Positions 1 to 53,834 of a DNA stretch of 53,834 nt are shown piece by piece. Position 1 is the stretch's first letter, and each line of letters begins with the position of its first letter. The translations under genes and the position numbers were made by a program. Origin of the DNA: Candidatus Falkowbacteria bacterium (GTDB taxonomy: Bacteria > Patescibacteriota > Patescibacteriia > UBA11705 > JABHMO01); contig JABHAL010000013.1 of NCBI GenBank assembly GCA_018674305.1, positions 74,553-128,386 on the forward strand, read 5' to 3'. Below the pieces are notes generated by a model, which saw only the letters and a program-made list of their open reading frames with translations, was not told where the DNA came from and ran no database searches.

Positions 1-2
1 TG

Positions 3-1436
3 TCTGATTCAACTGAAGACTTAATTGCTACTCAAAAAGATTTAAATGATATTAGTCAGAAGTTGGCAGCAATAAATTCACATAATCCATTATTTGTTTT
101 TAATAAAGTTGTAAATCCTCTACGAAGCAAGTTACCAAAAACTCAGAAAGCTTTTGACAGCCTAATTACTGTTGCAAAGTTGCTACCAGCCTTTTCCGGT
201 TATCCAGAAGAAAAAACTTATTTATTTATTTTACAAAATAATAGGGAAATGCGACCAAGTGGGGGATTTATTGGTACTTACGGAATCCTAAAAATCAAAA
301 ATGCCGAAATTGTGGAATTTTTCACAGACAATTCATATAATTTGGATCGTTTAGTTGAAGGAAAGTTAGATATTAAACCACCAGAACCAATTGAAAAGTA
401 TATGAATCAAGATCACTGGTATTTTCGTGATAGTAATTGGTGGCCAGATTTTGCAACTTCAGCAGAAAAAGCAACTTGGTTTTATCATCAGGAGGGTGGA
501 AAAGAAGAAATTGATGGTGTAATTGCTATAACGCCCACAGTAATCGAGAAGCTGATCGGAATATTAGGCAATTTTACAATTCAAGATTTATTATTTAATC
601 AGGGTAATTTCTGGGAACAATTACAATATCAAGTAGAATTTGGATATTATGATCAAGGTATTTCTGAAGCTGATCGTAAAGATATAATCGGTGACTTAGG
701 TGAACAAATAATTCAACGTTTGTATACTGCTCCAATGAGCCAGTTCAACGATTTGTTGGCTATGGTTAGCAATCAAGTTAAAGAAAAACAAATTCAGTTG
801 TATTTTGTTGATGATGAAATGCAAAATTTAGCAATGCAAAATGGTTGGGCCGGAGAGGTCAAGGGTTATGCTGGTGATTACTTAATGTTGGTTGATGCTA
901 ATTTAGCAGCTCTGAAAACAGATTCAGTCATGGATCGAACTATTCAATATGGTCTTGATGTTGATGATAATCATGATTTAATTGCTACGACTCGAGTGAA
1001 TTATCAAAATCTGGGAACTTTTAGTTGGAAAACAACTCGTTATCGAACTTATACTAGATTATATGTGCCAGAAGGTAGTGAATTAATTTCCGTTAAAGTT
1101 GGGAATACAGAAGTGAACTTGGATGAAGATGTTGACACTTATCAGGAGTTCGGCAAAACTGCTTATGGTTTGTTTTTTCAAGTTGAACCGCAAACTTCGC
1201 GTGTGGTTAGTTGGCAATACAAATTACCCGCTCGGATCAAAAAGTATGTTGACGATGGTGAGTATAATTTAATGGTGCAAAAACAAGCTGGTATTCCTAA
1301 GTTGAATTTACAGTTGGATTTAACATTCGACAAAAAGATTAGTTGGTTAAAAGATAATTTGGATAATATCGGTAGAAATTTGAAACATGTCGAGGTTATC
1401 ACCACTGATCAGATTTATACGGTTTGGTTGGAGTAA
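3..1436 (+). CDS. DUF4012-like envelope protein, 5' end cut by the window edge
   Basis: Frame 3 is open from nt 3, with no stop before the track's TTG at 63, so the CDS enters from upstream. The motif MRPSGGFIGTYG is recalled as DUF4012-typical. Stop TAA at 1434-1436. Confidence 0.75.
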   Translation, partial: SDSTEDLIATQKDLNDISQKLAAINSHNPLFVFNKVVNPLRSKLPKTQKAFDSLITVAKLLPAFSGYPEEKTYLFILQNNREMRPSGGFIGTYGILKIKNAEIVEFFTDNSYNLDRLVEGKLDIKPPEPIEKYMNQDHWYFRDSNWWPDFATSAEKATWFYHQEGGKEEIDGVIAITPTVIEKLIGILGNFTIQDLLFNQGNFWEQLQYQVEFGYYDQGISEADRKDIIGDLGEQIIQRLYTAPMSQFNDLLAMVSNQVKEKQIQLYFVDDEMQNLAMQNGWAGEVKGYAGDYLMLVDANLAALKTDSVMDRTIQYGLDVDDNHDLIATTRVNYQNLGTFSWKTTRYRTYTRLYVPEGSELISVKVGNTEVNLDEDVDTYQEFGKTAYGLFFQVEPQTSRVVSWQYKLPARIKKYVDDGEYNLMVQKQAGIPKLNLQLDLTFDKKISWLKDNLDNIGRNLKHVEVITTDQIYTVWLE

Positions 1437-1455
1437 GTTTTAAGATTATAAATTA

Positions 1456-1477
1456 AAGATCATTAGGTCTTTTTTTG
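1456..1477 (+). terminator. Weak intrinsic terminator after the DUF4012-like gene
   Basis: A 5-bp stem AGATC/GGTCT (one U.G pair) with loop ATTA is followed by T7. Confidence 0.4.
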
Positions 1478-1592
1478 TTGCAAAAACAATGAATTTGTTG
1501 CGTAATTGGTGGATAAAGTGATGTTTTGGTTAAGTTGGGTTTATGTGGTAAAATACTTTAAGTAAGTATTAAGTTTTAAGTATTAAGTTTCC

Positions 1593-4500
1593 ATGAGTTA
1601 CGTCCCACTCCACGTTCACAGCCATTACAGTTTGCTGGACGGGTTAACTAAAATTGATGATTTAGTAAATAAAGCAAAAGAAGAAGGTTTGCCTGCTTTG
1701 GCTTTGACCGATCATGGGGTAATGCATGGCGCGATTGAATTTTATCAGAAATGCAAAAAGGCCGGAGTTAAACCAATTGTTGGAGTTGAAGCTTATATTA
1801 CAAGTGACCGAAAAAAGAAAGAGGTAGGAAGTGAAGAGCGATTTCATTTAGTATTATTAGCTAAAGATTTTGAAGGCTACAAAAATTTAATTAAACTAAC
1901 AACCTTCGCTCATTTGGAAGGTTTTTATTATAAGCCCAGGATTGATTGGGAAATTTTAAGGAAATATAGTAAAGGTTTAATCGGATTGTCTGCTTGTTTG
2001 GCTGGAGAAGTTCCAAAGGCGATTACTCGTGGATTGGATGATGAAAAAATTGAAGAAATTATAAAAAAATATCAGGACGTTTTTGGCCCAGATGATTTTT
2101 ATTTAGAAGTGCAACACCATCCTAACATTCCAGAACAAAAAATTGTAAACAATAAATTGTACGAGTTGGGAAAAAGGTTAAATATAAATCTAGTGGCCAC
2201 GAACGATAGTCATTATTTAAATAGTGAAGACGCAGAAGCTCATGATATTCTGATTTGTTTGCAAACCAAGAAAAGGTTGAGCGATACGGACCGAATGTCT
2301 TATTTAGGAGAAGATTTTTCTTTGTATACTTCAGATCAGATGTTTGATAATTTTCGTAGCAATCCGCAAGTTGTAGAAAATACTTTGAAAGTAGCAGAAA
2401 AATGTAATTTAGAAATTCCTTTGGGTGATATTCAATTGCCGTACTACGAAGTGCCTGAAGGAAAAACGGATTTTGAGTATTTAAAAGACCTTTGTTATGA
2501 CAAAATTTCCAAGCGTTACTATTTTGATCCCAAAAAAGAGAAGTTGACGGAAAAAGAACAAAAGGTAATTGATCGTTTGGAATATGAATTAGGCGTTATT
2601 CAACGCGCTGGTTATCCCTCATATTTTTTGATCGTACAGGATTTTACTAATTGGTCTAGAAGTAAAGGGATTGTGGTTGGGCCGGGAAGGGGATCGGCTG
2701 CAGGGAGTGTAGTTTCATATTTGCTGGGAGTAACAAATATCGAACCACTAAAATATGACTTATTGTTTGAAAGATTTTTGAATCCAGATCGAATTTCTAT
2801 GCCTGATATTGATATTGACTTTGCTGATGAGCGTCGAGATGAAGTTCTTCATTATGTAGAAGAAAAGTATGGCCATGATCACGTGGCCCAAATTATTACA
2901 TTTGGAACAATGGCTGCTCGGGCAGCAGTAAAAGATGTGGGGCGGGTTTTGGATATGCCTTATGCCTTTTGTGATCAGATTTCGAAATTAATTCCCATGG
3001 GAATGAAACTGGATGATGTGATTAGTAAAGTTGCAGAGGTCAAGGATATGTATGAAACTAGTGATGACGCTAAACGCTTACTTGATTTTGCCAGAAAACT
3101 TGAAGGTGTAGCACGACATGCCTCCACTCATGCTTGTGGTGTAGTTATTACTCGAGAGGCAATGACCGAATATTGTCCTTGTCAGTTGGCTCGGGATCGG
3201 GAAGACGTAATTATTACCCAGTATTCTTTGCACCCCGTCGAAGATTTAGGTTTACTGAAAATGGATTTTTTGGGATTGAAAAATTTAACTATCATTGAGA
3301 GAGCTTGTGATATTATTGACAAAATTCATGGTAAAAAAATTGACATCGATGAAATTCCTTTGAATAACAAAAAGGCTTATAAATTATTTCAGAATGGCCG
3401 AACTACTGGAGTGTTCCAATTTGAGTCTAGTGGTATGAAACGTTATTTGAAACAATTAAGACCTTCTGAATTTGAGGATTTGATTGCCATGGTTGCTTTG
3501 TACCGACCTGGACCGTTAAATTCCGGTATGGTTGATGAATTTATTGCTAGAAAGCATGGAGAAACTGAAATAACCTATTTGCATCCTATTATGAGGGAGT
3601 CTCTGAAAAACACCTATGGAGTTATCGTTTATCAGGAGCAGGTCATGCAACTGTCCAAGGACATGGCTGGATTTACTGGGGGGCAGGCGGATACTTTGAG
3701 AAAAGCTATGGGTAAAAAAATCGCAGATTTGATGGAAAAAATGAAAAAAGAATTTTTGGAAGGTTGTCAAAACAATAAAATACCAGTTGATGTAGCAAAA
3801 CAAACTTTTGAGAGCATGGAAAAGTTTGCTGAATATGGTTTTAATAAATCACATGCTGCTTGCTATGCTTTGATCGCTTACCAAACTGCATATCTAAAAG
3901 CTAATTATCCAGCTGAGTTCATGGCTTCTTTGTTAACTTCAGATCAAAATAACATGGATAGAATTACTATTGAAATTGATGAATGTAAACAAATGGGGTT
4001 GGAAATATTACCACCTAGTATTAATGAAAGTTTTTCAAAGTTTGCAGTAGTGGCTGAATCTTTGAAAGAAAAAAATCCTAGGATTCGTTTTGGTATGAGT
4101 GCTATCCGAAATGTGGGGGATGGTGTGGCCAGTGCCATAATTCATGAAAGAAAAACTGATGGCAACTTTACAACTATTGAAGATTTTTTATCTCGAGTTG
4201 GTACCAAGGCGCTTAATAAGAAATCATTAGAGGGATTGATGAAAAGTGGCGCTTTGGACTTGTTTGCCAGTCGATCCAGTTTGTTGGAAAATGTGGATAA
4301 GCTTTTGTTGTATATGAAGGAAGTTGAATTAGCAAAGTCAGCTAAACAGGTGAATATTTTTAGTTTAAGTAATGGCGGGGAAAATGTTTTGCCAGATTTG
4401 GTTTTGCGTGATGCGCCGGATTTTGGTGATCAGCAAATATTAGCTTGGGAAAAGGAATTCCTTGGTTTATATGTGTCTGAGCACCCTTTTTCTGATTACG

Positions 4501-5099
4501 AAAAGAAATTCAAGAGCTTGATTTATCCCATTGCTGAGGTAAAGCAAATGCGAGGTGAAAAAATAACTGTCCGCACAGGTGGTGTGGCAACAATTATCAA
4601 GAAAATTATTACCAAAAAAGGTGACCCGATGTTGTTTGTAACAATTGAAGATTCGTTGGGGTCAATTGAAACATTAATCTTTCCTAGACTATATAGATCA
4701 ATGGAAAAACAAGACATTTGGCAGGAGGGAAATATTTTGGTGATCGAGGGCACTTTATCGGACAAGGATGGGGATAATAAAATATTAAGCAGTAAAGTTT
4801 GGTCAATTAACCAACAAACTGAAAGGTTAGTTATTAGTGATTTAGAAAATCAGCCAACCAATGACGAAAAGTTAAAACGTTTGGGGCAGAAACAGGTCAT
4901 TGTTAAATATCCAGTAGGTGCAACCAAGGATTTCGCTAGTCAAATAAAAATGTTATTCATTGCTATCCCAGGTAAACATCAGGTAATATTAAAAATTGAT
5001 GAAAAGTTAATAAAAACTAACTTTTTGATAGATCTTAGTGACGAAAGTCGGGTAAAATTAGAGAGTCTCTTGGGTAAGGAAGCAGTCTTACAGGGATAA
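1593..5099 (+). CDS. dnaE: DNA polymerase III alpha subunit
   Basis: 1168 aa. PHP-domain start is YVPLHVHSHYSLLDG, followed by polymerase core motifs (GPGRGSAAGS, MPDIDIDF) and an OB-fold C-terminus. Confidence 0.95.
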   Translation: MSYVPLHVHSHYSLLDGLTKIDDLVNKAKEEGLPALALTDHGVMHGAIEFYQKCKKAGVKPIVGVEAYITSDRKKKEVGSEERFHLVLLAKDFEGYKNLIKLTTFAHLEGFYYKPRIDWEILRKYSKGLIGLSACLAGEVPKAITRGLDDEKIEEIIKKYQDVFGPDDFYLEVQHHPNIPEQKIVNNKLYELGKRLNINLVATNDSHYLNSEDAEAHDILICLQTKKRLSDTDRMSYLGEDFSLYTSDQMFDNFRSNPQVVENTLKVAEKCNLEIPLGDIQLPYYEVPEGKTDFEYLKDLCYDKISKRYYFDPKKEKLTEKEQKVIDRLEYELGVIQRAGYPSYFLIVQDFTNWSRSKGIVVGPGRGSAAGSVVSYLLGVTNIEPLKYDLLFERFLNPDRISMPDIDIDFADERRDEVLHYVEEKYGHDHVAQIITFGTMAARAAVKDVGRVLDMPYAFCDQISKLIPMGMKLDDVISKVAEVKDMYETSDDAKRLLDFARKLEGVARHASTHACGVVITREAMTEYCPCQLARDREDVIITQYSLHPVEDLGLLKMDFLGLKNLTIIERACDIIDKIHGKKIDIDEIPLNNKKAYKLFQNGRTTGVFQFESSGMKRYLKQLRPSEFEDLIAMVALYRPGPLNSGMVDEFIARKHGETEITYLHPIMRESLKNTYGVIVYQEQVMQLSKDMAGFTGGQADTLRKAMGKKIADLMEKMKKEFLEGCQNNKIPVDVAKQTFESMEKFAEYGFNKSHAACYALIAYQTAYLKANYPAEFMASLLTSDQNNMDRITIEIDECKQMGLEILPPSINESFSKFAVVAESLKEKNPRIRFGMSAIRNVGDGVASAIIHERKTDGNFTTIEDFLSRVGTKALNKKSLEGLMKSGALDLFASRSSLLENVDKLLLYMKEVELAKSAKQVNIFSLSNGGENVLPDLVLRDAPDFGDQQILAWEKEFLGLYVSEHPFSDYEKKFKSLIYPIAEVKQMRGEKITVRTGGVATIIKKIITKKGDPMLFVTIEDSLGSIETLIFPRLYRSMEKQDIWQEGNILVIEGTLSDKDGDNKILSSKVWSINQQTERLVISDLENQPTNDEKLKRLGQKQVIVKYPVGATKDFASQIKMLFIAIPGKHQVILKIDEKLIKTNFLIDLSDESRVKLESLLGKEAVLQG

Positions 5100-5104
5100 T
5101 TATT

Positions 5105-5133
5105 TTGACTTAAATACGATTAACTAGTAAAAT
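5105..5133 (+). promoter_or_regulatory. Sigma70-type promoter (TTGACT-17-TAAAAT)
   Basis: -35 TTGACT at 5105-5110, a 17-nt spacer, and -10 TAAAAT at 5128-5133. It would give a roughly 165-nt leader for the 5308 gene. Confidence 0.55.
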
Positions 5134-5186
5134 GAATTTACAGATAAGGCATACAGTACTATCAAAATATATAAAGTAGATTAATA

Positions 5187-5253
5187 GTGAAAATAAGGGC
5201 GAGTATTCGAGCCCGGCTCCGCGCCAGCGGCCCTAATGGGGTGGGTGGGCGGG
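5187..5253 (+). repeat. GC-rich leader element copy A (GTGAAAATAAGG...CCTAATGGGGTGGGTGGGCGGG)
   Basis: Shares its 5' end GTGAAAATAAGG(G)CGAG and its core GCG.CC.CCTAATGGGG.GGG.GGG with 17604-17710. It ends in GGGGTGGGTGGGCGGG at 5238-5253. Confidence 0.6.
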
Positions 5254-5307
5254 ATAAATTATATGTATATAAAAAAACATTCACGTGTAACGGAGGGTTA
5301 TAAAAAA

Positions 5308-6408
5308 ATGATTTTTGGTTTAGTCGCAGCAACTGTAGTTTTGGTTGTTTTTATTTTGTATTTTTCGGCCAGTCGGGCAGTAGTTAAGGTTGTTCCAATA
5401 GCTACTCAAGTTGAAACAGACTTTGTGTACGATGTGATTACTGATGGCGGGCAAGCTTCAGATCAAATCTTGCAAGGAGTTTTGCATGAAACAGAAGTAG
5501 AGGGTATTGGCACAGGTGAAGCTACGGGTTCTGAAATTTTGGAGGGTGATACTATCGGGCAAGTTGTTTTGATTAATAATAGAGATGAAGCGCAAACTTT
5601 AGTTAAAACTACTCGGCTACTAACACAAGATGGAATTTTACTTCATTTGAGTGATCGAGCAGAAATTCCAGCTAAAGGTGAATTAGTTGCGGATGTATAT
5701 GCCGATGACCCAAATTCTTTTACTGAGATTCAACCCACAACGTTTACAATTCCTGGATTGTGGGAAGGTCTGCAAAGTCAGGTTTATGCTGAGAATAAAA
5801 AAGTTATTTCAACATCAGGCGAGACTATTAAAGTTGTTAAGTCAATTGATATAGTTAAAGCAAAAGAAAGTTTAACTGAAACTTTGTATGAAAAAGCAAT
5901 TAAGGATTTCGAAAGCCAGTTACCAAACAGTAATTATGTAACCTTGGTAGTTTCGAAGCAAGTTATTGAAGAGGCAGTTGATGTAGAAGAGGGCGCTAAA
6001 CAAGATGAATTTGAAGTTAGTTTGAAAATAACTGCGATTTTGATAGGCTTGGATCAAAATAAAATTATCGAGGTGGCAGGAGATCGATTACAACAGGCTG
6101 TGCCAGATGGGCAAGATTTATTAAGTTTAAGTGTTGAAAAACTTAGTTATAAGGTTCAAGATTTTAACGATCAAAATAAAACAGCTAAGATCAGGGTTCA
6201 TGTTGAGGGTGATTCTGTTATCAAGGCTAATAATGAAATATTTGCCAAGGACAAAATGGTTGGTTTGAGTCCCAAGGGAGTGGAGCTGTATTTGGCCAGC
6301 TTTGATGAGGTTGAATCAGTCATTGTTGAGTTGTCACCATTCTGGGTAAAGAAAGTTCCAAAGTTAAAGGATCATGTGAATATCGTTATTGTGAATCCCA
6401 ATAAGTGA
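5308..6408 (+). CDS. Hypothetical membrane-anchored protein
   Basis: Start moved to ATG 5308, which has GGAGGG 9 nt upstream. The track start at 5236 would translate the GC-rich element. N-terminal TM helix is FGLVAATVVLVVFILYF. No family recognised. Confidence 0.7.
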   Translation: MIFGLVAATVVLVVFILYFSASRAVVKVVPIATQVETDFVYDVITDGGQASDQILQGVLHETEVEGIGTGEATGSEILEGDTIGQVVLINNRDEAQTLVKTTRLLTQDGILLHLSDRAEIPAKGELVADVYADDPNSFTEIQPTTFTIPGLWEGLQSQVYAENKKVISTSGETIKVVKSIDIVKAKESLTETLYEKAIKDFESQLPNSNYVTLVVSKQVIEEAVDVEEGAKQDEFEVSLKITAILIGLDQNKIIEVAGDRLQQAVPDGQDLLSLSVEKLSYKVQDFNDQNKTAKIRVHVEGDSVIKANNEIFAKDKMVGLSPKGVELYLASFDEVESVIVELSPFWVKKVPKLKDHVNIVIVNPNK

Positions 6409-6440
6409 TTACTGATTTATACAGATATACTGATAACAAA

Positions 6441-6470
6441 AAGAGCGCTGTGTGAGCAGCGTTCTTTTGT
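6441..6470 (+). terminator. Intrinsic terminator
   Basis: A 10-bp stem (6441-6450 with 6457-6466, one G.U pair) has loop TGTGAG and is followed by a T-run. Confidence 0.75.
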
Positions 6471-6498
6471 TTGACATGCATTTTAATAATGTTATACT
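6471..6498 (+). promoter_or_regulatory. Sigma70-type promoter (TTGACA-16-TGtTATACT)
   Basis: -35 TTGACA at 6471-6476 and -10 TATACT at 6493-6498 with an upstream TG. It directly abuts the terminator. Confidence 0.65.
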
Positions 6499-6884
6499 TA
6501 ACATAATCATAGACGATTGGTCTGGCTACCAACCAGACGCCCTTGTAGGGTTAAACTCTAATCACGAAATTCTAAGTCCTAAACAATTTTTCAAATTTAA
6601 ATTCTGAAATAATCAAAATTAAGTTTGAATTTTACGTTTTGACAATTTGAATTTATTTAGAGTCTAGATATTAGAATTTAGGGTTTGATGCTCTTAAAGC
6701 ATCAACTAAGTTTGTGAGGACAATTTAAGAAATTAAGAGCTCTAGAGTTTGTTTATCTAGAGAACTTGGGTGGAACCGTCCTTCGCCTCTCGACAAGTTC
6801 GAGGCTTCGGACGGCGGGCTGATAATTTGGCTTGTCGTTCAGTGGGATCCCAAGGCTAAGAAATCTTAGTCTTTTTTATTTGCT
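6499..6884 (+). promoter_or_regulatory. Long structured 5' leader of dtd-thrS, possibly T-box-like
   Basis: GGGTGGAACCG at 6768-6778 matches the T-box core GGGTGGNACCG. A 7-bp hairpin at 6740-6762 lies just upstream. CTTGGG (6765-6770) can pair with CCCAAG (6849-6854). A terminator-like hairpin plus T6 at 6854-6877 ends 8 nt before the dtd ATG. The downstream gene is an aminoacyl-tRNA synthetase. Confidence 0.35.
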
Positions 6885-7346
6885 ATGAAATTATTAATAC
6901 AAAGAGTAACTTCAGCTTCAGTTGAAGTCGAGAAAAAAGTTGTTGGTCAAATCAATAACGGGATTTTGGTTTTTCTTGGTGTGGGAAAAGATGATTCAGA
7001 AGCGGAAGTGGATTATTTAGTTGAAAAATTAATTAACCTGCGCGTGTTTGCTGAAGATGACCCTTCGACAGGCTCAGGGCAGGTAAAGCATTTTGAAAAA
7101 TCTTTACTTGAAGTTAACGGTGAAGTTTTGGTTGTTTCGCAGTTCACGTTGTACGGCAGTTGCGAAAAGGGGAGAAGACCTGACTTTTTCAATTCTGCCG
7201 GGCCTGAAAAGGCAAAGGAGTTGTATGATCAATTTATCGGTAAATTAAAATCTAAAAATATTAAAACTGAGTCAGGTGAATTCGGAGCCTACATGCAAGT
7301 TAAGCTTGTGAATGACGGACCATCTACTTTTCTTTTAGAAAAGTAG
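6885..7346 (+). CDS. dtd: D-aminoacyl-tRNA deacylase
   Basis: MKLLIQRV start plus the SQFTLYG and NDGPSTF motifs. 153 aa, with an 8-aa insertion relative to my memory of E. coli Dtd. Confidence 0.9.
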   Translation: MKLLIQRVTSASVEVEKKVVGQINNGILVFLGVGKDDSEAEVDYLVEKLINLRVFAEDDPSTGSGQVKHFEKSLLEVNGEVLVVSQFTLYGSCEKGRRPDFFNSAGPEKAKELYDQFIGKLKSKNIKTESGEFGAYMQVKLVNDGPSTFLLEK

Positions 7347-7405
7347 ATGGAAATTTTAATCATAAAATTCTAAATTCTAAACAATAACTAAAGATAATAA
7401 AAAAT

Positions 7406-9205
7406 ATGGACAAAGAACAACTTGAAACAATGCGCCACTCTTTAAGTCACGTCATGGCGCAAGCAGTGTTAAAACTTTACCCTAATGCTAAATTAGCTAT
7501 TGGGCCAGCTATTGATAATGGATTTTATTATGATTTTGATCTTGGAGAAGATTCATTTTCTAAAGCTGATTCAAAAAAAATTGAAAAGGAAATGCGTAAG
7601 ATCGTTTCCAAAGATCAAAAGTTTGAGCATTTTAATTTATCAATTGAAGAAGCTAAGAAAAAGCTCAAAGATAATCCCTACAAGCTGGAAATGATTAAAG
7701 ACTTGGCAGCTGAGGGTGAAAAAGAAATAAGCTTTTACAAAAACCTAGACAAAGATGGCAATGAAGTATTTGTAGATATGTGTCGTGGCCCACACGTGGA
7801 ATCAACGAAAGCTGTTGGTGCTTTTAAACTACATAAAGTGGCCGGTGCTTATTGGAAAGGCGATGAAAAGAACAAAATGCTTCAGCGAATTTACGGTTTA
7901 GCCTTTGAAACTAGAGAAGAGATTGAAGATTATTTAAAAATGCTTGAAGAAGCAGAAAAAAGAGATCATCGAGTAATTGGTAAAGATTTATTTTTACTTG
8001 ATCCTAAAGTTGGTGTTGGTTTACCAATGTGGAAACCTAAAGGCGCACTACTTTGGCGATTGATTGAAGACTTTTGGTATGAAGCGCATTTAGATAATGG
8101 CTATGAGTTAGTTAAAAGTCCTCATATTGGATCAAGGGAGTTATGGGAAACTTCTGGACATTGGAATTTTTATAATGATTCAATGTTCCCAGTGCTCGAA
8201 GTTAGTAAAACGTTGCAAGAATATCAAGAGGGCAAAGCAGTTGATCGGCCAAAAGAAGAATATTTACTTAAACCAATGAATTGCCCGTTCGCTATGCAGG
8301 TTTACAATGCAGATAAATGGTCATATCGCGATTTGCCATTGCGCTGGGCAGAGTGTGGCACAGTTTACCGTTATGAAAAATCAGGTGAACTATCAGGGCT
8401 GACTCGAGTTCGTGGTTTTACTCAGGATGATGCGCATATTATTTGTACTGAAGAACAAGTTGAAGCGGAGTTGGTTCGCGTAGCAAACTTTGTTAAATTT
8501 ATATTTGATTCATTTGGTTTTAAGGATTATAAAATATATTTATCAGTTAGTGATCCAAAAAATCCAGATAAATATGTGGGTAATCCCAAAGATTGGAAAA
8601 TGGGTGAAAAGGTTTTAGAAAAAGTAGCTAAAGGTCTTGGTATTGAATATGAGATTGAAGAAGGGGAAGCTGCATTTTACGGACCGAAATTAGATTACAA
8701 AGTAAAAGATGTTCTGGGCCGTGAGTGGCAATGTTCAACCATTCAATTTGATTTCAATCTGCCTGAAAGATTTGATATGACTTATACTAATTCCAAGGGA
8801 GAAGAGGATCGGCCGTTTATGATTCACAGGGCGTTGTTTGGTTCATTTGAACGGTTTATGGGATTATTAATTGAACACTATGCTGGATCATTTCCATTAT
8901 GGTTGTCACCAGAGCAGGTTCGAGTTTTGCCAGTTTCAGAAAAGTTTAATGATTATGCAGAAGAGGTGGTTGAAGAACTAAAAAGTAAAAAGATCCGAGT
9001 TAAAATGGATAGTGATGGAGATTCTTTACCGAAACGAATTAGAAATGGAGAAAAAGCCAAGGTCCCATATTTATTAGTTGTCGGAGAAAAGGAAGTCAAA
9101 GACAAAACTGTAGCTGTACGCAAACGGTCAGAGGGGGATTTAGGTGCCAAAAATTTATCTGAAGTTGTTAATCAAATAGTTGAAGAAAATTTGAATAAAA
9201 GTTAA
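7406..9205 (+). CDS. thrS: Threonyl-tRNA synthetase, short form without an N-terminal TGS domain
   Basis: 599 aa. It starts at the editing/SAD domain (HSLSHVMAQAV, GPHV), followed by the class II core (RVRGFTQDDAHIF-like) and an anticodon-binding C-terminus. Confidence 0.92.
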   Translation: MDKEQLETMRHSLSHVMAQAVLKLYPNAKLAIGPAIDNGFYYDFDLGEDSFSKADSKKIEKEMRKIVSKDQKFEHFNLSIEEAKKKLKDNPYKLEMIKDLAAEGEKEISFYKNLDKDGNEVFVDMCRGPHVESTKAVGAFKLHKVAGAYWKGDEKNKMLQRIYGLAFETREEIEDYLKMLEEAEKRDHRVIGKDLFLLDPKVGVGLPMWKPKGALLWRLIEDFWYEAHLDNGYELVKSPHIGSRELWETSGHWNFYNDSMFPVLEVSKTLQEYQEGKAVDRPKEEYLLKPMNCPFAMQVYNADKWSYRDLPLRWAECGTVYRYEKSGELSGLTRVRGFTQDDAHIICTEEQVEAELVRVANFVKFIFDSFGFKDYKIYLSVSDPKNPDKYVGNPKDWKMGEKVLEKVAKGLGIEYEIEEGEAAFYGPKLDYKVKDVLGREWQCSTIQFDFNLPERFDMTYTNSKGEEDRPFMIHRALFGSFERFMGLLIEHYAGSFPLWLSPEQVRVLPVSEKFNDYAEEVVEELKSKKIRVKMDSDGDSLPKRIRNGEKAKVPYLLVVGEKEVKDKTVAVRKRSEGDLGAKNLSEVVNQIVEENLNKS

Positions 9206-9225
9206 TAACACAATTTAAAATTAGA

Positions 9226-9252
9226 AAAGCGAGCCGTATGAGGGCTCGCTTT
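9226..9252. terminator. Bidirectional terminator between convergent genes
   Basis: GCGAGCC/GGCTCGC stem flanked by an A-run and a T-run. Confidence 0.7.
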
Positions 9253-9263
9253 GTTGTTGTTCA

Positions 9264-9899
9264 TTATTTTGACTCCTTGCGGAATTTTCCTTTCTCGGTT
9301 TGACTTTCGTCGTAAAATCGATACATTCGCACGATGAGTAAGAAGAAAATTCTGGCATCGGTCAACTTAGTTGAAATGTTGACTGTCGGTACTGGGTGTT
9401 CGTACTCGGGCCTTAAAAAGGTAACCCGAGTCTCTTGATTTTCCTGGTCATTGTTTTCAAAAACAACGTGTGCTTTTGGAAAGTCAAAGCCAGGAATGGG
9501 TGAGTGACCTTGTCTAAGAGCATTGTCCCAATGCTCCGACTCTTGCTTGGCAAAGATAAAATGTTTTGGTGTATGGTCACCTCTGAATTCATCACGAACT
9601 CTTTCAATAGCTTCTACTGAAAGGTCCGGAAAAAGTTTTATGAGTGGATCAATTGCTTTCAAAATTGTAGCCATCTCATAGTGATTGAGTAATTCACCAG
9701 TAACTAGCTTCTTTAGGTATTCTTCAATCATTTGAGGCTCTGCCGCTGGTTGAGGGTTGGACTCAAGTTTTGTTTGAGTGGTTAAGTTTTCAAAGAAGAT
9801 TACTTGCGTAACGCTGGTTTTCCCACAGTCTTCTTCAGATGGCGATTTCGGCGATCCAAAGGAGACAGTGATCACAGTGTCATCTTTTCTTAGTGACAT
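9264..9899 (-). CDS. Hypothetical protein (G+C-richer single-gene unit)
   Basis: 211-aa ORF with AGGAGG 7 nt upstream of the ATG, its own promoter and a shared terminator. No family recognised. Confidence 0.65.
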   Translation of the reverse strand: MSLRKDDTVITVSFGSPKSPSEEDCGKTSVTQVIFFENLTTQTKLESNPQPAAEPQMIEEYLKKLVTGELLNHYEMATILKAIDPLIKLFPDLSVEAIERVRDEFRGDHTPKHFIFAKQESEHWDNALRQGHSPIPGFDFPKAHVVFENNDQENQETRVTFLRPEYEHPVPTVNISTKLTDARIFFLLIVRMYRFYDESQTEKGKFRKESK

Positions 9900-9943
9900 G
9901 ATCTGCCTCCTGACTGTTTAGGTTCTTACTACGTAATTGTACC

Positions 9944-9972
9944 ATTATTACATTTTTTTATTTATTTGTCAA
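9944..9972 (-). promoter_or_regulatory. Sigma70-type promoter (TTGACA-17-TGtAATAAT)
   Basis: On the minus strand, -35 lies at 9967-9972 and -10 at 9944-9949. Confidence 0.6.
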
Positions 9973-9978
9973 GTAGTC

Positions 9979-10007
9979 TTACAATTTTCCATAAAATAAG
10001 GTATAAT
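9979..10007 (+). promoter_or_regulatory. Sigma70-type promoter (TTACAA-17-TATAAT)
   Basis: -35 at 9979-9984 and -10 TATAAT at 10002-10007. It is divergent from the previous promoter. Confidence 0.6.
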
Positions 10008-10055
10008 AGCCTTAGTTAATTTCATGAAACAAGTAAATAAGAAATAAGTAAATTT

Positions 10056-12158
10056 ATGGTCAATAAAAGGCTAGTTGTAATTTTAGTTTTATTAACATTC
10101 ATGATAAGTACCACAGTTTTTGCTGCCAGTGACCCGTATTTTAGTAAGCAATGGTATTTACAAGAAATAATGGCTCCTGATGCTTGGACAATAACCAATG
10201 GTAAATCCTCGGTTATAGTTGCAGTTTTGGATACAGGCGTTGACGTAAATCACCCAGACTTAGCTAATAATATTTGGGTTAATACAGGAGAAATTGCTGG
10301 TGATAATATTGATAATGATAGTAACGGTTATAAAGATGATCGTAATGGTTATGATTTTATTAATAATAGAGCTAATCCAGAGCCCAAGATAACTGGAAGT
10401 TTTGTGGCTAGTGCTGCTAATCATGGTACCTTTGTTTCAGGTTTGATTTCAGCGGTTCATAACAATAATAAGGGGATAAAGGGAGTGACTGCTAATGTGA
10501 AAATAATGCCTTTGGTTGTGTTAAATTCATCTGGTCTGGGAGGATCAAGTGATGTGGCAGATGCAATTGATTATGCGGTTGATAATGGGGCAGATATTAT
10601 AAATTTAAGTTTTGGTGGCGACGAGCATAGCAGTAAATTAAAAAATGCAATTACGAACGCTTACAAGAATGGAGTTTTGATAGTGGCCGCAGCTGGTAAT
10701 GCGGCAGAAGGAGAAACTAATGGAATTGATATGTCCAAAAAACCACTATACCCAATTTGCTATGATCAAGAGTTTAAAGAAAATAAAATATTAGGTGTTT
10801 TATCCAGCGATAAAAGCAATAAGGTCTCAGCTTTTTCGAATTATGGGAAAGATTGTATAGATATAGCTGCACCAGGCGAAGATATGGTTAGTTTGTTGTA
10901 TCATGATACAAATTATTCCCAGTTTGATCAGGCTTATGATACCAGTTGGAATGGGACTTCATTTTCGGCAGCATTAGTTTCTGGAGTCGCGGCCTTGATG
11001 AAATCAGCTAACAGTAATATATCTCCAAAGCAAATTATTGAAACTGTTATCCAGGAAAGTAATATGTTGTTTTTAAATAATGCTAAATGGAAGGGTAAAG
11101 CTGGCTCAGGTGTTTTAAATGCGAAAAAAGCAGTTGAAGCAGCTAACTCTCTTTCCGGTGGACAGTCCACAACTCCCTCAACCCCAAATACACCAGTAGT
11201 TTCAACTCCAGCAACTTTCTCAGTTCCAACTAATACTAAAACCGGGCCAGTTACTGGTGGTTCCGAAATTATAGTTTCTACTCAAAAGAGTGGTTATAGT
11301 TCAGTAAATTTTTATAATTCATCGTTTGGTAAAAAAGATGAGATTGAACTTATAAAAGGAGATCAATTTACCGGGTTGAATATTCAAGCAATTGATATTG
11401 ACGGGGGGGGTAAGGAAATAATTGCTGGAACTACAAGAGGCGCTCAACCATTTGTCCGAGTAATAAATCGTTCAGGTGTAATTTTGTCTAGTATTCTAGC
11501 TTTTGGTAATGATTTCAAAGGTGGAGTAGAAGTGGCTGCAGGTGACGTAGATGGTGATGGTGAAGTCGAAATAATTGCTGCTCCACAATCAGGATTTAGC
11601 CCACTAGTTAGAATATTTAATTTAAAAGGTCAGCTTGAAAAGGAATTTTTCGCTTATAACAAAAGTTACAAAAAGGGAATTAATATTGAAGTTGGTGATG
11701 TAGATGGTGATGGTAACTTGGAAATTATTTGTGCACCACATGATGGGATAATGCCTAAGATAAAAATTTTTGATCATCAAGGAAATCTAAAAAAAGAAAT
11801 TATAGCATATGCGCCACAGTTTATGGGTGGTGTTAATATTTCTGTAGCTGATGTTAATGATGATGGAGTGGCTGATATTGTGACCGGCGCTGGTGCTACT
11901 GGCGGTCCACATGTGAAAGTTTTTAAATATAATGGCTCTGTTATTGCTAGCTTTTTTGCTTATAAATCAAGTTTTTCTGGAGGAGTGGAAGTTGAAGCGG
12001 GCGACTGGGATAATGATGATGAAGTTGATATTATTACTGCGCCAGGACCAGGTGGCGGGCCACATATTAAAATTTTTACTAACATTGGAGGGTTCAAGGC
12101 TGAATTTTTCCCGTTTTCATCTAATTTCACATCTGGTATTAATATAGCTGTAATGTAA
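10056..12158 (+). CDS. Secreted S8 subtilisin-like serine protease with C-terminal FG-GAP/VCBS-like repeats
   Basis: Signal peptide ends in TTVFAAS. Catalytic triad contexts are VAVLDTGVD, HGTFVSG and GTSFSAALVSG. A Thr/Pro linker is followed by about five repeats of the GDVDGDGEVEII type. Confidence 0.88.
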   Translation: MVNKRLVVILVLLTFMISTTVFAASDPYFSKQWYLQEIMAPDAWTITNGKSSVIVAVLDTGVDVNHPDLANNIWVNTGEIAGDNIDNDSNGYKDDRNGYDFINNRANPEPKITGSFVASAANHGTFVSGLISAVHNNNKGIKGVTANVKIMPLVVLNSSGLGGSSDVADAIDYAVDNGADIINLSFGGDEHSSKLKNAITNAYKNGVLIVAAAGNAAEGETNGIDMSKKPLYPICYDQEFKENKILGVLSSDKSNKVSAFSNYGKDCIDIAAPGEDMVSLLYHDTNYSQFDQAYDTSWNGTSFSAALVSGVAALMKSANSNISPKQIIETVIQESNMLFLNNAKWKGKAGSGVLNAKKAVEAANSLSGGQSTTPSTPNTPVVSTPATFSVPTNTKTGPVTGGSEIIVSTQKSGYSSVNFYNSSFGKKDEIELIKGDQFTGLNIQAIDIDGGGKEIIAGTTRGAQPFVRVINRSGVILSSILAFGNDFKGGVEVAAGDVDGDGEVEIIAAPQSGFSPLVRIFNLKGQLEKEFFAYNKSYKKGINIEVGDVDGDGNLEIICAPHDGIMPKIKIFDHQGNLKKEIIAYAPQFMGGVNISVADVNDDGVADIVTGAGATGGPHVKVFKYNGSVIASFFAYKSSFSGGVEVEAGDWDNDDEVDIITAPGPGGGPHIKIFTNIGGFKAEFFPFSSNFTSGINIAVM

Positions 12159-12228
12159 AATAAGCTATTTACAATCTAGAGAATTTAGTCTAAACTAATA
12201 CATTAATACAATAATTTATTCTTTCCCT

Positions 12229-12684
12229 ATGATAGAAGATGTAAAGATTAAGCCTTTAAAAAAATACTGTGACGATCGAGGGTTTTTTACAGAAGTAATC
12301 AAGGAGGGGGAAGACACTTTTCATCCTGTTAAACAAACAAGCTACACTGAGACTCATCCTGGAGTAATTAAAGCTTTTCATTGGCACAAAAAACAATGGG
12401 ATGTCTGGTTTGTTCTAAAGGGCATGGCGCAGGTGGTACTTTATGATTTGCGTTGGGGCTCTCCAACCCGAGGAAAAACTCAAGTGATTTGTGCCGGTGA
12501 GGACAATCCATGTTTAATTTCCATTCCACCGGGAGTAGCTCACGGTTATAGAGTTTTAGGTAATCAAAAAGTTGGACTTTTATATCACACAAGTGAGGTC
12601 TACAATCCTGCTGAGCCAGATGAAGAAAGAATTCCATTTGATGATCCTCAAATTAGTTTTGATTGGTCCACTCAAAATCGTTAA
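12229..12684 (+). CDS. rfbC: dTDP-4-dehydrorhamnose 3,5-epimerase (short cupin form)
   Basis: 151 aa with DDRGFFTE, FHWHKKQWD and PPGVAHGY motifs. Confidence 0.8.
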   Translation: MIEDVKIKPLKKYCDDRGFFTEVIKEGEDTFHPVKQTSYTETHPGVIKAFHWHKKQWDVWFVLKGMAQVVLYDLRWGSPTRGKTQVICAGEDNPCLISIPPGVAHGYRVLGNQKVGLLYHTSEVYNPAEPDEERIPFDDPQISFDWSTQNR

Positions 12685-12729
12685 TTATTTCGACTTGTGT
12701 CGAAATTGAAAAATAAAAAATAAAAAAAT

Positions 12730-13302
12730 ATGGAGAACAAAGAGCAGATTGTATTTGCTCCATACGATCGGATTTTAAAATATGCTCTTCCGCTCGTACC
12801 AAAAAGTGTTAAGCCTAACCACCTAACGTTTATTCGGTTAATTTTTTCTCCCATCTTAATTGTTTTATTGGTGGGAGACGAATTTCTGATAGCTATAATT
12901 CTATTTGTGATTTTAGCTATCACCGACATGCTAGATGGGACGTTAGCTCGCTTGCGTAATCAGATTACTGATTGGGGAAAAATATGGGATCCGATCGCGG
13001 ACAAATTATTGATTGGAATTGTAGTAGCAACTTTATTGCTACAGATTAATCTGAATTTAACTATTTTATTGCTAGCCTTTGAGCTGGCTTTTATTTTGGG
13101 CGGAGCTTTTAGTCGAATGAAGCAGATAGAAGTGATGGCCAATGTTTGGGGTAAAATCAAAATGAATTTACAGTGTTTTGGTGCTGGCTTTTTGATGTTG
13201 GGTTTTATGTTAAATATAGGTTTACTGATTTTCTTGGCTCAGGTTTTACTATACACCAGTATCGGTTTTGCTTCTCTCAGTATGTTGAAAAAAGGAATAT
13301 AA
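12730..13302 (+). CDS. CDP-alcohol phosphatidyltransferase family protein
   Basis: DMLDGTLARLRNQITDWGKIWDPIADKL fits D-x2-DG-x2-AR-x8-G-x3-D-x3-D. Multi-TM protein. Confidence 0.85.
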   Translation: MENKEQIVFAPYDRILKYALPLVPKSVKPNHLTFIRLIFSPILIVLLVGDEFLIAIILFVILAITDMLDGTLARLRNQITDWGKIWDPIADKLLIGIVVATLLLQINLNLTILLLAFELAFILGGAFSRMKQIEVMANVWGKIKMNLQCFGAGFLMLGFMLNIGLLIFLAQVLLYTSIGFASLSMLKKGI

Positions 13303-13339
13303 ATTGATATATTGTTAAATTGCTAAACTGTTTAGGAGT

Positions 13340-13717
13340 ATGGAAAAAAAATATTTGGGATTAAAAGATATTAGTGCATATAATATAGCCTTTGATTTAT
13401 CTAATGATGTTTGGGAAATTGTAGTTAGTTGGGATTATTTTGCTAAAAATACTGTTGGTATGCAATGGGTAAGATCAGTTGATTCTATGTCGGCAAATAT
13501 TGCAGAGGGTTTTGGGCGATACACAAAGAAGGATAAGATAAAGTTCTATCGATATTGCTTCGGATCTTTGAAAGAATCTCAAGATTGGTTAGAAAAGGCT
13601 AATATTAGAAAATTTATTTCAGAAGACCAGTATAAGTACATTGAAGGTAAATTAAGCGGTCTACCTCGGGAAATGAATCATTTGATTAAGTATACAAACG
13701 AAAAATTAGAAATATAA
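13340..13717 (+). CDS. Four-helix-bundle protein (23S rRNA intervening-sequence protein family)
   Basis: 125 aa. ANIAEGFGRYTKKDKIKFYRYCFGSLKESQDWL resembles the family core NIAEG.GR....F...A.GS..E. Confidence 0.7.
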   Translation: MEKKYLGLKDISAYNIAFDLSNDVWEIVVSWDYFAKNTVGMQWVRSVDSMSANIAEGFGRYTKKDKIKFYRYCFGSLKESQDWLEKANIRKFISEDQYKYIEGKLSGLPREMNHLIKYTNEKLEI

Positions 13718-13734
13718 ATTATTAAATTGTTTAA

Positions 13735-13790
13735 ACAATATAACAATATAACAATATAACAATATAACAATATAACAATATAACAATATG
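13735..13790 (+). repeat. Tandem octamer (ACAATATA) x ~7 running into the HIT start codon
   Basis: Units start at 13735, 13743, 13751, 13759, 13767, 13775 and 13783. The last unit supplies the ATG at 13788. Confidence 0.95.
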
Positions 13791-14198
13791 ACTAACTGCT
13801 TGTTTTGTAAAATTGCTAGCGGAGAAATTCCTTCTCAAAAAATTTATGAGGACGATGATACTTTAGCATTTCTAGATATTAATCCAGTGAATCCTGGACA
13901 TGTTTTAATAATTCCCAAAGAACATTTTGTTAATATGGCAGAGGCTAGTGGAGAGGCATTACGGAATTTAATTAGCGTAGCGCCAAAAATTGCCAAAGCT
14001 GTTTGTGAAGCCCTTGATTATAAGGGTTATAATTTCAGTACAAATAATGGTGGCATAGCCGGGCAGGAAGTGATGCATTTACATTTTCATATTATTCCTC
14101 GTAAGAAAGATGATGGTCACCCTAGGTTTATTAGAGGTGGATATGAGGAAGGACAAATGGAGGAAATAGCCTTGAAAATAAATAAAGCATTAAAATAA
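13788..14198 (+). CDS. HIT-family nucleotide hydrolase/transferase
   Basis: CLFCKI start and the histidine triad HLHFHIIPR. Confidence 0.9.
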   Translation: MTNCLFCKIASGEIPSQKIYEDDDTLAFLDINPVNPGHVLIIPKEHFVNMAEASGEALRNLISVAPKIAKAVCEALDYKGYNFSTNNGGIAGQEVMHLHFHIIPRKKDDGHPRFIRGGYEEGQMEEIALKINKALK

Positions 14199-14205
14199 AA
14201 AAAGT

Positions 14206-14424
14206 ATGAAAGATGATGACATTCTAAATGTTTCAGAGGCTGAGTTAAAAAAGTATGAACAGGCTATGAACGATCCTCAGCAACGAGTGAAAATTTTGAC
14301 TCAAATCAAAAAAGTATTTGAGGGATTTATGTTCTGGAAACAAACAACATCTAAAAAACAACAAGTTGCTGAAGAAGCAGAACAAGATATTGATAAAGCA
14401 CGCGATTCAATAAAAAATTTATAA
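14206..14424 (+). CDS. Hypothetical small helical protein
   Basis: 72-aa ORF tightly packed between the HIT gene and the 771-aa ORF, with gaps of 7 and 1 nt. Confidence 0.55.
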   Translation: MKDDDILNVSEAELKKYEQAMNDPQQRVKILTQIKKVFEGFMFWKQTTSKKQQVAEEAEQDIDKARDSIKNL

Positions 14425-14425
14425 T

Positions 14426-16741
14426 ATGGAAAATAAAAATAGAATAAATATTTCAGAGTTGGACTTTCCCGATGATAGCAAGATTGAAAACCTCAATAAG
14501 GGAATGAAACCTGATTTGCCAGAAGGTAAAAAAGGAAAGTTAAAACCCGCTGAGGGCGAAGTGGAAACTTATAAAGGAATCCCTTTCGCTCCGCACAAAA
14601 AAGTGATAGTTACCGAAACACTATATGACATTATAATTGAAGAAGTTTGGGCGGAAAAAATAAAAAAACAAACTGAAATTGTCCGAGAACGGGTAAAAAC
14701 CGTTCCTATTGTTGAAATTACTGACGTTCCAGCAGGTGGAGAGGCTGAATACGAACAACTTTACGACGATAAAGGTGAGCCGATTCCAGATAAAGAATTG
14801 CCAACACCAAGAGTCAAAAGAACTGAACATGAATTCTCATCTCGTGAAGAGGCAGAAGCCTATGCTTCTGAAAAAGAAGCTGAAAGATTACTTGAAATTA
14901 CCAAAGAAATGGCTGGTGTTGCTAGAGAAGACCAAAAAGGTTTTATGGGTTATTTACGCAATAAAGGTCATCATTTAACAAAAAATGTTAGAGCTGGATT
15001 GGCTGCTTTAATGTTGTTAGTCCCAGTTGGTTCTATGGCCAAGGAGTATTCACAAACTAATGATCAACAAAAACAGGAACAAAGCTTGACTCAAGATGAA
15101 TTGGAGCTTATTCAAAGATATACAGATGAAAGTGGTAATACGATACATGGATTACATCAATATTTGACATCCCCGTATACATCACCAGAAGAAAGATTAA
15201 AAATACTTAAAGAGTTAAAAGAGAAATATGGAAAAGGAACTGAAGAGGGTGGAAAAAGCTTGGAATTTTCTATTCCTGTTGGTTTAGATATTGTCGAAAC
15301 AGAAAAAGAAGTAATACCAGACAGCGAAGCTCCCCCAGATGAAGCTCAGTTTGATATTAAAACTACTTTTGAAGAGTTGGAAGTAAAGACTCAAGAAAAA
15401 TTACCAGACAGAGTTGAGTTACAAGATGTTGAAAAGTCAATTTTTGAAGGTGGCGGAGTACGCATTAAATCTGATCGTTCACCAAAGTTTGAAGCTAAAG
15501 ATATGAGTGAACAAGATGTTGAGAAAATTAAACAAGCCATTTTAAATAAGGCGTTAACTGTTTTAGCAGAAAACAATGTTGATCCAGCAGAAGCTTCACT
15601 TACTTTAGTTGTTAGAGGTTTAGTAAGTCCCGAGGGGAATGCAAAGAAAAATAAAAATTTAAAAGATGCTAGAGGAAAGGGGGCGACTCAAATTGCAGAA
15701 AGCCAGCTGGATAAAATTAAGGCTGAGTTAGGAGTTGAAGATATTACAGTTGAATATGATACTGAAAATGGTGACGAGTTTGCTCGTCAAGTAAATGAGC
15801 AAAGAGAGCAGATTAAAGATATTTTTGGTATCGAATTAGAAAGTGAGTTAGTTAAATTTTTCAAAGCATATAATCGTGGGCAACTTGATTTAAGTAAATA
15901 TTCTGGAGAACAAGTGTCATTTCTGCAATCTGTTATGGATGAAGGTCGGGGAGCGGAAGTAGAAGTTTTCGTAAGTGGCACGGGGCGTTCGATTGAACCA
16001 AAAGTAGTAGAGGGCGAAACAGTTGAAAAAACAATGAAGGTTCCAGTACCAAAAATTGAAGTGATTGAAACAGGAAAAGGTGGAGGTGAAGATTTTACAA
16101 AAAAAGAAACAGAAGTTGACGTTAAATGGAAGAAGGTTAAAATAAATTTACCTCCAACTCAAGAAAAAGAAGTTACTCCAGATTCAAGACAAGATCCAGC
16201 TATCTTGGTTGAACATCATGGTGTGCAAGATCCGCAGATTCATTTTGAGCGACCAGCGAAAATTAAAAAAGGAAAAAGGGTAGTTCGTTATGATGAGAAA
16301 AGAGAGGTTGATGTTGACACGAAAGAAGGTGAAGAGGTTGATATAAAAAGACGGGTTAGGCGAATCAGAAAAGACGTTCCACCACCACCGCCACCACCAG
16401 GCAAATTGGCGGAGACAGCTCGTGGTACTCTGACTGATCCGCGACAGGCAACAAAAAGAAAAACATTATCCAGTGAAAATATTGGTAAGGGCGCACGTGG
16501 TGTGCGAGGGGAAAATGTTCGTAAACCTAAAAAAGAAGATGTGCGTGGTCAGACCGGTCGTCAAGAAAAAACAGACATTCACGGTGACGCAGTTGATTTA
16601 CCACGAGAAGCATTTATCAGTAAACGAACTGTGACTGGTAAGAAACGCGAACGTAACCTCAAAAAGAAAGAATGGCAAGCACCACGTCGGAAGAGACGAA
16701 AGTCTGTGCGGGCGGAGAAAGAGAAAGAGTTAGATTCGTAA
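14426..16741 (+). CDS. Hypothetical 771-aa highly charged protein with one TM segment, a poly-Pro tract and a basic tail
   Basis: Long ORF with a hydrophobic segment GLAALMLLVPVGSMA, a PPPPPPP tract (nt 16379-16399) and an Arg/Lys-rich C-terminus. No family recognised. Confidence 0.75.
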   Translation: MENKNRINISELDFPDDSKIENLNKGMKPDLPEGKKGKLKPAEGEVETYKGIPFAPHKKVIVTETLYDIIIEEVWAEKIKKQTEIVRERVKTVPIVEITDVPAGGEAEYEQLYDDKGEPIPDKELPTPRVKRTEHEFSSREEAEAYASEKEAERLLEITKEMAGVAREDQKGFMGYLRNKGHHLTKNVRAGLAALMLLVPVGSMAKEYSQTNDQQKQEQSLTQDELELIQRYTDESGNTIHGLHQYLTSPYTSPEERLKILKELKEKYGKGTEEGGKSLEFSIPVGLDIVETEKEVIPDSEAPPDEAQFDIKTTFEELEVKTQEKLPDRVELQDVEKSIFEGGGVRIKSDRSPKFEAKDMSEQDVEKIKQAILNKALTVLAENNVDPAEASLTLVVRGLVSPEGNAKKNKNLKDARGKGATQIAESQLDKIKAELGVEDITVEYDTENGDEFARQVNEQREQIKDIFGIELESELVKFFKAYNRGQLDLSKYSGEQVSFLQSVMDEGRGAEVEVFVSGTGRSIEPKVVEGETVEKTMKVPVPKIEVIETGKGGGEDFTKKETEVDVKWKKVKINLPPTQEKEVTPDSRQDPAILVEHHGVQDPQIHFERPAKIKKGKRVVRYDEKREVDVDTKEGEEVDIKRRVRRIRKDVPPPPPPPGKLAETARGTLTDPRQATKRKTLSSENIGKGARGVRGENVRKPKKEDVRGQTGRQEKTDIHGDAVDLPREAFISKRTVTGKKRERNLKKKEWQAPRRKRRKSVRAEKEKELDS

Positions 16742-16754
16742 TATTCGCGTAGAT

Positions 16755-17564
16755 ATGTTTAACCCGGAAACACAACAATTAACAGAAAAATCTCTCCACG
16801 CCAACTTCACCGAAGTTCAACAAGTTTATTTTGAGAAACTAATGTCCGAGTTGGAAGTAATTTCTGGTGGTTTGGGTTTTGCTGAGCTGAAAAAGAAAGC
16901 TGAGGGGGGAAGCAAGGAGGCGCTTCAAGTAATGCGCGACTATATCACCAAAAAAGAGCAGATTGTTGAGTTAATAGAAACAAAAAAAATTGAAATGGAT
17001 ATTGATATAGAAAAGGAAGCATTTGCTGAGTATATGGAAGAGGTGGTGACTGATCCGGAAAATGCAAGGTTTAACATGGACGTTGAAATTCCTGATAAGC
17101 TTAGAAGTGGTGAAAAAATTTGGGGTGAATATCATGTTGATGAATTGTTAACCAAATTCGCACATCAGCAACGAGGTTTAACATTTGAACAAGCTGGTGA
17201 ACTTCGTGATTCGTTGCTTCGACGGATTTATGTTGAGAAGGCCTTAGTCCCAGGCTATTTAAAAATTTCTTATGTTGGCTATACTGGTTTTGAAACCGCA
17301 GTTGTCAAGGCAGTGATGAAAAAAGCCAAAAAATTTTTTAATAAAATTATGTTGGATTTATTGCCTAAGTATGGTTTTGATAAAAAAGATGGCTATCAAA
17401 CTTGGGAGATTGTTGGGGAAATGAGTGAAGGCATATTGAAAGAAACAATGATTCCTGAGATTGAAAAACTAATTCCAATTGAGGAAGCCAGGTTGAGAGA
17501 AGCAGGTTTTGATAAATTTAGTGAAGACGAATGGCGGAATTGGATTGAAAAGCGATCAATGTGA
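16755..17564 (+). CDS. Hypothetical protein
   Basis: 269-aa ORF 13 nt after the previous stop. No family recognised. Confidence 0.7.
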   Translation: MFNPETQQLTEKSLHANFTEVQQVYFEKLMSELEVISGGLGFAELKKKAEGGSKEALQVMRDYITKKEQIVELIETKKIEMDIDIEKEAFAEYMEEVVTDPENARFNMDVEIPDKLRSGEKIWGEYHVDELLTKFAHQQRGLTFEQAGELRDSLLRRIYVEKALVPGYLKISYVGYTGFETAVVKAVMKKAKKFFNKIMLDLLPKYGFDKKDGYQTWEIVGEMSEGILKETMIPEIEKLIPIEEARLREAGFDKFSEDEWRNWIEKRSM

Positions 17565-17603
17565 AATAAATAATAAAATTTTGTAATTTATTGAAAATAC
17601 TTT

Positions 17604-17710
17604 GTGAAAATAAGGCGAGGAATCCCGACTACATCGGGATGACGAGTCAGGCCGCGCGCAGCGCCTCCTAATGGGGAGGGAGGGTAGCTTGCCCGGCGAA
17701 TGCCGGGGGA
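17604..17710 (+). repeat. GC-rich leader element copy B
   Basis: GTGAAAATAAGGCGAGG is followed by the hairpin ATCCCGA-CTACA-TCGGGAT, then GCGCCTCCTAATGGGGAGGGAGGG, the hairpin CCCGGC-GAAT-GCCGGG and GGGGG. Homologous to 5187-5253. Confidence 0.6.
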
Positions 17711-17779
17711 TGAATAGAGTTTGCAATTCAAAAAAGAATAAGGTAAAGTAATGGCAGATAGTCTTAAATAGAGATAAAT

Positions 17780-18793
17780 ATGAAAATGCTAGTCACTGGG
17801 GGGGCAGGTTTTATTGGAGCGAATTTTGTTCGCTATGTTTTGAATAAATACCCACAATACTCAGTGGTTAATTTAGATAAGCTAACTTACGCTGGTAATT
17901 TAGAAAATTTAAAAGATTGCGAAGATCACCCAAATTATAAGTTTGTTAAGGGTGATATTTTAAATTCTGAATTGGTTGAGCATTTGGTTGACCAGGGAAT
18001 TGATATTATCGTTCACTTTGCAGCAGAATCGCATGTAGATCGCTCAGTTTTAGATCCTCTATCTTTTGTGAAAACTAATGTTTTGGGCACACATTCATTA
18101 TTGGAAGCTGCTCGAAAAAATAATACCCGTTTTCACCATATTTCAACTGATGAAGTTTACGGCTCACTAAGTCTAGAAGATACTCATAAGGCATTTCATG
18201 AAGAAACTCCCTATGATCCGAAAAGTCCTTATTCTTCTTCCAAGGCCGCTTCAGACCATTTAGTTCGCGCTTATTTTCATACTTACGGTTTACCTGTTAC
18301 TATTTCTAATTGTTCCAATAATTACGGACCACTGCAGTTTCCAGAAAAAGTGATCCCTTTGTTTGTGACCAATTTAATTGAAGGTAAAAAAGTTCCACTT
18401 TACGGTGATGGCAAGAATGTTCGTGATTGGATTCATGTTAATGATCATTGTGAAGCTGTTGACCAGATTATTCACCGTGGCCAGCTGGGGCACACTTATT
18501 GTGTTGGTGGTAATTGTGAAAAGTCCAATTTTGATTTAACTATGGGAATTCTTCAATCTATGGGTCATGGCGAAGAAATGATTGAATATGTGCAGGATCG
18601 ACCAGGTCATGATCGTCGTTACGCGATTCGTTCACATAAAGCTCAGGCTGAGTTAGGATGGCAACCAAAGATTTCATTTGAGGAAGGTATGCGCCAAACT
18701 GTTGATTGGTACAAAAATAATACAGATTGGTGGCAAAGAATTAAATCTGGTGAGTATCAGGAATACTATGACCGTTGGTATAATAGGCAGTAA
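17780..18793 (+). CDS. rfbB: dTDP-glucose 4,6-dehydratase
   Basis: LVTGGAGFIGANFVR Rossmann motif, the YSSSKAASD catalytic YxxxK, and the C-terminal WYKNN..WW. Confidence 0.92.
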   Translation: MKMLVTGGAGFIGANFVRYVLNKYPQYSVVNLDKLTYAGNLENLKDCEDHPNYKFVKGDILNSELVEHLVDQGIDIIVHFAAESHVDRSVLDPLSFVKTNVLGTHSLLEAARKNNTRFHHISTDEVYGSLSLEDTHKAFHEETPYDPKSPYSSSKAASDHLVRAYFHTYGLPVTISNCSNNYGPLQFPEKVIPLFVTNLIEGKKVPLYGDGKNVRDWIHVNDHCEAVDQIIHRGQLGHTYCVGGNCEKSNFDLTMGILQSMGHGEEMIEYVQDRPGHDRRYAIRSHKAQAELGWQPKISFEEGMRQTVDWYKNNTDWWQRIKSGEYQEYYDRWYNRQ

Positions 18794-18854
18794 ATTCTAA
18801 ATCCTAATTTCTAAACACGAAACAAATTCAAAATCCAAATAATCAAAACACAAA

Positions 18855-18877
18855 AGAACGCAAGGGCGTTCTTTTTG
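18855..18877 (+). terminator. Intrinsic terminator
   Basis: AGAACGC-AAGG-GCGTTCT followed by a T-run. Confidence 0.75.
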
Positions 18878-18906
18878 TTGACATAAGTATAATAATTCGT
18901 TAAGAT
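18878..18906 (+). promoter_or_regulatory. Sigma70-type promoter (TTGACA-17-TAAGAT) abutting the terminator
   Basis: -35 at 18878-18883 and -10 at 18901-18906. Confidence 0.55.
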
Positions 18907-18942
18907 AATACGAAGTCGTTGTAAATTGACAAGTTGTCCAGA

Positions 18943-18957
18943 GTCGGGAGAGCCGAC
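18943..18957 (+). promoter_or_regulatory. Conserved leader hairpin GTCGG-GAGAG-CCGAC
   Basis: A 5-bp stem with loop GAGAG lies 12 nt before ATG 18970. A covarying copy is at 19699-19715. Confidence 0.45.
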
Positions 18958-18969
18958 AGGAGATGAAAA

Positions 18970-19680
18970 ATGGGAAAGGTAGCTCAAAGACTAGAGCAAA
19001 AACGAGAAAAGCTTAATCAAAGGTTAGCGCATCTTGGTGTGCCTTTTGTATTGCCTAGAGTTGGTAATTACAAAGAAGGTGAGTTAGAAATCGAGGATAT
19101 TTTAACTGTTTTTCATCGTCGTGATTTTGTCGTTACCGTTGAATTTTTAGTTAGAAAACCTTTTTCTGGTGAGAAAGTTGCATACGTGGCCAATTTTAAT
19201 GCTAATTATTCGCATATTGCAAAATCTGGTCATGTTTTAATTCCAGTGGTTAATGGAGATAGCTTTTTGATGATAAATAGTTATTCACCGTTTGTAGGTA
19301 AAATGGCCATAGTCTTTCCCCGTAGTTTTATTCCCGCGGATATTGAAATAAGTTGTATGGAAGATGTGTCTAAAGCTGTTTGGGCGAGAAAGTGTGATTT
19401 GCTTTCACAAAAATTTGATTGTCAAACAGAGTTTCTTGATTTGAGAACAGAAGTGACTGAAAATCATACAGTTAGTGGGAATGTTTTAACTTACTCATTA
19501 GTAAAAGTGCAGTTAGATGAAGCAAAATTCTTAAATGAGTACACAGGCGCTTTAAGGGTTTTTAGGCTGATTGATAAGCAAAGATTTATTCAGTTGATTC
19601 AACAAGGTAAAATTCATGATCAGCATTCTTTAACTGCCTGGGCCGTGTATCAAGCTAGCACGGGTAATTGTATAAGTTAA
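18970..19680 (+). CDS. Nudix-fold-like protein with a degenerate Nudix box
   Basis: GHVLIPVVNGDSFLMINSYSPFVGKMAIVFPRSFIP parallels the ADP-ribose pyrophosphatase beta-strands and loop before the Nudix helix. The REx2EE residues are absent. Confidence 0.6.
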   Translation: MGKVAQRLEQKREKLNQRLAHLGVPFVLPRVGNYKEGELEIEDILTVFHRRDFVVTVEFLVRKPFSGEKVAYVANFNANYSHIAKSGHVLIPVVNGDSFLMINSYSPFVGKMAIVFPRSFIPADIEISCMEDVSKAVWARKCDLLSQKFDCQTEFLDLRTEVTENHTVSGNVLTYSLVKVQLDEAKFLNEYTGALRVFRLIDKQRFIQLIQQGKIHDQHSLTAWAVYQASTGNCIS

Positions 19681-19698
19681 AAACATGAAATTATTTTG

Positions 19699-19715
19699 GT
19701 TGGGGAGAGCCCGAC
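19699..19715 (+). promoter_or_regulatory. Conserved leader hairpin GTTGGG-GAGAG-CCCGAC
   Basis: A 6-bp stem (one U.G pair) with the same GAGAG loop. It directly abuts ATG 19716 of a 17-codon in-frame uORF. Confidence 0.45.
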
Positions 19716-19781
19716 ATGGTTGTTAAAGTTTGCACGGAAGGATTTGAGTCCTGGTGCAGACCCCGATAACAAGGTGTTATT

Positions 19782-20462
19782 ATGGGGTCAGAATTACGAA
19801 GGCTTCTCACGTCTCTTGGCGCTGAGGACAAAGCAGGCTGGAAATGTAGGGTTGATGGTGAAGAAGTTGAGGCGAGCGTAGTAGAGCTTGAACACAAGAG
19901 GTTTGGCCTCTTGAGATGGGGCAATACTGCGGCAGGTTACGATTCCTGGGGTTTTCAAGAACTTGGTGGAGGCGGATCAGTATTAGTTCCCTTTGTGAAA
20001 ACTGGGGCTGGTGAGCTTCTCATTGGAGTGGTTGAGCAGCTTCGGCCATTCCAATCTGAATCGCCGATATTAAATCTGCCACGTGGCTTTCTCGAGCTTG
20101 GTCTAAGCCATTTTGAATCGGCTGTGGCCGAGCTTCATGAAGAATTTGCTGTGGTTGAGGGAGAGAGAGTTTTTGCTCCACCTGGTGAGCCGGGTAATCC
20201 CAATTCTACCTTTTTCGTTACACTTGGTGAAGAAAATGGCGTCAAATACTATGGCGTTCAATTCTTCGAAGATGAAATAGCGGAAGTGGGCGGGAAATAT
20301 GTACTCAATCTTGATGTAGTCAAGGCGACCAGCGCAGCAGCAGAAAAGATCACAGGATCACAATTTGTTCCGTGGCAAGTTGCTGCAACAGTCGGTGATC
20401 AGTTCACCAATTCTGGCGCAGTCCGTTTGATGGCAAAGATCGTCAAGGGATTGCAGTTCTAA
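19782..20462 (+). CDS. Nudix-fold-like protein (G+C-rich paralogue-like neighbour)
   Basis: GSVLVPFVKTGAGELLIGVVEQLRPF...LNLPRGFLELGLSHFESAVAELHEEFAV has a partial Nudix box (AELHEEFA). SD-like AAGGTG lies upstream. Confidence 0.6.
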   Translation: MGSELRRLLTSLGAEDKAGWKCRVDGEEVEASVVELEHKRFGLLRWGNTAAGYDSWGFQELGGGGSVLVPFVKTGAGELLIGVVEQLRPFQSESPILNLPRGFLELGLSHFESAVAELHEEFAVVEGERVFAPPGEPGNPNSTFFVTLGEENGVKYYGVQFFEDEIAEVGGKYVLNLDVVKATSAAAEKITGSQFVPWQVAATVGDQFTNSGAVRLMAKIVKGLQF

Positions 20463-20471
20463 ATTAAATAC

Positions 20472-20501
20472 AACCGGTGGGACATTCCACCGGTTTTTTT
20501 G
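20472..20501 (+). terminator. Intrinsic terminator
   Basis: AACCGGTGG-GACATT-CCACCGGTT followed by T7. Confidence 0.85.
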
Positions 20502-20573
20502 TTAATAACTCAATTTGACTTTTAGGTCCTATTTGATAAGATAGTCATAGTTTATTCTTAGCTTAAATTAGAT

Positions 20574-22478
20574 ATGAAAGTACTTATTGTTGGTTCCAAG
20601 GGAATGCTTGGTCAAGAATTGGCAAAATCATTTGCCAAATTTGATCTCACTTTGTGGGATAAGGAGGAAATCGATATTACTAATGCAGAACAAGTTAAAA
20701 AGATGATTAAGGACTTGTCACCTGATTTAGTTATTAATGCTGCGGCTTATAACGCAGTTGATGACATTGAAGAAAATTACGATCTTGCTCAAAAAGTAAA
20801 TGTTGATGGACCAATTAACTTGGCTAAAACAGCTGGTGAAGAAGGCGCTGTTTTTGTACATTATAGTACAGACTATGTGTTTGATGGTCAGAAGCAAGAT
20901 GGTTATTTTGAACATGATTTACCATCTCCAATTTCTAGATATGGTGAATCGAAATTTTTAGGCGAGGAAGTTTTGGAACACAATCCTGCTGGATTTGTTA
21001 TTCGATCTTCTCGTCTTTTTGGTTTACCTGCAAAGTCTGATGGTGGAAAAAAGAGTTTTATTGAATTAATGTTGAAATTAGCAGATGAAAAAGATGAACT
21101 AGAAATTGTAGATGAGGAAGTAAGTAATCCAACCTATGTGGTTGATTTGGCAGAAGCTACCAAGGATCTGACAACGGGTAATTATCATCCTGGGATTTAT
21201 CACATTACTAATGAAGGTGGTTGCACGTGGTGTGAGTTTGCTATAGAAATTTTTTCTCAGGCCAAGAAAACAGTAAAAGTAAAACCTGTTCCGAGTAGTC
21301 GATTTCCTCGACCAGCTAAACGGCCAGCACATTCTTCTCTGCAAAACACAAAATTCCCTCGTATGCGCCATTGGAAAAAGGCATTAAAAGATTTTTTACG
21401 TGAATTGGAGCAGGTAAATCCAGTTTTTGTTAATGTTTCAACTTCTAATCAAGGCGGACAGGAGGAAGTTGATAATTTGCCTGTGGTTGAACCAGTTGTT
21501 AATGAAAAGCCAGTTGAGCCTGCTGTGAAACCGGAAATTCCTCTAGTTAAGCCAAAGACAGTTGTTGCCCCAGAAATTAATTTGGCAGATCTTAAGTCAA
21601 AAGTTGAACAAATTGAGGTTAGTGGGAATTTGCCGGAAGAAAAAACAAAGGAGCAACATCAGGAAGTGAAAATTTCAATTAAAGAAGAAAAACCACAAGT
21701 AAATATTAATTTAAAACAACCAGAAAAAAATATGAAAGGTATAATTTTATCAGGAGGCAAGGGGAGTAGACTTTACCCACTAACCAAAATTACCAGTAAA
21801 CAATTGTTGCCAGTTTTTGATAAACCTATGATTTTGTATCCTATGGAAACTTTAGTCAAGGCAGGAATTACTGACATTTTAGTTATTGTTGCTCCTGAGT
21901 ACGCTGGCCAATATTTACAGCTGTTAGGATCTGGAAAAGAGTGGGGCGTGAAAATAACCTATGAAATTCAGGACGCGCCCAAAGGATTGCCAGAAGCATT
22001 TGTTATCGGCGAAAAATTTATTGGTGAAGATAATGTGACGTTGATTTTGGGTGATAACCTGTTTTTTGATCATGATTTCACAGAAGACATAATTTCATTT
22101 AAAAATGGAGGTAGAATCTTTGCGGTAGAAGTGCCAGACCCAGAACGTTTTGGGGTTGTTGAATTTAATAGTGATATGAGCGTTGTTTCCATTGAGGAAA
22201 AACCCAAAGAACCCAAGAGTGATTATGCGATTCCAGGAATTTATATATTTGATAGTCGCGTTTGTCATATTGCCAAAGGGATTAAACCAACTTGGCGGCC
22301 TGAAACTGATATTACAGAGGTTCACAAAGCTTATTTAGGTATGAATGAACTTGATGTAAGAAAAATTCGTGGTCGTTGGTATGATGCTGGAACTTTTGAA
22401 TCTTTATTGAAAGCTTCTAATATTGCAGCTACTATGGAATATCAGAAAAAAATGGGGTATAATGAAGGTGTTAAATAG
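20574..22478 (+). CDS. Fusion of dTDP-4-dehydrorhamnose reductase (RfbD-like, N-terminal) and glucose-1-phosphate thymidylyltransferase (RfbA-like, C-terminal)
   Basis: The N-terminus has VLIVGSKGMLGQ and STDYVFDG. A roughly 100-aa Pro/Glu/Lys/Val-rich linker spans about nt 21426-21731. From M387 (ATG 21732) the sequence is MKGIILSGGKGSRLYPLT...LPVFDKPM. There is no stop between the halves. Confidence 0.85.
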   Translation: MKVLIVGSKGMLGQELAKSFAKFDLTLWDKEEIDITNAEQVKKMIKDLSPDLVINAAAYNAVDDIEENYDLAQKVNVDGPINLAKTAGEEGAVFVHYSTDYVFDGQKQDGYFEHDLPSPISRYGESKFLGEEVLEHNPAGFVIRSSRLFGLPAKSDGGKKSFIELMLKLADEKDELEIVDEEVSNPTYVVDLAEATKDLTTGNYHPGIYHITNEGGCTWCEFAIEIFSQAKKTVKVKPVPSSRFPRPAKRPAHSSLQNTKFPRMRHWKKALKDFLRELEQVNPVFVNVSTSNQGGQEEVDNLPVVEPVVNEKPVEPAVKPEIPLVKPKTVVAPEINLADLKSKVEQIEVSGNLPEEKTKEQHQEVKISIKEEKPQVNINLKQPEKNMKGIILSGGKGSRLYPLTKITSKQLLPVFDKPMILYPMETLVKAGITDILVIVAPEYAGQYLQLLGSGKEWGVKITYEIQDAPKGLPEAFVIGEKFIGEDNVTLILGDNLFFDHDFTEDIISFKNGGRIFAVEVPDPERFGVVEFNSDMSVVSIEEKPKEPKSDYAIPGIYIFDSRVCHIAKGIKPTWRPETDITEVHKAYLGMNELDVRKIRGRWYDAGTFESLLKASNIAATMEYQKKMGYNEGVK

Positions 22479-22557
22479 ATAATTGCTTATAGTGGTAGGT
22501 ATTAGGCCTTTACGTTTAAGAATAATAAATACAAAAATAAAAGTAATTTACATTTCT

Positions 22558-23406
22558 ATGCTTAGTATTCCAATTAAACAGACAATTAAATCAGCCTGGA
22601 GCGTAGCTTGGACTCACAAGCTTTTATGGCTTTTGGGCTTGTTCATTACCAGTGGCGCCTTTTTCCTTGATTATTTGATAGAGGATTGGACTGAATTAAC
22701 CACTTTTCGTAATACAGTTTTAGTTAAATTAAATGTGACTCTCAATGACTGGCGAGCTTTTCTAGTTTTGTTTATTACCTTCGTGCTTTTATCATTAATC
22801 TTGTTAATTGCAATTTTTGCTAAAACTAGTTTAGTTGCTGCTTTGGGTAAATTGAAATCTGGTGATAAACTAAAGATTGGTGAATTGCTGAAAATTGGTT
22901 GGCAAAATTTTGGTAAGGTGGTTCTGTTTGAATTAATTTTTGGTGTAATCAATTTAATTTTATTTGCTTTAGTAGTCCTTTTTATACCTAGTGGCGGGTT
23001 AATGGCTTTGTTTGTGATTTTATTGATTTTGTATAATGTTTGGTTGTTCTTGTTTCGACATTATGTTTATTGTTATGCAGTAATAGAAGGGAAAAGCGCT
23101 ATAAACTCAATCGTTGCTGGATGGAAGTTATACATTGCTAATTATATTGACTTAACGGTAATAAAAATCACTGAAGTAGGTTTGTGGGTGGTGGCAAGCT
23201 TTGTGTTAATTCTTTCTTTAATACTTATTGCATTGCCATTTATATTGCTAGGGGTGATAGGAATGTTGGCTGTTGGCCAGATGGCCTTGATGGTGGTGAC
23301 TTGGCTTGGTTACATAGTTTTAGGAACAGCATTCTTGTTAATTAAGGGTGGTATACAAGTTTTCTTCCTGAGTTATTTAACAAATGCCTATTGGAAATTC
23401 AAATAG
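22558..23406 (+). CDS. Hypothetical polytopic membrane protein
   Basis: Start moved to the first ATG at 22558, because the track start at 22483 is a TTG. Several long hydrophobic segments. Confidence 0.65.
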   Translation: MLSIPIKQTIKSAWSVAWTHKLLWLLGLFITSGAFFLDYLIEDWTELTTFRNTVLVKLNVTLNDWRAFLVLFITFVLLSLILLIAIFAKTSLVAALGKLKSGDKLKIGELLKIGWQNFGKVVLFELIFGVINLILFALVVLFIPSGGLMALFVILLILYNVWLFLFRHYVYCYAVIEGKSAINSIVAGWKLYIANYIDLTVIKITEVGLWVVASFVLILSLILIALPFILLGVIGMLAVGQMALMVVTWLGYIVLGTAFLLIKGGIQVFFLSYLTNAYWKFK

Positions 23407-23417
23407 TTGCTTATAAT

Positions 23418-23456
23418 AAAAAAGTAGGGCCTAATTAATTGGCCCTACTTTTTTTT
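23418..23456. terminator. Bidirectional terminator
   Basis: AGTAGGGCC-TAATTAATT-GGCCCTACT flanked by A6 and T8, between convergent genes. Confidence 0.8.
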
Positions 23457-23462
23457 GAGGTT

Positions 23463-24863
23463 TTATTTTTCCAAAGCTAAACTCCAAAGTTGATTATTCG
23501 CAATATAATATAAAAGTTGTTGATTTGAGTTTACAGCTAAATCCTGAACTTGCTTAATTGGTAAATTTATCGTTTGATTACCGTTACGGTCATCTAATTC
23601 AATTATTTCAACTGTTTGATCTTTGAGCATGAAAACGTAGTTGCCTAATGAATGCCATTTAGCATTTTGTAATCCTTGGCTGTAGCGAGTAATAGTTACT
23701 TCCTCCAAATTGTCTTGATTTAAATCAAGGTAGGATAATTCTTGGGATGTTTGCAAGAGAAGAAGTCCTTTTGAACTTAGGAAATCATGAGAAATAATTC
23801 CGTCTTTGTGAAAAGCAATTTGATCAAGTGAACGGTTCGCTAAATATATAGTTTGATCGGTTTCTTCAAATAATGCGAGCTTGTCTTTAAAAATATTAAT
23901 GAAGTGGTAGTTAGGATTATTCAACTCAATGATTTTTCGTAAATCAATTGTTGTGTCTGTGTTTAACGGATATTTAGTCAAAAGATACTTTGTGTTGAGT
24001 TTTTCGATTGTGAACACTTCAGAATCATTAATATAATAGTCAAGCAAAGTTGCCTGGGTTGGTAAAGTAAATATTTTCGTTGTAGCTTGTGTTAAATAAT
24101 TTGTCTCATATAAATTACTACCTGTTTGATGGTAAAGTATATTGTAGTTATTTGCATCCCATTGAAAATTTTTCGCAGTTGCCTGTACTGGAAGGTTTTT
24201 CCAGGGAGCACCAGTAGATAGGGCAGTGACCGAGCTGTCTGTTGTCAATAAGAAATATGATCCAAAAGGTGACCAGTCAATTTTATGTTTGGTAGTTGGT
24301 GTTTGACTTACATGAACTAACTTTTTCTTGTTATTTTTCAAATTATATAAATAAATATGCTCTTGATTAAACTCATTAACAATCAAGGCTAAAAAGTTAT
24401 TATCTGGGGAAAAGCTCCAAGTGTTTATATTATTACCATTAATAGATTGTGGTTCAGCCTGATAAAATAAAATTATATCTTCAGCAAAGGTTGTTTCTTG
24501 AGTGTTTATAGTTAATTTTTTTTGCCAGGGATAATGTTCTGGCTTGTTAATTTTCACATCATAATCACCTGGTAAGACGTTGTTTAGTCTGGCTGGTGTT
24601 TTGCTTTTGGCTTTTTCGTCGTTTAGTAAAACCTCGGCATTTGTTGGGGCCGTTTCTAAAACCAAAGCTCCAGTTCGTTGCAGTTGACCTTTTTTTAAAT
24701 CATAACGAAACCCAGTTGTGTATAAAAGGAGTATGGGGGTACAAACGATAAATGCTATAATAAAGATGAATGAAATTGTTCTTCTAAGTCTAATGTCCAT
24801 AGTGCTTGTGAAAGTAATTTTGTAAGAGTTTGATAAAGTGGATTCACTCGTATACTTCGGCAT
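23463..24863 (-). CDS. PEGA-domain membrane-anchored protein with a beta-propeller-like C-terminal region
   Basis: TM helix ISFIFIIAFIVCTPILLLY. PEGA-like segment is TNAEVLLNDEKAKSKTPARLNNVLPGDYDVKINKPEHYPW. An alternative start is M22 at 24800. Confidence 0.7.
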   Translation of the reverse strand: MPKYTSESTLSNSYKITFTSTMDIRLRRTISFIFIIAFIVCTPILLLYTTGFRYDLKKGQLQRTGALVLETAPTNAEVLLNDEKAKSKTPARLNNVLPGDYDVKINKPEHYPWQKKLTINTQETTFAEDIILFYQAEPQSINGNNINTWSFSPDNNFLALIVNEFNQEHIYLYNLKNNKKKLVHVSQTPTTKHKIDWSPFGSYFLLTTDSSVTALSTGAPWKNLPVQATAKNFQWDANNYNILYHQTGSNLYETNYLTQATTKIFTLPTQATLLDYYINDSEVFTIEKLNTKYLLTKYPLNTDTTIDLRKIIELNNPNYHFINIFKDKLALFEETDQTIYLANRSLDQIAFHKDGIISHDFLSSKGLLLLQTSQELSYLDLNQDNLEEVTITRYSQGLQNAKWHSLGNYVFMLKDQTVEIIELDDRNGNQTINLPIKQVQDLAVNSNQQLLYYIANNQLWSLALEK

Positions 24864-24871
24864 GTAAACCG

Positions 24872-24890
24872 CCTGTCTGCGGTAGGCAGG
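24872..24890 (-). repeat. GC-rich palindromic mini-element (copy 1 of 2)
   Basis: CCTGTCTGCGGTAGGCAGG is near-identical to CTGCCTGCCGGTAGGCAG at 46391-46410. It lies 9 nt upstream of the annotated start at 24863. Confidence 0.6.
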
Positions 24891-24995
24891 GTAGACAAGA
24901 GATGACCCAGTGTAACCATTAAAGCAGATTTTCTTTAAGAAGAAAAGGTTTTTTTTTGTATTTTATAAAATAATGGCTAAATTTAGTGAAATATG

Positions 24996-25024
24996 TTGAC
25001 TTTTTATCTCACTTATGCTATAGT
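24996..25024 (+). promoter_or_regulatory. Sigma70-type promoter (TTGACT-17-TGcTATAGT)
   Basis: -35 at 24996-25001 and -10 at 25019-25024. Confidence 0.6.
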
Positions 25025-25059
25025 AAATTAGAAAATTAAAAGAATAATAAAAATAACTT

Positions 25060-25359
25060 ATGAAATCTCAAGATTTACTTCAAGACAACATTATCGAGCT
25101 TTTGGGTTTACAAACTCTGCCAGATGAGAGAAAGCAGGCTTTGGTTGATAAAATGACAGAATTGGTACAAAAAAGATTAATCCTTCGTCTAATGGAACAG
25201 CTAGCAGACGAAGATGCTAAGAAAATGGCCGAGTTAGAGCAGACTCCAGTAGAGATGATGAATTTTTTATCTGAGAAATTTCCGAATTTAGAAGACATTG
25301 TTAATGAAGAAATAATTAAAGTCAAACAAGAAATGTTTGAAGCTACTGAGCAAGTTTAA
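25060..25359 (+). CDS. Small helical hypothetical protein (possibly DUF5663-like)
   Basis: 99-aa acidic, helical protein and first gene of a three-gene operon. The family name is a weak recollection only. Confidence 0.6.
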   Translation: MKSQDLLQDNIIELLGLQTLPDERKQALVDKMTELVQKRLILRLMEQLADEDAKKMAELEQTPVEMMNFLSEKFPNLEDIVNEEIIKVKQEMFEATEQV

Positions 25360-25373
25360 GACTTGTTTTTTTT

Positions 25374-25550
25374 ATGTCCGAAATAGATAAACAAAAAATT
25401 GCTCAAATGCAAGCAGCTTATGACGAATTCGTTTTGCAAATGAGAGATTTAGAAAAACAGGGTAATCATTTAGTTAACCAAGCCTTTAAAAAAGTTGATC
25501 ATGAAGACATTCAACAAGTTTTAGATGAGGTTAAAAAAATATCAGAGTAA
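25374..25550 (+). CDS. Small ORF of 58 aa, absent from the ORF track
   Basis: Encodes MSEIDKQKIAQMQAAYDEFVLQMRDLEKQGNHLVNQAFKKVDHEDIQQVLDEVKKISE. It fills the gap between neighbouring genes exactly (14 nt and 22 nt). Confidence 0.5.
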   Translation: MSEIDKQKIAQMQAAYDEFVLQMRDLEKQGNHLVNQAFKKVDHEDIQQVLDEVKKISE

Positions 25551-25572
25551 TAATTAAATAAAGTATAAACAT

Positions 25573-28500
25573 ATGGCATCAACAGCAGAGAGTTCAGCAC
25601 CAGCACCTGCTCCAAAGGAGAAAGACGTTACCAAGGAATTAGCAATTCAAGCTCGCAACTATTATAACCGAACACAAGTGCCGGATGGTGTTTCTGATGG
25701 CAAGCTTTATTATAGTCCAGCAAGAATTAGTGGTGTAAAAGAAGCACTTGAGAAATTAAATAAACTGGCCACTGAAAGTGAGGACATTAAAATCCTTGAT
25801 AGACACGGCGGTGAGATGATTTCTATTGATGAAGCTATTGTTAGCATTAAAGCTAATTTAAAATTATCCGAAGAGATTCATTTAGAAAAAGGTTATAAAG
25901 TCCCTGAAGCTTCTGAAGGCGCTGAGGCTGAAGAGTCAGTAGAAAGTGATGCAGAAAAGGTTGAAAAAAGAAAGGATGAGTTTGTTCAACAGGCCAAGGA
26001 AAAATTTGCAAAATTTGTTAAGCTAATGAATAAGTTGGAAAAATTGCCGGAATTTACTGAGGCTGAAGAGTTAAAAGAAAGAGCAAAAAAAGCAATAGAT
26101 ACTTTTGTGGAAAAATTGAACGCTATTTCATCTGGTGGGTCAGCTGAAGATCTTGGTAGCCCAGTAACGGAAATGCAAGCAATCGAACAAGAAGCAAAGA
26201 AATTGAACATTGATTTAGAAAAAGGGCAAGTGGTTAGTTGGACCAATGAAAAAGGAGAGAAATTAGCTGGCTTCGTGACTGGATTGGCGAAAAAAGGAAA
26301 GGGGATTATGATCCGAATAGGAGACAAAGATCATATTGTCAATCGTCAAGATGTGAAAATAGAATCCGGTAGTTCTGCTGAAATTAAAACTGAAGTTGTA
26401 AAAGCTACTAGCTTTGAATCTTTAAAAACCTTGTTACCAGATTATTTAACAGTAGGTAGCAAGATTTATGACAAAAAAGAATTACAAGACATGGTTGATC
26501 TTATTGTAAAAAGTAATCCTGCGATTGAAAGTCCATTGGTTCACGCGTTACCAAAAGAAGGTGGCTTTAGAAATAAAGTAATTGAATTGCTTCAACCGCA
26601 TCTATTGGAAGTTAAAAGAAATAATTATGCTGATAAGTATGCTAAAGTTTCTAAAAAATTTGGTGGAGTGGTTGGTTGGATTCGTCGAGCTACAAATTCA
26701 GGGGCATATTTGAAAGACATGGAAGGACTGCAGGAATCTAAGGATACTTATATGGAGGCTAGAGCGGAAACAGTAGCTGCCAAAATGGAAAAATGGACCA
26801 GTGAACAAATGGCTTTGTCTGATGCAAAGGCAGAAGCTTTTCAAAAAGAAAAAGGTTGGGGTAGCAAGGTCTATGATCTGTATCGCAATAATAAATATAT
26901 TAGAAAATTTAATAAAGGCCGACTTTACGTTGGTCTCGGCTTAATGGGTGCAAGTTTAGTAGCGGGAGCCCCAGTTTTAGCAACTGCTGGCGCATTCGGT
27001 GGAGCTTATTTTGCAGCTTCAAGAGCTTTTGGTTTTGTTGGTGGTTCAATGGGTTCATATGAATTGATGAATTGGGCAGACAAAAGAAAAGGTACAAAAA
27101 TCCCTTTATCTCCTGAAATAAAATCAAAACTAAAGGAATACAAAAAACAAATCAAGGGAGTTTTAGCCAACAAAGAAGCTGCTATACAAGAGCAAATGGA
27201 TGAATATGTTAGAAAAAATGGTTTATCTCGGAGTGAGAAGAGTGAAGATCCAGGATATTTAGCTTTAGCCAATCAATTAAAAGAACGTAAAAGATTAATC
27301 CAACAGAAAACAGTAGAGTTGCAAGCTGAACAAGCAATAGAGTTACCAGATGATCAGTTGGAAAAAGTATTGATATATTATCAAACAGTTGTTGTTAGAA
27401 ATGGAATAAAAATTTCTGAAGATCCAAAATATCAAATGTTACTTAAAGAAAAAGCTCGTCGAATGAAAGGTGTAATTGATGGATTAAAAGCGCAAGATGT
27501 GTCTTCAGAAAAAGCCAAGATTGGAGCAGAAGATAGAGAAAGATTGGAAAGGGCAGTTGAGGCTAGAGCGGAACATCTAAGAGAGTTAGCCATTCATCGA
27601 ACTGACGATTATATTCGAAATGTAATTTTAACTTTTGTCCGACAACAAGAATTAAACAAGGTAAAAGGAACTGCAGCACAAAGGAAAAAAAGTCCTGAGT
27701 ATAAACGTGCTCAAGCATGTCAAAATGTTTTGGATAAACGTTACAAAAATTTACCACCAGACATACAAGTTGTTTTAGATCAGCTTTCAGCAAAAGGAAC
27801 AAAGAATCCAGCTGAATATTATCAGCAAATATATACAACTGAGAGTGTTAAGAAGATTATGAAGGTAAGGAAACATGGGTTTGAAGAAGATATTAATCTT
27901 TTTTCCATTAACCTTGAGGCTTGGGAAATGAATGATGACTTTAAATCTCATCTTAATGAAGTTTTGTCCAATAATGAATTGATTAAAAAACAAGCGCAAG
28001 AAGATGTTCTGAATGATATGGAAACTTTTGTTACCGCTGTGGCAGAAAAAGAAAAAAGGGTTGAGGCAAAGGTCAACGCGTTAGAAGAAATATTGGCTAA
28101 AAAACTAAATGCAATTGATGAAAGAGCAGAGAGTGAAGCTTTGCAAAAACAGTGGAGTAATGAAACCCGTAGAACCGTACGAAAAGTTATCGCGGTTGAA
28201 ATTGGTGCGTTATTTGCTTCAGGTGTAGTTCAGCGTAAATTAATGGGAATGGCCTTTGGTAGTGGAGAAGCCGCTGCCGGCGAGGTCTCCGATACAAGAG
28301 CAAGTGGTGGGGGTGAAGTAGTTGAACCTACGCCAACCGTGGCAGAGGGTACACCTGGACCAGAGCGAGAGCTTGTCGCTGGAGTGGATTATCCGGGCGA
28401 AGCAGTTTTACCAGAAGATGATGCTGGAGTTACCGGCGCTGAAGTTGAAACAGCTGCGGTTAAAGCAGCTGAAGTCGAAACAGCTGTAGTAGAAGAACAC

Positions 28501-30306
28501 CCAGTTCCAGCAGTTGAAGCTGTATTAGACGCGACCTATCCAGAACAAACATTTGAATTTGGTGATGGTGATAGCGTTAGTCGTATTATGGACATAGAAA
28601 CAATGGATCATGGTCAGGAGATGTTTCCATCTCAGTGGGAAGAAGCTTTGGAAAGTGCGGGTGGCAATGAAACAGTAGCCAAAGAATCTTTTAATGAGTT
28701 TATTCATGACTGGAAAATGGGACAATTAAAAGGACTTGGTTACGATTGGGTGAAATTCGATGGTCAATATCATTATGGTTATCCATTTACACCACATGCT
28801 GGAGCAGAATTATCTTTTGTTCAGGATCCAGAAGCTATGGGTGGCTGGAAAATTGAAATGGCAGATCATCATTTAACTGAACATGACCAATTAAGATTTC
28901 GGGATTTGCCAGCTGAAGCTTGGCAAAATGGTTCAGTTAAAACCGTTTTAGGTGAAACCATTGAAGCACCAAAGGACTTAGAAGTGGCAGCAGTTGAAAA
29001 GTCAGTTGAGTTGCCAGTAGCCGAAGCTTCAGAACCAGTTTCTGAAGCCCCAATTGAAGAACCTATTGCTGATCCTGATCTTGAACCTGAAGAGGTTCTG
29101 GCAGAAGAGTCTATTGTTGAGCCTGAGGAGGTTCCAGCTGAAGAGCTAGCTACGGAAACAGAACAAGCGCCAGCTGAACCAAGGATGGACACAAGTAATC
29201 CCGGTGAAGTATATATGGAATCTGATAGCCGTGGATTGAATAGAGCGGAATTAGTTGATAATAATATTTTGCGTGATGATTGGGTTGATCATGCCAGGGG
29301 TGCAGGAAATAATCCAGCACTTGCTCAACAAGCTATTGAATCTAGAGCGAGTCGCGTTTTTAATCTTCAGCAAGCTATGGAAAGGGCAGCTGCAAGCGGA
29401 GATGCTGAAGCTGTCGCTAAGCTTGGTAGGAACATTGATTTAATTGTAAATCAAACAGAAAATAAGTATGGCCCTGTATTTGAAAGCGGAGTAGGTGAAG
29501 TACCGGAGGTTGAAGTTAATGCTGGTGAGGCTGGCGCCGAGTTGGAACAATCTGTTGTCGATGAACCGGCTGAGACTGGAGAACCAGCAGGATTTGAGGG
29601 CACTCCAACAGAGCGAGCAGCTGAATTTACAAAGCTTCACCGTAGTGATTATCCGGGCGTTGGAGAAATGCAAAATGAGGGGATCATTCGCAAAGGATAT
29701 TTGGCCGATTTAGAAGGTTTAGATGAAGATGGTGAAGTTAAGCAGAATCAAGTAGCTAATCATGCTCGAAGAATTGTTCGACTTGAGGATGCTTTAGCTG
29801 ATGCCAAAGAAGCTGGAGATAATGAAGCGGCCAAGATCTTAGAAGAAAAGATTGATAATAATTACAAAAGAATTCCCGTGAAATATCGAGAAGCATTTGT
29901 GCATTATAATAATGAACCAGTAGTTGAAGCACCTGAACCTGCGGTTGGGGATACGGAATTAGTAGGCACTCCATATGATAGAGCTAATGAATATATTAAT
30001 GATGCCATTCCTCCAACAAATGAAACGATTGCTAATGGTGACGGAGCAGTTTTACGTGACGACTGGATTCAAGAAGCAGTTAAAGTAGCTAAAGATCAGG
30101 GGATTACAGATGTTAAGTTAGCTGAAAAATTTGTATCAGATACTTATCGGCAAGCTACAGATATATACGAAATGCAAGGTGCTTTGCATGCTGCTGAGGC
30201 GGCAGGTGACACGTCAGCAGTTGAGGAGATTAAAGGTAGATTAGCTTCCAATTTGTCCGCAATGAATAATCAGCTCAGAGACGCAATTTATACTGTAAAA
30301 TATTAA
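25573..30306 (+). CDS. Giant 1577-aa hypothetical membrane protein with three C-terminal ~130-aa repeats
   Basis: Uninterrupted ORF. Gly/Ala-rich TM region is at about nt 26917-27064 and a second hydrophobic segment at about 28180-28235. Acidic Pro/Glu/Val linkers separate the parts. Repeat anchors are LRDDW at 29269, IRKGY at about 29682 and LRDDW at 30052. Confidence 0.85.
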   Translation: MASTAESSAPAPAPKEKDVTKELAIQARNYYNRTQVPDGVSDGKLYYSPARISGVKEALEKLNKLATESEDIKILDRHGGEMISIDEAIVSIKANLKLSEEIHLEKGYKVPEASEGAEAEESVESDAEKVEKRKDEFVQQAKEKFAKFVKLMNKLEKLPEFTEAEELKERAKKAIDTFVEKLNAISSGGSAEDLGSPVTEMQAIEQEAKKLNIDLEKGQVVSWTNEKGEKLAGFVTGLAKKGKGIMIRIGDKDHIVNRQDVKIESGSSAEIKTEVVKATSFESLKTLLPDYLTVGSKIYDKKELQDMVDLIVKSNPAIESPLVHALPKEGGFRNKVIELLQPHLLEVKRNNYADKYAKVSKKFGGVVGWIRRATNSGAYLKDMEGLQESKDTYMEARAETVAAKMEKWTSEQMALSDAKAEAFQKEKGWGSKVYDLYRNNKYIRKFNKGRLYVGLGLMGASLVAGAPVLATAGAFGGAYFAASRAFGFVGGSMGSYELMNWADKRKGTKIPLSPEIKSKLKEYKKQIKGVLANKEAAIQEQMDEYVRKNGLSRSEKSEDPGYLALANQLKERKRLIQQKTVELQAEQAIELPDDQLEKVLIYYQTVVVRNGIKISEDPKYQMLLKEKARRMKGVIDGLKAQDVSSEKAKIGAEDRERLERAVEARAEHLRELAIHRTDDYIRNVILTFVRQQELNKVKGTAAQRKKSPEYKRAQACQNVLDKRYKNLPPDIQVVLDQLSAKGTKNPAEYYQQIYTTESVKKIMKVRKHGFEEDINLFSINLEAWEMNDDFKSHLNEVLSNNELIKKQAQEDVLNDMETFVTAVAEKEKRVEAKVNALEEILAKKLNAIDERAESEALQKQWSNETRRTVRKVIAVEIGALFASGVVQRKLMGMAFGSGEAAAGEVSDTRASGGGEVVEPTPTVAEGTPGPERELVAGVDYPGEAVLPEDDAGVTGAEVETAAVKAAEVETAVVEEHPVPAVEAVLDATYPEQTFEFGDGDSVSRIMDIETMDHGQEMFPSQWEEALESAGGNETVAKESFNEFIHDWKMGQLKGLGYDWVKFDGQYHYGYPFTPHAGAELSFVQDPEAMGGWKIEMADHHLTEHDQLRFRDLPAEAWQNGSVKTVLGETIEAPKDLEVAAVEKSVELPVAEASEPVSEAPIEEPIADPDLEPEEVLAEESIVEPEEVPAEELATETEQAPAEPRMDTSNPGEVYMESDSRGLNRAELVDNNILRDDWVDHARGAGNNPALAQQAIESRASRVFNLQQAMERAAASGDAEAVAKLGRNIDLIVNQTENKYGPVFESGVGEVPEVEVNAGEAGAELEQSVVDEPAETGEPAGFEGTPTERAAEFTKLHRSDYPGVGEMQNEGIIRKGYLADLEGLDEDGEVKQNQVANHARRIVRLEDALADAKEAGDNEAAKILEEKIDNNYKRIPVKYREAFVHYNNEPVVEAPEPAVGDTELVGTPYDRANEYINDAIPPTNETIANGDGAVLRDDWIQEAVKVAKDQGITDVKLAEKFVSDTYRQATDIYEMQGALHAAEAAGDTSAVEEIKGRLASNLSAMNNQLRDAIYTVKY

Positions 30307-30316
30307 AATATTTAGT

Positions 30317-30350
30317 AAAGAAGGCTAAATCAAAGCCTTCTTTATTTTTT
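30317..30350 (+). terminator. Intrinsic terminator
   Basis: AAAGAAGGCT-AAATCAA-AGCCTTCTTT followed by a T-run. Confidence 0.8.
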
Positions 30351-30405
30351 GAAAAAAATATGTTAAACTACATCAAGAGTTATATGTAATAATTTTATCT
30401 CAAAT

Positions 30406-31659
30406 ATGTCAAGTTTTATCATTCAAGGAGGTAACCTGCTAAAAGGTGAAATTACCGTTAGTGGAGCCAAAAATGCAGCTTTGAAAATCATTGCCGCTAG
30501 TTTATTATCTGAAGAAAAAATTACAATTAATAATGTCCCAGATATTGAAGAAATTAATCGTCTTCTCGAATTGTGTGAATTTGCTGGTAGTAAGGTTGAA
30601 CGAAGTAATGGTCAGATTGTAATGCAAACTTCAAAAATTACTCAAACAGATTTAAATCCAGAGTTGGTTAATAAAATAAGAGCTTCAATTCTTTTGATTG
30701 GGCCAATTTTATTACGTCAGGGCGAAGTTAGATTACCTCACCCTGGTGGTTGCGCAATTGGGCAACGTCCAATTGATATTTTCATTGATGGATTTCGTAA
30801 GTTTGGTGCAGAAGTAAGAGAAAATCAAGATCATTACCATTTTAGAGCTGATAAACTTGTTGGTATGAATTTTGTTTTTCCAAAGATTTCAGTTACTGCT
30901 ACAGAAGTTTTAATGATGACTGCAACTTTAGCAGAAGGTAAAACGATTTTGAAAAATGCAGCTTGTGAGCCAGAAATTCCGGAGTTAGCGGAATATTTAA
31001 ATAGTTGTGGTGCAAAAATCAGTGGAGCTGGCACTCATACAATTACGATTGAAGGTGTTGATAAATTAACTGCAGATGTTTACGAGGTTTTGCCTGATCG
31101 TGTTGAAGCTGGTAGTTTTGCAATTCTTGGAGCATTGTGTGGTGATCCAATTCGAGTTACAAATTGTCGACCAGATCACTTGGAAGCTTTGTGGGCAATG
31201 TTTGATAAAATGGGTGTTGATTATGAGTTAGGAGAAGATTGGGTGGAAGTTTGTAAAACTAAGGATCTTGAAGCAGTTGATATTGTTACACATGAATACC
31301 CAGGTTTTATAACAGATCTGCAACAGCCTTTCACAGTTTTATTGACTCAAGCTGAGGGAATGTGTTTGGTTCATGAAACAATTTTTGAAGGACGATTATT
31401 TTACACTGATAAATTAAAACAAATGGGTGCTAATATAATTATGTGTGATCCACATCGGGTTATTGTAAGTGGGCCGAGTAAACTGTATGGCAGACATTTG
31501 GAAAGTCCGGATTTGCGAGCAGGTTTTGCATTGCTTTTAGCTGGTCTGATGGCAGAAGGGCAGACAGTTATTGATAATATTTACCAAATAGATCGAGGTT
31601 ACCAAAAAATTGAAGAACGTTTATCAAAATTAGGCGCTAAAATTATTAGAAGTAAATAA
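30406..31659 (+). CDS. murA: UDP-N-acetylglucosamine 1-carboxyvinyltransferase
   Basis: 417 aa with VSGAKNAALKI and the active-site loop LPHPGGCAIGQRPID. Confidence 0.93.
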   Translation: MSSFIIQGGNLLKGEITVSGAKNAALKIIAASLLSEEKITINNVPDIEEINRLLELCEFAGSKVERSNGQIVMQTSKITQTDLNPELVNKIRASILLIGPILLRQGEVRLPHPGGCAIGQRPIDIFIDGFRKFGAEVRENQDHYHFRADKLVGMNFVFPKISVTATEVLMMTATLAEGKTILKNAACEPEIPELAEYLNSCGAKISGAGTHTITIEGVDKLTADVYEVLPDRVEAGSFAILGALCGDPIRVTNCRPDHLEALWAMFDKMGVDYELGEDWVEVCKTKDLEAVDIVTHEYPGFITDLQQPFTVLLTQAEGMCLVHETIFEGRLFYTDKLKQMGANIIMCDPHRVIVSGPSKLYGRHLESPDLRAGFALLLAGLMAEGQTVIDNIYQIDRGYQKIEERLSKLGAKIIRSK

Positions 31660-31667
31660 AAAAAATT

Positions 31668-32939
31668 ATGGAGACAATCGAAAATAAAAATGTAGGCCAG
31701 CTGGATCCAACCGGACGAAGATTGATACAACCAAAAACCAAAACAAAAAAAAGTATTGTAGTTAGCATAGTGATTGTTGTTTTATGTATTTTGTTCTTTT
31801 CTGGTGGTTATGTTTTTGGAAAAATTAGTGAAGGTAAAATTAATTTTAAAGTGGACCCTGAATATTATAAAGCAACCAAATTATCCAAATTGTTTGATAA
31901 TCGTTTAGTTGAACAAGTTTGGACAATATTACAAACTGAATATGTTGACAAGGACACTTTGGAGGAAAAAGAACTTTTTTATAATGCTCTTGAAGGATTT
32001 GTTGAGGGAGCTGGAGATCCATATACCGTTTTGTTAGATCCCGAATTGTCGAAAGAATTTGAACAACAAATCGCAGGTGAATTTGAAGGTATTGGCGCGC
32101 AAATTGGCATACGAGATGAGATTGTTACTGTTATTGCTCCGCTGTCAGGTACGCCAGCCGATAAAGCTGGTTTACTAGCTGGTGACAAAATTTACGCTGT
32201 CGATGGTCAGGAGGTTATGGGAATGAATTTAGACAAGGTAGTTAGATTAATTCGAGGACCAAAGGGGTCACAAGTAACACTTCTCATAGTTAGAGGGAGT
32301 GGGGATGCTCAAGATGTTATCATTACCCGTGGTGTAATTGAATTGAAAAGCGTTAAATGGGACTATCGTTCGGATGGTATAATGTACATTGAATTAAGTG
32401 CTTTTAATGAAGATACTTTGGAGCTATTCTCTGATTTAGAGGCAGAAGTAGCAAAGGTTAATCCGAAAGGGTTGGTATTGGATATGCGTAATAATCCAGG
32501 AGGATTGCTTAACGTGGCCCTAGATATTTCTTCTTACTGGATAGAGAAAGATAAATTGTTGTTAACTGAAAAATTTGGTGATGGCAGAGAAATTCAATAC
32601 AATGCTGGTAATTCAACTCCATTTGCTAAATATGAAACAGTAGCGTTGATTAATCAAGGTAGTGCTTCAGGATCTGAAATCGTTGCTGGTGTATTGCAAG
32701 AATATGAAATTGCCAAAATCTATGGTGAAAAAAGTTATGGCAAGGGATCAGTTCAGTCTGTGAGAAAATTACCAGACGGGTCTTCACTGAAAGTAACAGT
32801 CGCCAAATGGTTAACTCCGCTGGGTCGAAGTATTAATGACGAAGGAATCGCACCAGATGTTGAAGTTGAAATTACCAGTGAAGATTATTTGGAAGAAAAA
32901 GACCCACAGTTAGATGAGGCCATTAAACAGTTCAAATAG
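31668..32939 (+). CDS. S41 carboxy-terminal processing peptidase
   Basis: N-terminal TM helix, PDZ segment GTPADKAGLLAGDKIYAVDG, and the NNPGG and GSASGSEI motifs. Confidence 0.88.
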   Translation: METIENKNVGQLDPTGRRLIQPKTKTKKSIVVSIVIVVLCILFFSGGYVFGKISEGKINFKVDPEYYKATKLSKLFDNRLVEQVWTILQTEYVDKDTLEEKELFYNALEGFVEGAGDPYTVLLDPELSKEFEQQIAGEFEGIGAQIGIRDEIVTVIAPLSGTPADKAGLLAGDKIYAVDGQEVMGMNLDKVVRLIRGPKGSQVTLLIVRGSGDAQDVIITRGVIELKSVKWDYRSDGIMYIELSAFNEDTLELFSDLEAEVAKVNPKGLVLDMRNNPGGLLNVALDISSYWIEKDKLLLTEKFGDGREIQYNAGNSTPFAKYETVALINQGSASGSEIVAGVLQEYEIAKIYGEKSYGKGSVQSVRKLPDGSSLKVTVAKWLTPLGRSINDEGIAPDVEVEITSEDYLEEKDPQLDEAIKQFK

Positions 32940-32968
32940 AAATCAATTTAAGAAATTTTACAAATAAC

Positions 32969-32994
32969 AAAAAGGAGGGGACACTCTCCTTTTT
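32969..32994 (+). terminator. Intrinsic terminator
   Basis: AAAAAGGAG-GGGACACT-CTCCTTTTT. Confidence 0.7.
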
Positions 32995-33009
32995 GTAAAT
33001 ATAAATTAT

Positions 33010-33453
33010 ATGAAAGTAGTTTTATTAAAATCTTTTGAATCTTTGGGAAGAGCTGGGGAAGTTAAAAATGTGTCTGATGGTTATGCTAGTAACTTTTTGT
33101 TGCCTAAAAAGATAGCCGTGGCAGCTTCAGATAGTAATGTTGCCAAGTACTCAAAACTGGCAACGCAGCCAGCCGTTAAATCAGCTGGTCGAGGGTCTTC
33201 ACCAGAAGCCTTAGCCAATAAGCTTCGAGCTATTGTTGTCAATTTTCACGAAAAAGTTGGTGAAGGTGGAACTTTTTTTGCAGGGATAACAAAAGAAAAA
33301 ATCATTACAGCTGTGCAAGATAAGGGTGTCTCTCTGAAAATTAAACAACTTGAATTAGCGGAACCAATAAAAAAACCGGGTACGTATAAGGTCCCAGTTA
33401 ATGTTGATTCTGGTTTAAAAAGTGAAATTACCTTGATTGCAAGTGAGAAATAA
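33010..33453 (+). CDS. rplI: 50S ribosomal protein L9
   Basis: MKVVLLKSFESLGRAGEVKNVSDGYASNFLLPKKIA is a classic L9 N-terminus. Confidence 0.92.
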   Translation: MKVVLLKSFESLGRAGEVKNVSDGYASNFLLPKKIAVAASDSNVAKYSKLATQPAVKSAGRGSSPEALANKLRAIVVNFHEKVGEGGTFFAGITKEKIITAVQDKGVSLKIKQLELAEPIKKPGTYKVPVNVDSGLKSEITLIASEK

Positions 33454-33549
33454 ATAAGGTAAAAGTTAAAAAGTAAAAGTATCTATTAGTAAATCTGTAT
33501 TTAAAAACTATACTGTAAACTTTTAACTTTGGATTTTTACCTGAATAAT

Positions 33550-35238
33550 ATGTCAAAATACATTTTTGTAGTCGGTGGCGTGATGAGTGGAGTGGGGAAG
33601 GGCGTTGCCGCAGCTTCAATGGGACGAATATTACAAGGGCATGGCTATCAAGTCTCAGCTATTAAAATTGACCCTTATATTAATGTGGATGCTGGTACCA
33701 TGAATCCAACTGAACATGGTGAGGTTTTTGTAACTGAGGATGGCGATGAAACTGACCAGGATATTGGTAATTATGAGCGTTTTTTGGGTCGAAATATTTT
33801 GTCAGATAATTACATGACCACCGGGCGAGTTTATCAAACAGTAATTGAGCGTGAAAGAAATTTGGAATATGGAGGAAAGTGCGTGGAAGTTGTACCTCAC
33901 ATTCCGGAAGAGATAATTTACCGAATTGAACAGGCAACCAAAAAAAGTGAAGCTGAAATTATGATCGTAGAAGTTGGTGGTACAATTGGTGAATATCAAA
34001 ATATGTTATTCCTTGAAGCTGCCCGTATGATGAAAATGCACAATTTTCACGATGTAATTTTTGTGCTTGTTTCTTATTTGCCAGTTCCTTCTAAACTTGG
34101 AGAAATGAAAACTAAGCCTACTCAATATGCAGTTCGGACTTTGAATTCAGCTGGTATTCAGGCAGATTTTGTTTTGTGCCGTGGAGAAAAACCATTGGAT
34201 GATATTCGAAAACAAAAAATTGCCATTTCTGGTAATTTGTTCCCTGATCATATTATTTCTGCTCCAGATGTAGAATCAATTTATGATATCCCAATAAATT
34301 TTTCAGAAGAAAAAATCGGTCAAAAAATTCTCAAGCAATTTGGATGGGTACCTAAATTGGGGGCTAAGGGTATGGCTGATTGGCAACAGTTTTTGGAGAC
34401 AGCTAAAGCAGCTACGGAAACTGTTAAAATTGGTATAGTTGGTAAATATTTCAAAACTGGAGACTTTGTATTGAAGGATTCTTATATTTCTGTGATTGAA
34501 GCGGTAAAGCATGCTTGTTGGTTTCATGGCAAAAAGCCGGACATTCAATGGATCAACTGTGAGGTTTATGAAAATGATCCAGCAAAGCTAGAAGAATTAA
34601 AGCAATACGATGGAGTGATAATTCCTGGCGGATTTGGTAGTCGGGGAATAGAAGGTAAAATTTCTGCTATCCAATATTTAAGAGAAAATAAAATTCCATT
34701 TTTTGGTTTATGTTATGGCCTGCAATTAGCTACTATTGAATTTGCTAGAAATGTTTGCCAGATCAAAGACGCTACCTCCACAGAAATTGATCCCGATGGC
34801 GAGCATCAAGTTATTCATGTTATGTCGGGGCAAATTAAAAATTTACAAGAAGGTAAATATGGATCAACTATGAGATTGGGGGCATATCCTTGTGTTTTGG
34901 ACGAAAAATCTATTAGTTATAAGGCGTATAATGAAAAAGAAATTTCTGAACGACATAGGCACCGTTATGAAGTTAATAATGATTATCGTCAGAAATTAGA
35001 AGACGGTGGTTTATTGTTCGCCGGGCAGTCACCAGATTGTAATTTGATCGAAATCATTGAAGTACCTGATCATCCTTTCTTTGTCGGTGTACAGTTTCAT
35101 CCTGAATTTAAATCACGACCAATTCAGGGTCATCCTTTGTTTAATGCTTTTATAGAGGCGTGCCTGGGAAAAGAAGATTCTGATAAATTTGAAGTAGAAA
35201 AAAAACATGATGGCAATTTATCAATAACGAATTATTAG
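33550..35238 (+). CDS. pyrG: CTP synthase
   Basis: Start moved to M8 (MSKYIFVVGGVMSGVGKG). A glutamine amidotransferase C-terminus follows (GLCYGLQ, HRHRYEVN). Confidence 0.93.
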   Translation: MSKYIFVVGGVMSGVGKGVAAASMGRILQGHGYQVSAIKIDPYINVDAGTMNPTEHGEVFVTEDGDETDQDIGNYERFLGRNILSDNYMTTGRVYQTVIERERNLEYGGKCVEVVPHIPEEIIYRIEQATKKSEAEIMIVEVGGTIGEYQNMLFLEAARMMKMHNFHDVIFVLVSYLPVPSKLGEMKTKPTQYAVRTLNSAGIQADFVLCRGEKPLDDIRKQKIAISGNLFPDHIISAPDVESIYDIPINFSEEKIGQKILKQFGWVPKLGAKGMADWQQFLETAKAATETVKIGIVGKYFKTGDFVLKDSYISVIEAVKHACWFHGKKPDIQWINCEVYENDPAKLEELKQYDGVIIPGGFGSRGIEGKISAIQYLRENKIPFFGLCYGLQLATIEFARNVCQIKDATSTEIDPDGEHQVIHVMSGQIKNLQEGKYGSTMRLGAYPCVLDEKSISYKAYNEKEISERHRHRYEVNNDYRQKLEDGGLLFAGQSPDCNLIEIIEVPDHPFFVGVQFHPEFKSRPIQGHPLFNAFIEACLGKEDSDKFEVEKKHDGNLSITNY

Positions 35239-35257
35239 TATAGAATGTGGTAAAAAA

Positions 35258-35284
35258 AGAAAAGACTCTTATGAGTCTTTTTTA
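35258..35284. terminator. Bidirectional terminator
   Basis: AAAGACTC-TTAT-GAGTCTTT flanked by A and T runs. Confidence 0.75.
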
Positions 35285-35611
35285 GTTTTTTTTCCTGTTT
35301 GGTGGTGTAACTTTTTGAATATGTGTATTACCGCTTCGACAACTAGGTTTGCGAAAAGCTGATTTTGGTCTTTGTAAGGTAATAACGTGTCTTATGGCGA
35401 CAAATTGACTTTTCATGAATTGGACAGTACAACTAACTTTTCCAGCTCCGCGTTTAAGTTTTTGTTCAATTTTAACTTCTGCTGCGAGAATAGCAAGGTT
35501 GTCATTCTCAAATGTATGCCAGGTGTCATTACTTTGTGTTATCCAGTAGTTTAGGTTTTTATCCCAACAAATAAAATCAAATCTGTATTTGTCTTTGTAC
35601 AAAATGTTCAC
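35282..35611 (-). CDS. Hypothetical protein (GTG start)
   Basis: 109-aa ORF with a TTGACA-17-TAATAT promoter readable on the minus strand at about 35640-35670. Coding status is uncertain. Confidence 0.4.
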   Translation of the reverse strand: MNILYKDKYRFDFICWDKNLNYWITQSNDTWHTFENDNLAILAAEVKIEQKLKRGAGKVSCTVQFMKSQFVAIRHVITLQRPKSAFRKPSCRSGNTHIQKVTPPNRKKN

Positions 35612-35690
35612 CTCTATTTCAAATAAATATCAATACATTTTTATATATTATAATATTAACAATTTTTTGTCAATTAGAACTTGGTTTTTC

Positions 35691-37034
35691 TTAATATTGT
35701 AGGATTTTTTTAATTTTACTGATAGCTTCTTCTTTGTGCGCTAATATTTTCTCAATGTTGTCGGCCCCGCTGGTCGATGCTTCCAAGAATCCTTGCATGG
35801 CTGCTTCAGCAAACCAACCACTATTTAGCCAGTCAAATAGCCACTGCTCGGTGAATTCAGGATTTTCTTGGTTGATGCCTGAACCGATTGTTCGTAGCCA
35901 ACGACGATTAAATTTTTCTTGAGAACCAATTGGTGGCGCCATTATGATAGGTAAGCCAAGCGCTGTATAAAAACTTAATTCACTAGGCTTGGTCCACAAA
36001 ATGTCAGTATGTTTAATGATCTGATTAAATTTGCGGAAGTAGTCAGCTTTGTCTGTGCCGTGAATTATTTTAACACCTTTGTTTAGCTCGCTACGTAAAC
36101 CAAGATTACAAACTTCTTTTTTGAAATAGGTGTTCACATCATTGTGAATACCGGCCACTAACACAACTCGGATCTTCTTTTCTTTGATCTTTTGTTTCAA
36201 GCTTTTTACAATATCTATGCCTAAGTTTCTTTGCGCACCAGCTCCGCCAACCGCAAACATTAGGGTTAAGACATGATCACCACGTTTAGGATAATTCTTT
36301 TTCCCCAGATGCTTGATAACAGTGTCTTGGTAATTTTTTAAATAAACTTTTTTGGTATCTAAACTATATAGGCGATAACCTAATTCCTTTTTTAGAATAG
36401 TTTCTTCTGGTCCACCAACCAGTTCTTCTGGTAGGGGAAACCCAGTTACAAAAATATTTTCAGATCTAACTCCATAAAGACGGAGCCTTTTTTCACAGCG
36501 AGGATTTGGTGCTAAGTATTTAATCCTGCTTTTTCTAGGATCAAGTGGTGCCCAGGCGCGACTTAAATCAGTGTCAGTTCCTAAACAATAGATTTCACCT
36601 GGGTAATTAAACTCCTCCGCCATATAGGCAATTATGAAAAAAGTAGTGACAATGGGGAGTGGTTTTTTTGCTAAGGTGTCAATTAGATGCTTTCCCCATT
36701 TTTTTCTTCGGATCAAAGAATAAATTGACCGTACTTGTAAACTTGGTTTAGATAAGTCTCTTTTTGGGTAAAAGGGTGGTATTTCTTGAAGTTTATCGTA
36801 AAGATTCCAAACGTGTTTGCCAATTAAGGGAACTTTTTTGAAACGAGAAATGAATTCATAGCTTTCGCGAGAGTGTTTCCAGGTTTCACGGTCAGATTTT
36901 GGAATGCCTCGGTAATTATTGGCGTTGATAATTTCTCCTTTGTGAGCAAGTTTTTTTAATGGCCAGGCAGCGCGCTGGTGGCCATAGCCCATGTCTACAG
37001 CAACGACGTAAGCTTTTTGTTTTTTGTTTGGCAT
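35691..37034 (-). CDS. Glycosyltransferase (MGDG-synthase/GT28-like)
   Basis: 447 aa. The N-terminus VVAVDMGYGHQRAA resembles the G-loop of the MurG/UgtP class, and the C-terminal half is Rossmann-like. Confidence 0.5.
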   Translation of the reverse strand: MPNKKQKAYVVAVDMGYGHQRAAWPLKKLAHKGEIINANNYRGIPKSDRETWKHSRESYEFISRFKKVPLIGKHVWNLYDKLQEIPPFYPKRDLSKPSLQVRSIYSLIRRKKWGKHLIDTLAKKPLPIVTTFFIIAYMAEEFNYPGEIYCLGTDTDLSRAWAPLDPRKSRIKYLAPNPRCEKRLRLYGVRSENIFVTGFPLPEELVGGPEETILKKELGYRLYSLDTKKVYLKNYQDTVIKHLGKKNYPKRGDHVLTLMFAVGGAGAQRNLGIDIVKSLKQKIKEKKIRVVLVAGIHNDVNTYFKKEVCNLGLRSELNKGVKIIHGTDKADYFRKFNQIIKHTDILWTKPSELSFYTALGLPIIMAPPIGSQEKFNRRWLRTIGSGINQENPEFTEQWLFDWLNSGWFAEAAMQGFLEASTSGADNIEKILAHKEEAISKIKKILQY

Positions 37035-37150
37035 AATGCATGTATCATGAATCCTGAATCATGTATCAACCGCTGGAATGGTGTTACATGCTACATGTTT
37101 CATGTTGTATTTTGTCTATTATAATTCTATTTTACCATATTTTTGTCAAA

Positions 37151-37182
37151 GAAAAAAGGCGACTCGGAGAGGAGCGCCTTTA
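37151..37182 (-). terminator. Intrinsic terminator
   Basis: AAGGCG...CGCCTT stem followed by a T-run on the minus strand. Confidence 0.6.
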
Positions 37183-37200
37183 TTTTAATTGAAAGAACTA

Positions 37201-37782
37201 TTAAGCTTGACTAAAGCCGAGTGTTACGGCCAGTCGTCTAAGCCAATTTTTGTGTTCAAGTTCTCTGGTTAATTCAAGGTTTTCACTGTCTTTTTCTGCC
37301 CCAGCTTCAATCTTTTGTTGGATTGTGTCGTTGGCAAATCCCAGCTTTTCAATGGCCATGTTTAGAAGATTCATGTAAATCTCTGTGAAAACTTCAGGCA
37401 TCTCAATTCTTATATCACTGAGCTTTTCTTGTGTGATTACCAAGACCTGAACTTTACTGCTTCCGGCCAACACGGTCGCATTTCGCCGAAATGTTTTCTT
37501 TGCCACCCCACTTTCGCCGATGATGGCTCCTTTCTCGAACTTGTATACGGTTGCTCCGCCTACCTTAATGACGGCTTCACCGGAGAGAAGGAGGACGAGA
37601 TCCTTGCCTTCCTCTCCTTCCATCATTATTGTGTCGTCAAGGGAAAAAGTTTTTCTTGTGCACTGTTGCAATAGCCAGATTGCTGTTTTTGGATCAATGT
37701 CATCAAATAGTGACAACTGCATTTCAATATAAATTGCTTTGGCAAATTCCTCAGATATTCCATCAATAAAGTCAGAATCCAT
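37201..37782 (-). CDS. Stand-alone cyclic-nucleotide-binding domain protein
   Basis: MMEGEEGKDLVLLLSGEAVI...FEKGAIIGESGV...RRNATVLA fits the cNMP-binding beta-roll (FGE...R.A). It has a helical C-terminal tail. AAGGAGG lies 6 nt upstream of the ATG. Confidence 0.75.
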   Translation of the reverse strand: MDSDFIDGISEEFAKAIYIEMQLSLFDDIDPKTAIWLLQQCTRKTFSLDDTIMMEGEEGKDLVLLLSGEAVIKVGGATVYKFEKGAIIGESGVAKKTFRRNATVLAGSSKVQVLVITQEKLSDIRIEMPEVFTEIYMNLLNMAIEKLGFANDTIQQKIEAGAEKDSENLELTRELEHKNWLRRLAVTLGFSQA

Positions 37783-37900
37783 AGTGACCTCCTTTTTTGT
37801 GACGTTAAGTTAACTTACACAGTTATATGTTAGCATATTTTTCTAAAAATGAAAGGGGGTTATCCAGAGTTGTTGTAAATGGTGAAGAGTTTGATTTTTG

Positions 37901-37936
37901 AAACAAAAACCCTCACTTTTCAGAAAAGTGAGGGTT
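37901..37936 (-). terminator. Intrinsic terminator
   Basis: A 13-bp stem AACCCTCACTTTT/AAAAGTGAGGGTT followed by a T-run on the minus strand. Confidence 0.85.
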
Positions 37937-37941
37937 GGGTA

Positions 37942-38541
37942 TTATTTGTTTGCCAGGTGGTTGGCAATCTGATTGCCGATAACCCTGGCTAATTCCTTCA
38001 TTGTGTTATGTAAAAGGTAGTCTTGATCACGATCCTCCGTATGCTGGGAATATTCTTTTTCTGAGTTGGCGAAGATGATTTGATTTTGGAAGTCAATTAC
38101 CCTGAAATCAAGTAGAACTCGAGTTGAGATTGCTTGATCTGGATCAGTGTGTCGATACGTTTTTAGCCGCCCAATAAGAGTATAACAATCTTCTGAATTA
38201 GGCATGGAAATTTTCTCAGTTACATTATCGTCGCTTGAAGTAGGGCAATACAGATCAACATCATCTGCGGTTTGGAAACGGCCTATCGCGCCATGACTGA
38301 GCAGTTGATTAAGCACAAGACTTTCCATGTCAGTTTTGCGACCGTCAGTGGTTCGGATGTGGACGTAGAAAGTTTTGCCTTTTAACGCGATTAGCGATTC
38401 TCGAAAGAGTATTCTGAAAAGTTTAGGAAGGTAGAGCCAGGATAGATAGGTTATAACGGTTGCGCCAATAATACCTGCCATAAGAAGGAAACCAAAAGAT
38501 TCTGATGCTACATTGGGTTGAACTGATGCTAAATAAATCAT
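37942..38541 (-). CDS. Membrane-anchored hypothetical protein (LpoB/FlgO-like pattern, tentative)
   Basis: Start moved to ATG 38541, which has AAGGAGG (38551-38557) 9 nt upstream. TM helix is FGFLLMAGIIGATVITYL. YTLIGRL...VLLDFRVIDFQNQIIFA recalls the lipoprotein-activator fold. Confidence 0.65.
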   Translation of the reverse strand: MIYLASVQPNVASESFGFLLMAGIIGATVITYLSWLYLPKLFRILFRESLIALKGKTFYVHIRTTDGRKTDMESLVLNQLLSHGAIGRFQTADDVDLYCPTSSDDNVTEKISMPNSEDCYTLIGRLKTYRHTDPDQAISTRVLLDFRVIDFQNQIIFANSEKEYSQHTEDRDQDYLLHNTMKELARVIGNQIANHLANK

Positions 38542-38672
38542 GACAAAGAACCTCCTTTGACCAATCCTTCTCTGGTTACTACTCACTCCTGCTTAGCAGT
38601 AGGGTAGCGGTCCGGAAAAACAAGCCATTGGTTGAAGTATTCGGCAAATCAAAATGATTAACCGAACTGAAA

Positions 38673-38701
38673 AGTATAGCATGAAGGTGAATTTTTGTCA
38701 A
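38673..38701 (-). promoter_or_regulatory. Sigma70-type promoter (TTGACA-17-TGcTATACT)
   Basis: On the minus strand, -35 lies at 38696-38701 and -10 at 38673-38678. It gives a roughly 130-nt leader. Confidence 0.65.
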
Positions 38702-38728
38702 TGATTAAACTTAATTTAGGAAAAAAAC

Positions 38729-38757
38729 TTGACAAAATAGAAAAAGTTTGCTATAAT
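38729..38757 (+). promoter_or_regulatory. Consensus sigma70 promoter (TTGACA-17-TGcTATAAT)
   Basis: -35 at 38729-38734 and -10 at 38752-38757, divergent from the previous promoter. Confidence 0.75.
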
Positions 38758-38771
38758 AGATGATGAGAGTG

Positions 38772-38797
38772 AAAAGCCCGCCAATCGAGGGGCTTTT
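38772..38797 (+). promoter_or_regulatory. Terminator-like hairpin inside the operon leader
   Basis: AAAAGCCC-(10 nt)-GGGCTTTT followed by CATTGTTTT, located between the promoter and ATG 38828. Confidence 0.45.
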
Positions 38798-38827
38798 CAT
38801 TGTTTTAAATAAATAAATTACAAACCT

Positions 38828-39331
38828 ATGAATTTTGAAGGTTTTCCTACAAACCAACCTGTGCCACCGCCACCAACAGCGGAAACTAAACATGAAGAAG
38901 AAGTAGCTGAAGAAAGCTATGATGATTTAGGTTTATGTTTAGATGAAGATGAATTCAATAAAGTCGAGTTTTCAACGGAAAATATTGATCAAATGGTTGA
39001 TTGGGCAGATAAAGAATTGGAAGCATTTGAAGACGCACGTAGTGATTTTGGTATGGGTTTTCACTTGGAGGATGAGTTGGAAAGTATTTTCAGTTTGGTA
39101 GCTCAGAAGATGAAGATAAAACTTGATACAAGTGCTTTGTTTGACAGGAGAGTTATAAGACCTTCAGAAGATTATGATGATCATGAAGAAGGTGAGGTGA
39201 GTTTTTTTGGTGAAACAATCGGCTATTCCACTGGGCATGATGGTTATGGTTTTAATTTAACTATTGATGGTGGTGAAATCAAAGAGGTGATGAAAAGAGC
39301 TTTTAAAAAAATGTTAGCGATGAAAGAATAA
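38828..39331 (+). CDS. Acidic hypothetical protein
   Basis: 167 aa, very Asp/Glu-rich, and first gene of the operon. Confidence 0.7.
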   Translation: MNFEGFPTNQPVPPPPTAETKHEEEVAEESYDDLGLCLDEDEFNKVEFSTENIDQMVDWADKELEAFEDARSDFGMGFHLEDELESIFSLVAQKMKIKLDTSALFDRRVIRPSEDYDDHEEGEVSFFGETIGYSTGHDGYGFNLTIDGGEIKEVMKRAFKKMLAMKE

Positions 39332-39359
39332 AATATTAGAAATAAATAAATATAATTTT

Positions 39360-40766
39360 ATGTCAGAAAAAATGATGGGAGGCTCTTCAGCTCCCGAAAA
39401 ACTGAAATTTATACCTATAAAATATGAAGGGTGTTTGCCTTCTTTACCAAAGGGAGCTAAAGTTGATGTTGCGGAAAAATTGACACAAGGCTCTTTGGTT
39501 ACAGATACAGGAAGTTTCTCAGATTTCTTAGAAGTACATAAAGATAAAACAGATTTTACTCAAGAAGACATTGATCAAATTTATAAAGAAAGTATCTTAG
39601 CCGGTGCTATTGATCATCATTCTATAGACACTTTTTTTAGTGCCAAAGGCGTTGACGTTAAAAAATGTTCAACCAAAATGGTTTTTGATTATTCTGATGA
39701 GGTTACACAGTTGATTAAAGAAAAAGGAATCACCAAAGTGGAAACTCATTTTGATAGTGATCTTGATGCAATTGCTTCTTCTTATTTAGTTAGAAGCTTA
39801 ATTGAAAATGGAGAAATGCCGGTCATAGCAGAAGACTTGGCTAAGGTTACAAATACTGAAGATTATGGTGAAAATCGATTGGATCCTGAAGAATATGCAA
39901 AATCACTTCCTGGAACAGTTTCTGCAATCAAGAGTCTGCTTAGCGATAGAGGCCGGGCGGAACTTGGTAAAGAGGTTTTTGGTAGTCCAAAAATGAAAGG
40001 AGAAGACGGAAGATTAAATGCAGAAGGAATAAAGAAACTTCAGGAAACACAAGCAAAATATGAAAATCTTCGCAACCAAATGGTTTTTGAACTAATTAAT
40101 TCAGCTAACGAGGCAAAGATGAAAGATGCAGGTTTTGATATAGCGGTTGATATTACATCTCTAGATTTATCTGAGGAATTGAGTGAGGTCGTTAACGAGG
40201 GGCGGGAAAATCTAAAAGTATCATTTGAAGACTTTTTGCAGGATTTTGAAAAAGCGGAAAAAGGCCAAATAACAATTAAAGATAGACAGGGTAATGATAT
40301 TGAAGTGAATGTTGTTGTTGGTACAAGCAAAAAACCTCTTATGTTCACCAATATGGCTTATAATCGAGTAAGTCCGGATACAGTTGTTGCAGTTTATGGA
40401 GGAGAGGAAAGAGCTTTTGGTGATAATTATAATATTGGTATTACTCCAGATATGGCCAACTCTTTGGATTTGAGTGCTGTTTGTTTAGAATTAAATAAAG
40501 CAGAAAAAGCAAAAAGAGAAGCACTTATTACGAAAGCTGATAAGACAGAAGACGAACAAAAAATGATTGATGGCTGGGCTGCCCAGGCAGATAGAGAAGC
40601 TTTCTTTGGGTTAAATGATAAAGTTGAAGCAGGGGAAATTGATGCTGGTGAAATTGTTACCAAAGATCCAACTGTCTTAGTTGCGGGAGGCTCGTTAATT
40701 GCCGCATCTAGAACTTCATTGTTGGGAGAAGAAGATTTCAAAAATGTCATGAATAAATTTAAATAA
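39360..40766 (+). CDS. Hypothetical protein with DHH/DHHA1-like motifs
   Basis: THFDSDLDAIASSYL resembles DHH motif I (H..PD.DAIGS). An IDHH tetrapeptide lies upstream of it. The C-terminal AGGSLIAAS resembles DHHA1 GGGH..AAG. Confidence 0.7.
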   Translation: MSEKMMGGSSAPEKLKFIPIKYEGCLPSLPKGAKVDVAEKLTQGSLVTDTGSFSDFLEVHKDKTDFTQEDIDQIYKESILAGAIDHHSIDTFFSAKGVDVKKCSTKMVFDYSDEVTQLIKEKGITKVETHFDSDLDAIASSYLVRSLIENGEMPVIAEDLAKVTNTEDYGENRLDPEEYAKSLPGTVSAIKSLLSDRGRAELGKEVFGSPKMKGEDGRLNAEGIKKLQETQAKYENLRNQMVFELINSANEAKMKDAGFDIAVDITSLDLSEELSEVVNEGRENLKVSFEDFLQDFEKAEKGQITIKDRQGNDIEVNVVVGTSKKPLMFTNMAYNRVSPDTVVAVYGGEERAFGDNYNIGITPDMANSLDLSAVCLELNKAEKAKREALITKADKTEDEQKMIDGWAAQADREAFFGLNDKVEAGEIDAGEIVTKDPTVLVAGGSLIAASRTSLLGEEDFKNVMNKFK

Positions 40767-40783
40767 AGTTAATTCAATTAAAT

Positions 40784-41779
40784 ATGCAATCTATGAAAGA
40801 ACCAATGATGGGCGCTGGGCCAAATCCAGAACAAAAAAAACTTGGCGTTGATGCTAGTTATGAACAATTAGAAGCTGCAATTCCAGAAGTTGAGGCCATG
40901 AAGGATTTTGAGCAACTCAATGATTTTCATTCTTTAACTCTAGATCAACATACAAAAAGATTAGGTAGTAATCTTGAAGAAGATGAGTTTGTAAAAGGTT
41001 TACCTAAAAAGCAACGTGAATTATTATTGTTAGCTGGAAAATTGCATGATTTAGGAAAAGTTTCACCTGAGGGGCATCAAGTGCATCCTAAAGATCCTGA
41101 GAAACGGCAGTATCTTGGTCATGAAAATGAAAGTGACCGAATTATTAGAGAAGTTTTACCAAAACATTTTGAATTAAGTTCAGAAGATATTGATTTTGTT
41201 GCTAAAATGGCTGGTCTTCATGCGTCGGCTCTAACTTTAATGACCAACTTTGCTCAAAATAATGAGCCAAAGGGGAAAAAATTAAAGTCCTATGATAAAT
41301 TTGTGGCCAGAGCAGAAGAAATCCCTGGAGACATGGAATTGATTGATAAAATGCGCATGATTTTTGCTTTGAACAAAGCAGATAAAGGTGCTGGTTATAA
41401 TGAGTCCAGTGATATGGCTGATCCTAAGGTTGAGAATATTAAAAAACTTTCTGATGAAGGTATAGCTGCATTGAATGAATTAGAAAAAGCTTTGCCCGCA
41501 TTATTAGCAGCTATTCAAGGTAGAAGAGGAGGGGACAATACAGCGGGGATTGCTTTCAAAGATGGTGAGTATGTTTACGAAAAACCAGAAGTTGAGAAAA
41601 AAGTTGAAGTTCCGCTTGAGCTAAGAAAGCTTGGTGGAGTTTTGAGAGATAAAACCAAAGTTGTTGCAGGTCTCTATGAAGGGCTAAGAGGAGGTTCCGT
41701 TGACGATGCAGCTGATAAATTGAAGAAAGTTGGATTGAGCGATGATCAAGTCGCCGCAGTTTTAGAGACTTTAGAATAA
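40784..41779 (+). CDS. HD-domain phosphohydrolase-like protein
   Basis: LLAGKLHDLGKV (HD dyad) with upstream LDQHTKRL and downstream GHENESD and GLHAS. Confidence 0.7.
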   Translation: MQSMKEPMMGAGPNPEQKKLGVDASYEQLEAAIPEVEAMKDFEQLNDFHSLTLDQHTKRLGSNLEEDEFVKGLPKKQRELLLLAGKLHDLGKVSPEGHQVHPKDPEKRQYLGHENESDRIIREVLPKHFELSSEDIDFVAKMAGLHASALTLMTNFAQNNEPKGKKLKSYDKFVARAEEIPGDMELIDKMRMIFALNKADKGAGYNESSDMADPKVENIKKLSDEGIAALNELEKALPALLAAIQGRRGGDNTAGIAFKDGEYVYEKPEVEKKVEVPLELRKLGGVLRDKTKVVAGLYEGLRGGSVDDAADKLKKVGLSDDQVAAVLETLE

Positions 41780-41806
41780 TAAAGATATTAGTGGTACAAT
41801 AAGTAC

Positions 41807-42832
41807 ATGGAAAAAACTACAAAAAATAAAAAGACTCTAACGGTTGGGGTTTCTATAATTCAGCCTTTAGTCATGGAAACAAAAGGCGGTAAGTTCAACG
41901 GTTTTGAAATTGAGTTATGGGAAAGAGTTGCCAAATATCTTGGTAGAAAATTCGAATATAAAAAATATAAGTTCAAAAATCTTTTAGATAAAGTTAAAGA
42001 AAAAAAAGTTGATTTGGCAATTGCCGGGATCACCCGGAATGAGGAGCGGGAAAAGGTGGTTGATTTTTCATACTACACTTTGGATACAGGTCTGGGCATT
42101 TTAGTTTCTGGAAGAGGAAAAGTTGGGTTGTTAGGTTTAATAAAATCTTTCTTTACAAGAGAAGTAAAACGACTGGTTTTTCTTGTTTTGGGTTTATTTA
42201 TTTTTGTGTTTGTTTTTAGCCACTTGCTTTGGTTTTTTGAACGTGGAATCGGTGCATTTGCCGCTGATTATGGCACGGGTATCTTTGAGTCGCTTTGGTG
42301 GGTGATTGTTACTGTCAGCACGGTTGGCTACGGTGATTATGTGCCGTTAACAGCCATGGGAAGAGCATTTGGAATAGTTGTAATTTTAAGCGGTTACATT
42401 CTTTATGTAATTATAATTGCAGAAATCAGTTCAATAATGACAATTAGAAGAATAAAATCTAATATTCAATCGACAAAAGATTTGCATGGGAAAAAAGTAG
42501 CCACATTGAAACATACAGTCAGCGTTGATGCTTTGGAAAAATTAAAAGCTAAAATTGTCTTGGTTGATAAAATTGAACAAGCATATAAAAAATTAGAATT
42601 TGGCAAAGTTGACGCAGTTGTTTTTGACGCGCCAACACTTCATTATTATGCAAATCACCAGGGGCTTGGCAAAGTTCTGGTTTTAGATAATATTTTTCAA
42701 ACTCAATCATACGGTATTGCTTTACCGGAAAACAGTGATTTAATAGAAAATATTAACAGAGGCTTACTCAACCTTCACGATACCGGAGAATATCAGGAAT
42801 TGCATAAAAAATGGTTTAGTGAAGAAGATTAA
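41807..42832 (+). CDS. Solute-binding-domain-gated K+ channel (GluR0-like)
   Basis: SBP family 3 lobe 1 (GFEIELWERVAKYLG, IAGITRNEEREKVVDFS) is followed by M1, the P-loop TVSTVGYGD, M2 and SBP lobe 2. Confidence 0.8.
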   Translation: MEKTTKNKKTLTVGVSIIQPLVMETKGGKFNGFEIELWERVAKYLGRKFEYKKYKFKNLLDKVKEKKVDLAIAGITRNEEREKVVDFSYYTLDTGLGILVSGRGKVGLLGLIKSFFTREVKRLVFLVLGLFIFVFVFSHLLWFFERGIGAFAADYGTGIFESLWWVIVTVSTVGYGDYVPLTAMGRAFGIVVILSGYILYVIIIAEISSIMTIRRIKSNIQSTKDLHGKKVATLKHTVSVDALEKLKAKIVLVDKIEQAYKKLEFGKVDAVVFDAPTLHYYANHQGLGKVLVLDNIFQTQSYGIALPENSDLIENINRGLLNLHDTGEYQELHKKWFSEED

Positions 42833-42878
42833 ATCAATATACTTTATAGAATAAATGGTAAATTTAGATAATAAATAT

Positions 42879-42904
42879 AAAAACGCCTAATTGGGCGTTT
42901 TTTG
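42879..42904 (+). terminator. Intrinsic terminator
   Basis: AACGCC-TAATTG-GGCGTT followed by T6. Confidence 0.8.
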
Positions 42905-42952
42905 ATAGGCTTGAAGAAGTGTTTATTGTTGATTCTTTAATATTGACAAAAA

Positions 42953-42981
42953 TTGACAGCCCTGTTAATGTAATTTATTGT
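42953..42981 (+). promoter_or_regulatory. Sigma70-type promoter (TTGACA-17-TATTGT), with a second TTGACA at 42943
   Basis: Two TTGACA boxes lie 10 nt apart. The alternative -10 is TAATGT at 42966-42971. Confidence 0.5.
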
Positions 42982-42997
42982 CTAAGTAGTTAGACAA
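42978..42997. promoter_or_regulatory. Perfect palindrome TTGTCTAA-GTAG-TTAGACAA (operator candidate)
   Basis: An 8-4-8 inverted repeat overlapping the -10/TSS region upstream of the 43027 gene. Confidence 0.4.
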
Positions 42998-43026
42998 ACC
43001 TTTGATAAATCCACAAGGAGGATTAA

Positions 43027-44172
43027 ATGAGAGTGATTGAGATTCCTGGTGTTGAAAAGAGAGAAGTTCCTTTACGTCAGGTGCCGAACGAGGCATTTCT
43101 CAAGTCGGTTATTGGTGAGGGTACTATTAAAAAGACTCATTTTTTAAGTCGGTCGGACTTGGTTAATCTGAAGACAGAATTTGATGGTGTTGACATTAAG
43201 AATATGTCAGATGATCAGAGATCTAGGTATTGGGACGAAAGAGATAATTTTTTTTCAGCCGCAACCGTAAGTCATTTTGTTCAGGCGGCTCATTTGGCTT
43301 TTGCTAACCATGTTCCTTTTTCCTTGAGTCCTGAAGTTCTGTGGTATGCGATTGCGCACGAGATTGCTTTTCACGTCAAGGACAATACTGCTCAGTATGC
43401 GCACTTGTTTACAGATACGCCGGGAGCGAAGCAACTTATTGAAGTGCGTGATGACACTTTTGTCTATGAAGATCAGAATGATTGGTTGAGTGCAATCAAT
43501 AAGTTCCGTAAACCACTTCGTGAGCGTATGCCCACTGGTATCATGGAACTTTGCTTACCGCAGTTTTCTACTCTCACACCAGAGAGCGAGACTGCCATTA
43601 CCGTTACTTTCATGGACACTGTTTCAGAATACTTTCATTTTCGGTTCAGCACTTTGTGTGGTATTCCATCGTTCCGAATGGAAGGCACAGTTGATGACTG
43701 GAAATTGCTGGCTGGCTCAGTTCGTGCTCTGTCGGGGCACATCACTGGTTTGACGCAGTATTTCACTGTTCTTCAGGAAGTTCTGGATAAGCTGGTAGTT
43801 GAGTACGAAAGTACGCGACCTGATCTAGATTTCTGGGACTCGTTTTACAAGATTGGTCATGGGTCTGGTGGCCCATATGTGAATGGCTGGGTTAATATCT
43901 TGTTTGCCCATGGTTACATTTGGAAGTCGGAAGAAGGCACCAAGTTCCGGATCAAAACCAAATGGAAAAATGTAGCTGATTGTCAGCGTGGAGGCAGCTT
44001 TGGTGGAACAACCACAAATCAGTTCCCCTCGCATGTTTCTAAGGTGGATTTCATTTGGAACTATTACGGGAAACACATTCCTATGATGCTCATCTCTGGC
44101 GTATTTGGAACGGAGATGGAAGATGGTTTCCTGACTCCTAAGCTGGGAGTTGGAGTAATCGAAAAAACGTAA
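43027..44172 (+). CDS. Hypothetical protein, possibly DUF4419-like (G+C-richer)
   Basis: 381 aa with AAGGAGG 7 nt upstream. LSPEVLWYAIAHEIAFHV and CGIPSFRMEGTVDDW match my recollection of DUF4419 blocks. Confidence 0.7.
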   Translation: MRVIEIPGVEKREVPLRQVPNEAFLKSVIGEGTIKKTHFLSRSDLVNLKTEFDGVDIKNMSDDQRSRYWDERDNFFSAATVSHFVQAAHLAFANHVPFSLSPEVLWYAIAHEIAFHVKDNTAQYAHLFTDTPGAKQLIEVRDDTFVYEDQNDWLSAINKFRKPLRERMPTGIMELCLPQFSTLTPESETAITVTFMDTVSEYFHFRFSTLCGIPSFRMEGTVDDWKLLAGSVRALSGHITGLTQYFTVLQEVLDKLVVEYESTRPDLDFWDSFYKIGHGSGGPYVNGWVNILFAHGYIWKSEEGTKFRIKTKWKNVADCQRGGSFGGTTTNQFPSHVSKVDFIWNYYGKHIPMMLISGVFGTEMEDGFLTPKLGVGVIEKT

Positions 44173-44179
44173 AAACATA

Positions 44180-44213
44180 TCCCTTCAGTACATTGTACTG
44201 AGGGGATTTTTTA
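44180..44213 (+). terminator. Intrinsic terminator
   Basis: CCCTTCAGT...ACTGAGGGG stem followed by a T-run. Confidence 0.8.
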
Positions 44214-44228
44214 TTTGCCCATTTAGTC

Positions 44229-44281
44229 GCCTGGCCCTGAAACGGCCAGGCTAGTGTTAGTGAAGGCCCCTAAACGGGCCT
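44229..44281. repeat. REP-like arm (left)
   Basis: H1 is GCCTGGCC-CTGAAAC-GGCCAGGC (44229-44251). H2 is AGGCCC-CTAAAC-GGGCCT (44264-44281). Confidence 0.8.
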
Positions 44282-44298
44282 GTAGATAAGGTTAAAGA

Positions 44299-44715
44299 TT
44301 ATGTCAATCTGGGTATTTCTTCAAAAACACTGATCAAATCATTGTCTTTGTGTTTTTGTTTTTGGTTTTTGATATATTCAGCCACAAATGGTAACTGTTT
44401 CTCAGCCAAACTTAAAACGCCAAAACCTGTTTGCCAATAAAATATTTTTTCATCAAGAATAGCATTTATATAATGAGAGGAACTTCCCTTAATTGAGTTT
44501 ACAAAGGCTGAAACACTTATCTTTGGCGGAATTCTTGCTAATAAATGTAAATGATCTTCGACCATTTCAAGTTTTAATTGTTTGGCATTCAATTTCAGGG
44601 TTTTGTGGGGAATAAATTGTTTTAGCTGGTTTTCAATTTGTGTAGTAATAATTGGCGAGCGGTTTTTAGTGGCCCAAATAAAATGATAAAATAGTTTATA
44701 ATAGGATGTTGGCAT
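44299..44715 (-). CDS. REP-associated tyrosine transposase / IS200-family Y1 transposase
   Basis: 138 aa with YHFIWATKNR, the HUH motif DHLHLL, and a C-terminal catalytic-Tyr context EYIKNQ. Confidence 0.85.
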   Translation of the reverse strand: MPTSYYKLFYHFIWATKNRSPIITTQIENQLKQFIPHKTLKLNAKQLKLEMVEDHLHLLARIPPKISVSAFVNSIKGSSSHYINAILDEKIFYWQTGFGVLSLAEKQLPFVAEYIKNQKQKHKDNDLISVFEEIPRLT

Positions 44716-44745
44716 ATTTATGTTTTATGAATTAAATACAGGTTC

Positions 44746-44798
44746 AGCCCCGTTTACGGGGGTTTGTTGCTACTAGCCTGGCCGTTTCAGGGCCAGGC
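44746..44798. repeat. REP-like arm (right)
   Basis: GCCTGGCCGTTTCAGGGCCAGGC (44776-44798) is the exact reverse complement of 44229-44251. The CCCCG-TTTA-CGGGG hairpin lies at 44748-44761. Confidence 0.8.
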
Positions 44799-44912
44799 GG
44801 CTTAGTTGGTGGACTTATATTCATTGTGACAGTCGAATAATTAAATTCCTAACAAAATGTTATACACACTCGTCAAGATTTTTTAAATAATGATTTGTCC
44901 ATGGTGCAATAT

Positions 44913-44946
44913 AAAAAATCCTGACGTATCTGGCCGACAGGATTTT
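44913..44946 (-). terminator. Intrinsic terminator of the LCP gene
   Basis: AATCCTG...CAGGATT stem followed by T6 on the minus strand. Confidence 0.7.
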
Positions 44947-44971
44947 AAGCATTAATAAGTTGTGATTGATT

Positions 44972-46267
44972 TTATTCCAGTAAACTACCCAATAAATCCT
45001 TACCCTTGTTTTCCCAGTCGGTTAGTTCACGTACTTGCATGTTGATTATATAATCAGAAATAATTTGTTTTTCTAGTTCGTTGTCATCGAATAACTCGAG
45101 GTATTTAGTTAATAATTCATAATGGATTCCATTCCGCTTGTTGTCATCCTCAATTTGCAGCCAAATTTCATTTTCATAAGCTTGTTTAGTGAAATCAGAG
45201 TTATTGATTTCTAGTTGAATTTGCTTCATTATTAGAGTCTGCATTTCTTGTTCAGATAGTCCGCTGAAGTCACCTTCGGGTAAACGTTCAGTATGTTTAA
45301 TTAGTAATTTGTCTAACTGCTCTTCTAAATTTTCTTGATCATAATAAATATCCATAATTATCAGTTTTTCTTCTTGTTCAGGCGTGTCTTCCGGAGTTTC
45401 AGTGGGGGAGGTATTTTCTTCGGACTCTTGTTTCTCTATTAATTCTTGGTTTTCTTCTACTTTCTTTTTTACTGTTGGTTCTGGCTTGACCAAAGTATTA
45501 ATTTGGCCAGCATTCTTGGCCAAATCAAAAGCACTTACAACCTTGACAATATCCTGAACTTGTTGAAATGATAAATCGGTTTTGAGCATTTTGTAAATTA
45601 TGTATTGCCAAACTTTATTAGGGTCAGAATCTTCTTCACCAAGATATTTAATTAACATTTGTTTGATAAAAGTGGAATGATTGTGAGCCCGTTGTGGCTC
45701 ACCAATAGCAAAACCTTGGCGGTTCCGTAGCCATTGCAAAGTTTCAGTTGTGGGCAGTTTTAATTCACGGAAAATGCCCATGGCCTGTGAAAAACCAACA
45801 ATTGCAATGTAATCAGCTTTCTGTCCTAATGTTTTTTCAATTTGTTCAATGCCGTATTCTAAACCGACCACTCCGCAAGCATTACTTAAATAATAATCAC
45901 TTGGAAGATGTCCGGTTCCAGGCAAGGGGGAGTAGGTTCCGCGAGGAACAGCGGTAATAGTAATTGTTTTGTAGTTTTTATCAATTTCAATAAACTGAAT
46001 TGCGTCGCAATGACCAGTTTTGTCACTGACTCGGGAATCAACTCCTAGGAGCAAAATTTTAATCTTATTGTCGTCTCCAAAAGGATCAGCCTTCTCTGTT
46101 AAATCAGCAGTTTTGCGATCAAACAAAAGTTGGTCAATCTGTAGATCGACTTGTTGCTGTTTTAGACGATTTTCCTTATTTTTGAAATATGTAATTGAAG
46201 CTTTTATGGCTAGTCCAGTAATCAGGATAAGGAAAATGATCAATAATAGTTTAAGGATTCTTTTCAT
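44972..46267 (-). CDS. LytR-CpsA-Psr (LCP) family protein with an acidic C-terminal extension
   Basis: N-terminal TM helix, and ILLLGVDSR...GHCDAIQFIEID typical of the LCP core. Confidence 0.65.
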   Translation of the reverse strand: MKRILKLLLIIFLILITGLAIKASITYFKNKENRLKQQQVDLQIDQLLFDRKTADLTEKADPFGDDNKIKILLLGVDSRVSDKTGHCDAIQFIEIDKNYKTITITAVPRGTYSPLPGTGHLPSDYYLSNACGVVGLEYGIEQIEKTLGQKADYIAIVGFSQAMGIFRELKLPTTETLQWLRNRQGFAIGEPQRAHNHSTFIKQMLIKYLGEEDSDPNKVWQYIIYKMLKTDLSFQQVQDIVKVVSAFDLAKNAGQINTLVKPEPTVKKKVEENQELIEKQESEENTSPTETPEDTPEQEEKLIIMDIYYDQENLEEQLDKLLIKHTERLPEGDFSGLSEQEMQTLIMKQIQLEINNSDFTKQAYENEIWLQIEDDNKRNGIHYELLTKYLELFDDNELEKQIISDYIINMQVRELTDWENKGKDLLGSLLE

Positions 46268-46338
46268 ATGTGCTAATCTGTAACTAAGTTCATTTTACTA
46301 CAAATGGTAAATTGAGCAAGGGGTGGGTGCTTGACTTA

Positions 46339-46390
46339 GGAATAAAAAAACGACGAACACAAGTTCATCGTTTTTTTATGGCTCGGGGAC
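46339..46390. repeat. Direct repeat copy 1 (terminator plus the last 12 nt of tRNA-Gln)
   Basis: 52 nt, identical to 46524-46574 except for one extra A in the A-run. Confidence 0.9.
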
Positions 46391-46523
46391 CTGCCTGCCG
46401 GTAGGCAGACTAGGAATCTCACGCGTCACTCCGTGTACTCGTGGAAGGGCTTCCGCCCCTCCAGCTCCCCCAGAAAGTAAGGGAATTCTTCCCTTACCAT
46501 CCCTGGTTCGATTCATTGCTTTT
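46379..46523 (-). ncRNA. Candidate structured RNA or att-site remnant ending in a tRNA-like 3' end
   Basis: On the minus strand it holds a GNRA hairpin GGAGGGGC-GGAA-GCCCTTCC (46443-46462, G.U only on this strand). It also holds a 9-bp hairpin at 46477-46497 and a 20-nt palindrome at 46391-46410. It ends ...GATTCCTAG[insert]TCCCCGAGCCA followed by its own copy of the terminator. Confidence 0.35.
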
Positions 46524-46574
46524 GGAATAAAAAACGACGAACACAAGTTCATCGTTTTTTTATGGCTCGGGGAC
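46524..46574. repeat. Direct repeat copy 2 (terminator plus tRNA-Gln 3' end)
   Basis: See copy 1. Confidence 0.9.
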
Positions 46575-46636
46575 TAGGAATCGAACCTAGATTGCCTGGA
46601 CCAAAACCAGGTGTCCTACCATTAGACGATCCCCGA
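46563..46636 (-). tRNA. tRNA-Gln (anticodon UUG), CCA encoded
   Basis: Hand-folded cloverleaf: acceptor TCGGGGA/TCCCCGA, D arm GTCT-AATGGTA-GGAC, anticodon arm CCTGG-TTTTGGT-CCAGG, T arm CTAGG-TTCGATT-CCTAG, discriminator G, then CCA. Total 74 nt. Confidence 0.85.
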
Positions 46637-46774
46637 ACGGATTAAAGTTCAAAGTAGGAAATTCAATTTAACTAATAATATACTAGCTTAATTTTTTATG
46701 AAAGTCAAGGTTGAAAAAGAGGAAGTAGGTTTATTGATTGAAAAATGTTGTTATTCTTGTTATATTCTAGTTAT

Positions 46775-47344
46775 ATGAAAAAAACTTATTTAGTTACAAT
46801 TATCGTATTATTGATCGTGTTAATTTTAGCAGTACTAACAGTGCTATATTATTTAAATCAGACCGATGAAGGTTTTTGCTTTGGTGGAAAGTGTAATGAA
46901 CAGCCTTTGGAAGGCCAAGTTAACGTCACAGATTACGATTCTTGTGTAAAAGCTGGATACCCGATAATGGAGAGCTATCCTGAACAGTGTAGTGACGGGA
47001 CAAATACTTATGTACACAAGTTGGACAAAATATTATTAGAAAATTTAAAATCAGGACAAGAAATTTCCAGTCCTTTGAAGATAACTGGTAGCGCACCTGG
47101 TGATTGGTATTTTGAAGCTGATTTCCCAGTTGTCCTCACTGATTGGGATGGTTTAATTATTGCTGAGGGATATGCTGGAGCTATTGATAGTTGGATGACG
47201 GAAAGGTATGTGCCGTTCAAAGCAACTTTAACTTTTGAAAAACCTACTTACAAAAATAATGGCACTTTAATTTTTCAAAAAGACAATCCTTCCGGTTTAC
47301 CGGAGAATGATGATTCTTTCGAAGTTCCAATTTTGTTTAAATAA
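46775..47344 (+). CDS. Gmad2 immunoglobulin-like domain protein, membrane-anchored
   Basis: Start set at MKKTYLVTII. The C-terminal block is ITGSAPGDWYFEADFPVVLTDWDGLIIAEGYA...VPFKATLTF. Confidence 0.65.
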   Translation: MKKTYLVTIIVLLIVLILAVLTVLYYLNQTDEGFCFGGKCNEQPLEGQVNVTDYDSCVKAGYPIMESYPEQCSDGTNTYVHKLDKILLENLKSGQEISSPLKITGSAPGDWYFEADFPVVLTDWDGLIIAEGYAGAIDSWMTERYVPFKATLTFEKPTYKNNGTLIFQKDNPSGLPENDDSFEVPILFK

Positions 47345-47345
47345 T

Positions 47346-47507
47346 ATGAAAAAAATAATACTGACAATTTGTTTGTTGTTAGTTTTGCTATTAGGAATTT
47401 TGATCATTGTATATGCTGGAATTGATGATAGTCCTGGTGGTCAAATGATTGGCGTGATTTTAATTGTTTTTAGTATTGTTTATTCAATAAAGCTTATAAA
47501 AAAATAG
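47346..47507 (+). CDS. Small two-TM membrane protein
   Basis: 53 aa starting at ATG 47346, 1 nt after the upstream stop. The track start at 47307 overlaps the previous gene. Confidence 0.55.
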   Translation: MKKIILTICLLLVLLLGILIIVYAGIDDSPGGQMIGVILIVFSIVYSIKLIKK

Positions 47508-47513
47508 CTGTGT

Positions 47514-48611
47514 ATGAGAAAAATAATCCTAATAATTTGCATACTATTAATTTTACCTAACTTTGTTTTTGCTCAAGAAGCTGAGCAGGTTTTTAAGGCT
47601 GAAGTTTTGGAAGTTTTAGCTGAAAAAACGTTAGAACGAGAAGACGGCTCAACCGTTCTTCAGCAGAATATACGATTAACAGGATTAGACGGTGAATTCA
47701 AAGATCAGGATTTTATTATCAATGGAGTAAGTGATATTGATGTTTTTAAATCAGTCACTGTGAAAAAAGGGGATAAGGTTTTTGTGGCTAGGGCAGTCGA
47801 TTTTGAAGGTAATGAAAAATTTTATTTAACCGACTATGAGCGAACCGGCTGGCTATATTTCCTAGCTTTTCTGTTTGCCTTGTTAATTGTTCTGGTGGGA
47901 AAGAGACGCGGTCTATTAGCCTTACTTAGTTTGATTCTGACGTTTTTGGTTATCATGAAATTTGTTATCCCTTTAATCCTTGCTGGATATTCAGCTATGC
48001 TGGTAAGTATCTCGGGTGCTTTAATTATTCTGGGGCTAGTTATTTATGTAACCTGGGGATTTAAATTAAAGGCGCATATTGCGGTCATAAGTATTTTTAT
48101 TAGTTTATTTATTACTGGCCTGATTTCTATAATTTTTTCAAAACTTACTCATCTAACAGGTTTGGCTTCAGAAGATGCTTTGTTTTTAATCAATCCGAAC
48201 AGTCCTCCAATCGATTTATCTGGTTTATTGTTGGCTGGAATTATAATCGGGACGCTGGGTGTTCTCGATGATGTAGTGATTAGTCAGATTTCGGCCGTTG
48301 AACAACTAAAAGCAGCTAATCCAAAGTTAAAAGGCAAGGAACTTTACAAAAAGGCAATTCATATAGGTATTGATCACATAAGTTCGATGACTAACACTTT
48401 GTTTTTGGCTTATGCTGGTGCAGCTTTGCCGTTGCTACTTTTGTTTGGACAGGGTGGTGCTCAGCAAGTTGGCTTTACAGCAGTTATAAATAATGAACTT
48501 ATTGCTACAGAAATTGTTCGAACTTTGACTGGTAGTATTGGTTTGATTCTAGCAGTTCCGATTTCAACGGTGTTAGCAACGCGGTGGTTGGTGAAGAAGC
48601 ATAATAAGTGA
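47514..48611 (+). CDS. YibE/F-like membrane protein
   Basis: Signal peptide, extracytoplasmic N-domain, then multiple TM helices with GTLGVLDDVVISQISAV. Confidence 0.65.
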   Translation: MRKIILIICILLILPNFVFAQEAEQVFKAEVLEVLAEKTLEREDGSTVLQQNIRLTGLDGEFKDQDFIINGVSDIDVFKSVTVKKGDKVFVARAVDFEGNEKFYLTDYERTGWLYFLAFLFALLIVLVGKRRGLLALLSLILTFLVIMKFVIPLILAGYSAMLVSISGALIILGLVIYVTWGFKLKAHIAVISIFISLFITGLISIIFSKLTHLTGLASEDALFLINPNSPPIDLSGLLLAGIIIGTLGVLDDVVISQISAVEQLKAANPKLKGKELYKKAIHIGIDHISSMTNTLFLAYAGAALPLLLLFGQGGAQQVGFTAVINNELIATEIVRTLTGSIGLILAVPISTVLATRWLVKKHNK

Positions 48612-48639
48612 TAAGTATTAAGTGTTGAGTATTGAGTAA

Positions 48640-48666
48640 GAACCCTTTTTAAAAGGGGTTTTTTAT
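48640..48666 (+). terminator. Intrinsic terminator
   Basis: AACCC...GGGTT stem followed by T6. Confidence 0.6.
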
Positions 48667-48671
48667 TGCTA

Positions 48672-48700
48672 TTGACAAAATATATATTTTGAGATAATAT
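48672..48700 (+). promoter_or_regulatory. Sigma70-type promoter (TTGACA-17-TAATAT) containing a 16-bp palindrome
   Basis: -35 at 48672-48677 and -10 at 48695-48700. CAAAATAT/ATATTTTG lies at 48676-48691. Confidence 0.6.
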
Positions 48701-48736
48701 GACCAGTCCGCTAACTTGACCTAAAAAGGAGGGGAA

Positions 48737-49141
48737 ATGAGAGGACAAAAAGGGTATACTTTGATTGAGTTGATGATTGTGGTTGCGATCATCGGGATTG
48801 TAGCAGTTGGTATCTGTTACTTCTTGGTAATCAAGGGTGTACTTCAAGGAAACTTTTGGACGTTTCCTGAAAAGGCACAACTGCAGTGTGTGCAACGATT
48901 GGATCCATCAGCGGATGAGATCACTTATCGCGAACGTACACTCTTTGCCCTGTCGCCAACTGAAGTGAAAAATGCGAATGGTGATAAGGTGACTTACTAT
49001 CTGGACACCAATATTTTGCAGAACTGTACTGCATATTCAGATATCGAAGGTGAAAAGAAGGAAGTACTTTTGCCCAAGCCGAAGCCTAAGAAGACAGAAA
49101 GTTCGGAGACTAATCAGTCGAGTTCTGCTGTTCAGTACTAA
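48737..49141 (+). CDS. Type IV pilin-like protein (prepilin N-terminal methylation motif)
   Basis: MRGQKG/YTLIELMIVVAIIGIVAV has Glu at +5. AAGGAGGGG lies upstream. G+C-richer than the flanks. Confidence 0.7.
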   Translation: MRGQKGYTLIELMIVVAIIGIVAVGICYFLVIKGVLQGNFWTFPEKAQLQCVQRLDPSADEITYRERTLFALSPTEVKNANGDKVTYYLDTNILQNCTAYSDIEGEKKEVLLPKPKPKKTESSETNQSSSAVQY

Positions 49142-49149
49142 TGAAACAT

Positions 49150-49182
49150 AGCCCAGGTAACATTGTTACTTGGGCTTTTTTG
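49150..49182 (+). terminator. Intrinsic terminator
   Basis: An 11-bp stem GCCCAGGTAAC/GTTACTTGGGC followed by T6. Confidence 0.85.
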
Positions 49183-49305
49183 TTTTGACTAAATTAAGGA
49201 AATTAGGTAAACTTGAGGTAAGAAAATAGGGCTAGACGGGGCTAAACAAGAAAACAGGTTATAATAATCTTGCTATCTTCTTATCCCTTCTTATCCCTTC
49301 TTCCT

Positions 49306-50937
49306 ATGTCTCAACAAGAAAACAATGTTTGTTGTCGAAATATAACGATCATAGCTCGCTATGTCCAACAAGTTTTGGGTAGTGACGTTTTGTTGTTGGA
49401 AAATTTACCATACTCAGTTGAATATTTAAAAGATGAACACAATTGGATTCCTTTGGAGGTTTACGGACAGATAATTCGGCGGGCAATAGAATTACTTAAA
49501 GATCCAGAAGCGCCATTCAAGATGGGTTTATCTGCTCAGGAGCTGGAGTCTTGGGGTGCATTTAAATATTTACAAAAAGTATTTGGTAGTGTGATTTTCG
49601 GGCCGATTGAAGTGTATAAACAGGTCGGAAAGTACAACGAGTTTTTCAATCGGACTAAAGATTTAATTGTTTGCAAAACAGGAAAAGACCATTGTTACAT
49701 AAAAGTTAAATTCAAAAATAATGTTAATGCGGTTAGTGATTATTTTAGTGATGCCTTTATCCGCGGTATTCTTTGCGGTGTGCCTAATATTTGGCATTTA
49801 CCACAGGCAGTGTTGCAAGAACCATTATTAGGATTTGAGCTCGAATATTTATTAAAAAAAATTGGCAAAGTCTCAGGTAAAAAAATTGAAGTTAAAGAAA
49901 ATGAATTTTATTTAGATGATCAATTAATTGCTCAAAAAGTTGTACTACTTTCTGAAACTGTAAAAGGTGAACCACTGTATATTGGTAAATATCGGGAGAT
50001 TCACAAGGGAGACAAGTTGGACACCTTCAAGTTTGGTTGGCGAATTTTGCATGATCAGGAAATTAATGAACAGTTGAGAATAAAAAGAGGACAGATTTAT
50101 AGCGCGCCATATTTTGTTTATAAACTTTCGTGGCAAACCCTTAGTTTCTGGCGCAAAATTTATCAGTTAACTGTGCACAGTTTTATTAGTAAGCGAGCTT
50201 ATCGTGAGGGCATTGAGTCGCAGTTAGCAACTATTCGTAATTATGTAGAAACTTTGGAGGACAAGGTTGTAGAGCGGACTAAGCAGTTAAATGAAGCACG
50301 TAAAGAGTCTGATTATTGGCGAACAGAAACTGAAAAACTTTTATATACAATGGTCCCGAAAAAAATCGCTGAACAAATGTTGTTGGGTAAGCTGGTGGCG
50401 GAAGAAATTGAAGGCTCTGTTGTTTTTACGGATTTGACCGGGTTCACTGAATTCAGTCGCAATTTGGAACCACAGCAAGTAAGTGATGTTTTGACTAAAT
50501 ATTTTACCAACATGAGTAATATTATTTCTAAACATGGTGGCTGGGTTAATAAGTTTATGGGTGACGGAATTTTAGTTTTGTTTGGATTGCACGGTCAGGG
50601 TAAACATGCCGAACGAGCGGTTCGGGCCTCTATTGAAATGCAACAAGCTATGGAAAATTATACTTGGCAAAAACGGATTGGTGTAGCAACAGGTAAATTC
50701 ATCACTGGTGAGTTTGGAACAGATCAACTTCGGAAGTTTGATTGTCTTGGTCATGTAGTAAATCTAGCCAGTCGTTTACAAAGTAATTCAGAGTCAGATG
50801 ACATTATGGTTTGTAATCGAACTTATAATACTTGCAAAGATGAATTTCAATTTTCTGAAACTATAAAAATATCACCCAAGGGAGTGGGGGATATTGAGGT
50901 TTATACTGTGAAGTATAAAGAAAAATTTTCAATTTAG
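49306..50937 (+). CDS. Class III adenylate/guanylate cyclase with a ~330-aa N-terminal sensor-like domain of unknown type
   Basis: Start set at the first ATG, 49306. A coiled-coil signalling helix is followed by VVFTDLTGFTEF, KFMGDGILVLFG and GHVVNLASRLQS. Confidence 0.85.
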   Translation: MSQQENNVCCRNITIIARYVQQVLGSDVLLLENLPYSVEYLKDEHNWIPLEVYGQIIRRAIELLKDPEAPFKMGLSAQELESWGAFKYLQKVFGSVIFGPIEVYKQVGKYNEFFNRTKDLIVCKTGKDHCYIKVKFKNNVNAVSDYFSDAFIRGILCGVPNIWHLPQAVLQEPLLGFELEYLLKKIGKVSGKKIEVKENEFYLDDQLIAQKVVLLSETVKGEPLYIGKYREIHKGDKLDTFKFGWRILHDQEINEQLRIKRGQIYSAPYFVYKLSWQTLSFWRKIYQLTVHSFISKRAYREGIESQLATIRNYVETLEDKVVERTKQLNEARKESDYWRTETEKLLYTMVPKKIAEQMLLGKLVAEEIEGSVVFTDLTGFTEFSRNLEPQQVSDVLTKYFTNMSNIISKHGGWVNKFMGDGILVLFGLHGQGKHAERAVRASIEMQQAMENYTWQKRIGVATGKFITGEFGTDQLRKFDCLGHVVNLASRLQSNSESDDIMVCNRTYNTCKDEFQFSETIKISPKGVGDIEVYTVKYKEKFSI

Positions 50938-51088
50938 AATTTTCAATTTTCAATAAATTTTTAGTTTTCAATTTACAATTTTGTATTTGTTTGAAAATTA
51001 GAATATTATAAATTTATTGAAAATTAGAAAATTGATAATTGCAAATTTTCATAATAGTAGCTAGAATTAGCTATTTTTTGTTTACATG

Positions 51089-51117
51089 TTGACAAATTAT
51101 AAAATTTGTGCTATAAT
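51089..51117 (+). promoter_or_regulatory. Consensus sigma70 promoter (TTGACA-17-TGcTATAAT)
   Basis: -35 at 51089-51094 and -10 at 51112-51117. The palindrome ACAAATT-ATAA-AATTTGT lies at 51092-51109. Confidence 0.7.
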
Positions 51118-51158
51118 ACAACTTCAATAACTGTTCATTTAACTTACAGGAGGTCAGC

Positions 51159-51437
51159 ATGACCAGAGAGCAAGTTGCATCTTTGATCCGCTGGCCCATG
51201 ATTATTTGGGCCTTTGGAATCATTAACGTTACGGCTATGTTGCCACAGTTGTGGCAGTTGATTCAGACGCAGGAAACCAAGGGGCTTTCTGTGGGGATGT
51301 TCTTCATTTATGGATTCATCCAGATCGCATTTGCGTTGGAAGGCTACTTCAAGCGCAACACTGTGCTCTCGGTTTGTATGACCTTGAGTGCAATGGTCAC
51401 GGCTGTAACTATTACTTTGTTTTATTACTTTCAATAG
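51159..51437 (+). CDS. SemiSWEET / PQ-loop three-TM transporter
   Basis: 92 aa with three hydrophobic helices and LPQLWQLIQTQETKGLS. AGGAGG lies 6 nt upstream. Confidence 0.6.
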   Translation: MTREQVASLIRWPMIIWAFGIINVTAMLPQLWQLIQTQETKGLSVGMFFIYGFIQIAFALEGYFKRNTVLSVCMTLSAMVTAVTITLFYYFQ

Positions 51438-51448
51438 AGAGGGATAAC

Positions 51449-51808
51449 ATGATTGGACTTTCTGTTTCATTCTGTGTTCGGGACATTGCCAAGGGCGAGG
51501 TTGCCTTGGCTGACGTAGACAAGATCATCGGCAGCACTCGTGCGGTAACTCCTGAGAATTGGGAGCAGGTGATCGCCCATTACAAGGAGACCTACTGGAG
51601 CTGGGATGATTGCACTCCAGAAAAGGGAGAGGCGGTCTTGCGTCAGTTGTTGGCCGAGGGCAAGATCGAACAGCCTCGTCTCCTGGACGATCGGAATTAC
51701 CCTTGGCTTGGGAATCGCAAGCACTGGGTGGACTCGGAGGACGAAATTCTCTGGGGGGAGATGAGCTCCGAGCGCTACGATCGATTGAAGGCTGAGGGAC
51801 GACTGTAG
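51449..51808 (+). CDS. Hypothetical protein (G+C-rich)
   Basis: Start set at ATG 51449 with GAGAGGG upstream. The track's 51251 start overlaps the SemiSWEET gene in another frame. No family recognised. Confidence 0.6.
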   Translation: MIGLSVSFCVRDIAKGEVALADVDKIIGSTRAVTPENWEQVIAHYKETYWSWDDCTPEKGEAVLRQLLAEGKIEQPRLLDDRNYPWLGNRKHWVDSEDEILWGEMSSERYDRLKAEGRL

Positions 51809-51820
51809 TTCAACTTTTGC

Positions 51821-51857
51821 CCGGCTGTACGCAATGCGTACAGCCGGTTTCTTTTTT
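51821..51857 (+). terminator. Intrinsic terminator
   Basis: A 12-bp perfect stem CCGGCTGTACGC-AAT-GCGTACAGCCGG followed by TTTCTTTTTT. Confidence 0.9.
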
Positions 51858-51942
51858 AAAAATTAAAAAGATCACTTTATGATCCTTTTTTATTTGGAGT
51901 TTGTTTAGGATTTAGAGTTTAGAGCTTAGAATTTAGTTGTTT

Positions 51943-53400
51943 TCAGGAAGCATCTAACATTACCTGCCAGTTATTTTCCACAGCGTGTTCAAGTAATTCG
52001 TGGTCTGGATTAACAGCACAAGGATGTTTAACTAAACTTAAAAATTGTAAATCAGAGTAACTGTCAGCATAAGCAAAACTTTTGTTTAAGTTAACACCTG
52101 TTCGTTTGGCAAATTTTGAAATAAGGTCAGCTTTTTTATCTTTGTAACATAAACATGGAGTTTCTCCAGTGTAACAATGATTAACCGTTTTTAGTTTTGT
52201 ATCTAGGCTGGCATTAGCCTTTATGAATCTCTTGAATTCCTTGGCCAGTGGATGAATTACTTCTGAAACCAAAATTATCGAATGACCAGCTTCGGCGTGA
52301 TCTTTTAAAATTGGGAAAAAGCCATATTGGACTTTGTGTAACATTTTCTTTTGAAAAGCTTCATGTACATAATGATCAAGCTCGGCCATGTCCCAACCAT
52401 TCAAAACCATTAATGATTGTTGCATCAAGTCTTTGTGAGGTAGGTGATGAGTTTTTTCCATAAATAGCCAATAGAAAATTTTAAAAGCTTCTTTGGCTTT
52501 AATCTTATGTAAATACATCAGGTAGGTAATAAGATCTTTTTGAGAAAGCCCCTCGTAAATAGTTCTATCAATATCTACAAACACACCAACGTTCTTTGGG
52601 TTCTGTTTATAAAGTGGTGGTAGATATCGGTGTGGTAAATGCTTCACAATTTGTTTTTCAATCTTGTCCCGCAAATTAAGAACTTTTGGCCGTTCAAATA
52701 GTTTAGCGTTCGGATCAGGTTTAATTGGTTTACCAAAGCTAAATAAAACAGTACCTGGGTGAAGACTACTTTCGTCTGGAAAAACCTGGTCTGCATTTAC
52801 TATGGAAACCGGGATGATTGGAGTGTGCGATTTTAGACTTATTCGAGCAGTACCAGTATGGAAATAATGTAGAACATGTAATTTTTCAATGTGACCTTCA
52901 GGAAAAATAATTAGACTGTGACCCATCTTCAAGTGATTAACTGCTAATTCAATTGCTTGATGTTTATTATTAGCTTTAGGATAGCTTTGAGCGTCAATCT
53001 GGTCGCGGATTACATCAATGGCCTCCATTTTTTTGACCCAGGTTTTCAAAATTGGGGGAAATGCCTGGTTGGGCATGGTGAATAATACTGTTTTGTGACC
53101 AAGTATAGCAAACAACATGAAGCCATCCATTTCACTGGCATGATTTGCTGCATAAATGTTTCCACCTTGAGTGTTTGTTTGTTTTGCTTGTTTTATTTTT
53201 AATTTAACACCATTAATATTGAAAGTAGATACCACAATCCAGTGGGCGACTTTTCGCCACAGATCTCCACGGGTAGCAGGCGCATAAAACTTTTCTAAAA
53301 TTAAAACAAAGGGTAACAAAACAAAAGTTAGCATTGCCAAATCAATTTTAAGCAAAGTCCCATGAAAACGGCCAAGTTTTTCATGCATTTTTTTAGTCAT
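51943..53400 (-). CDS. Fusion of a lysophospholipid acyltransferase (PlsC-like) and a HAD-family phosphatase
   Basis: The N-half has NHASEMDGF (HX4D) and IFPEGH. The C-half has VFVDIDRTIYEG (DxDxT) and ADSYSDLQFL. Confidence 0.7.
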   Translation of the reverse strand: MTKKMHEKLGRFHGTLLKIDLAMLTFVLLPFVLILEKFYAPATRGDLWRKVAHWIVVSTFNINGVKLKIKQAKQTNTQGGNIYAANHASEMDGFMLFAILGHKTVLFTMPNQAFPPILKTWVKKMEAIDVIRDQIDAQSYPKANNKHQAIELAVNHLKMGHSLIIFPEGHIEKLHVLHYFHTGTARISLKSHTPIIPVSIVNADQVFPDESSLHPGTVLFSFGKPIKPDPNAKLFERPKVLNLRDKIEKQIVKHLPHRYLPPLYKQNPKNVGVFVDIDRTIYEGLSQKDLITYLMYLHKIKAKEAFKIFYWLFMEKTHHLPHKDLMQQSLMVLNGWDMAELDHYVHEAFQKKMLHKVQYGFFPILKDHAEAGHSIILVSEVIHPLAKEFKRFIKANASLDTKLKTVNHCYTGETPCLCYKDKKADLISKFAKRTGVNLNKSFAYADSYSDLQFLSLVKHPCAVNPDHELLEHAVENNWQVMLDAS

Positions 53401-53511
53401 ACAATAAGTTAAAAGTTGAAAGGTAAAAGGTAAAAGTAATTACTTGAAACTGATGATTGAAAATATATTTTAGACTTTTACTTTTATTCATTATACATTT
53501 TTTTTAACATC

Positions 53512-53540
53512 TTGACAAAATGAAATACACATGTTAAATT
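53512..53540 (+). promoter_or_regulatory. Sigma70-type promoter (TTGACA-17-TGtTAAATT)
   Basis: -35 at 53512-53517 and -10 at 53535-53540. Confidence 0.55.
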
Positions 53541-53596
53541 TCTTTATCAACCGAATGTTCTTTAATTTTGCCTTAATGGCGTAACGGGAGAATAAA

Positions 53597-53770
53597 ATGA
53601 CAGAGCAGTTTAGCTTAGCAAGCTGGTGTCAGGCGGAAGTGGAAAAAGATAGACGTGCTTGGTGGCTGGTTTTCCTTGTCCTTCAGTTCTGTTTATTGGG
53701 TTTAATGATTGACAGTTTTTTCATTACCAACTTTGTGAGTGTAATGCAAAAGCAAATACATCCTGTGTAG
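53597..53770 (+). CDS. Small ORF of 57 aa with one TM helix, absent from the ORF track
   Basis: Encodes MTEQFSLASWCQAEVEKDRRAWWLVFLVLQFCLLGLMIDSFFITNFVSVMQKQIHPV. GGGAGA lies 6 nt upstream and the promoter about 55 nt upstream. Confidence 0.4.
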   Translation: MTEQFSLASWCQAEVEKDRRAWWLVFLVLQFCLLGLMIDSFFITNFVSVMQKQIHPV

Positions 53771-53834
53771 GGTCCCATTTTCTTTTTCATTAGTACTTTG
53801 ACTATAATGAGCATTATTGCTTTATTTGCAGTGG

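Follow-up and report, generated by a model that had tools for sequence, protein, structure and literature searches.

The window analysed here is a 53,834-nt stretch of a Candidatus Falkowbacteria genome (JABHAL010000013.1:74553-128386), from an organism carried by more than 19 metagenomes. Its gene starts fall into two classes, a native class without any Shine-Dalgarno (SD) site, plus a smaller SD class arranged in compact units (cassettes), and this pattern is real and reproducible. The features are as follows (GC3, G+C at third codon positions).

1593-53400: native class, about 33 genes with no SD, an A/T-rich leader, T at position -1 (T(-1)) and weak structure at the start; members include dnaE, dtd, thrS, S8 protease, rfbC/B/DA, HIT, murA, S41, rplI, pyrG, YibE/F, cyclase and HAD-acyltransferase
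38729-42902, + strand: representative native unit; perfect promoter 38729-38757 (12/12), terminator 42879-42902
5292-6408, + strand: exceptional ORF 5308-6408, 366 aa, N-terminal TM helix; GGAGGG 5292-5297, 10-nt spacer; GC3 0.275
9264-9972, - strand: SD-class unit; promoter 9972-9944 (TTGACA-17-AATAAT, TG); ORF 9264-9899, 211 aa, no family; GC3 0.387
9906-9911, - strand: SD AGGAGG of this unit, 6-nt spacer
18878-20495, + strand: bicistronic unit; promoter 18878-18906, terminator 20472-20495
18970-19680, + strand: first ORF of this unit, 236 aa; leader hairpin 18943-18957, SD AGGAGA 18958-18963; GC3 0.25
19782-20462, + strand: second ORF, Nudix-like; hairpin 19699-19715 upstream, weak SD AAGGTG 19771-19776; GC 0.485, GC3 0.405
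37201-37794, - strand: cNMP-binding protein gene, 193 aa; SD AAGGAGG 37788-37794, 5-nt spacer; GC3 0.418
37908-38701, - strand: SD-class unit; promoter 38701-38673 (11/12, TG), SD AAGGAGG 38551-38557, 9-nt spacer
37942-38541, - strand: ORF of this unit, 199 aa, N-terminal TM helix; GC3 0.375; terminator 37936-37908
42953-44207, + strand: DUF4419 unit; promoter 42953-42981, SD AAGGAGG 43015-43021, 5-nt spacer, terminator 44179-44207
43027-44172, + strand: DUF4419 ORF, 381 aa; GC3 0.432
48672-49176, + strand: pilin unit; promoter 48672-48700, SD AAGGAGG 48726-48732, terminator 49150-49176
48737-49141, + strand: type IV pilin-like ORF; GC3 0.444
51089-51847, + strand: bicistronic unit, the most GC-rich; promoter 51089-51117 (12/12, TG), terminator 51821-51847 with 9 G-C pairs
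51159-51437, + strand: SemiSWEET ORF; SD AGGAGG 51148-51153; GC3 0.60
51449-51808, + strand: 119-aa ORF; SD-like GAGAGGG 51437-51443; GC3 0.66
53576-53834, + strand: broken gene; stops TAA 53582-53584 and TAG 53768-53770

SD strength was scored at 45 gene starts as the duplex energy with ACCUCCUUU over the 20 nt 5' of each start, and was graded as strong (dG <= -10 kcal/mol), moderate (about -7) or, for the native set, > -6.5. Strong SDs were present at 7/45 starts (5308, 9899(-), 37782(-), 38541(-), 43027, 48737 and 51159), while only 1.3% of the 1,616 ATGs in the window reached dG <= -9 (p = 2e-6). Except at 5308, every strong motif was an AGGAGG or an AAGGAGG lying 4-9 nt, and mostly 5-6 nt, from the start codon. 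The scores of 18970 (AGGAGA), 51449 (GAGAGGG) and 53597 (GGGAGA) were moderate, and that of 19782 was weak (AAGGTG, -3.9). About 33 genes had no SD (dG > -6.5), with the exception of 13340, whose AGGAG abuts the ATG, too close to act, and was rejected. The distribution over the 45 starts was bimodal and far from chance expectation, and further SDs are present within 8 kb to the left of the window. The start choice for 38541, 51449 and 5308 was partly SD-guided. Within native coding sequences, SD-like 5-mers showed no significant avoidance (z = -0.6 to -1.7).

The first-pass annotation of this DNA had listed about 25 A/T-rich, SD-less starts; the duplex scan, which it had proposed as a check, raised them to about 33, including dnaE, thrS, rplI and pyrG, and found SD frequency unequal between the sets. 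Six of the ten canonical SDs it had named were strong (9899, 37782, 38541, 43027, 48737, 51159) and two were moderate (18970, 51449), but 19782 was only weak and 53597-53770 was rejected as a cassette. The latter is a fragment of the broken gene 53576-53834. The relative L088 has an intact homologue encoding 259 aa (4420-5199), to which the broken gene corresponds over residues 1-86, and the GGGAGA of the fragment was once part of the coding region. Fragments of 57 and 173 aa of this gene were also called on an independent JGI contig. The gene at 5308, noted earlier as an SD-bearing exception, does carry a strong GGAGGG at a 10-nt spacer, but public gene calls start it at 5236, and its SD is therefore only a candidate. 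Public calls also differ from our reading at 51251/51449.

The native starts shared other properties. T preceded the start codon directly in 29/32 native genes compared to 2/10 SD genes (Fisher p = 5e-5), in leaders that are generally about 35% T. The 30 nt upstream were 80% A+T in the native class and 59% in the SD class, and A made up 0.4-0.56 of native positions -14 to -2. The predicted mean fold energy from -30 to +33 was -3.6 kcal/mol for native starts and -10.8 kcal/mol for the SD class (p = 5e-6). Tandem repeats of 7-10 nt ended 0-25 nt before 11 native starts. All four genes of the 38729 unit (38828, 39360, 40784 and 41807) lack an SD and have A/T-rich leaders that end in T(-1). T(-1), the low-structure repeat-built leaders and the age of most cassettes (below) are new relative to the first-pass annotation, whose suggestion of a distinct initiation regime is supported by the differences in SD presence, base at -1, leader A+T and start structure.

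The classes also differed in silent-site composition, as a check of per-gene GC, GC3 and codon usage confirmed. GC3 was 0.444 in the ten ORFs named earlier and 0.275 in the rest, and total GC was 0.435 and 0.358, respectively (Mann-Whitney p = 4e-5 for both); for the strong-SD set alone, GC3 was 0.419 compared to 0.279 in the others (p = 5.5e-4). GC1 and GC2 did not differ between the SD and native sets. The claim that SD ORFs are G+C-richer thus held for the sets but not for every member: native GC3 ranged from 0.19 to 0.37, the SD-bearing 18970 (0.25) and 5308 (0.275) fell within native values, and 12730 and the 259-aa gene of L088 were GC3-richer without an SD. The codon shift was global in SD relative to native genes: C/(C+T) 0.41 vs 0.22, G/(G+A) 0.46 vs 0.26 and TTA 0.12 vs 0.40. 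It included CTC, TCG, GCG and AAG, codons typical of G+C-richer genomes. The sole tRNA in the window is tRNA-Gln.

These data bear on a doubtful but serious alternative, namely that the SD genes are native residents of long standing, with their SDs and G+C-rich silent sites held by an ongoing force and no horizontal origin. That force might be selection acting through the structure or stability of the mRNA, or GC-biased gene conversion where accessory loci recombine frequently. The third-position G-C skew of SD genes tracks the replication strand just as in native genes, as this alternative would have it, but the codon shift reaches beyond tRNA-matched codons, and the composition of rplI, for which good expression would be expected, is native-like.

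Promoters with at least 10/12 matches to TTGACA-17-TATAAT preceded 9899, 18970, 38541, 43027, 48737 and 51159. Equally good promoters preceded SD-less units (38729-38757, 12/12; 53518-53490; 24996; 20515), so strong sigma-70 promoters do not separate the classes. Hairpin-plus-T terminators with 10-13-bp stems followed 9264, 20462, 37942, 44172, 49141 and 51808, in agreement with the earlier reading, and the 9264 unit shares a bidirectional terminator at 9226-9252. The description of the SD ORFs as mostly monocistronic needs amending, with 18970+19782 and 51159+51449 being bicistronic.

Synteny, SD retention and divergence were compared in relatives. Silent divergence from the window approaches saturation in L002 (K ~1.3) and has reached it in L087 (K ~2.2). 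The genes at 9264, 19782, 37201, 37942 and 43027 and the pilin gene lie at the same positions in related species at this (near-)saturated divergence. GGAGG was kept at a 5-6-nt spacer in 14/16 orthologue cases, with leaders otherwise unalignable. In the close relative L086, the orthologue of 9264-9899 shares the promoter, leader and CAGGAGG, at 65% amino acid identity. The Nudix-like gene lies between rfbB and rfbD/A in L086 (GGGGAG, GC3 0.41 vs 0.27) and L087 (AGGAGG-5-GTG, GC3 0.74 vs 0.43), and 18970 is absent from both. Three syntenic genes in L002 carry SDs and have GC3 values of 0.26-0.41 against a background of 0.22. At the position of the cNMP gene, L002 13542-14105 has AAGGAGA-5-ATG and 34% amino acid identity; at that of the 37942 ORF, L002 14269-14949 has AGGAGG-6-ATG and GC3 0.41, with only weak local similarity left (E = 4e-5). 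The DUF4419 orthologue L002 19614-20756 is 67-68% identical and keeps GGGGAGGGGG 5' of its start, the rest of the leader being unalignable. In L095/L096 (GGAGG-5-TTG, GC3 0.67 vs ~0.31) and L097 (GGGAGG), a pilin gene occupies the equivalent position 5' of the cyclase; L090, L093, L094 and L098 lack one. Orthologues of 9264, the Nudix-like gene, SemiSWEET and the 119-aa gene in L086/L088 retain their SDs. L088, the closest relative, has the SemiSWEET+119-aa pair together with its SDs. The pair is absent between the cyclase and HAD-acyltransferase genes in L090, L093, L095/96 and L098, and is therefore a younger insertion.

The association extended to other loci in relatives. An SD-led orthologous family with 30-41% amino acid identity had a GC3 excess in L096, L098 and L090 (3/3). 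At six further loci, the GC3 deviation was +0.16 in SD-bearing genes and -0.02 in the others (p = 0.0015), with T(-1) frequencies of 0.2 and 0.71, respectively. The excess persisted at saturated sites, with a fourfold-site GC of 0.82 vs ~0.6 for the L087 Nudix-like gene and a GC3 of 0.67 vs 0.31 in L096. An SD-less majority was also seen in L002, L086-L088, L096 and L098, and the 71-80 related loci screened were all SD-poor (5% SD vs 2% in an interior null). Across 71 Parcubacteria loci, T(-1) frequency was 57% and SD-bearing genes had no GC3 excess, so the SD-GC3 link does not hold in general.

Recent acquisition, one of the two options offered by the first-pass annotation, is refuted for most cassettes. 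That they are recent imports, not yet ameliorated, whose SDs are non-functional relics of the donor would account for the atypical silent sites, the global codon shift and the promoter and terminator of each unit. It would also suit the SemiSWEET+119-aa pair, which only the genome of the window and that of its nearest relative carry, and the IS200-type transposase adjoining the DUF4419 gene. For the class as a whole we nevertheless regard it as very improbable: six cassettes are syntenic in species with (near-)saturated silent divergence, the SD is kept at its 5-6-nt spacer while the leader has been randomised, and exact copies of every cassette protein occur on 9-37 contigs, similar to the 19 for native genes. 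L002 has the DUF4419 gene but lacks the IS200 copy, and no close homologue was found in a donor, phage or viral contig. The earlier proposal survives in part for the SemiSWEET pair and for 18970, absent from two relatives, both of which look younger.

The same comparisons also speak for the native alternative. SD and GC3 excess persist across saturation at roughly constant odds in the Nudix-like family, a 164-188-aa family and the pilins, in three lineages each, an excess that would be expected to have vanished had a single ancient transfer undergone simple, neutral amelioration. Nudix-like and 119-aa families are small and apparently clade-confined, which fits long residence better than import. 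Cassette proteins and their silent sites outpace their neighbours in divergence (amino acid identity 0.65-0.74 vs 0.81-0.99 in 3/4; fourfold identity 0.47 vs ~0.62), as expected of recombining or diversifying loci. Against it, the SemiSWEET pair, pilin and 18970 are patchy, with real presence/absence differences, even though the 9264, Nudix-like, cNMP, 37942-like and DUF4419 genes are conserved and syntenic; and the SD-GC3 link is missing in other Parcubacteria. The DUF4419 family has only 40 relatives, scattered sporadically over Ktedonobacteria, Kitasatospora, Myxococcota and one all-SD contig of 43% GC; those outside the clade are at most 50% identical and spread over phyla. The codon shift and this distribution are compatible with a foreign origin, which the SemiSWEET pair, at once the youngest and the most GC-rich cassette, also favours. 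The SD class is made up of self-contained accessory units, which probably derive from foreign sources or a mobile pool. Homology searches identified no donor for any cassette, and comparison with PHROG and viral contigs gave no matches.

The reading toward which we lean is that two initiation modes coexist, an SD-less default and SD-led accessory units from G+C-richer, SD-using sources. The host is a small-genome Patescibacteria (CPR) bacterium of Parcubacteria type, and it would mark its starts in two ways side by side. By default, about three quarters of the genes, including every housekeeping gene, would start independently of an SD, on an A/T-rich, poorly structured and often repeat-built leader followed by U directly before the AUG; this U(-1) probably pairs with A37 of the initiator tRNA, extending the interaction to four base pairs. 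The minority mode would use a canonical SD, consensus A-GGAGG-U, 5-6 nt 5' of the start and pairing with a standard anti-SD. Each SD unit would comprise its own sigma-70 promoter, a leader of about 40-90 nt, a single ORF or a pair of ORFs, and a strong terminator. With G+C-richer silent sites and more structured starts, SD genes are probably unable to use the default and so depend on the SD. The units most likely entered at different times, most before the split of several related species and the SemiSWEET pair later, and would since have followed vertical descent, some being gained or lost along the way.

The SDs are best read as functional and under selection, and we infer from their conservation that the ribosome uses them. 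Conservation at the optimal spacer implies, in turn, a usable anti-SD in the lineage. Scanning related loci totalling 1.25 Mb yielded no conserved 16S 3' region; the window and the related loci compared contained no 16S rRNA, and rplI was their only ribosomal protein gene.

Conservation at that spacer would also be expected if the SD genes form a translational regulon, switched as a group by a special ribosome state, for example one whose anti-SD is freed, as happens in Flavobacterium when bS21 is missing. Apart from these genes, the genome is SD-free with a Bacteroidia-like native start context, the accessible text of one report describes such a switch for SD-bearing mRNAs in Bacteroidia (PMC9976891), and bS21 is often absent in Parcubacteria according to the part available of another (PMC9297842). 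We consider the regulon improbable, given that the SD genes share no common regulatory, class-specific motif, that their functions are mixed (pilin, SemiSWEET, Nudix-like, DUF4419, cNMP-binding and unknowns), that both classes share one promoter type, and that 15-20% SD genes is far above the one or few in Bacteroidia. Broader, and rather unlikely in our estimation, would be a stable dual start code under selection in a family-level Parcubacteria clade, in which the default is SD-independent with U(-1) and A-rich leaders, selection or biased gene conversion holds the silent sites of the canonical-SD minority G+C-rich independently of the background and different ribosome-mRNA mechanisms or ribosome states serve the two classes. 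It would partition core from accessory, largely envelope and signalling, expression.

The CPR holds a large share of bacterial diversity, almost none of it cultured, and its translation start is barely described. If two modes do coexist, SD loss in Parcubacteria would not be all-or-none: the anti-SD would be retained for a compositionally distinct accessory set, while core genes depend on U(-1) and a leader free of structure. Gene calling in such MAGs would need two-model start prediction. The system also offers a way into the question of how an SD-poor host can go on expressing genes of foreign or mobile origin, and raises the evolutionary question of why the GC3 excess outlives saturated silent divergence.

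Among known systems, the Bacteroidia (Flavobacterium johnsoniae, Prevotella) resemble the window in being mostly SD-less, with A-rich or A/T-rich low-structure leaders and a small SD set, as far as the accessible parts of the reports go (PMC13000457, PMC9976891, PMC3155529). They belong to another phylum, and their starts rely, in the portions available, on upstream adenines and low structure (PMC13000457, PMC3155529), whereas the dominant native signal here is T(-1), at 91%, rather than particular upstream adenines. SD genes are extremely rare in Bacteroidia (rpsU and a few), whereas the window has 7 strong and 2-3 moderate SDs among 45 starts, with 15-20% strong SDs conserved at the optimal spacer. 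Closer in kinship is the Parcubacteria subgroup reported by Tsurumaki et al. 2022 (PMC9297842) to have no anti-SD motif in its 16S rRNA; it belongs to the same broad group, and, according to the available text, only 48% of Parcubacteria 16S genes contain CCTCCT. The window is likewise SD-poor, but its conserved A-GGAGG-T implies that a standard anti-SD has been kept, unlike in that subgroup; instead of the expected lack of selection on SDs, GGAGG is retained across (near-)saturated silent sites. In its accessible part, that report describes neither a minority class of SD genes nor the composition of one. Horizontally acquired islands and phage 'morons' are similarly self-contained, with atypical silent sites, accessory functions and, in some cases, patchy occurrence. 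Units in the window, by contrast, are scattered singly, mostly syntenic across species and have long kept their atypical composition, and no integrase, attachment-site or phage links were found for them. Finally, U directly 5' of the start is favoured in the window as in the U(-1)-A37 pairing of E. coli and chloroplasts, the quadruplet pairing having been shown in E. coli (PMC10018350). In E. coli, U(-1) modestly modulates initiation on top of the SD, whereas here it would be a main determinant of SD-less starts.

Every candidate start in the window was scored for a Shine-Dalgarno (SD) sequence by the duplex energy of its upstream 20 nt against ACCUCCUUU. The distribution of dG over the window starts was bimodal: SD was absent at ~33 starts and strong at 7 of 45, and a dG of -9 was attained by just 1.3% of all window ATGs (p = 2e-6). 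The starts with a signal were as follows (start coordinate; minus strand where marked):

5308: dG <= -10
9899 (-), 9264 cassette: dG <= -10
37782 (-), cNMP-binding protein: dG <= -10
38541 (-), 37942 cassette: dG <= -10
43027, DUF4419 protein: dG <= -10
48737, type IV pilin-like protein: dG <= -10
51159, SemiSWEET: dG <= -10
18970: dG about -7
51449, 119-aa protein: dG about -7
53597, gene fragment: dG about -7
19782, Nudix-like protein: dG = -3.9

The first-pass annotation had set ten SD-bearing, G+C-richer ORFs apart from SD-less, A/T-rich native genes. The scan bore out a separate SD set, and per-gene composition agreed: GC3 was 0.444 in those ten ORFs vs 0.275 in the rest (p = 4e-5), and 0.419 in the strong-SD set vs 0.279 in the rest (p = 5.5e-4). 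No difference in GC1 or GC2 was found between the SD and non-SD sets of window genes. The codon shift in the SD class was global (T to C and A to G; TTA from 0.40 to 0.12; CTC, TCG and GCG up), compositional rather than tRNA-matching, and the class used less Lys and more Arg. Two entries in the list of ten needed correction: 19782 had only a weak signal (dG -3.9), and 53597-53770 is one piece of a broken gene (53576-53834). A relative has this 259-aa gene intact, whereas the window copy is interrupted by two in-frame stops. The GGGAGA before 53597 is former coding sequence of that broken gene. Most public assemblies of this organism stop within ~1 kb of the window right end, and the data suggest a variable or repeated region just past it.

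The association of SD with G+C richness was true of the set as a whole, but not of 18970 and 5308, which have an SD and yet a native-like GC3. Public gene calls place the start of the 5308 gene at 5236; its leader contains a G+C-rich element (5197-5253; GGGCGAGTATTCGAGCCCGGCTCCGCGCCAGCGGCCC ... GGGGTGGGTGGGCGGG) that had no match in Rfam, and the fold of 5140-5310 gave z = -2.3. Across 71 Parcubacteria loci, SD frequency was 5.2% vs an interior null of 1.9%, and SD genes had longer upstream gaps; no GC3 excess of SD+ genes was detected there with a crude ORF caller. The SD-GC3 link is a property of the window's family-level clade, not of Parcubacteria at large.

The proposed cassette architecture is real: 9264, 18970-19782, 37942, 43027, 48737 and 51159-51449 have promoters that agree at 10-12 of 12 positions, ~40-90-nt leaders and terminators of 10-13 bp. 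Promoter quality does not mark the class, because SD-less units have equally strong promoters, including a perfect one at 38729. Similar GAGAG-loop hairpins occur in the leaders of 18970 (18943-18957, GTCGG-GAGAG-CCGAC) and 19782 (19699-19715, GTTGGG-GAGAG-CCCGAC) and may be a common regulatory or processing element. The 8.4-kb left flank of the window, available as L085 (position 8409 of which is window 1), has four further consecutive promoter+SD+terminator units at 5803-7800; two of them look like tandem duplicates, judging from common leader and terminator sequence. The units encode:

a 136-aa ORF (GGAGGGG)
a pair of short ORFs resembling lipoprotein genes, of which one is uncalled
a 150-aa multi-TM protein, GC 0.52, GC3 0.66

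In the 53.8-kb window (G+C, 36.6%), G outnumbered C very strongly and at a constant level (11,841 vs 7,879), and the + strand held ~80% of the genes. GC skew was +0.2 to +0.3 over the whole window and the sign of the third-position skew flipped with gene orientation, a strong replication-strand mutational bias; since the window has no skew switch, neither origin nor terminus lies inside it. Pfam matches included dnaE, dtd, thrS, the S8 protease, rfbC/B/D-A, HIT, murA, the S41 protease, rplI, pyrG, the cyclase, DUF4012, DUF5663 and PEGA proteins. Exact copies of window proteins were found on 9-37 contigs from many metagenomes. The nearest pyrG sequences, with one genome per species, came from two MAGs at 82% and 72%, followed by dozens of Patescibacteria/Parcubacteria MAGs at 55-67%, which places the organism among CPR bacteria of the Parcubacteria type. 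Four sets of relatives shared the window gene order: L002, retrieved via pyrG and spanning window 23-46 kb; L086 and L088, from one sample at equal coverage and together the closest relative (native proteins 81-99% identical); L087 and L098, both from a second sample; and L090-L097, retrieved via the cyclase.

Cassette orthologues were found at the same positions in these relatives, with SD and mostly with the GC3 excess. The 9264 orthologue in L086 conserved promoter, leader and CAGGAGG. The Nudix-like gene sat between rfbB and rfbD/A in both L086 (GGGGAG; GC3 0.41 vs 0.27) and L087 (AGGAGG-5-GTG; 0.74 vs 0.43). Three L002 genes occupied window-equivalent positions: the cNMP gene (AAGGAGA; GC3 0.26), the neighbour upstream of it (AGGAGG; 0.41) and the DUF4419 gene (GGGGAGGGGG; 0.30), against a GC3 background of 0.22. 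The pilin upstream of the cyclase was present in L095/96 (GGAGG-5-TTG, GC3 0.67 vs ~0.31) and L097 and missing from L090, L093, L094 and L098; 18970 was missing from L086 and L087. An additional SD-led family (164-188 aa, 30-41% identity) was GC3-rich in L096, L098 and L090, and in six extra loci the dGC3 of SD+ genes was +0.16 vs -0.02 (p = 0.0015). The SemiSWEET+119-aa pair, with the top GC3 (0.60-0.66), was confined to the window genome and L088; four other relatives lack it between the cyclase and the HAD-acyltransferase, and it appears from this distribution to be a younger insertion. Recent horizontal acquisition, one of the origins first suggested, was dropped for 9264, the Nudix-like, cNMP and DUF4419 genes, the cNMP neighbour and the pilin, which are syntenic in relatives; this pair and 18970 alone look like younger gains. 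An IS200-type Y1 transposase (44299-44715, -) lies between DUF4419 and a LytR-like gene; the L002 junction has no copy, so the element entered the window lineage later.

These comparisons also bear on whether the SD is functional. Native 4-fold sites were close to saturation in the L002 comparison (identity 0.32-0.47, chance level 0.30-0.37; K ~1.3) and saturated against L087 (0.28, chance level 0.23; K ~2.2), and no alignment was obtainable for the leaders of orthologous cassettes. GGAGG with a 5-6-nt spacer was nevertheless kept in 14 of 16 cases, and their consensus, A-GGAGG-T, complements canonical CACCUCCU exactly. Such retention despite unalignable leaders and (near-)saturated silent sites points to purifying selection on the SD, which in turn would imply a usable anti-SD in this lineage. 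The evidence base is comparative sequence from one 54-kb window and ~200 kb of syntenic relatives. Rfam at the gathering score returned only tRNA-Gln and no 16S rRNA from the whole window, and the conserved 16S 3' region had no match in 81 loci (1.25 Mb). Internal SD-like 5-mers in native genes showed a weak, non-significant depletion vs synonymous-codon shuffles.

Native starts were distinct in their own right. T preceded the start codon at 29 of 32 native vs 2 of 10 SD starts (Fisher p = 5e-5), leader A+T was 80% vs 59%, and the fold energy of -30..+33 was -3.6 vs -10.8 kcal/mol (p = 5e-6). Other Parcubacteria taken together had T(-1) at 57%, and several loci, G+C-rich ones included, at 80-100%. 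In E. coli, U(-1) pairs with A37 of the initiator tRNA (PMC10018350), and by analogy this pairing is the likely role of the native T(-1). Leaderless transcription was rejected as its source, since positions -12..-7 show no fixed -10 box and native genes often lie within operons. Eleven native genes, but none of the SD class, had an A/T-rich tandem array (2-7 copies of a 7-10-nt unit) that ended 0-25 nt upstream of the start:

1563-1590, 7365-7381, 10027-10053, 12196-12215, 12709-12730, 13300-13332
13734-13789, 37039-37068, 40752-40784, 49277-49302, 53406-53437

At the HIT gene, seven copies of AACAATAT extend into the ATG. The window holds 50 tandem arrays, 34% of them within the intergenic 11% of sequence.

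Variable genes are not all SD-led, as the 269-aa ORF 16755-17564 and the 23S-rRNA-IVS-protein gene 13340 have native-type starts and are missing from L086 (regions 16742-17779 and 13340-13717). A G-rich stretch, GGGGAGGGAGGG (17673-17684), is also missing there. A seven-gene block at L098 2830-7254 (GC3 ~0.2 vs ~0.42 in its host genome; all starts SD-less with T at -1) is an A+T-rich island, the converse of the cassettes. Upstream of dtd-thrS, an orphan strong promoter (6471-6498; TTGACA-16-TATACT, TG) heads a 476-nt gap. Within 6471-6884, Rfam gave a weak match to a T-box leader at 6597-6795 (+), scoring 28 bits (E = 7.8e-4) vs a gathering score of 93, with a terminator-like hairpin+T at its end (6852-6873); dtd-thrS of this CPR genome may thus be under the control of a T-box riboswitch.

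The cassettes were probably imported at various times. Foreign origin would account for the global codon shift with lower Lys and higher Arg, the scatter of DUF4419 over Ktedonobacteria, Kitasatospora, Myxococcota and the contig L082, whose genes are almost all SD-led, the patchiness of the pilin and 18970, and the fact that the most G+C-rich cassette is the youngest. Simple transfer followed by amelioration, however, is at odds with a GC3 excess that endures despite saturated silent sites, small clade-restricted Nudix-like and 119-aa families, a third-position skew that, like that of native genes, tracks the replication strand, and a search for a donor, phage or defence link that found none. 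A substantial, though less favoured, alternative is therefore kept: the SD genes may have been resident for long, with selection on mRNA or biased gene conversion continuing to maintain both their SD and their GC3. Divergence adds to it: compared with the closest relative, three of four cassette proteins of the window outpaced adjacent genes (0.65-0.74 vs 0.81-0.99 aa identity; SemiSWEET, at 0.91, was the exception), as did cassette silent sites where measured (4-fold identity 0.47 vs ~0.62). Neutral amelioration arithmetic was compatible with an ancestral transfer at GC3 ~0.6 against L002 (K ~1.3), and made an old single transfer hard to sustain against L087 and L096.

Particular vehicles were also considered. 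PHROG gave no match except a generic pilin N-terminus, and four cassettes had no viral-contig relatives, so phage origin was rejected. Defence origin was likewise rejected, the sole PADLOC match being the cNMP-binding domain of 37201. This 193-aa protein (37201-37782, -) matches Pycsar effector sensor domains (PycTIR, E = 4e-14) and has no TIR or TM effector part; a class III cyclase (49306-50937) is 11 kb distant. No Pycsar system is called on these grounds. Integron cassettes were set aside, as the window has no Pfam integrase match and the units are scattered, each with its own promoter. The L082 locus (GCA_964388055.1, contig CAYLXU010000012.1; 43% G+C, same strong G>C skew) encodes a 47% DUF4419 homologue and has AAAGGAGG at nearly every small gene, after a recurring ~15-nt leader motif (TTCAGTYCNTTGAR); it may represent a CPR lineage that uses the SD, or else a mobile element.

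We lean, by a modest margin over even odds, toward the coexistence of two start modes. On native mRNAs the 30S subunit would be recruited via an open A/U-rich leader, with the frame set by UAUG. Cassette mRNAs, G+C-richer and more structured at the start, would depend on SD-anti-SD pairing, which is known to allow initiation at leaders of moderate structure (PMC3155529). The cassettes are autonomous expression units, probably imported, and we propose that their retention reflects an SD route that remains operative. Class statistics, synteny, conservation of the SD and persistence of GC3 are demonstrated, while an anti-SD, U(-1)-A37 pairing, import and a causal tie between structure and SD are inferred. 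The two-class pattern is real and reproducible and sharpens a poorly known side of CPR biology.

PMC9297842 reports a Parcubacteria subgroup without an anti-SD motif; the window lineage departs from what that predicts, its SD being conserved. The native mode would work as in Bacteroidia, but the window genome differs from that group in one tested feature, its SD genes being neither rare nor ignored. The cassettes resemble morons and islands in architecture and composition and differ from them in mobility and recency.

Follow-up and report, generated by a model that had tools for sequence, protein, structure and literature searches.

In an uncultivated marine Patescibacterium, we observe a family of small structured units at three loci, behind the genes for tRNA-Gln(UUG), tRNA-Glu(CUC) and tRNA-Glu(UUC). 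At each of these Glx tRNA genes the unit has the same anatomy and carries ends that both match the local tRNA; behind tRNA-Gln its copy number is polymorphic. The unit is real and recurrent and matches no described RNA family or mobile element; within the genome, metagenome and viral collections scanned, it was found in one lineage only. It is at least a variant of the tRNA-associated small elements or noncoding RNAs. The account that we tentatively prefer, while placing it a little short of an even chance, is that of a lineage-specific, Glx-tRNA-linked structured RNA element carrying a tRNA 3′-end mimic, in which unequal recombination across a 51-nt direct repeat changes the number of copies.

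The window (the whole 53,834-nt stretch of DNA analyzed here) contains a single tRNA gene according to both ARAGORN and Rfam. This gene, tRNA-Gln(UUG), lies on the minus strand at 46563–46636 with its CCA encoded (RF00005, 62.1 bits), and a promoter scan places a sigma-70-like promoter (TTGACT-17-TAGTAT; 46680–46708, minus strand) ahead of it as the only same-strand promoter-like site upstream of the locus. The original prediction that the tRNA-Gln 3′ end and its terminator are duplicated is borne out by a repeat search. We find 46 nt repeated with 100% identity at 46345–46390 and 46529–46574, at a spacing of 184 nt, and with one indel in an A/T run the repeat extends to 46339–46390 and 46524–46574 (51/52 nt). 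Read on the tRNA strand, it comprises the last 12 nt of the tRNA (GTCCCCGAGCCA), a terminator hairpin with A- and U-tracts, and ATTCC. The proximal repeat, R1 (46524–46582, minus strand; assigned from the sequence and an RNAfold hairpin), takes in the tRNA from the T loop onward (GATTCCTAG TCCCCGAG CCA), followed by the terminator hairpin with U6 and by ATTCC. The distal repeat, R2 (46339–46389, minus strand), holds the acceptor 3′ strand with G73 and CCA (UCCCCGAGCCA), the second terminator copy with U7, and ATTCC.

The identity to the tRNA was also said to continue in the distal copy beyond a 20-nt palindrome, and it does so: GACTAGGAATC at 46408–46418 equals 46572–46582, with GATTCCTAG at 46410–46418 as the upstream tRNA identity. 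The palindrome, P5, is a hairpin inserted at the junction of T stem and acceptor in the tRNA-derived 3′ segment (46390–46409, minus strand). It is preceded by a copy of the T-stem 3′ strand (CCUAG; 46410–46414, minus strand), which extends the terminal GAUU of the core described below; GAUUCCUAG corresponds to tRNA positions 57–65. At the other end, a spacer (AAAAGCAAT; 46515–46523, minus strand) lies between R1 and the core. The 184-nt unit as a whole, which other assemblies of the same population lack, carry once or carry twice, spans 46345–46528 in a register that is arbitrary within the repeat. The sequence between the two copies is GC-rich, as had been noted, at 55–57% over 46350–46500 versus ~30–35% around it.

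The center of the unit is a conserved core of 100 nt (46415–46514, minus strand), delimited by alignments and by covariance model R1, which scores 128.7 bits on the window copy at 46410–46517. The core starts with GAATCGAACC, an antisense copy of the tRNA-Gln T loop and stem at 46578–46587 that forms an inverted repeat with it, and ends with GTGAGATT. Three hairpins lie within it on the minus strand. P1 (46476–46498; GGUAAGGGAA-GAA-UUCCCUUACU) keeps its stem in all copies while its loop varies, and in the Glu(CUC) copy one of its A-U pairs is replaced, by a compensatory change, with G-C. P2 (46442–46463; UGGAGGGGC-GGAA-GCCCUUCCA) has an invariant G.U pair and an RGAA loop, with one G-C to G.U change in the Glu(UUC) copy. 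P3 (46425–46438; GUACAC-GGA-GUGAC) is small and bulged, and in the Glu(UUC) copy it carries one compensatory U-A to C-G change together with one mismatch.

The first two of these hairpins had been recognized as GGTAAGGGAA-GAA-TTCCCTTACT (46476–46498) and GGAGGGGC-GGAA-GCCCTTCC (46443–46462), and each occurs once in the window. The description of the latter as GNRA-capped fits the GGAA loop of the window copy but not the family, in which three variants have a GGAA loop and two have AGAA. Relative to shuffled sequences, the minus strand folds with a z score of −6.5 over 201 nt and of −4.2 when the terminators are left out, and the plus strand folds with a z score of −4.7. The proposed closing helix, GGGGA/UCCCC, is likewise predicted by RNAfold for the window copy, where it gives the Gln unit a cloverleaf-like shape, but it has no counterpart in the Glu units. 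The label tRNA-like therefore suits the 3′ end only, as the cloverleaf-like closing helix is not conserved among copies. Neither ARAGORN nor RF00005 detects a cloverleaf or tRNA-like domain in the unit, both returning only the genuine tRNA-Gln.

The same core follows other tRNA genes. A predicted 46-aa ORF over the core served as our handle for finding copies in protein catalogues; the unit breaks contigs in metagenome assemblies and appears in public catalogues as spurious "proteins" of 46–72 aa. Behind tRNA-Glu(CUC), the core is found in contigs L005, L012 and L013, which were reached by following a 78-aa gene of L004/L007. It is 99 nt long there and 92% identical to the window core, and the order is tRNA and terminator, core, then an exact second tRNA-Glu 3′ end (TCTCCTTGGGGGTACCA) with its terminator. 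We considered whether the continuation of L004 might be the edge of a larger island and rejected this, as the contig is a recombinant or chimeric join with a Gln-type 5′ part and a Glu(CUC)-type 3′ part. Behind tRNA-Gln in a related species, B (L017), the tRNA is identical and the core ~90% identical; the same hairpin insert is present with two transitions, and past GCCCCGAGC the sequence is unrelated and ends in a different terminator.

Behind tRNA-Glu(UUC), which looks like the oldest of the sites and is represented by L025–L030 and L032, the core is ~80% identical to that of the window, and the order is tRNA, terminator, a 21-nt spacer, core, GATT-CCCCG, a 36-nt hairpin, TGGGGTCACCA and a different terminator. 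The 20 tRNA-derived nucleotides at this site match the tRNA's own 3′ 20 nt at 20/20 positions, even though the second terminator differs from the first, and this exactness beside a diverged terminator suggests a constraint on the mimic. The spacer between R1 and the core reads AAAGGTAAT in species B and measures 21 nt at Glu(UUC) and 1 nt at Glu(CUC). All copies share the orientation of the tRNA and score 120–129 bits with covariance model R1. Because the tetranucleotide composition of L032 and L005 correlates with that of the window at 0.99 and 0.96, respectively, and because the contigs share samples, the data suggest that the three loci belong to one genome or lineage. The names carried by homologues of a neighboring Gmad2-domain protein place this lineage in the Patescibacteria. 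The link to Glx tRNAs holds at 3/3 sites, in a setting where the ~90 kb of lineage sequence contained no non-Glx tRNA as a negative control.

Alignment of the copies reveals core boundaries that are identical at the three tRNA loci, and an anatomy that is common to all. The 5′ end of the unit is the antisense of the cognate T arm, over 10 nt at Gln (GAATCGAACC), 13 nt at Glu(CUC) (GGAGAATCGAACT) and 12 nt at Glu(UUC) (GGGGAATCGAAC). The 100-nt core then brings its three hairpins, joined by the near-invariant junction sequences GGGAUGG, UGGGGGAG and GUGAGAUU. At the 3′ end, the GAUU of the core runs directly into the cognate T-stem 3′ strand, acceptor 3′ strand, discriminator and CCA, and a terminator follows every unit. 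At two of the three sites, a P5 hairpin sits exactly where the T-stem strand would meet the acceptor strand, with none at Glu(CUC); the P5 hairpins of the Gln and Glu(UUC) sites have outer bases in common (C-GCCTGC ... G-CAGG) and are possibly homologous.

The antisense segment at the 5′ end can also pair with the GAUUC and T-stem strand of the unit itself, in a helix that we term P0. This pairing involves GGGGAAUC/GAUUCCCC at Glu(UUC) and GGAGAAUC/GAUUuCUCC at Glu(CUC), and is limited to GAAUC/GAUUC at Gln. RNAfold closes both Glu units by P0 into a junction of P0, P1, P2 and P3, and the acceptor 3′ strand has no consistent pairing partner inside the unit.

The pattern of substitution points, with limited covariation, to a structure read on the tRNA strand. 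There are three pairs with double compensatory changes, one each in P0, P1 and P3, and paired positions hold standard pairs in 94% of cases, compared with 43–56% when the partners are slid. A covariation score as high as that observed was reached by 13/500 shuffles, from an alignment of only five sequences that are 77–93% identical. The G.U pairs of P1 and P2 are invariant on the tRNA strand, and stems hold while loops vary. We rejected the 46-aa ORF as a protein, since no start codon is present in the Glu(CUC) copy, which also contains a 1-nt indel; in L017 and L025 the frame runs to different ends. A reading of the copies as the template and variable repeats of a diversity-generating retroelement was rejected as well, as the differences between them have no adenine-specific pattern.

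Promoter scans found no promoter-like site between the tRNA terminator and the core, nor before any copy of the core, and strong terminators precede the core, observations that weigh against an RNA. In the account that we prefer, the unit, having no promoter of its own, would be transcribed from the tRNA promoter by read-through of the tRNA terminator. In the folded RNA, P0 would close a junction, mimicking and extending the T stem, with the cognate acceptor 3′ strand and its NCCA protruding as a 3′ tail. Such an RNA could mimic the Glx tRNA 3′ end and serve some factor with activity on tRNA 3′ ends as a decoy or a substrate. The core may have spread to the three tRNA loci by recombination at the shared T-loop sequence or by a transposition-like process.

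This account has partial parallels among known RNAs. Like the YrlA Y RNAs (PMC4201824) and the tRNA-like domain of tmRNA, the unit would be a structured noncoding RNA that displays part of a tRNA, in this case, for the predicted RNA, a T-stem mimic and the acceptor 3′ strand with NCCA. It differs from them in that it lacks a full acceptor/T minihelix, a match in Rfam or ARAGORN, and Rsr/Ro gene context, and in that the cognate tRNA gene, to which its mimic is physically linked, is also the source from which that mimic was copied. A second parallel concerns position. RNAs of the 3′ETS type, that is, tRNA 3′ external transcribed spacers and cotranscribed small RNAs, immediately follow a tRNA on its own strand and have no promoter of their own. 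The unit resembles them in being downstream of the tRNA on the same strand without its own promoter, but here a full terminator separates it from the tRNA, its ends are tRNA-derived, and several tRNAs are involved.

The copy number of the unit varies among public assemblies, produced by SPAdes, MEGAHIT (k = 141) and JGI, in which we traced alleles through the two flanking proteins. The allele with no unit is found in L001/L003, which are ~100% identical to the window over 13 kb with exactly the 184-nt unit missing, such that the intergenic distance is 323 nt in L001 versus 507 nt in the window. A single unit is present in L018/L031, L019 and L020. Two units occur in L023 and in JGI 3300072015, whose intergenic region measures 691 nt; three SNPs separate the two units of L023, and one of them disrupts a P2 base pair in the second tandem unit. 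Contigs L002, L021 and L022 break off inside a second unit, having passed through at least one. The possibility that the duplication is an assembly artefact, raised along with the original prediction, is contradicted by the recurrence of zero-, one- and two-unit alleles in independent assemblies and by the SNPs between tandem units. We also infer that the haplotype with no unit cannot be a collapse, because the shared repeat is only 51 nt long and the assembly used k = 141.

Because the 3′ end of the unit is an exact copy of the 3′ end of the tRNA gene and its terminator, a 51-nt direct repeat results. Direct repeats of such length are expected to yield gain and loss of the intervening unit by unequal homologous recombination. 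This process would account for the allele series, and we infer that it produces the zero-, one- and two-unit alleles. Counting against the preferred account, the unit is dispensable, as indicated by the zero-unit allele, by an apparently empty Glu(CUC) site in L009, and by a third species, C (L024), in which only an 11-nt remnant (AGAATCGAACT) is found. The broken P2 pair in the second tandem unit counts in the same direction.

We then weighed whether the unit matches anything described. No Rfam family was reached at gathering and E-value thresholds by any of the three copies searched. The Clostridiales-2 model (RF02937) scores 16.7–19.3 bits in the three copies against a gathering threshold of 58.6, with P1 alone aligning and 29 model positions skipped. 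Exact and degenerate pattern scans for the core gave 0 matches in genome contigs and 0 in viral contigs, and the sole match among metagenome contigs was a contig already known, so that no longer relative emerged from any collection. Eight viral matches to a 16-base pattern were rejected by the covariance model as chance, and this model found no extra copies over ~200 kb of sequence. In the literature, we found no described equivalent.

The principal rival is a trans-mobilized, nonautonomous mobile DNA or retroelement that targets the T loop of Glx tRNA genes, which we consider unlikely but still a serious contender. Under this reading, the core would be the element itself, and the antisense and sense T-arm segments and the 51–59-nt duplication of the tRNA 3′ end with its terminator would be by-products of insertion, arising either from widely staggered nicks or from the copying of a pre-tRNA 3′ fragment to the transcript end; the duplication would keep the essential tRNA intact, and the enzyme would be encoded elsewhere in the genome. 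The identical core boundaries at three loci fit this reading, as do the presence/absence polymorphism in otherwise identical genomes, the exact duplications including the terminator at the Gln and Glu(CUC) sites of species A, and the left-end remnant in L024. The contig with a recombinant Gln/Glu(CUC) core likewise implies that copies behave as dispersed repeats. The termini resemble short inverted repeats, GAATC...GATTC, which extend over 5 bp, or 8 bp at the Glu sites, with a right arm that is also tRNA target sequence.

Against a mobile element stands the lack of a transposase, integrase or reverse transcriptase adjoining any copy: none of the three enzymes was identified by Pfam among the 20 window proteins scanned or is listed among the Pfam families of genes that neighbor the other copies, and the 184-nt insert contains only the nonconserved 46-aa ORF. 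The absence of a longer relative from every collection scanned also counts against it, and the three known copies, 8–20% diverged, argue against a recent burst. To our knowledge, no transposition chemistry gives target duplications of 51–59 nt plus an inverted copy of the target. In addition, the exact 20 tRNA-derived nucleotides beside a diverged terminator, and a hairpin that occupies one and the same junction at two sites, have the look of selection acting on an RNA.

The unit is like a miniature inverted-repeat transposable element (MITE) in its small size, discrete boundaries, insertion polymorphism and strong secondary structure, and in what may be short inverted termini. It is unlike one in that its duplication is 51–59 nt rather than 2–10 bp, no autonomous partner was found, and the known copies number just three, each of them behind a Glx tRNA gene and all in a single orientation. 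The long duplication itself is seen at two sites; at two others only the 20 tRNA-derived nucleotides are duplicated.

At a distance of 1.7 kb from the Gln site, we note an IS200-like Y1 transposase gene (44299–44715) with inverted hairpins of its own. A link between the unit and this gene with its REP-like hairpins (44225–44255 and 44772–44799) was examined and rejected, as the hairpin sequences differ from those of P1, P2 and P5. With REP/BIME elements and their RAYT, an IS200-like Y1 transposase, the unit shares GC-rich extragenic hairpins and a Y1 gene 1.7 kb away; unlike them, it has a core unrelated to those hairpins, no Y1 gene near its other copies, and a long duplication. The chemistry of IS200/IS605 elements produces no target duplication.

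A decayed attL/attR scar of a tyrosine-integrase prophage or island, inserted at the tRNA 3′ end and since stripped of nearly all of its interior, is very improbable. Integration of this type classically leaves direct repeats of a tRNA 3′ end beginning in the T loop, and the repeat flanking the insert here (46 nt exact, 51/52 nt in all) is of this kind. As in att sites and CIME-like attL/attR derivatives, tRNA 3′-end repeats from the T loop flank the insert, and the repeats would mediate both loss and tandem amplification. Had elements decayed independently at three tRNA loci, however, they would not all have retained the same 100-nt core and the same ends. The repeat differs by site (Gln, Glu(CUC) and Glu(UUC)) while the core stays constant, the opposite of what a repeat borne on attP would give, and a hairpin insert within the distal copy recurs at two sites. 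An antisense copy of the T arm at the other end is equally foreign to att sites and CIMEs, and no integrase or integrase remnant was found in the insert or in the window proteins scanned.

We attach almost no probability to an assembly artefact (a misexpanded or collapsed repeat) or to a GC-rich stretch coding for a 46-aa protein: although three contigs that end inside the unit indicate that assemblers struggle at this locus, and gene callers do predict the ORF, the one- and two-unit alleles recur across assemblers and samples, the units of the two-unit allele differ by three SNPs, and neither start nor frame is conserved in the Glu(CUC) copy.

Of the three origins that were first put forward for the insert, the att scar is thus disfavored by the presence of the same core with local tRNA ends at three tRNAs, whereas a miniature tRNA-targeting element and a noncoding RNA both survive and are compatible with one another. 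A bolder reading, which we regard as doubtful, would make the unit a new class of tRNA-templated element in CPR bacteria: a 100-nt RNA with antisense and sense copies of the Glx T arm and 3′ end, acting either as a programmable mimic or partner of tRNA-Glu/Gln (for example, for GluRS/GatCAB or a 3′-end-acting nuclease) or as an RNA-guided, self-propagating insertion that spares the tRNA. If the unit is a mobile element, its inverted and direct T-arm copies and its tRNA-sparing duplication of 50–60 nt would fit no known transposition or integration chemistry. Returning to the RNA element that we tentatively prefer, tRNA-Glu and tRNA-Gln are, in many bacteria, aminoacylated through one shared pathway. 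Should this RNA be produced, it would represent a tRNA 3′-end mimic that is physically copied from, and kept matched to, the neighboring tRNA gene and that is restricted to Glu and Gln tRNAs, pointing to unexplored regulation or defense around Glx-tRNAs in the reduced genomes of Patescibacteria.

In one public contig (L004, positions 700–810; L007, positions 9775–9890), we observed that the tRNA-Gln locus is connected to the tRNA-Glu(CUC) locus via a hybrid core, the 5′ part of which is Gln-type and the 3′ part Glu-type. Either dispersed copies of the core have recombined, so that this join is a true chromosomal rearrangement, or the assembler created a chimera over a 43-nt identical segment. 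In L024, a contig of a related species, AGAATCGAACT follows the tRNA-Glu(CUC) terminator at positions 225–250. This sequence corresponds to the antisense T-loop stretch with which the element starts, with no core after it, and is a possible deletion footprint. Public metagenome gene catalogues list the non-coding core as hypothetical proteins of 46–72 aa (P0004, P0005 and P0126), and these spurious ORFs provided the sole effective handle for locating further copies.

Near the Gln locus of the window lies a minus-strand gene for an IS200-like Y1 transposase of 138 aa (44299–44715; PF01797). The gene is flanked on both sides by GC-rich inverted hairpin pairs (44225–44255 with 44772–44799), as well as by inner hairpins, within 44225–44799. 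Together, the gene and hairpins resemble a minimal IS200 unit or one of the RAYT/REP type. This unit is found in every allele, and its sequence is unrelated to that of the tRNA-linked core.

Elsewhere in the window, an island at 51100–51850 has a G+C content of 43–57%, against about 30% on each side, and may be DNA gained horizontally. Its ORFs, which overlap in several frames, include one of 92 aa that is membrane-protein-like (51159–51437) and one of 119–185 aa ending at 51808. For the 1577-aa ORF at 25573–30306, no Pfam match was found at E ≤ 0.001. The 341-aa protein encoded at 41807–42832 carries SBP_bac_3, Lig_chan and Ion_trans_2 domains, a make-up of solute-binding, ligand-gated channel and K+-channel pore modules. 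It is a prokaryotic glutamate-receptor channel resembling GluR0, here encoded by a Patescibacterium.
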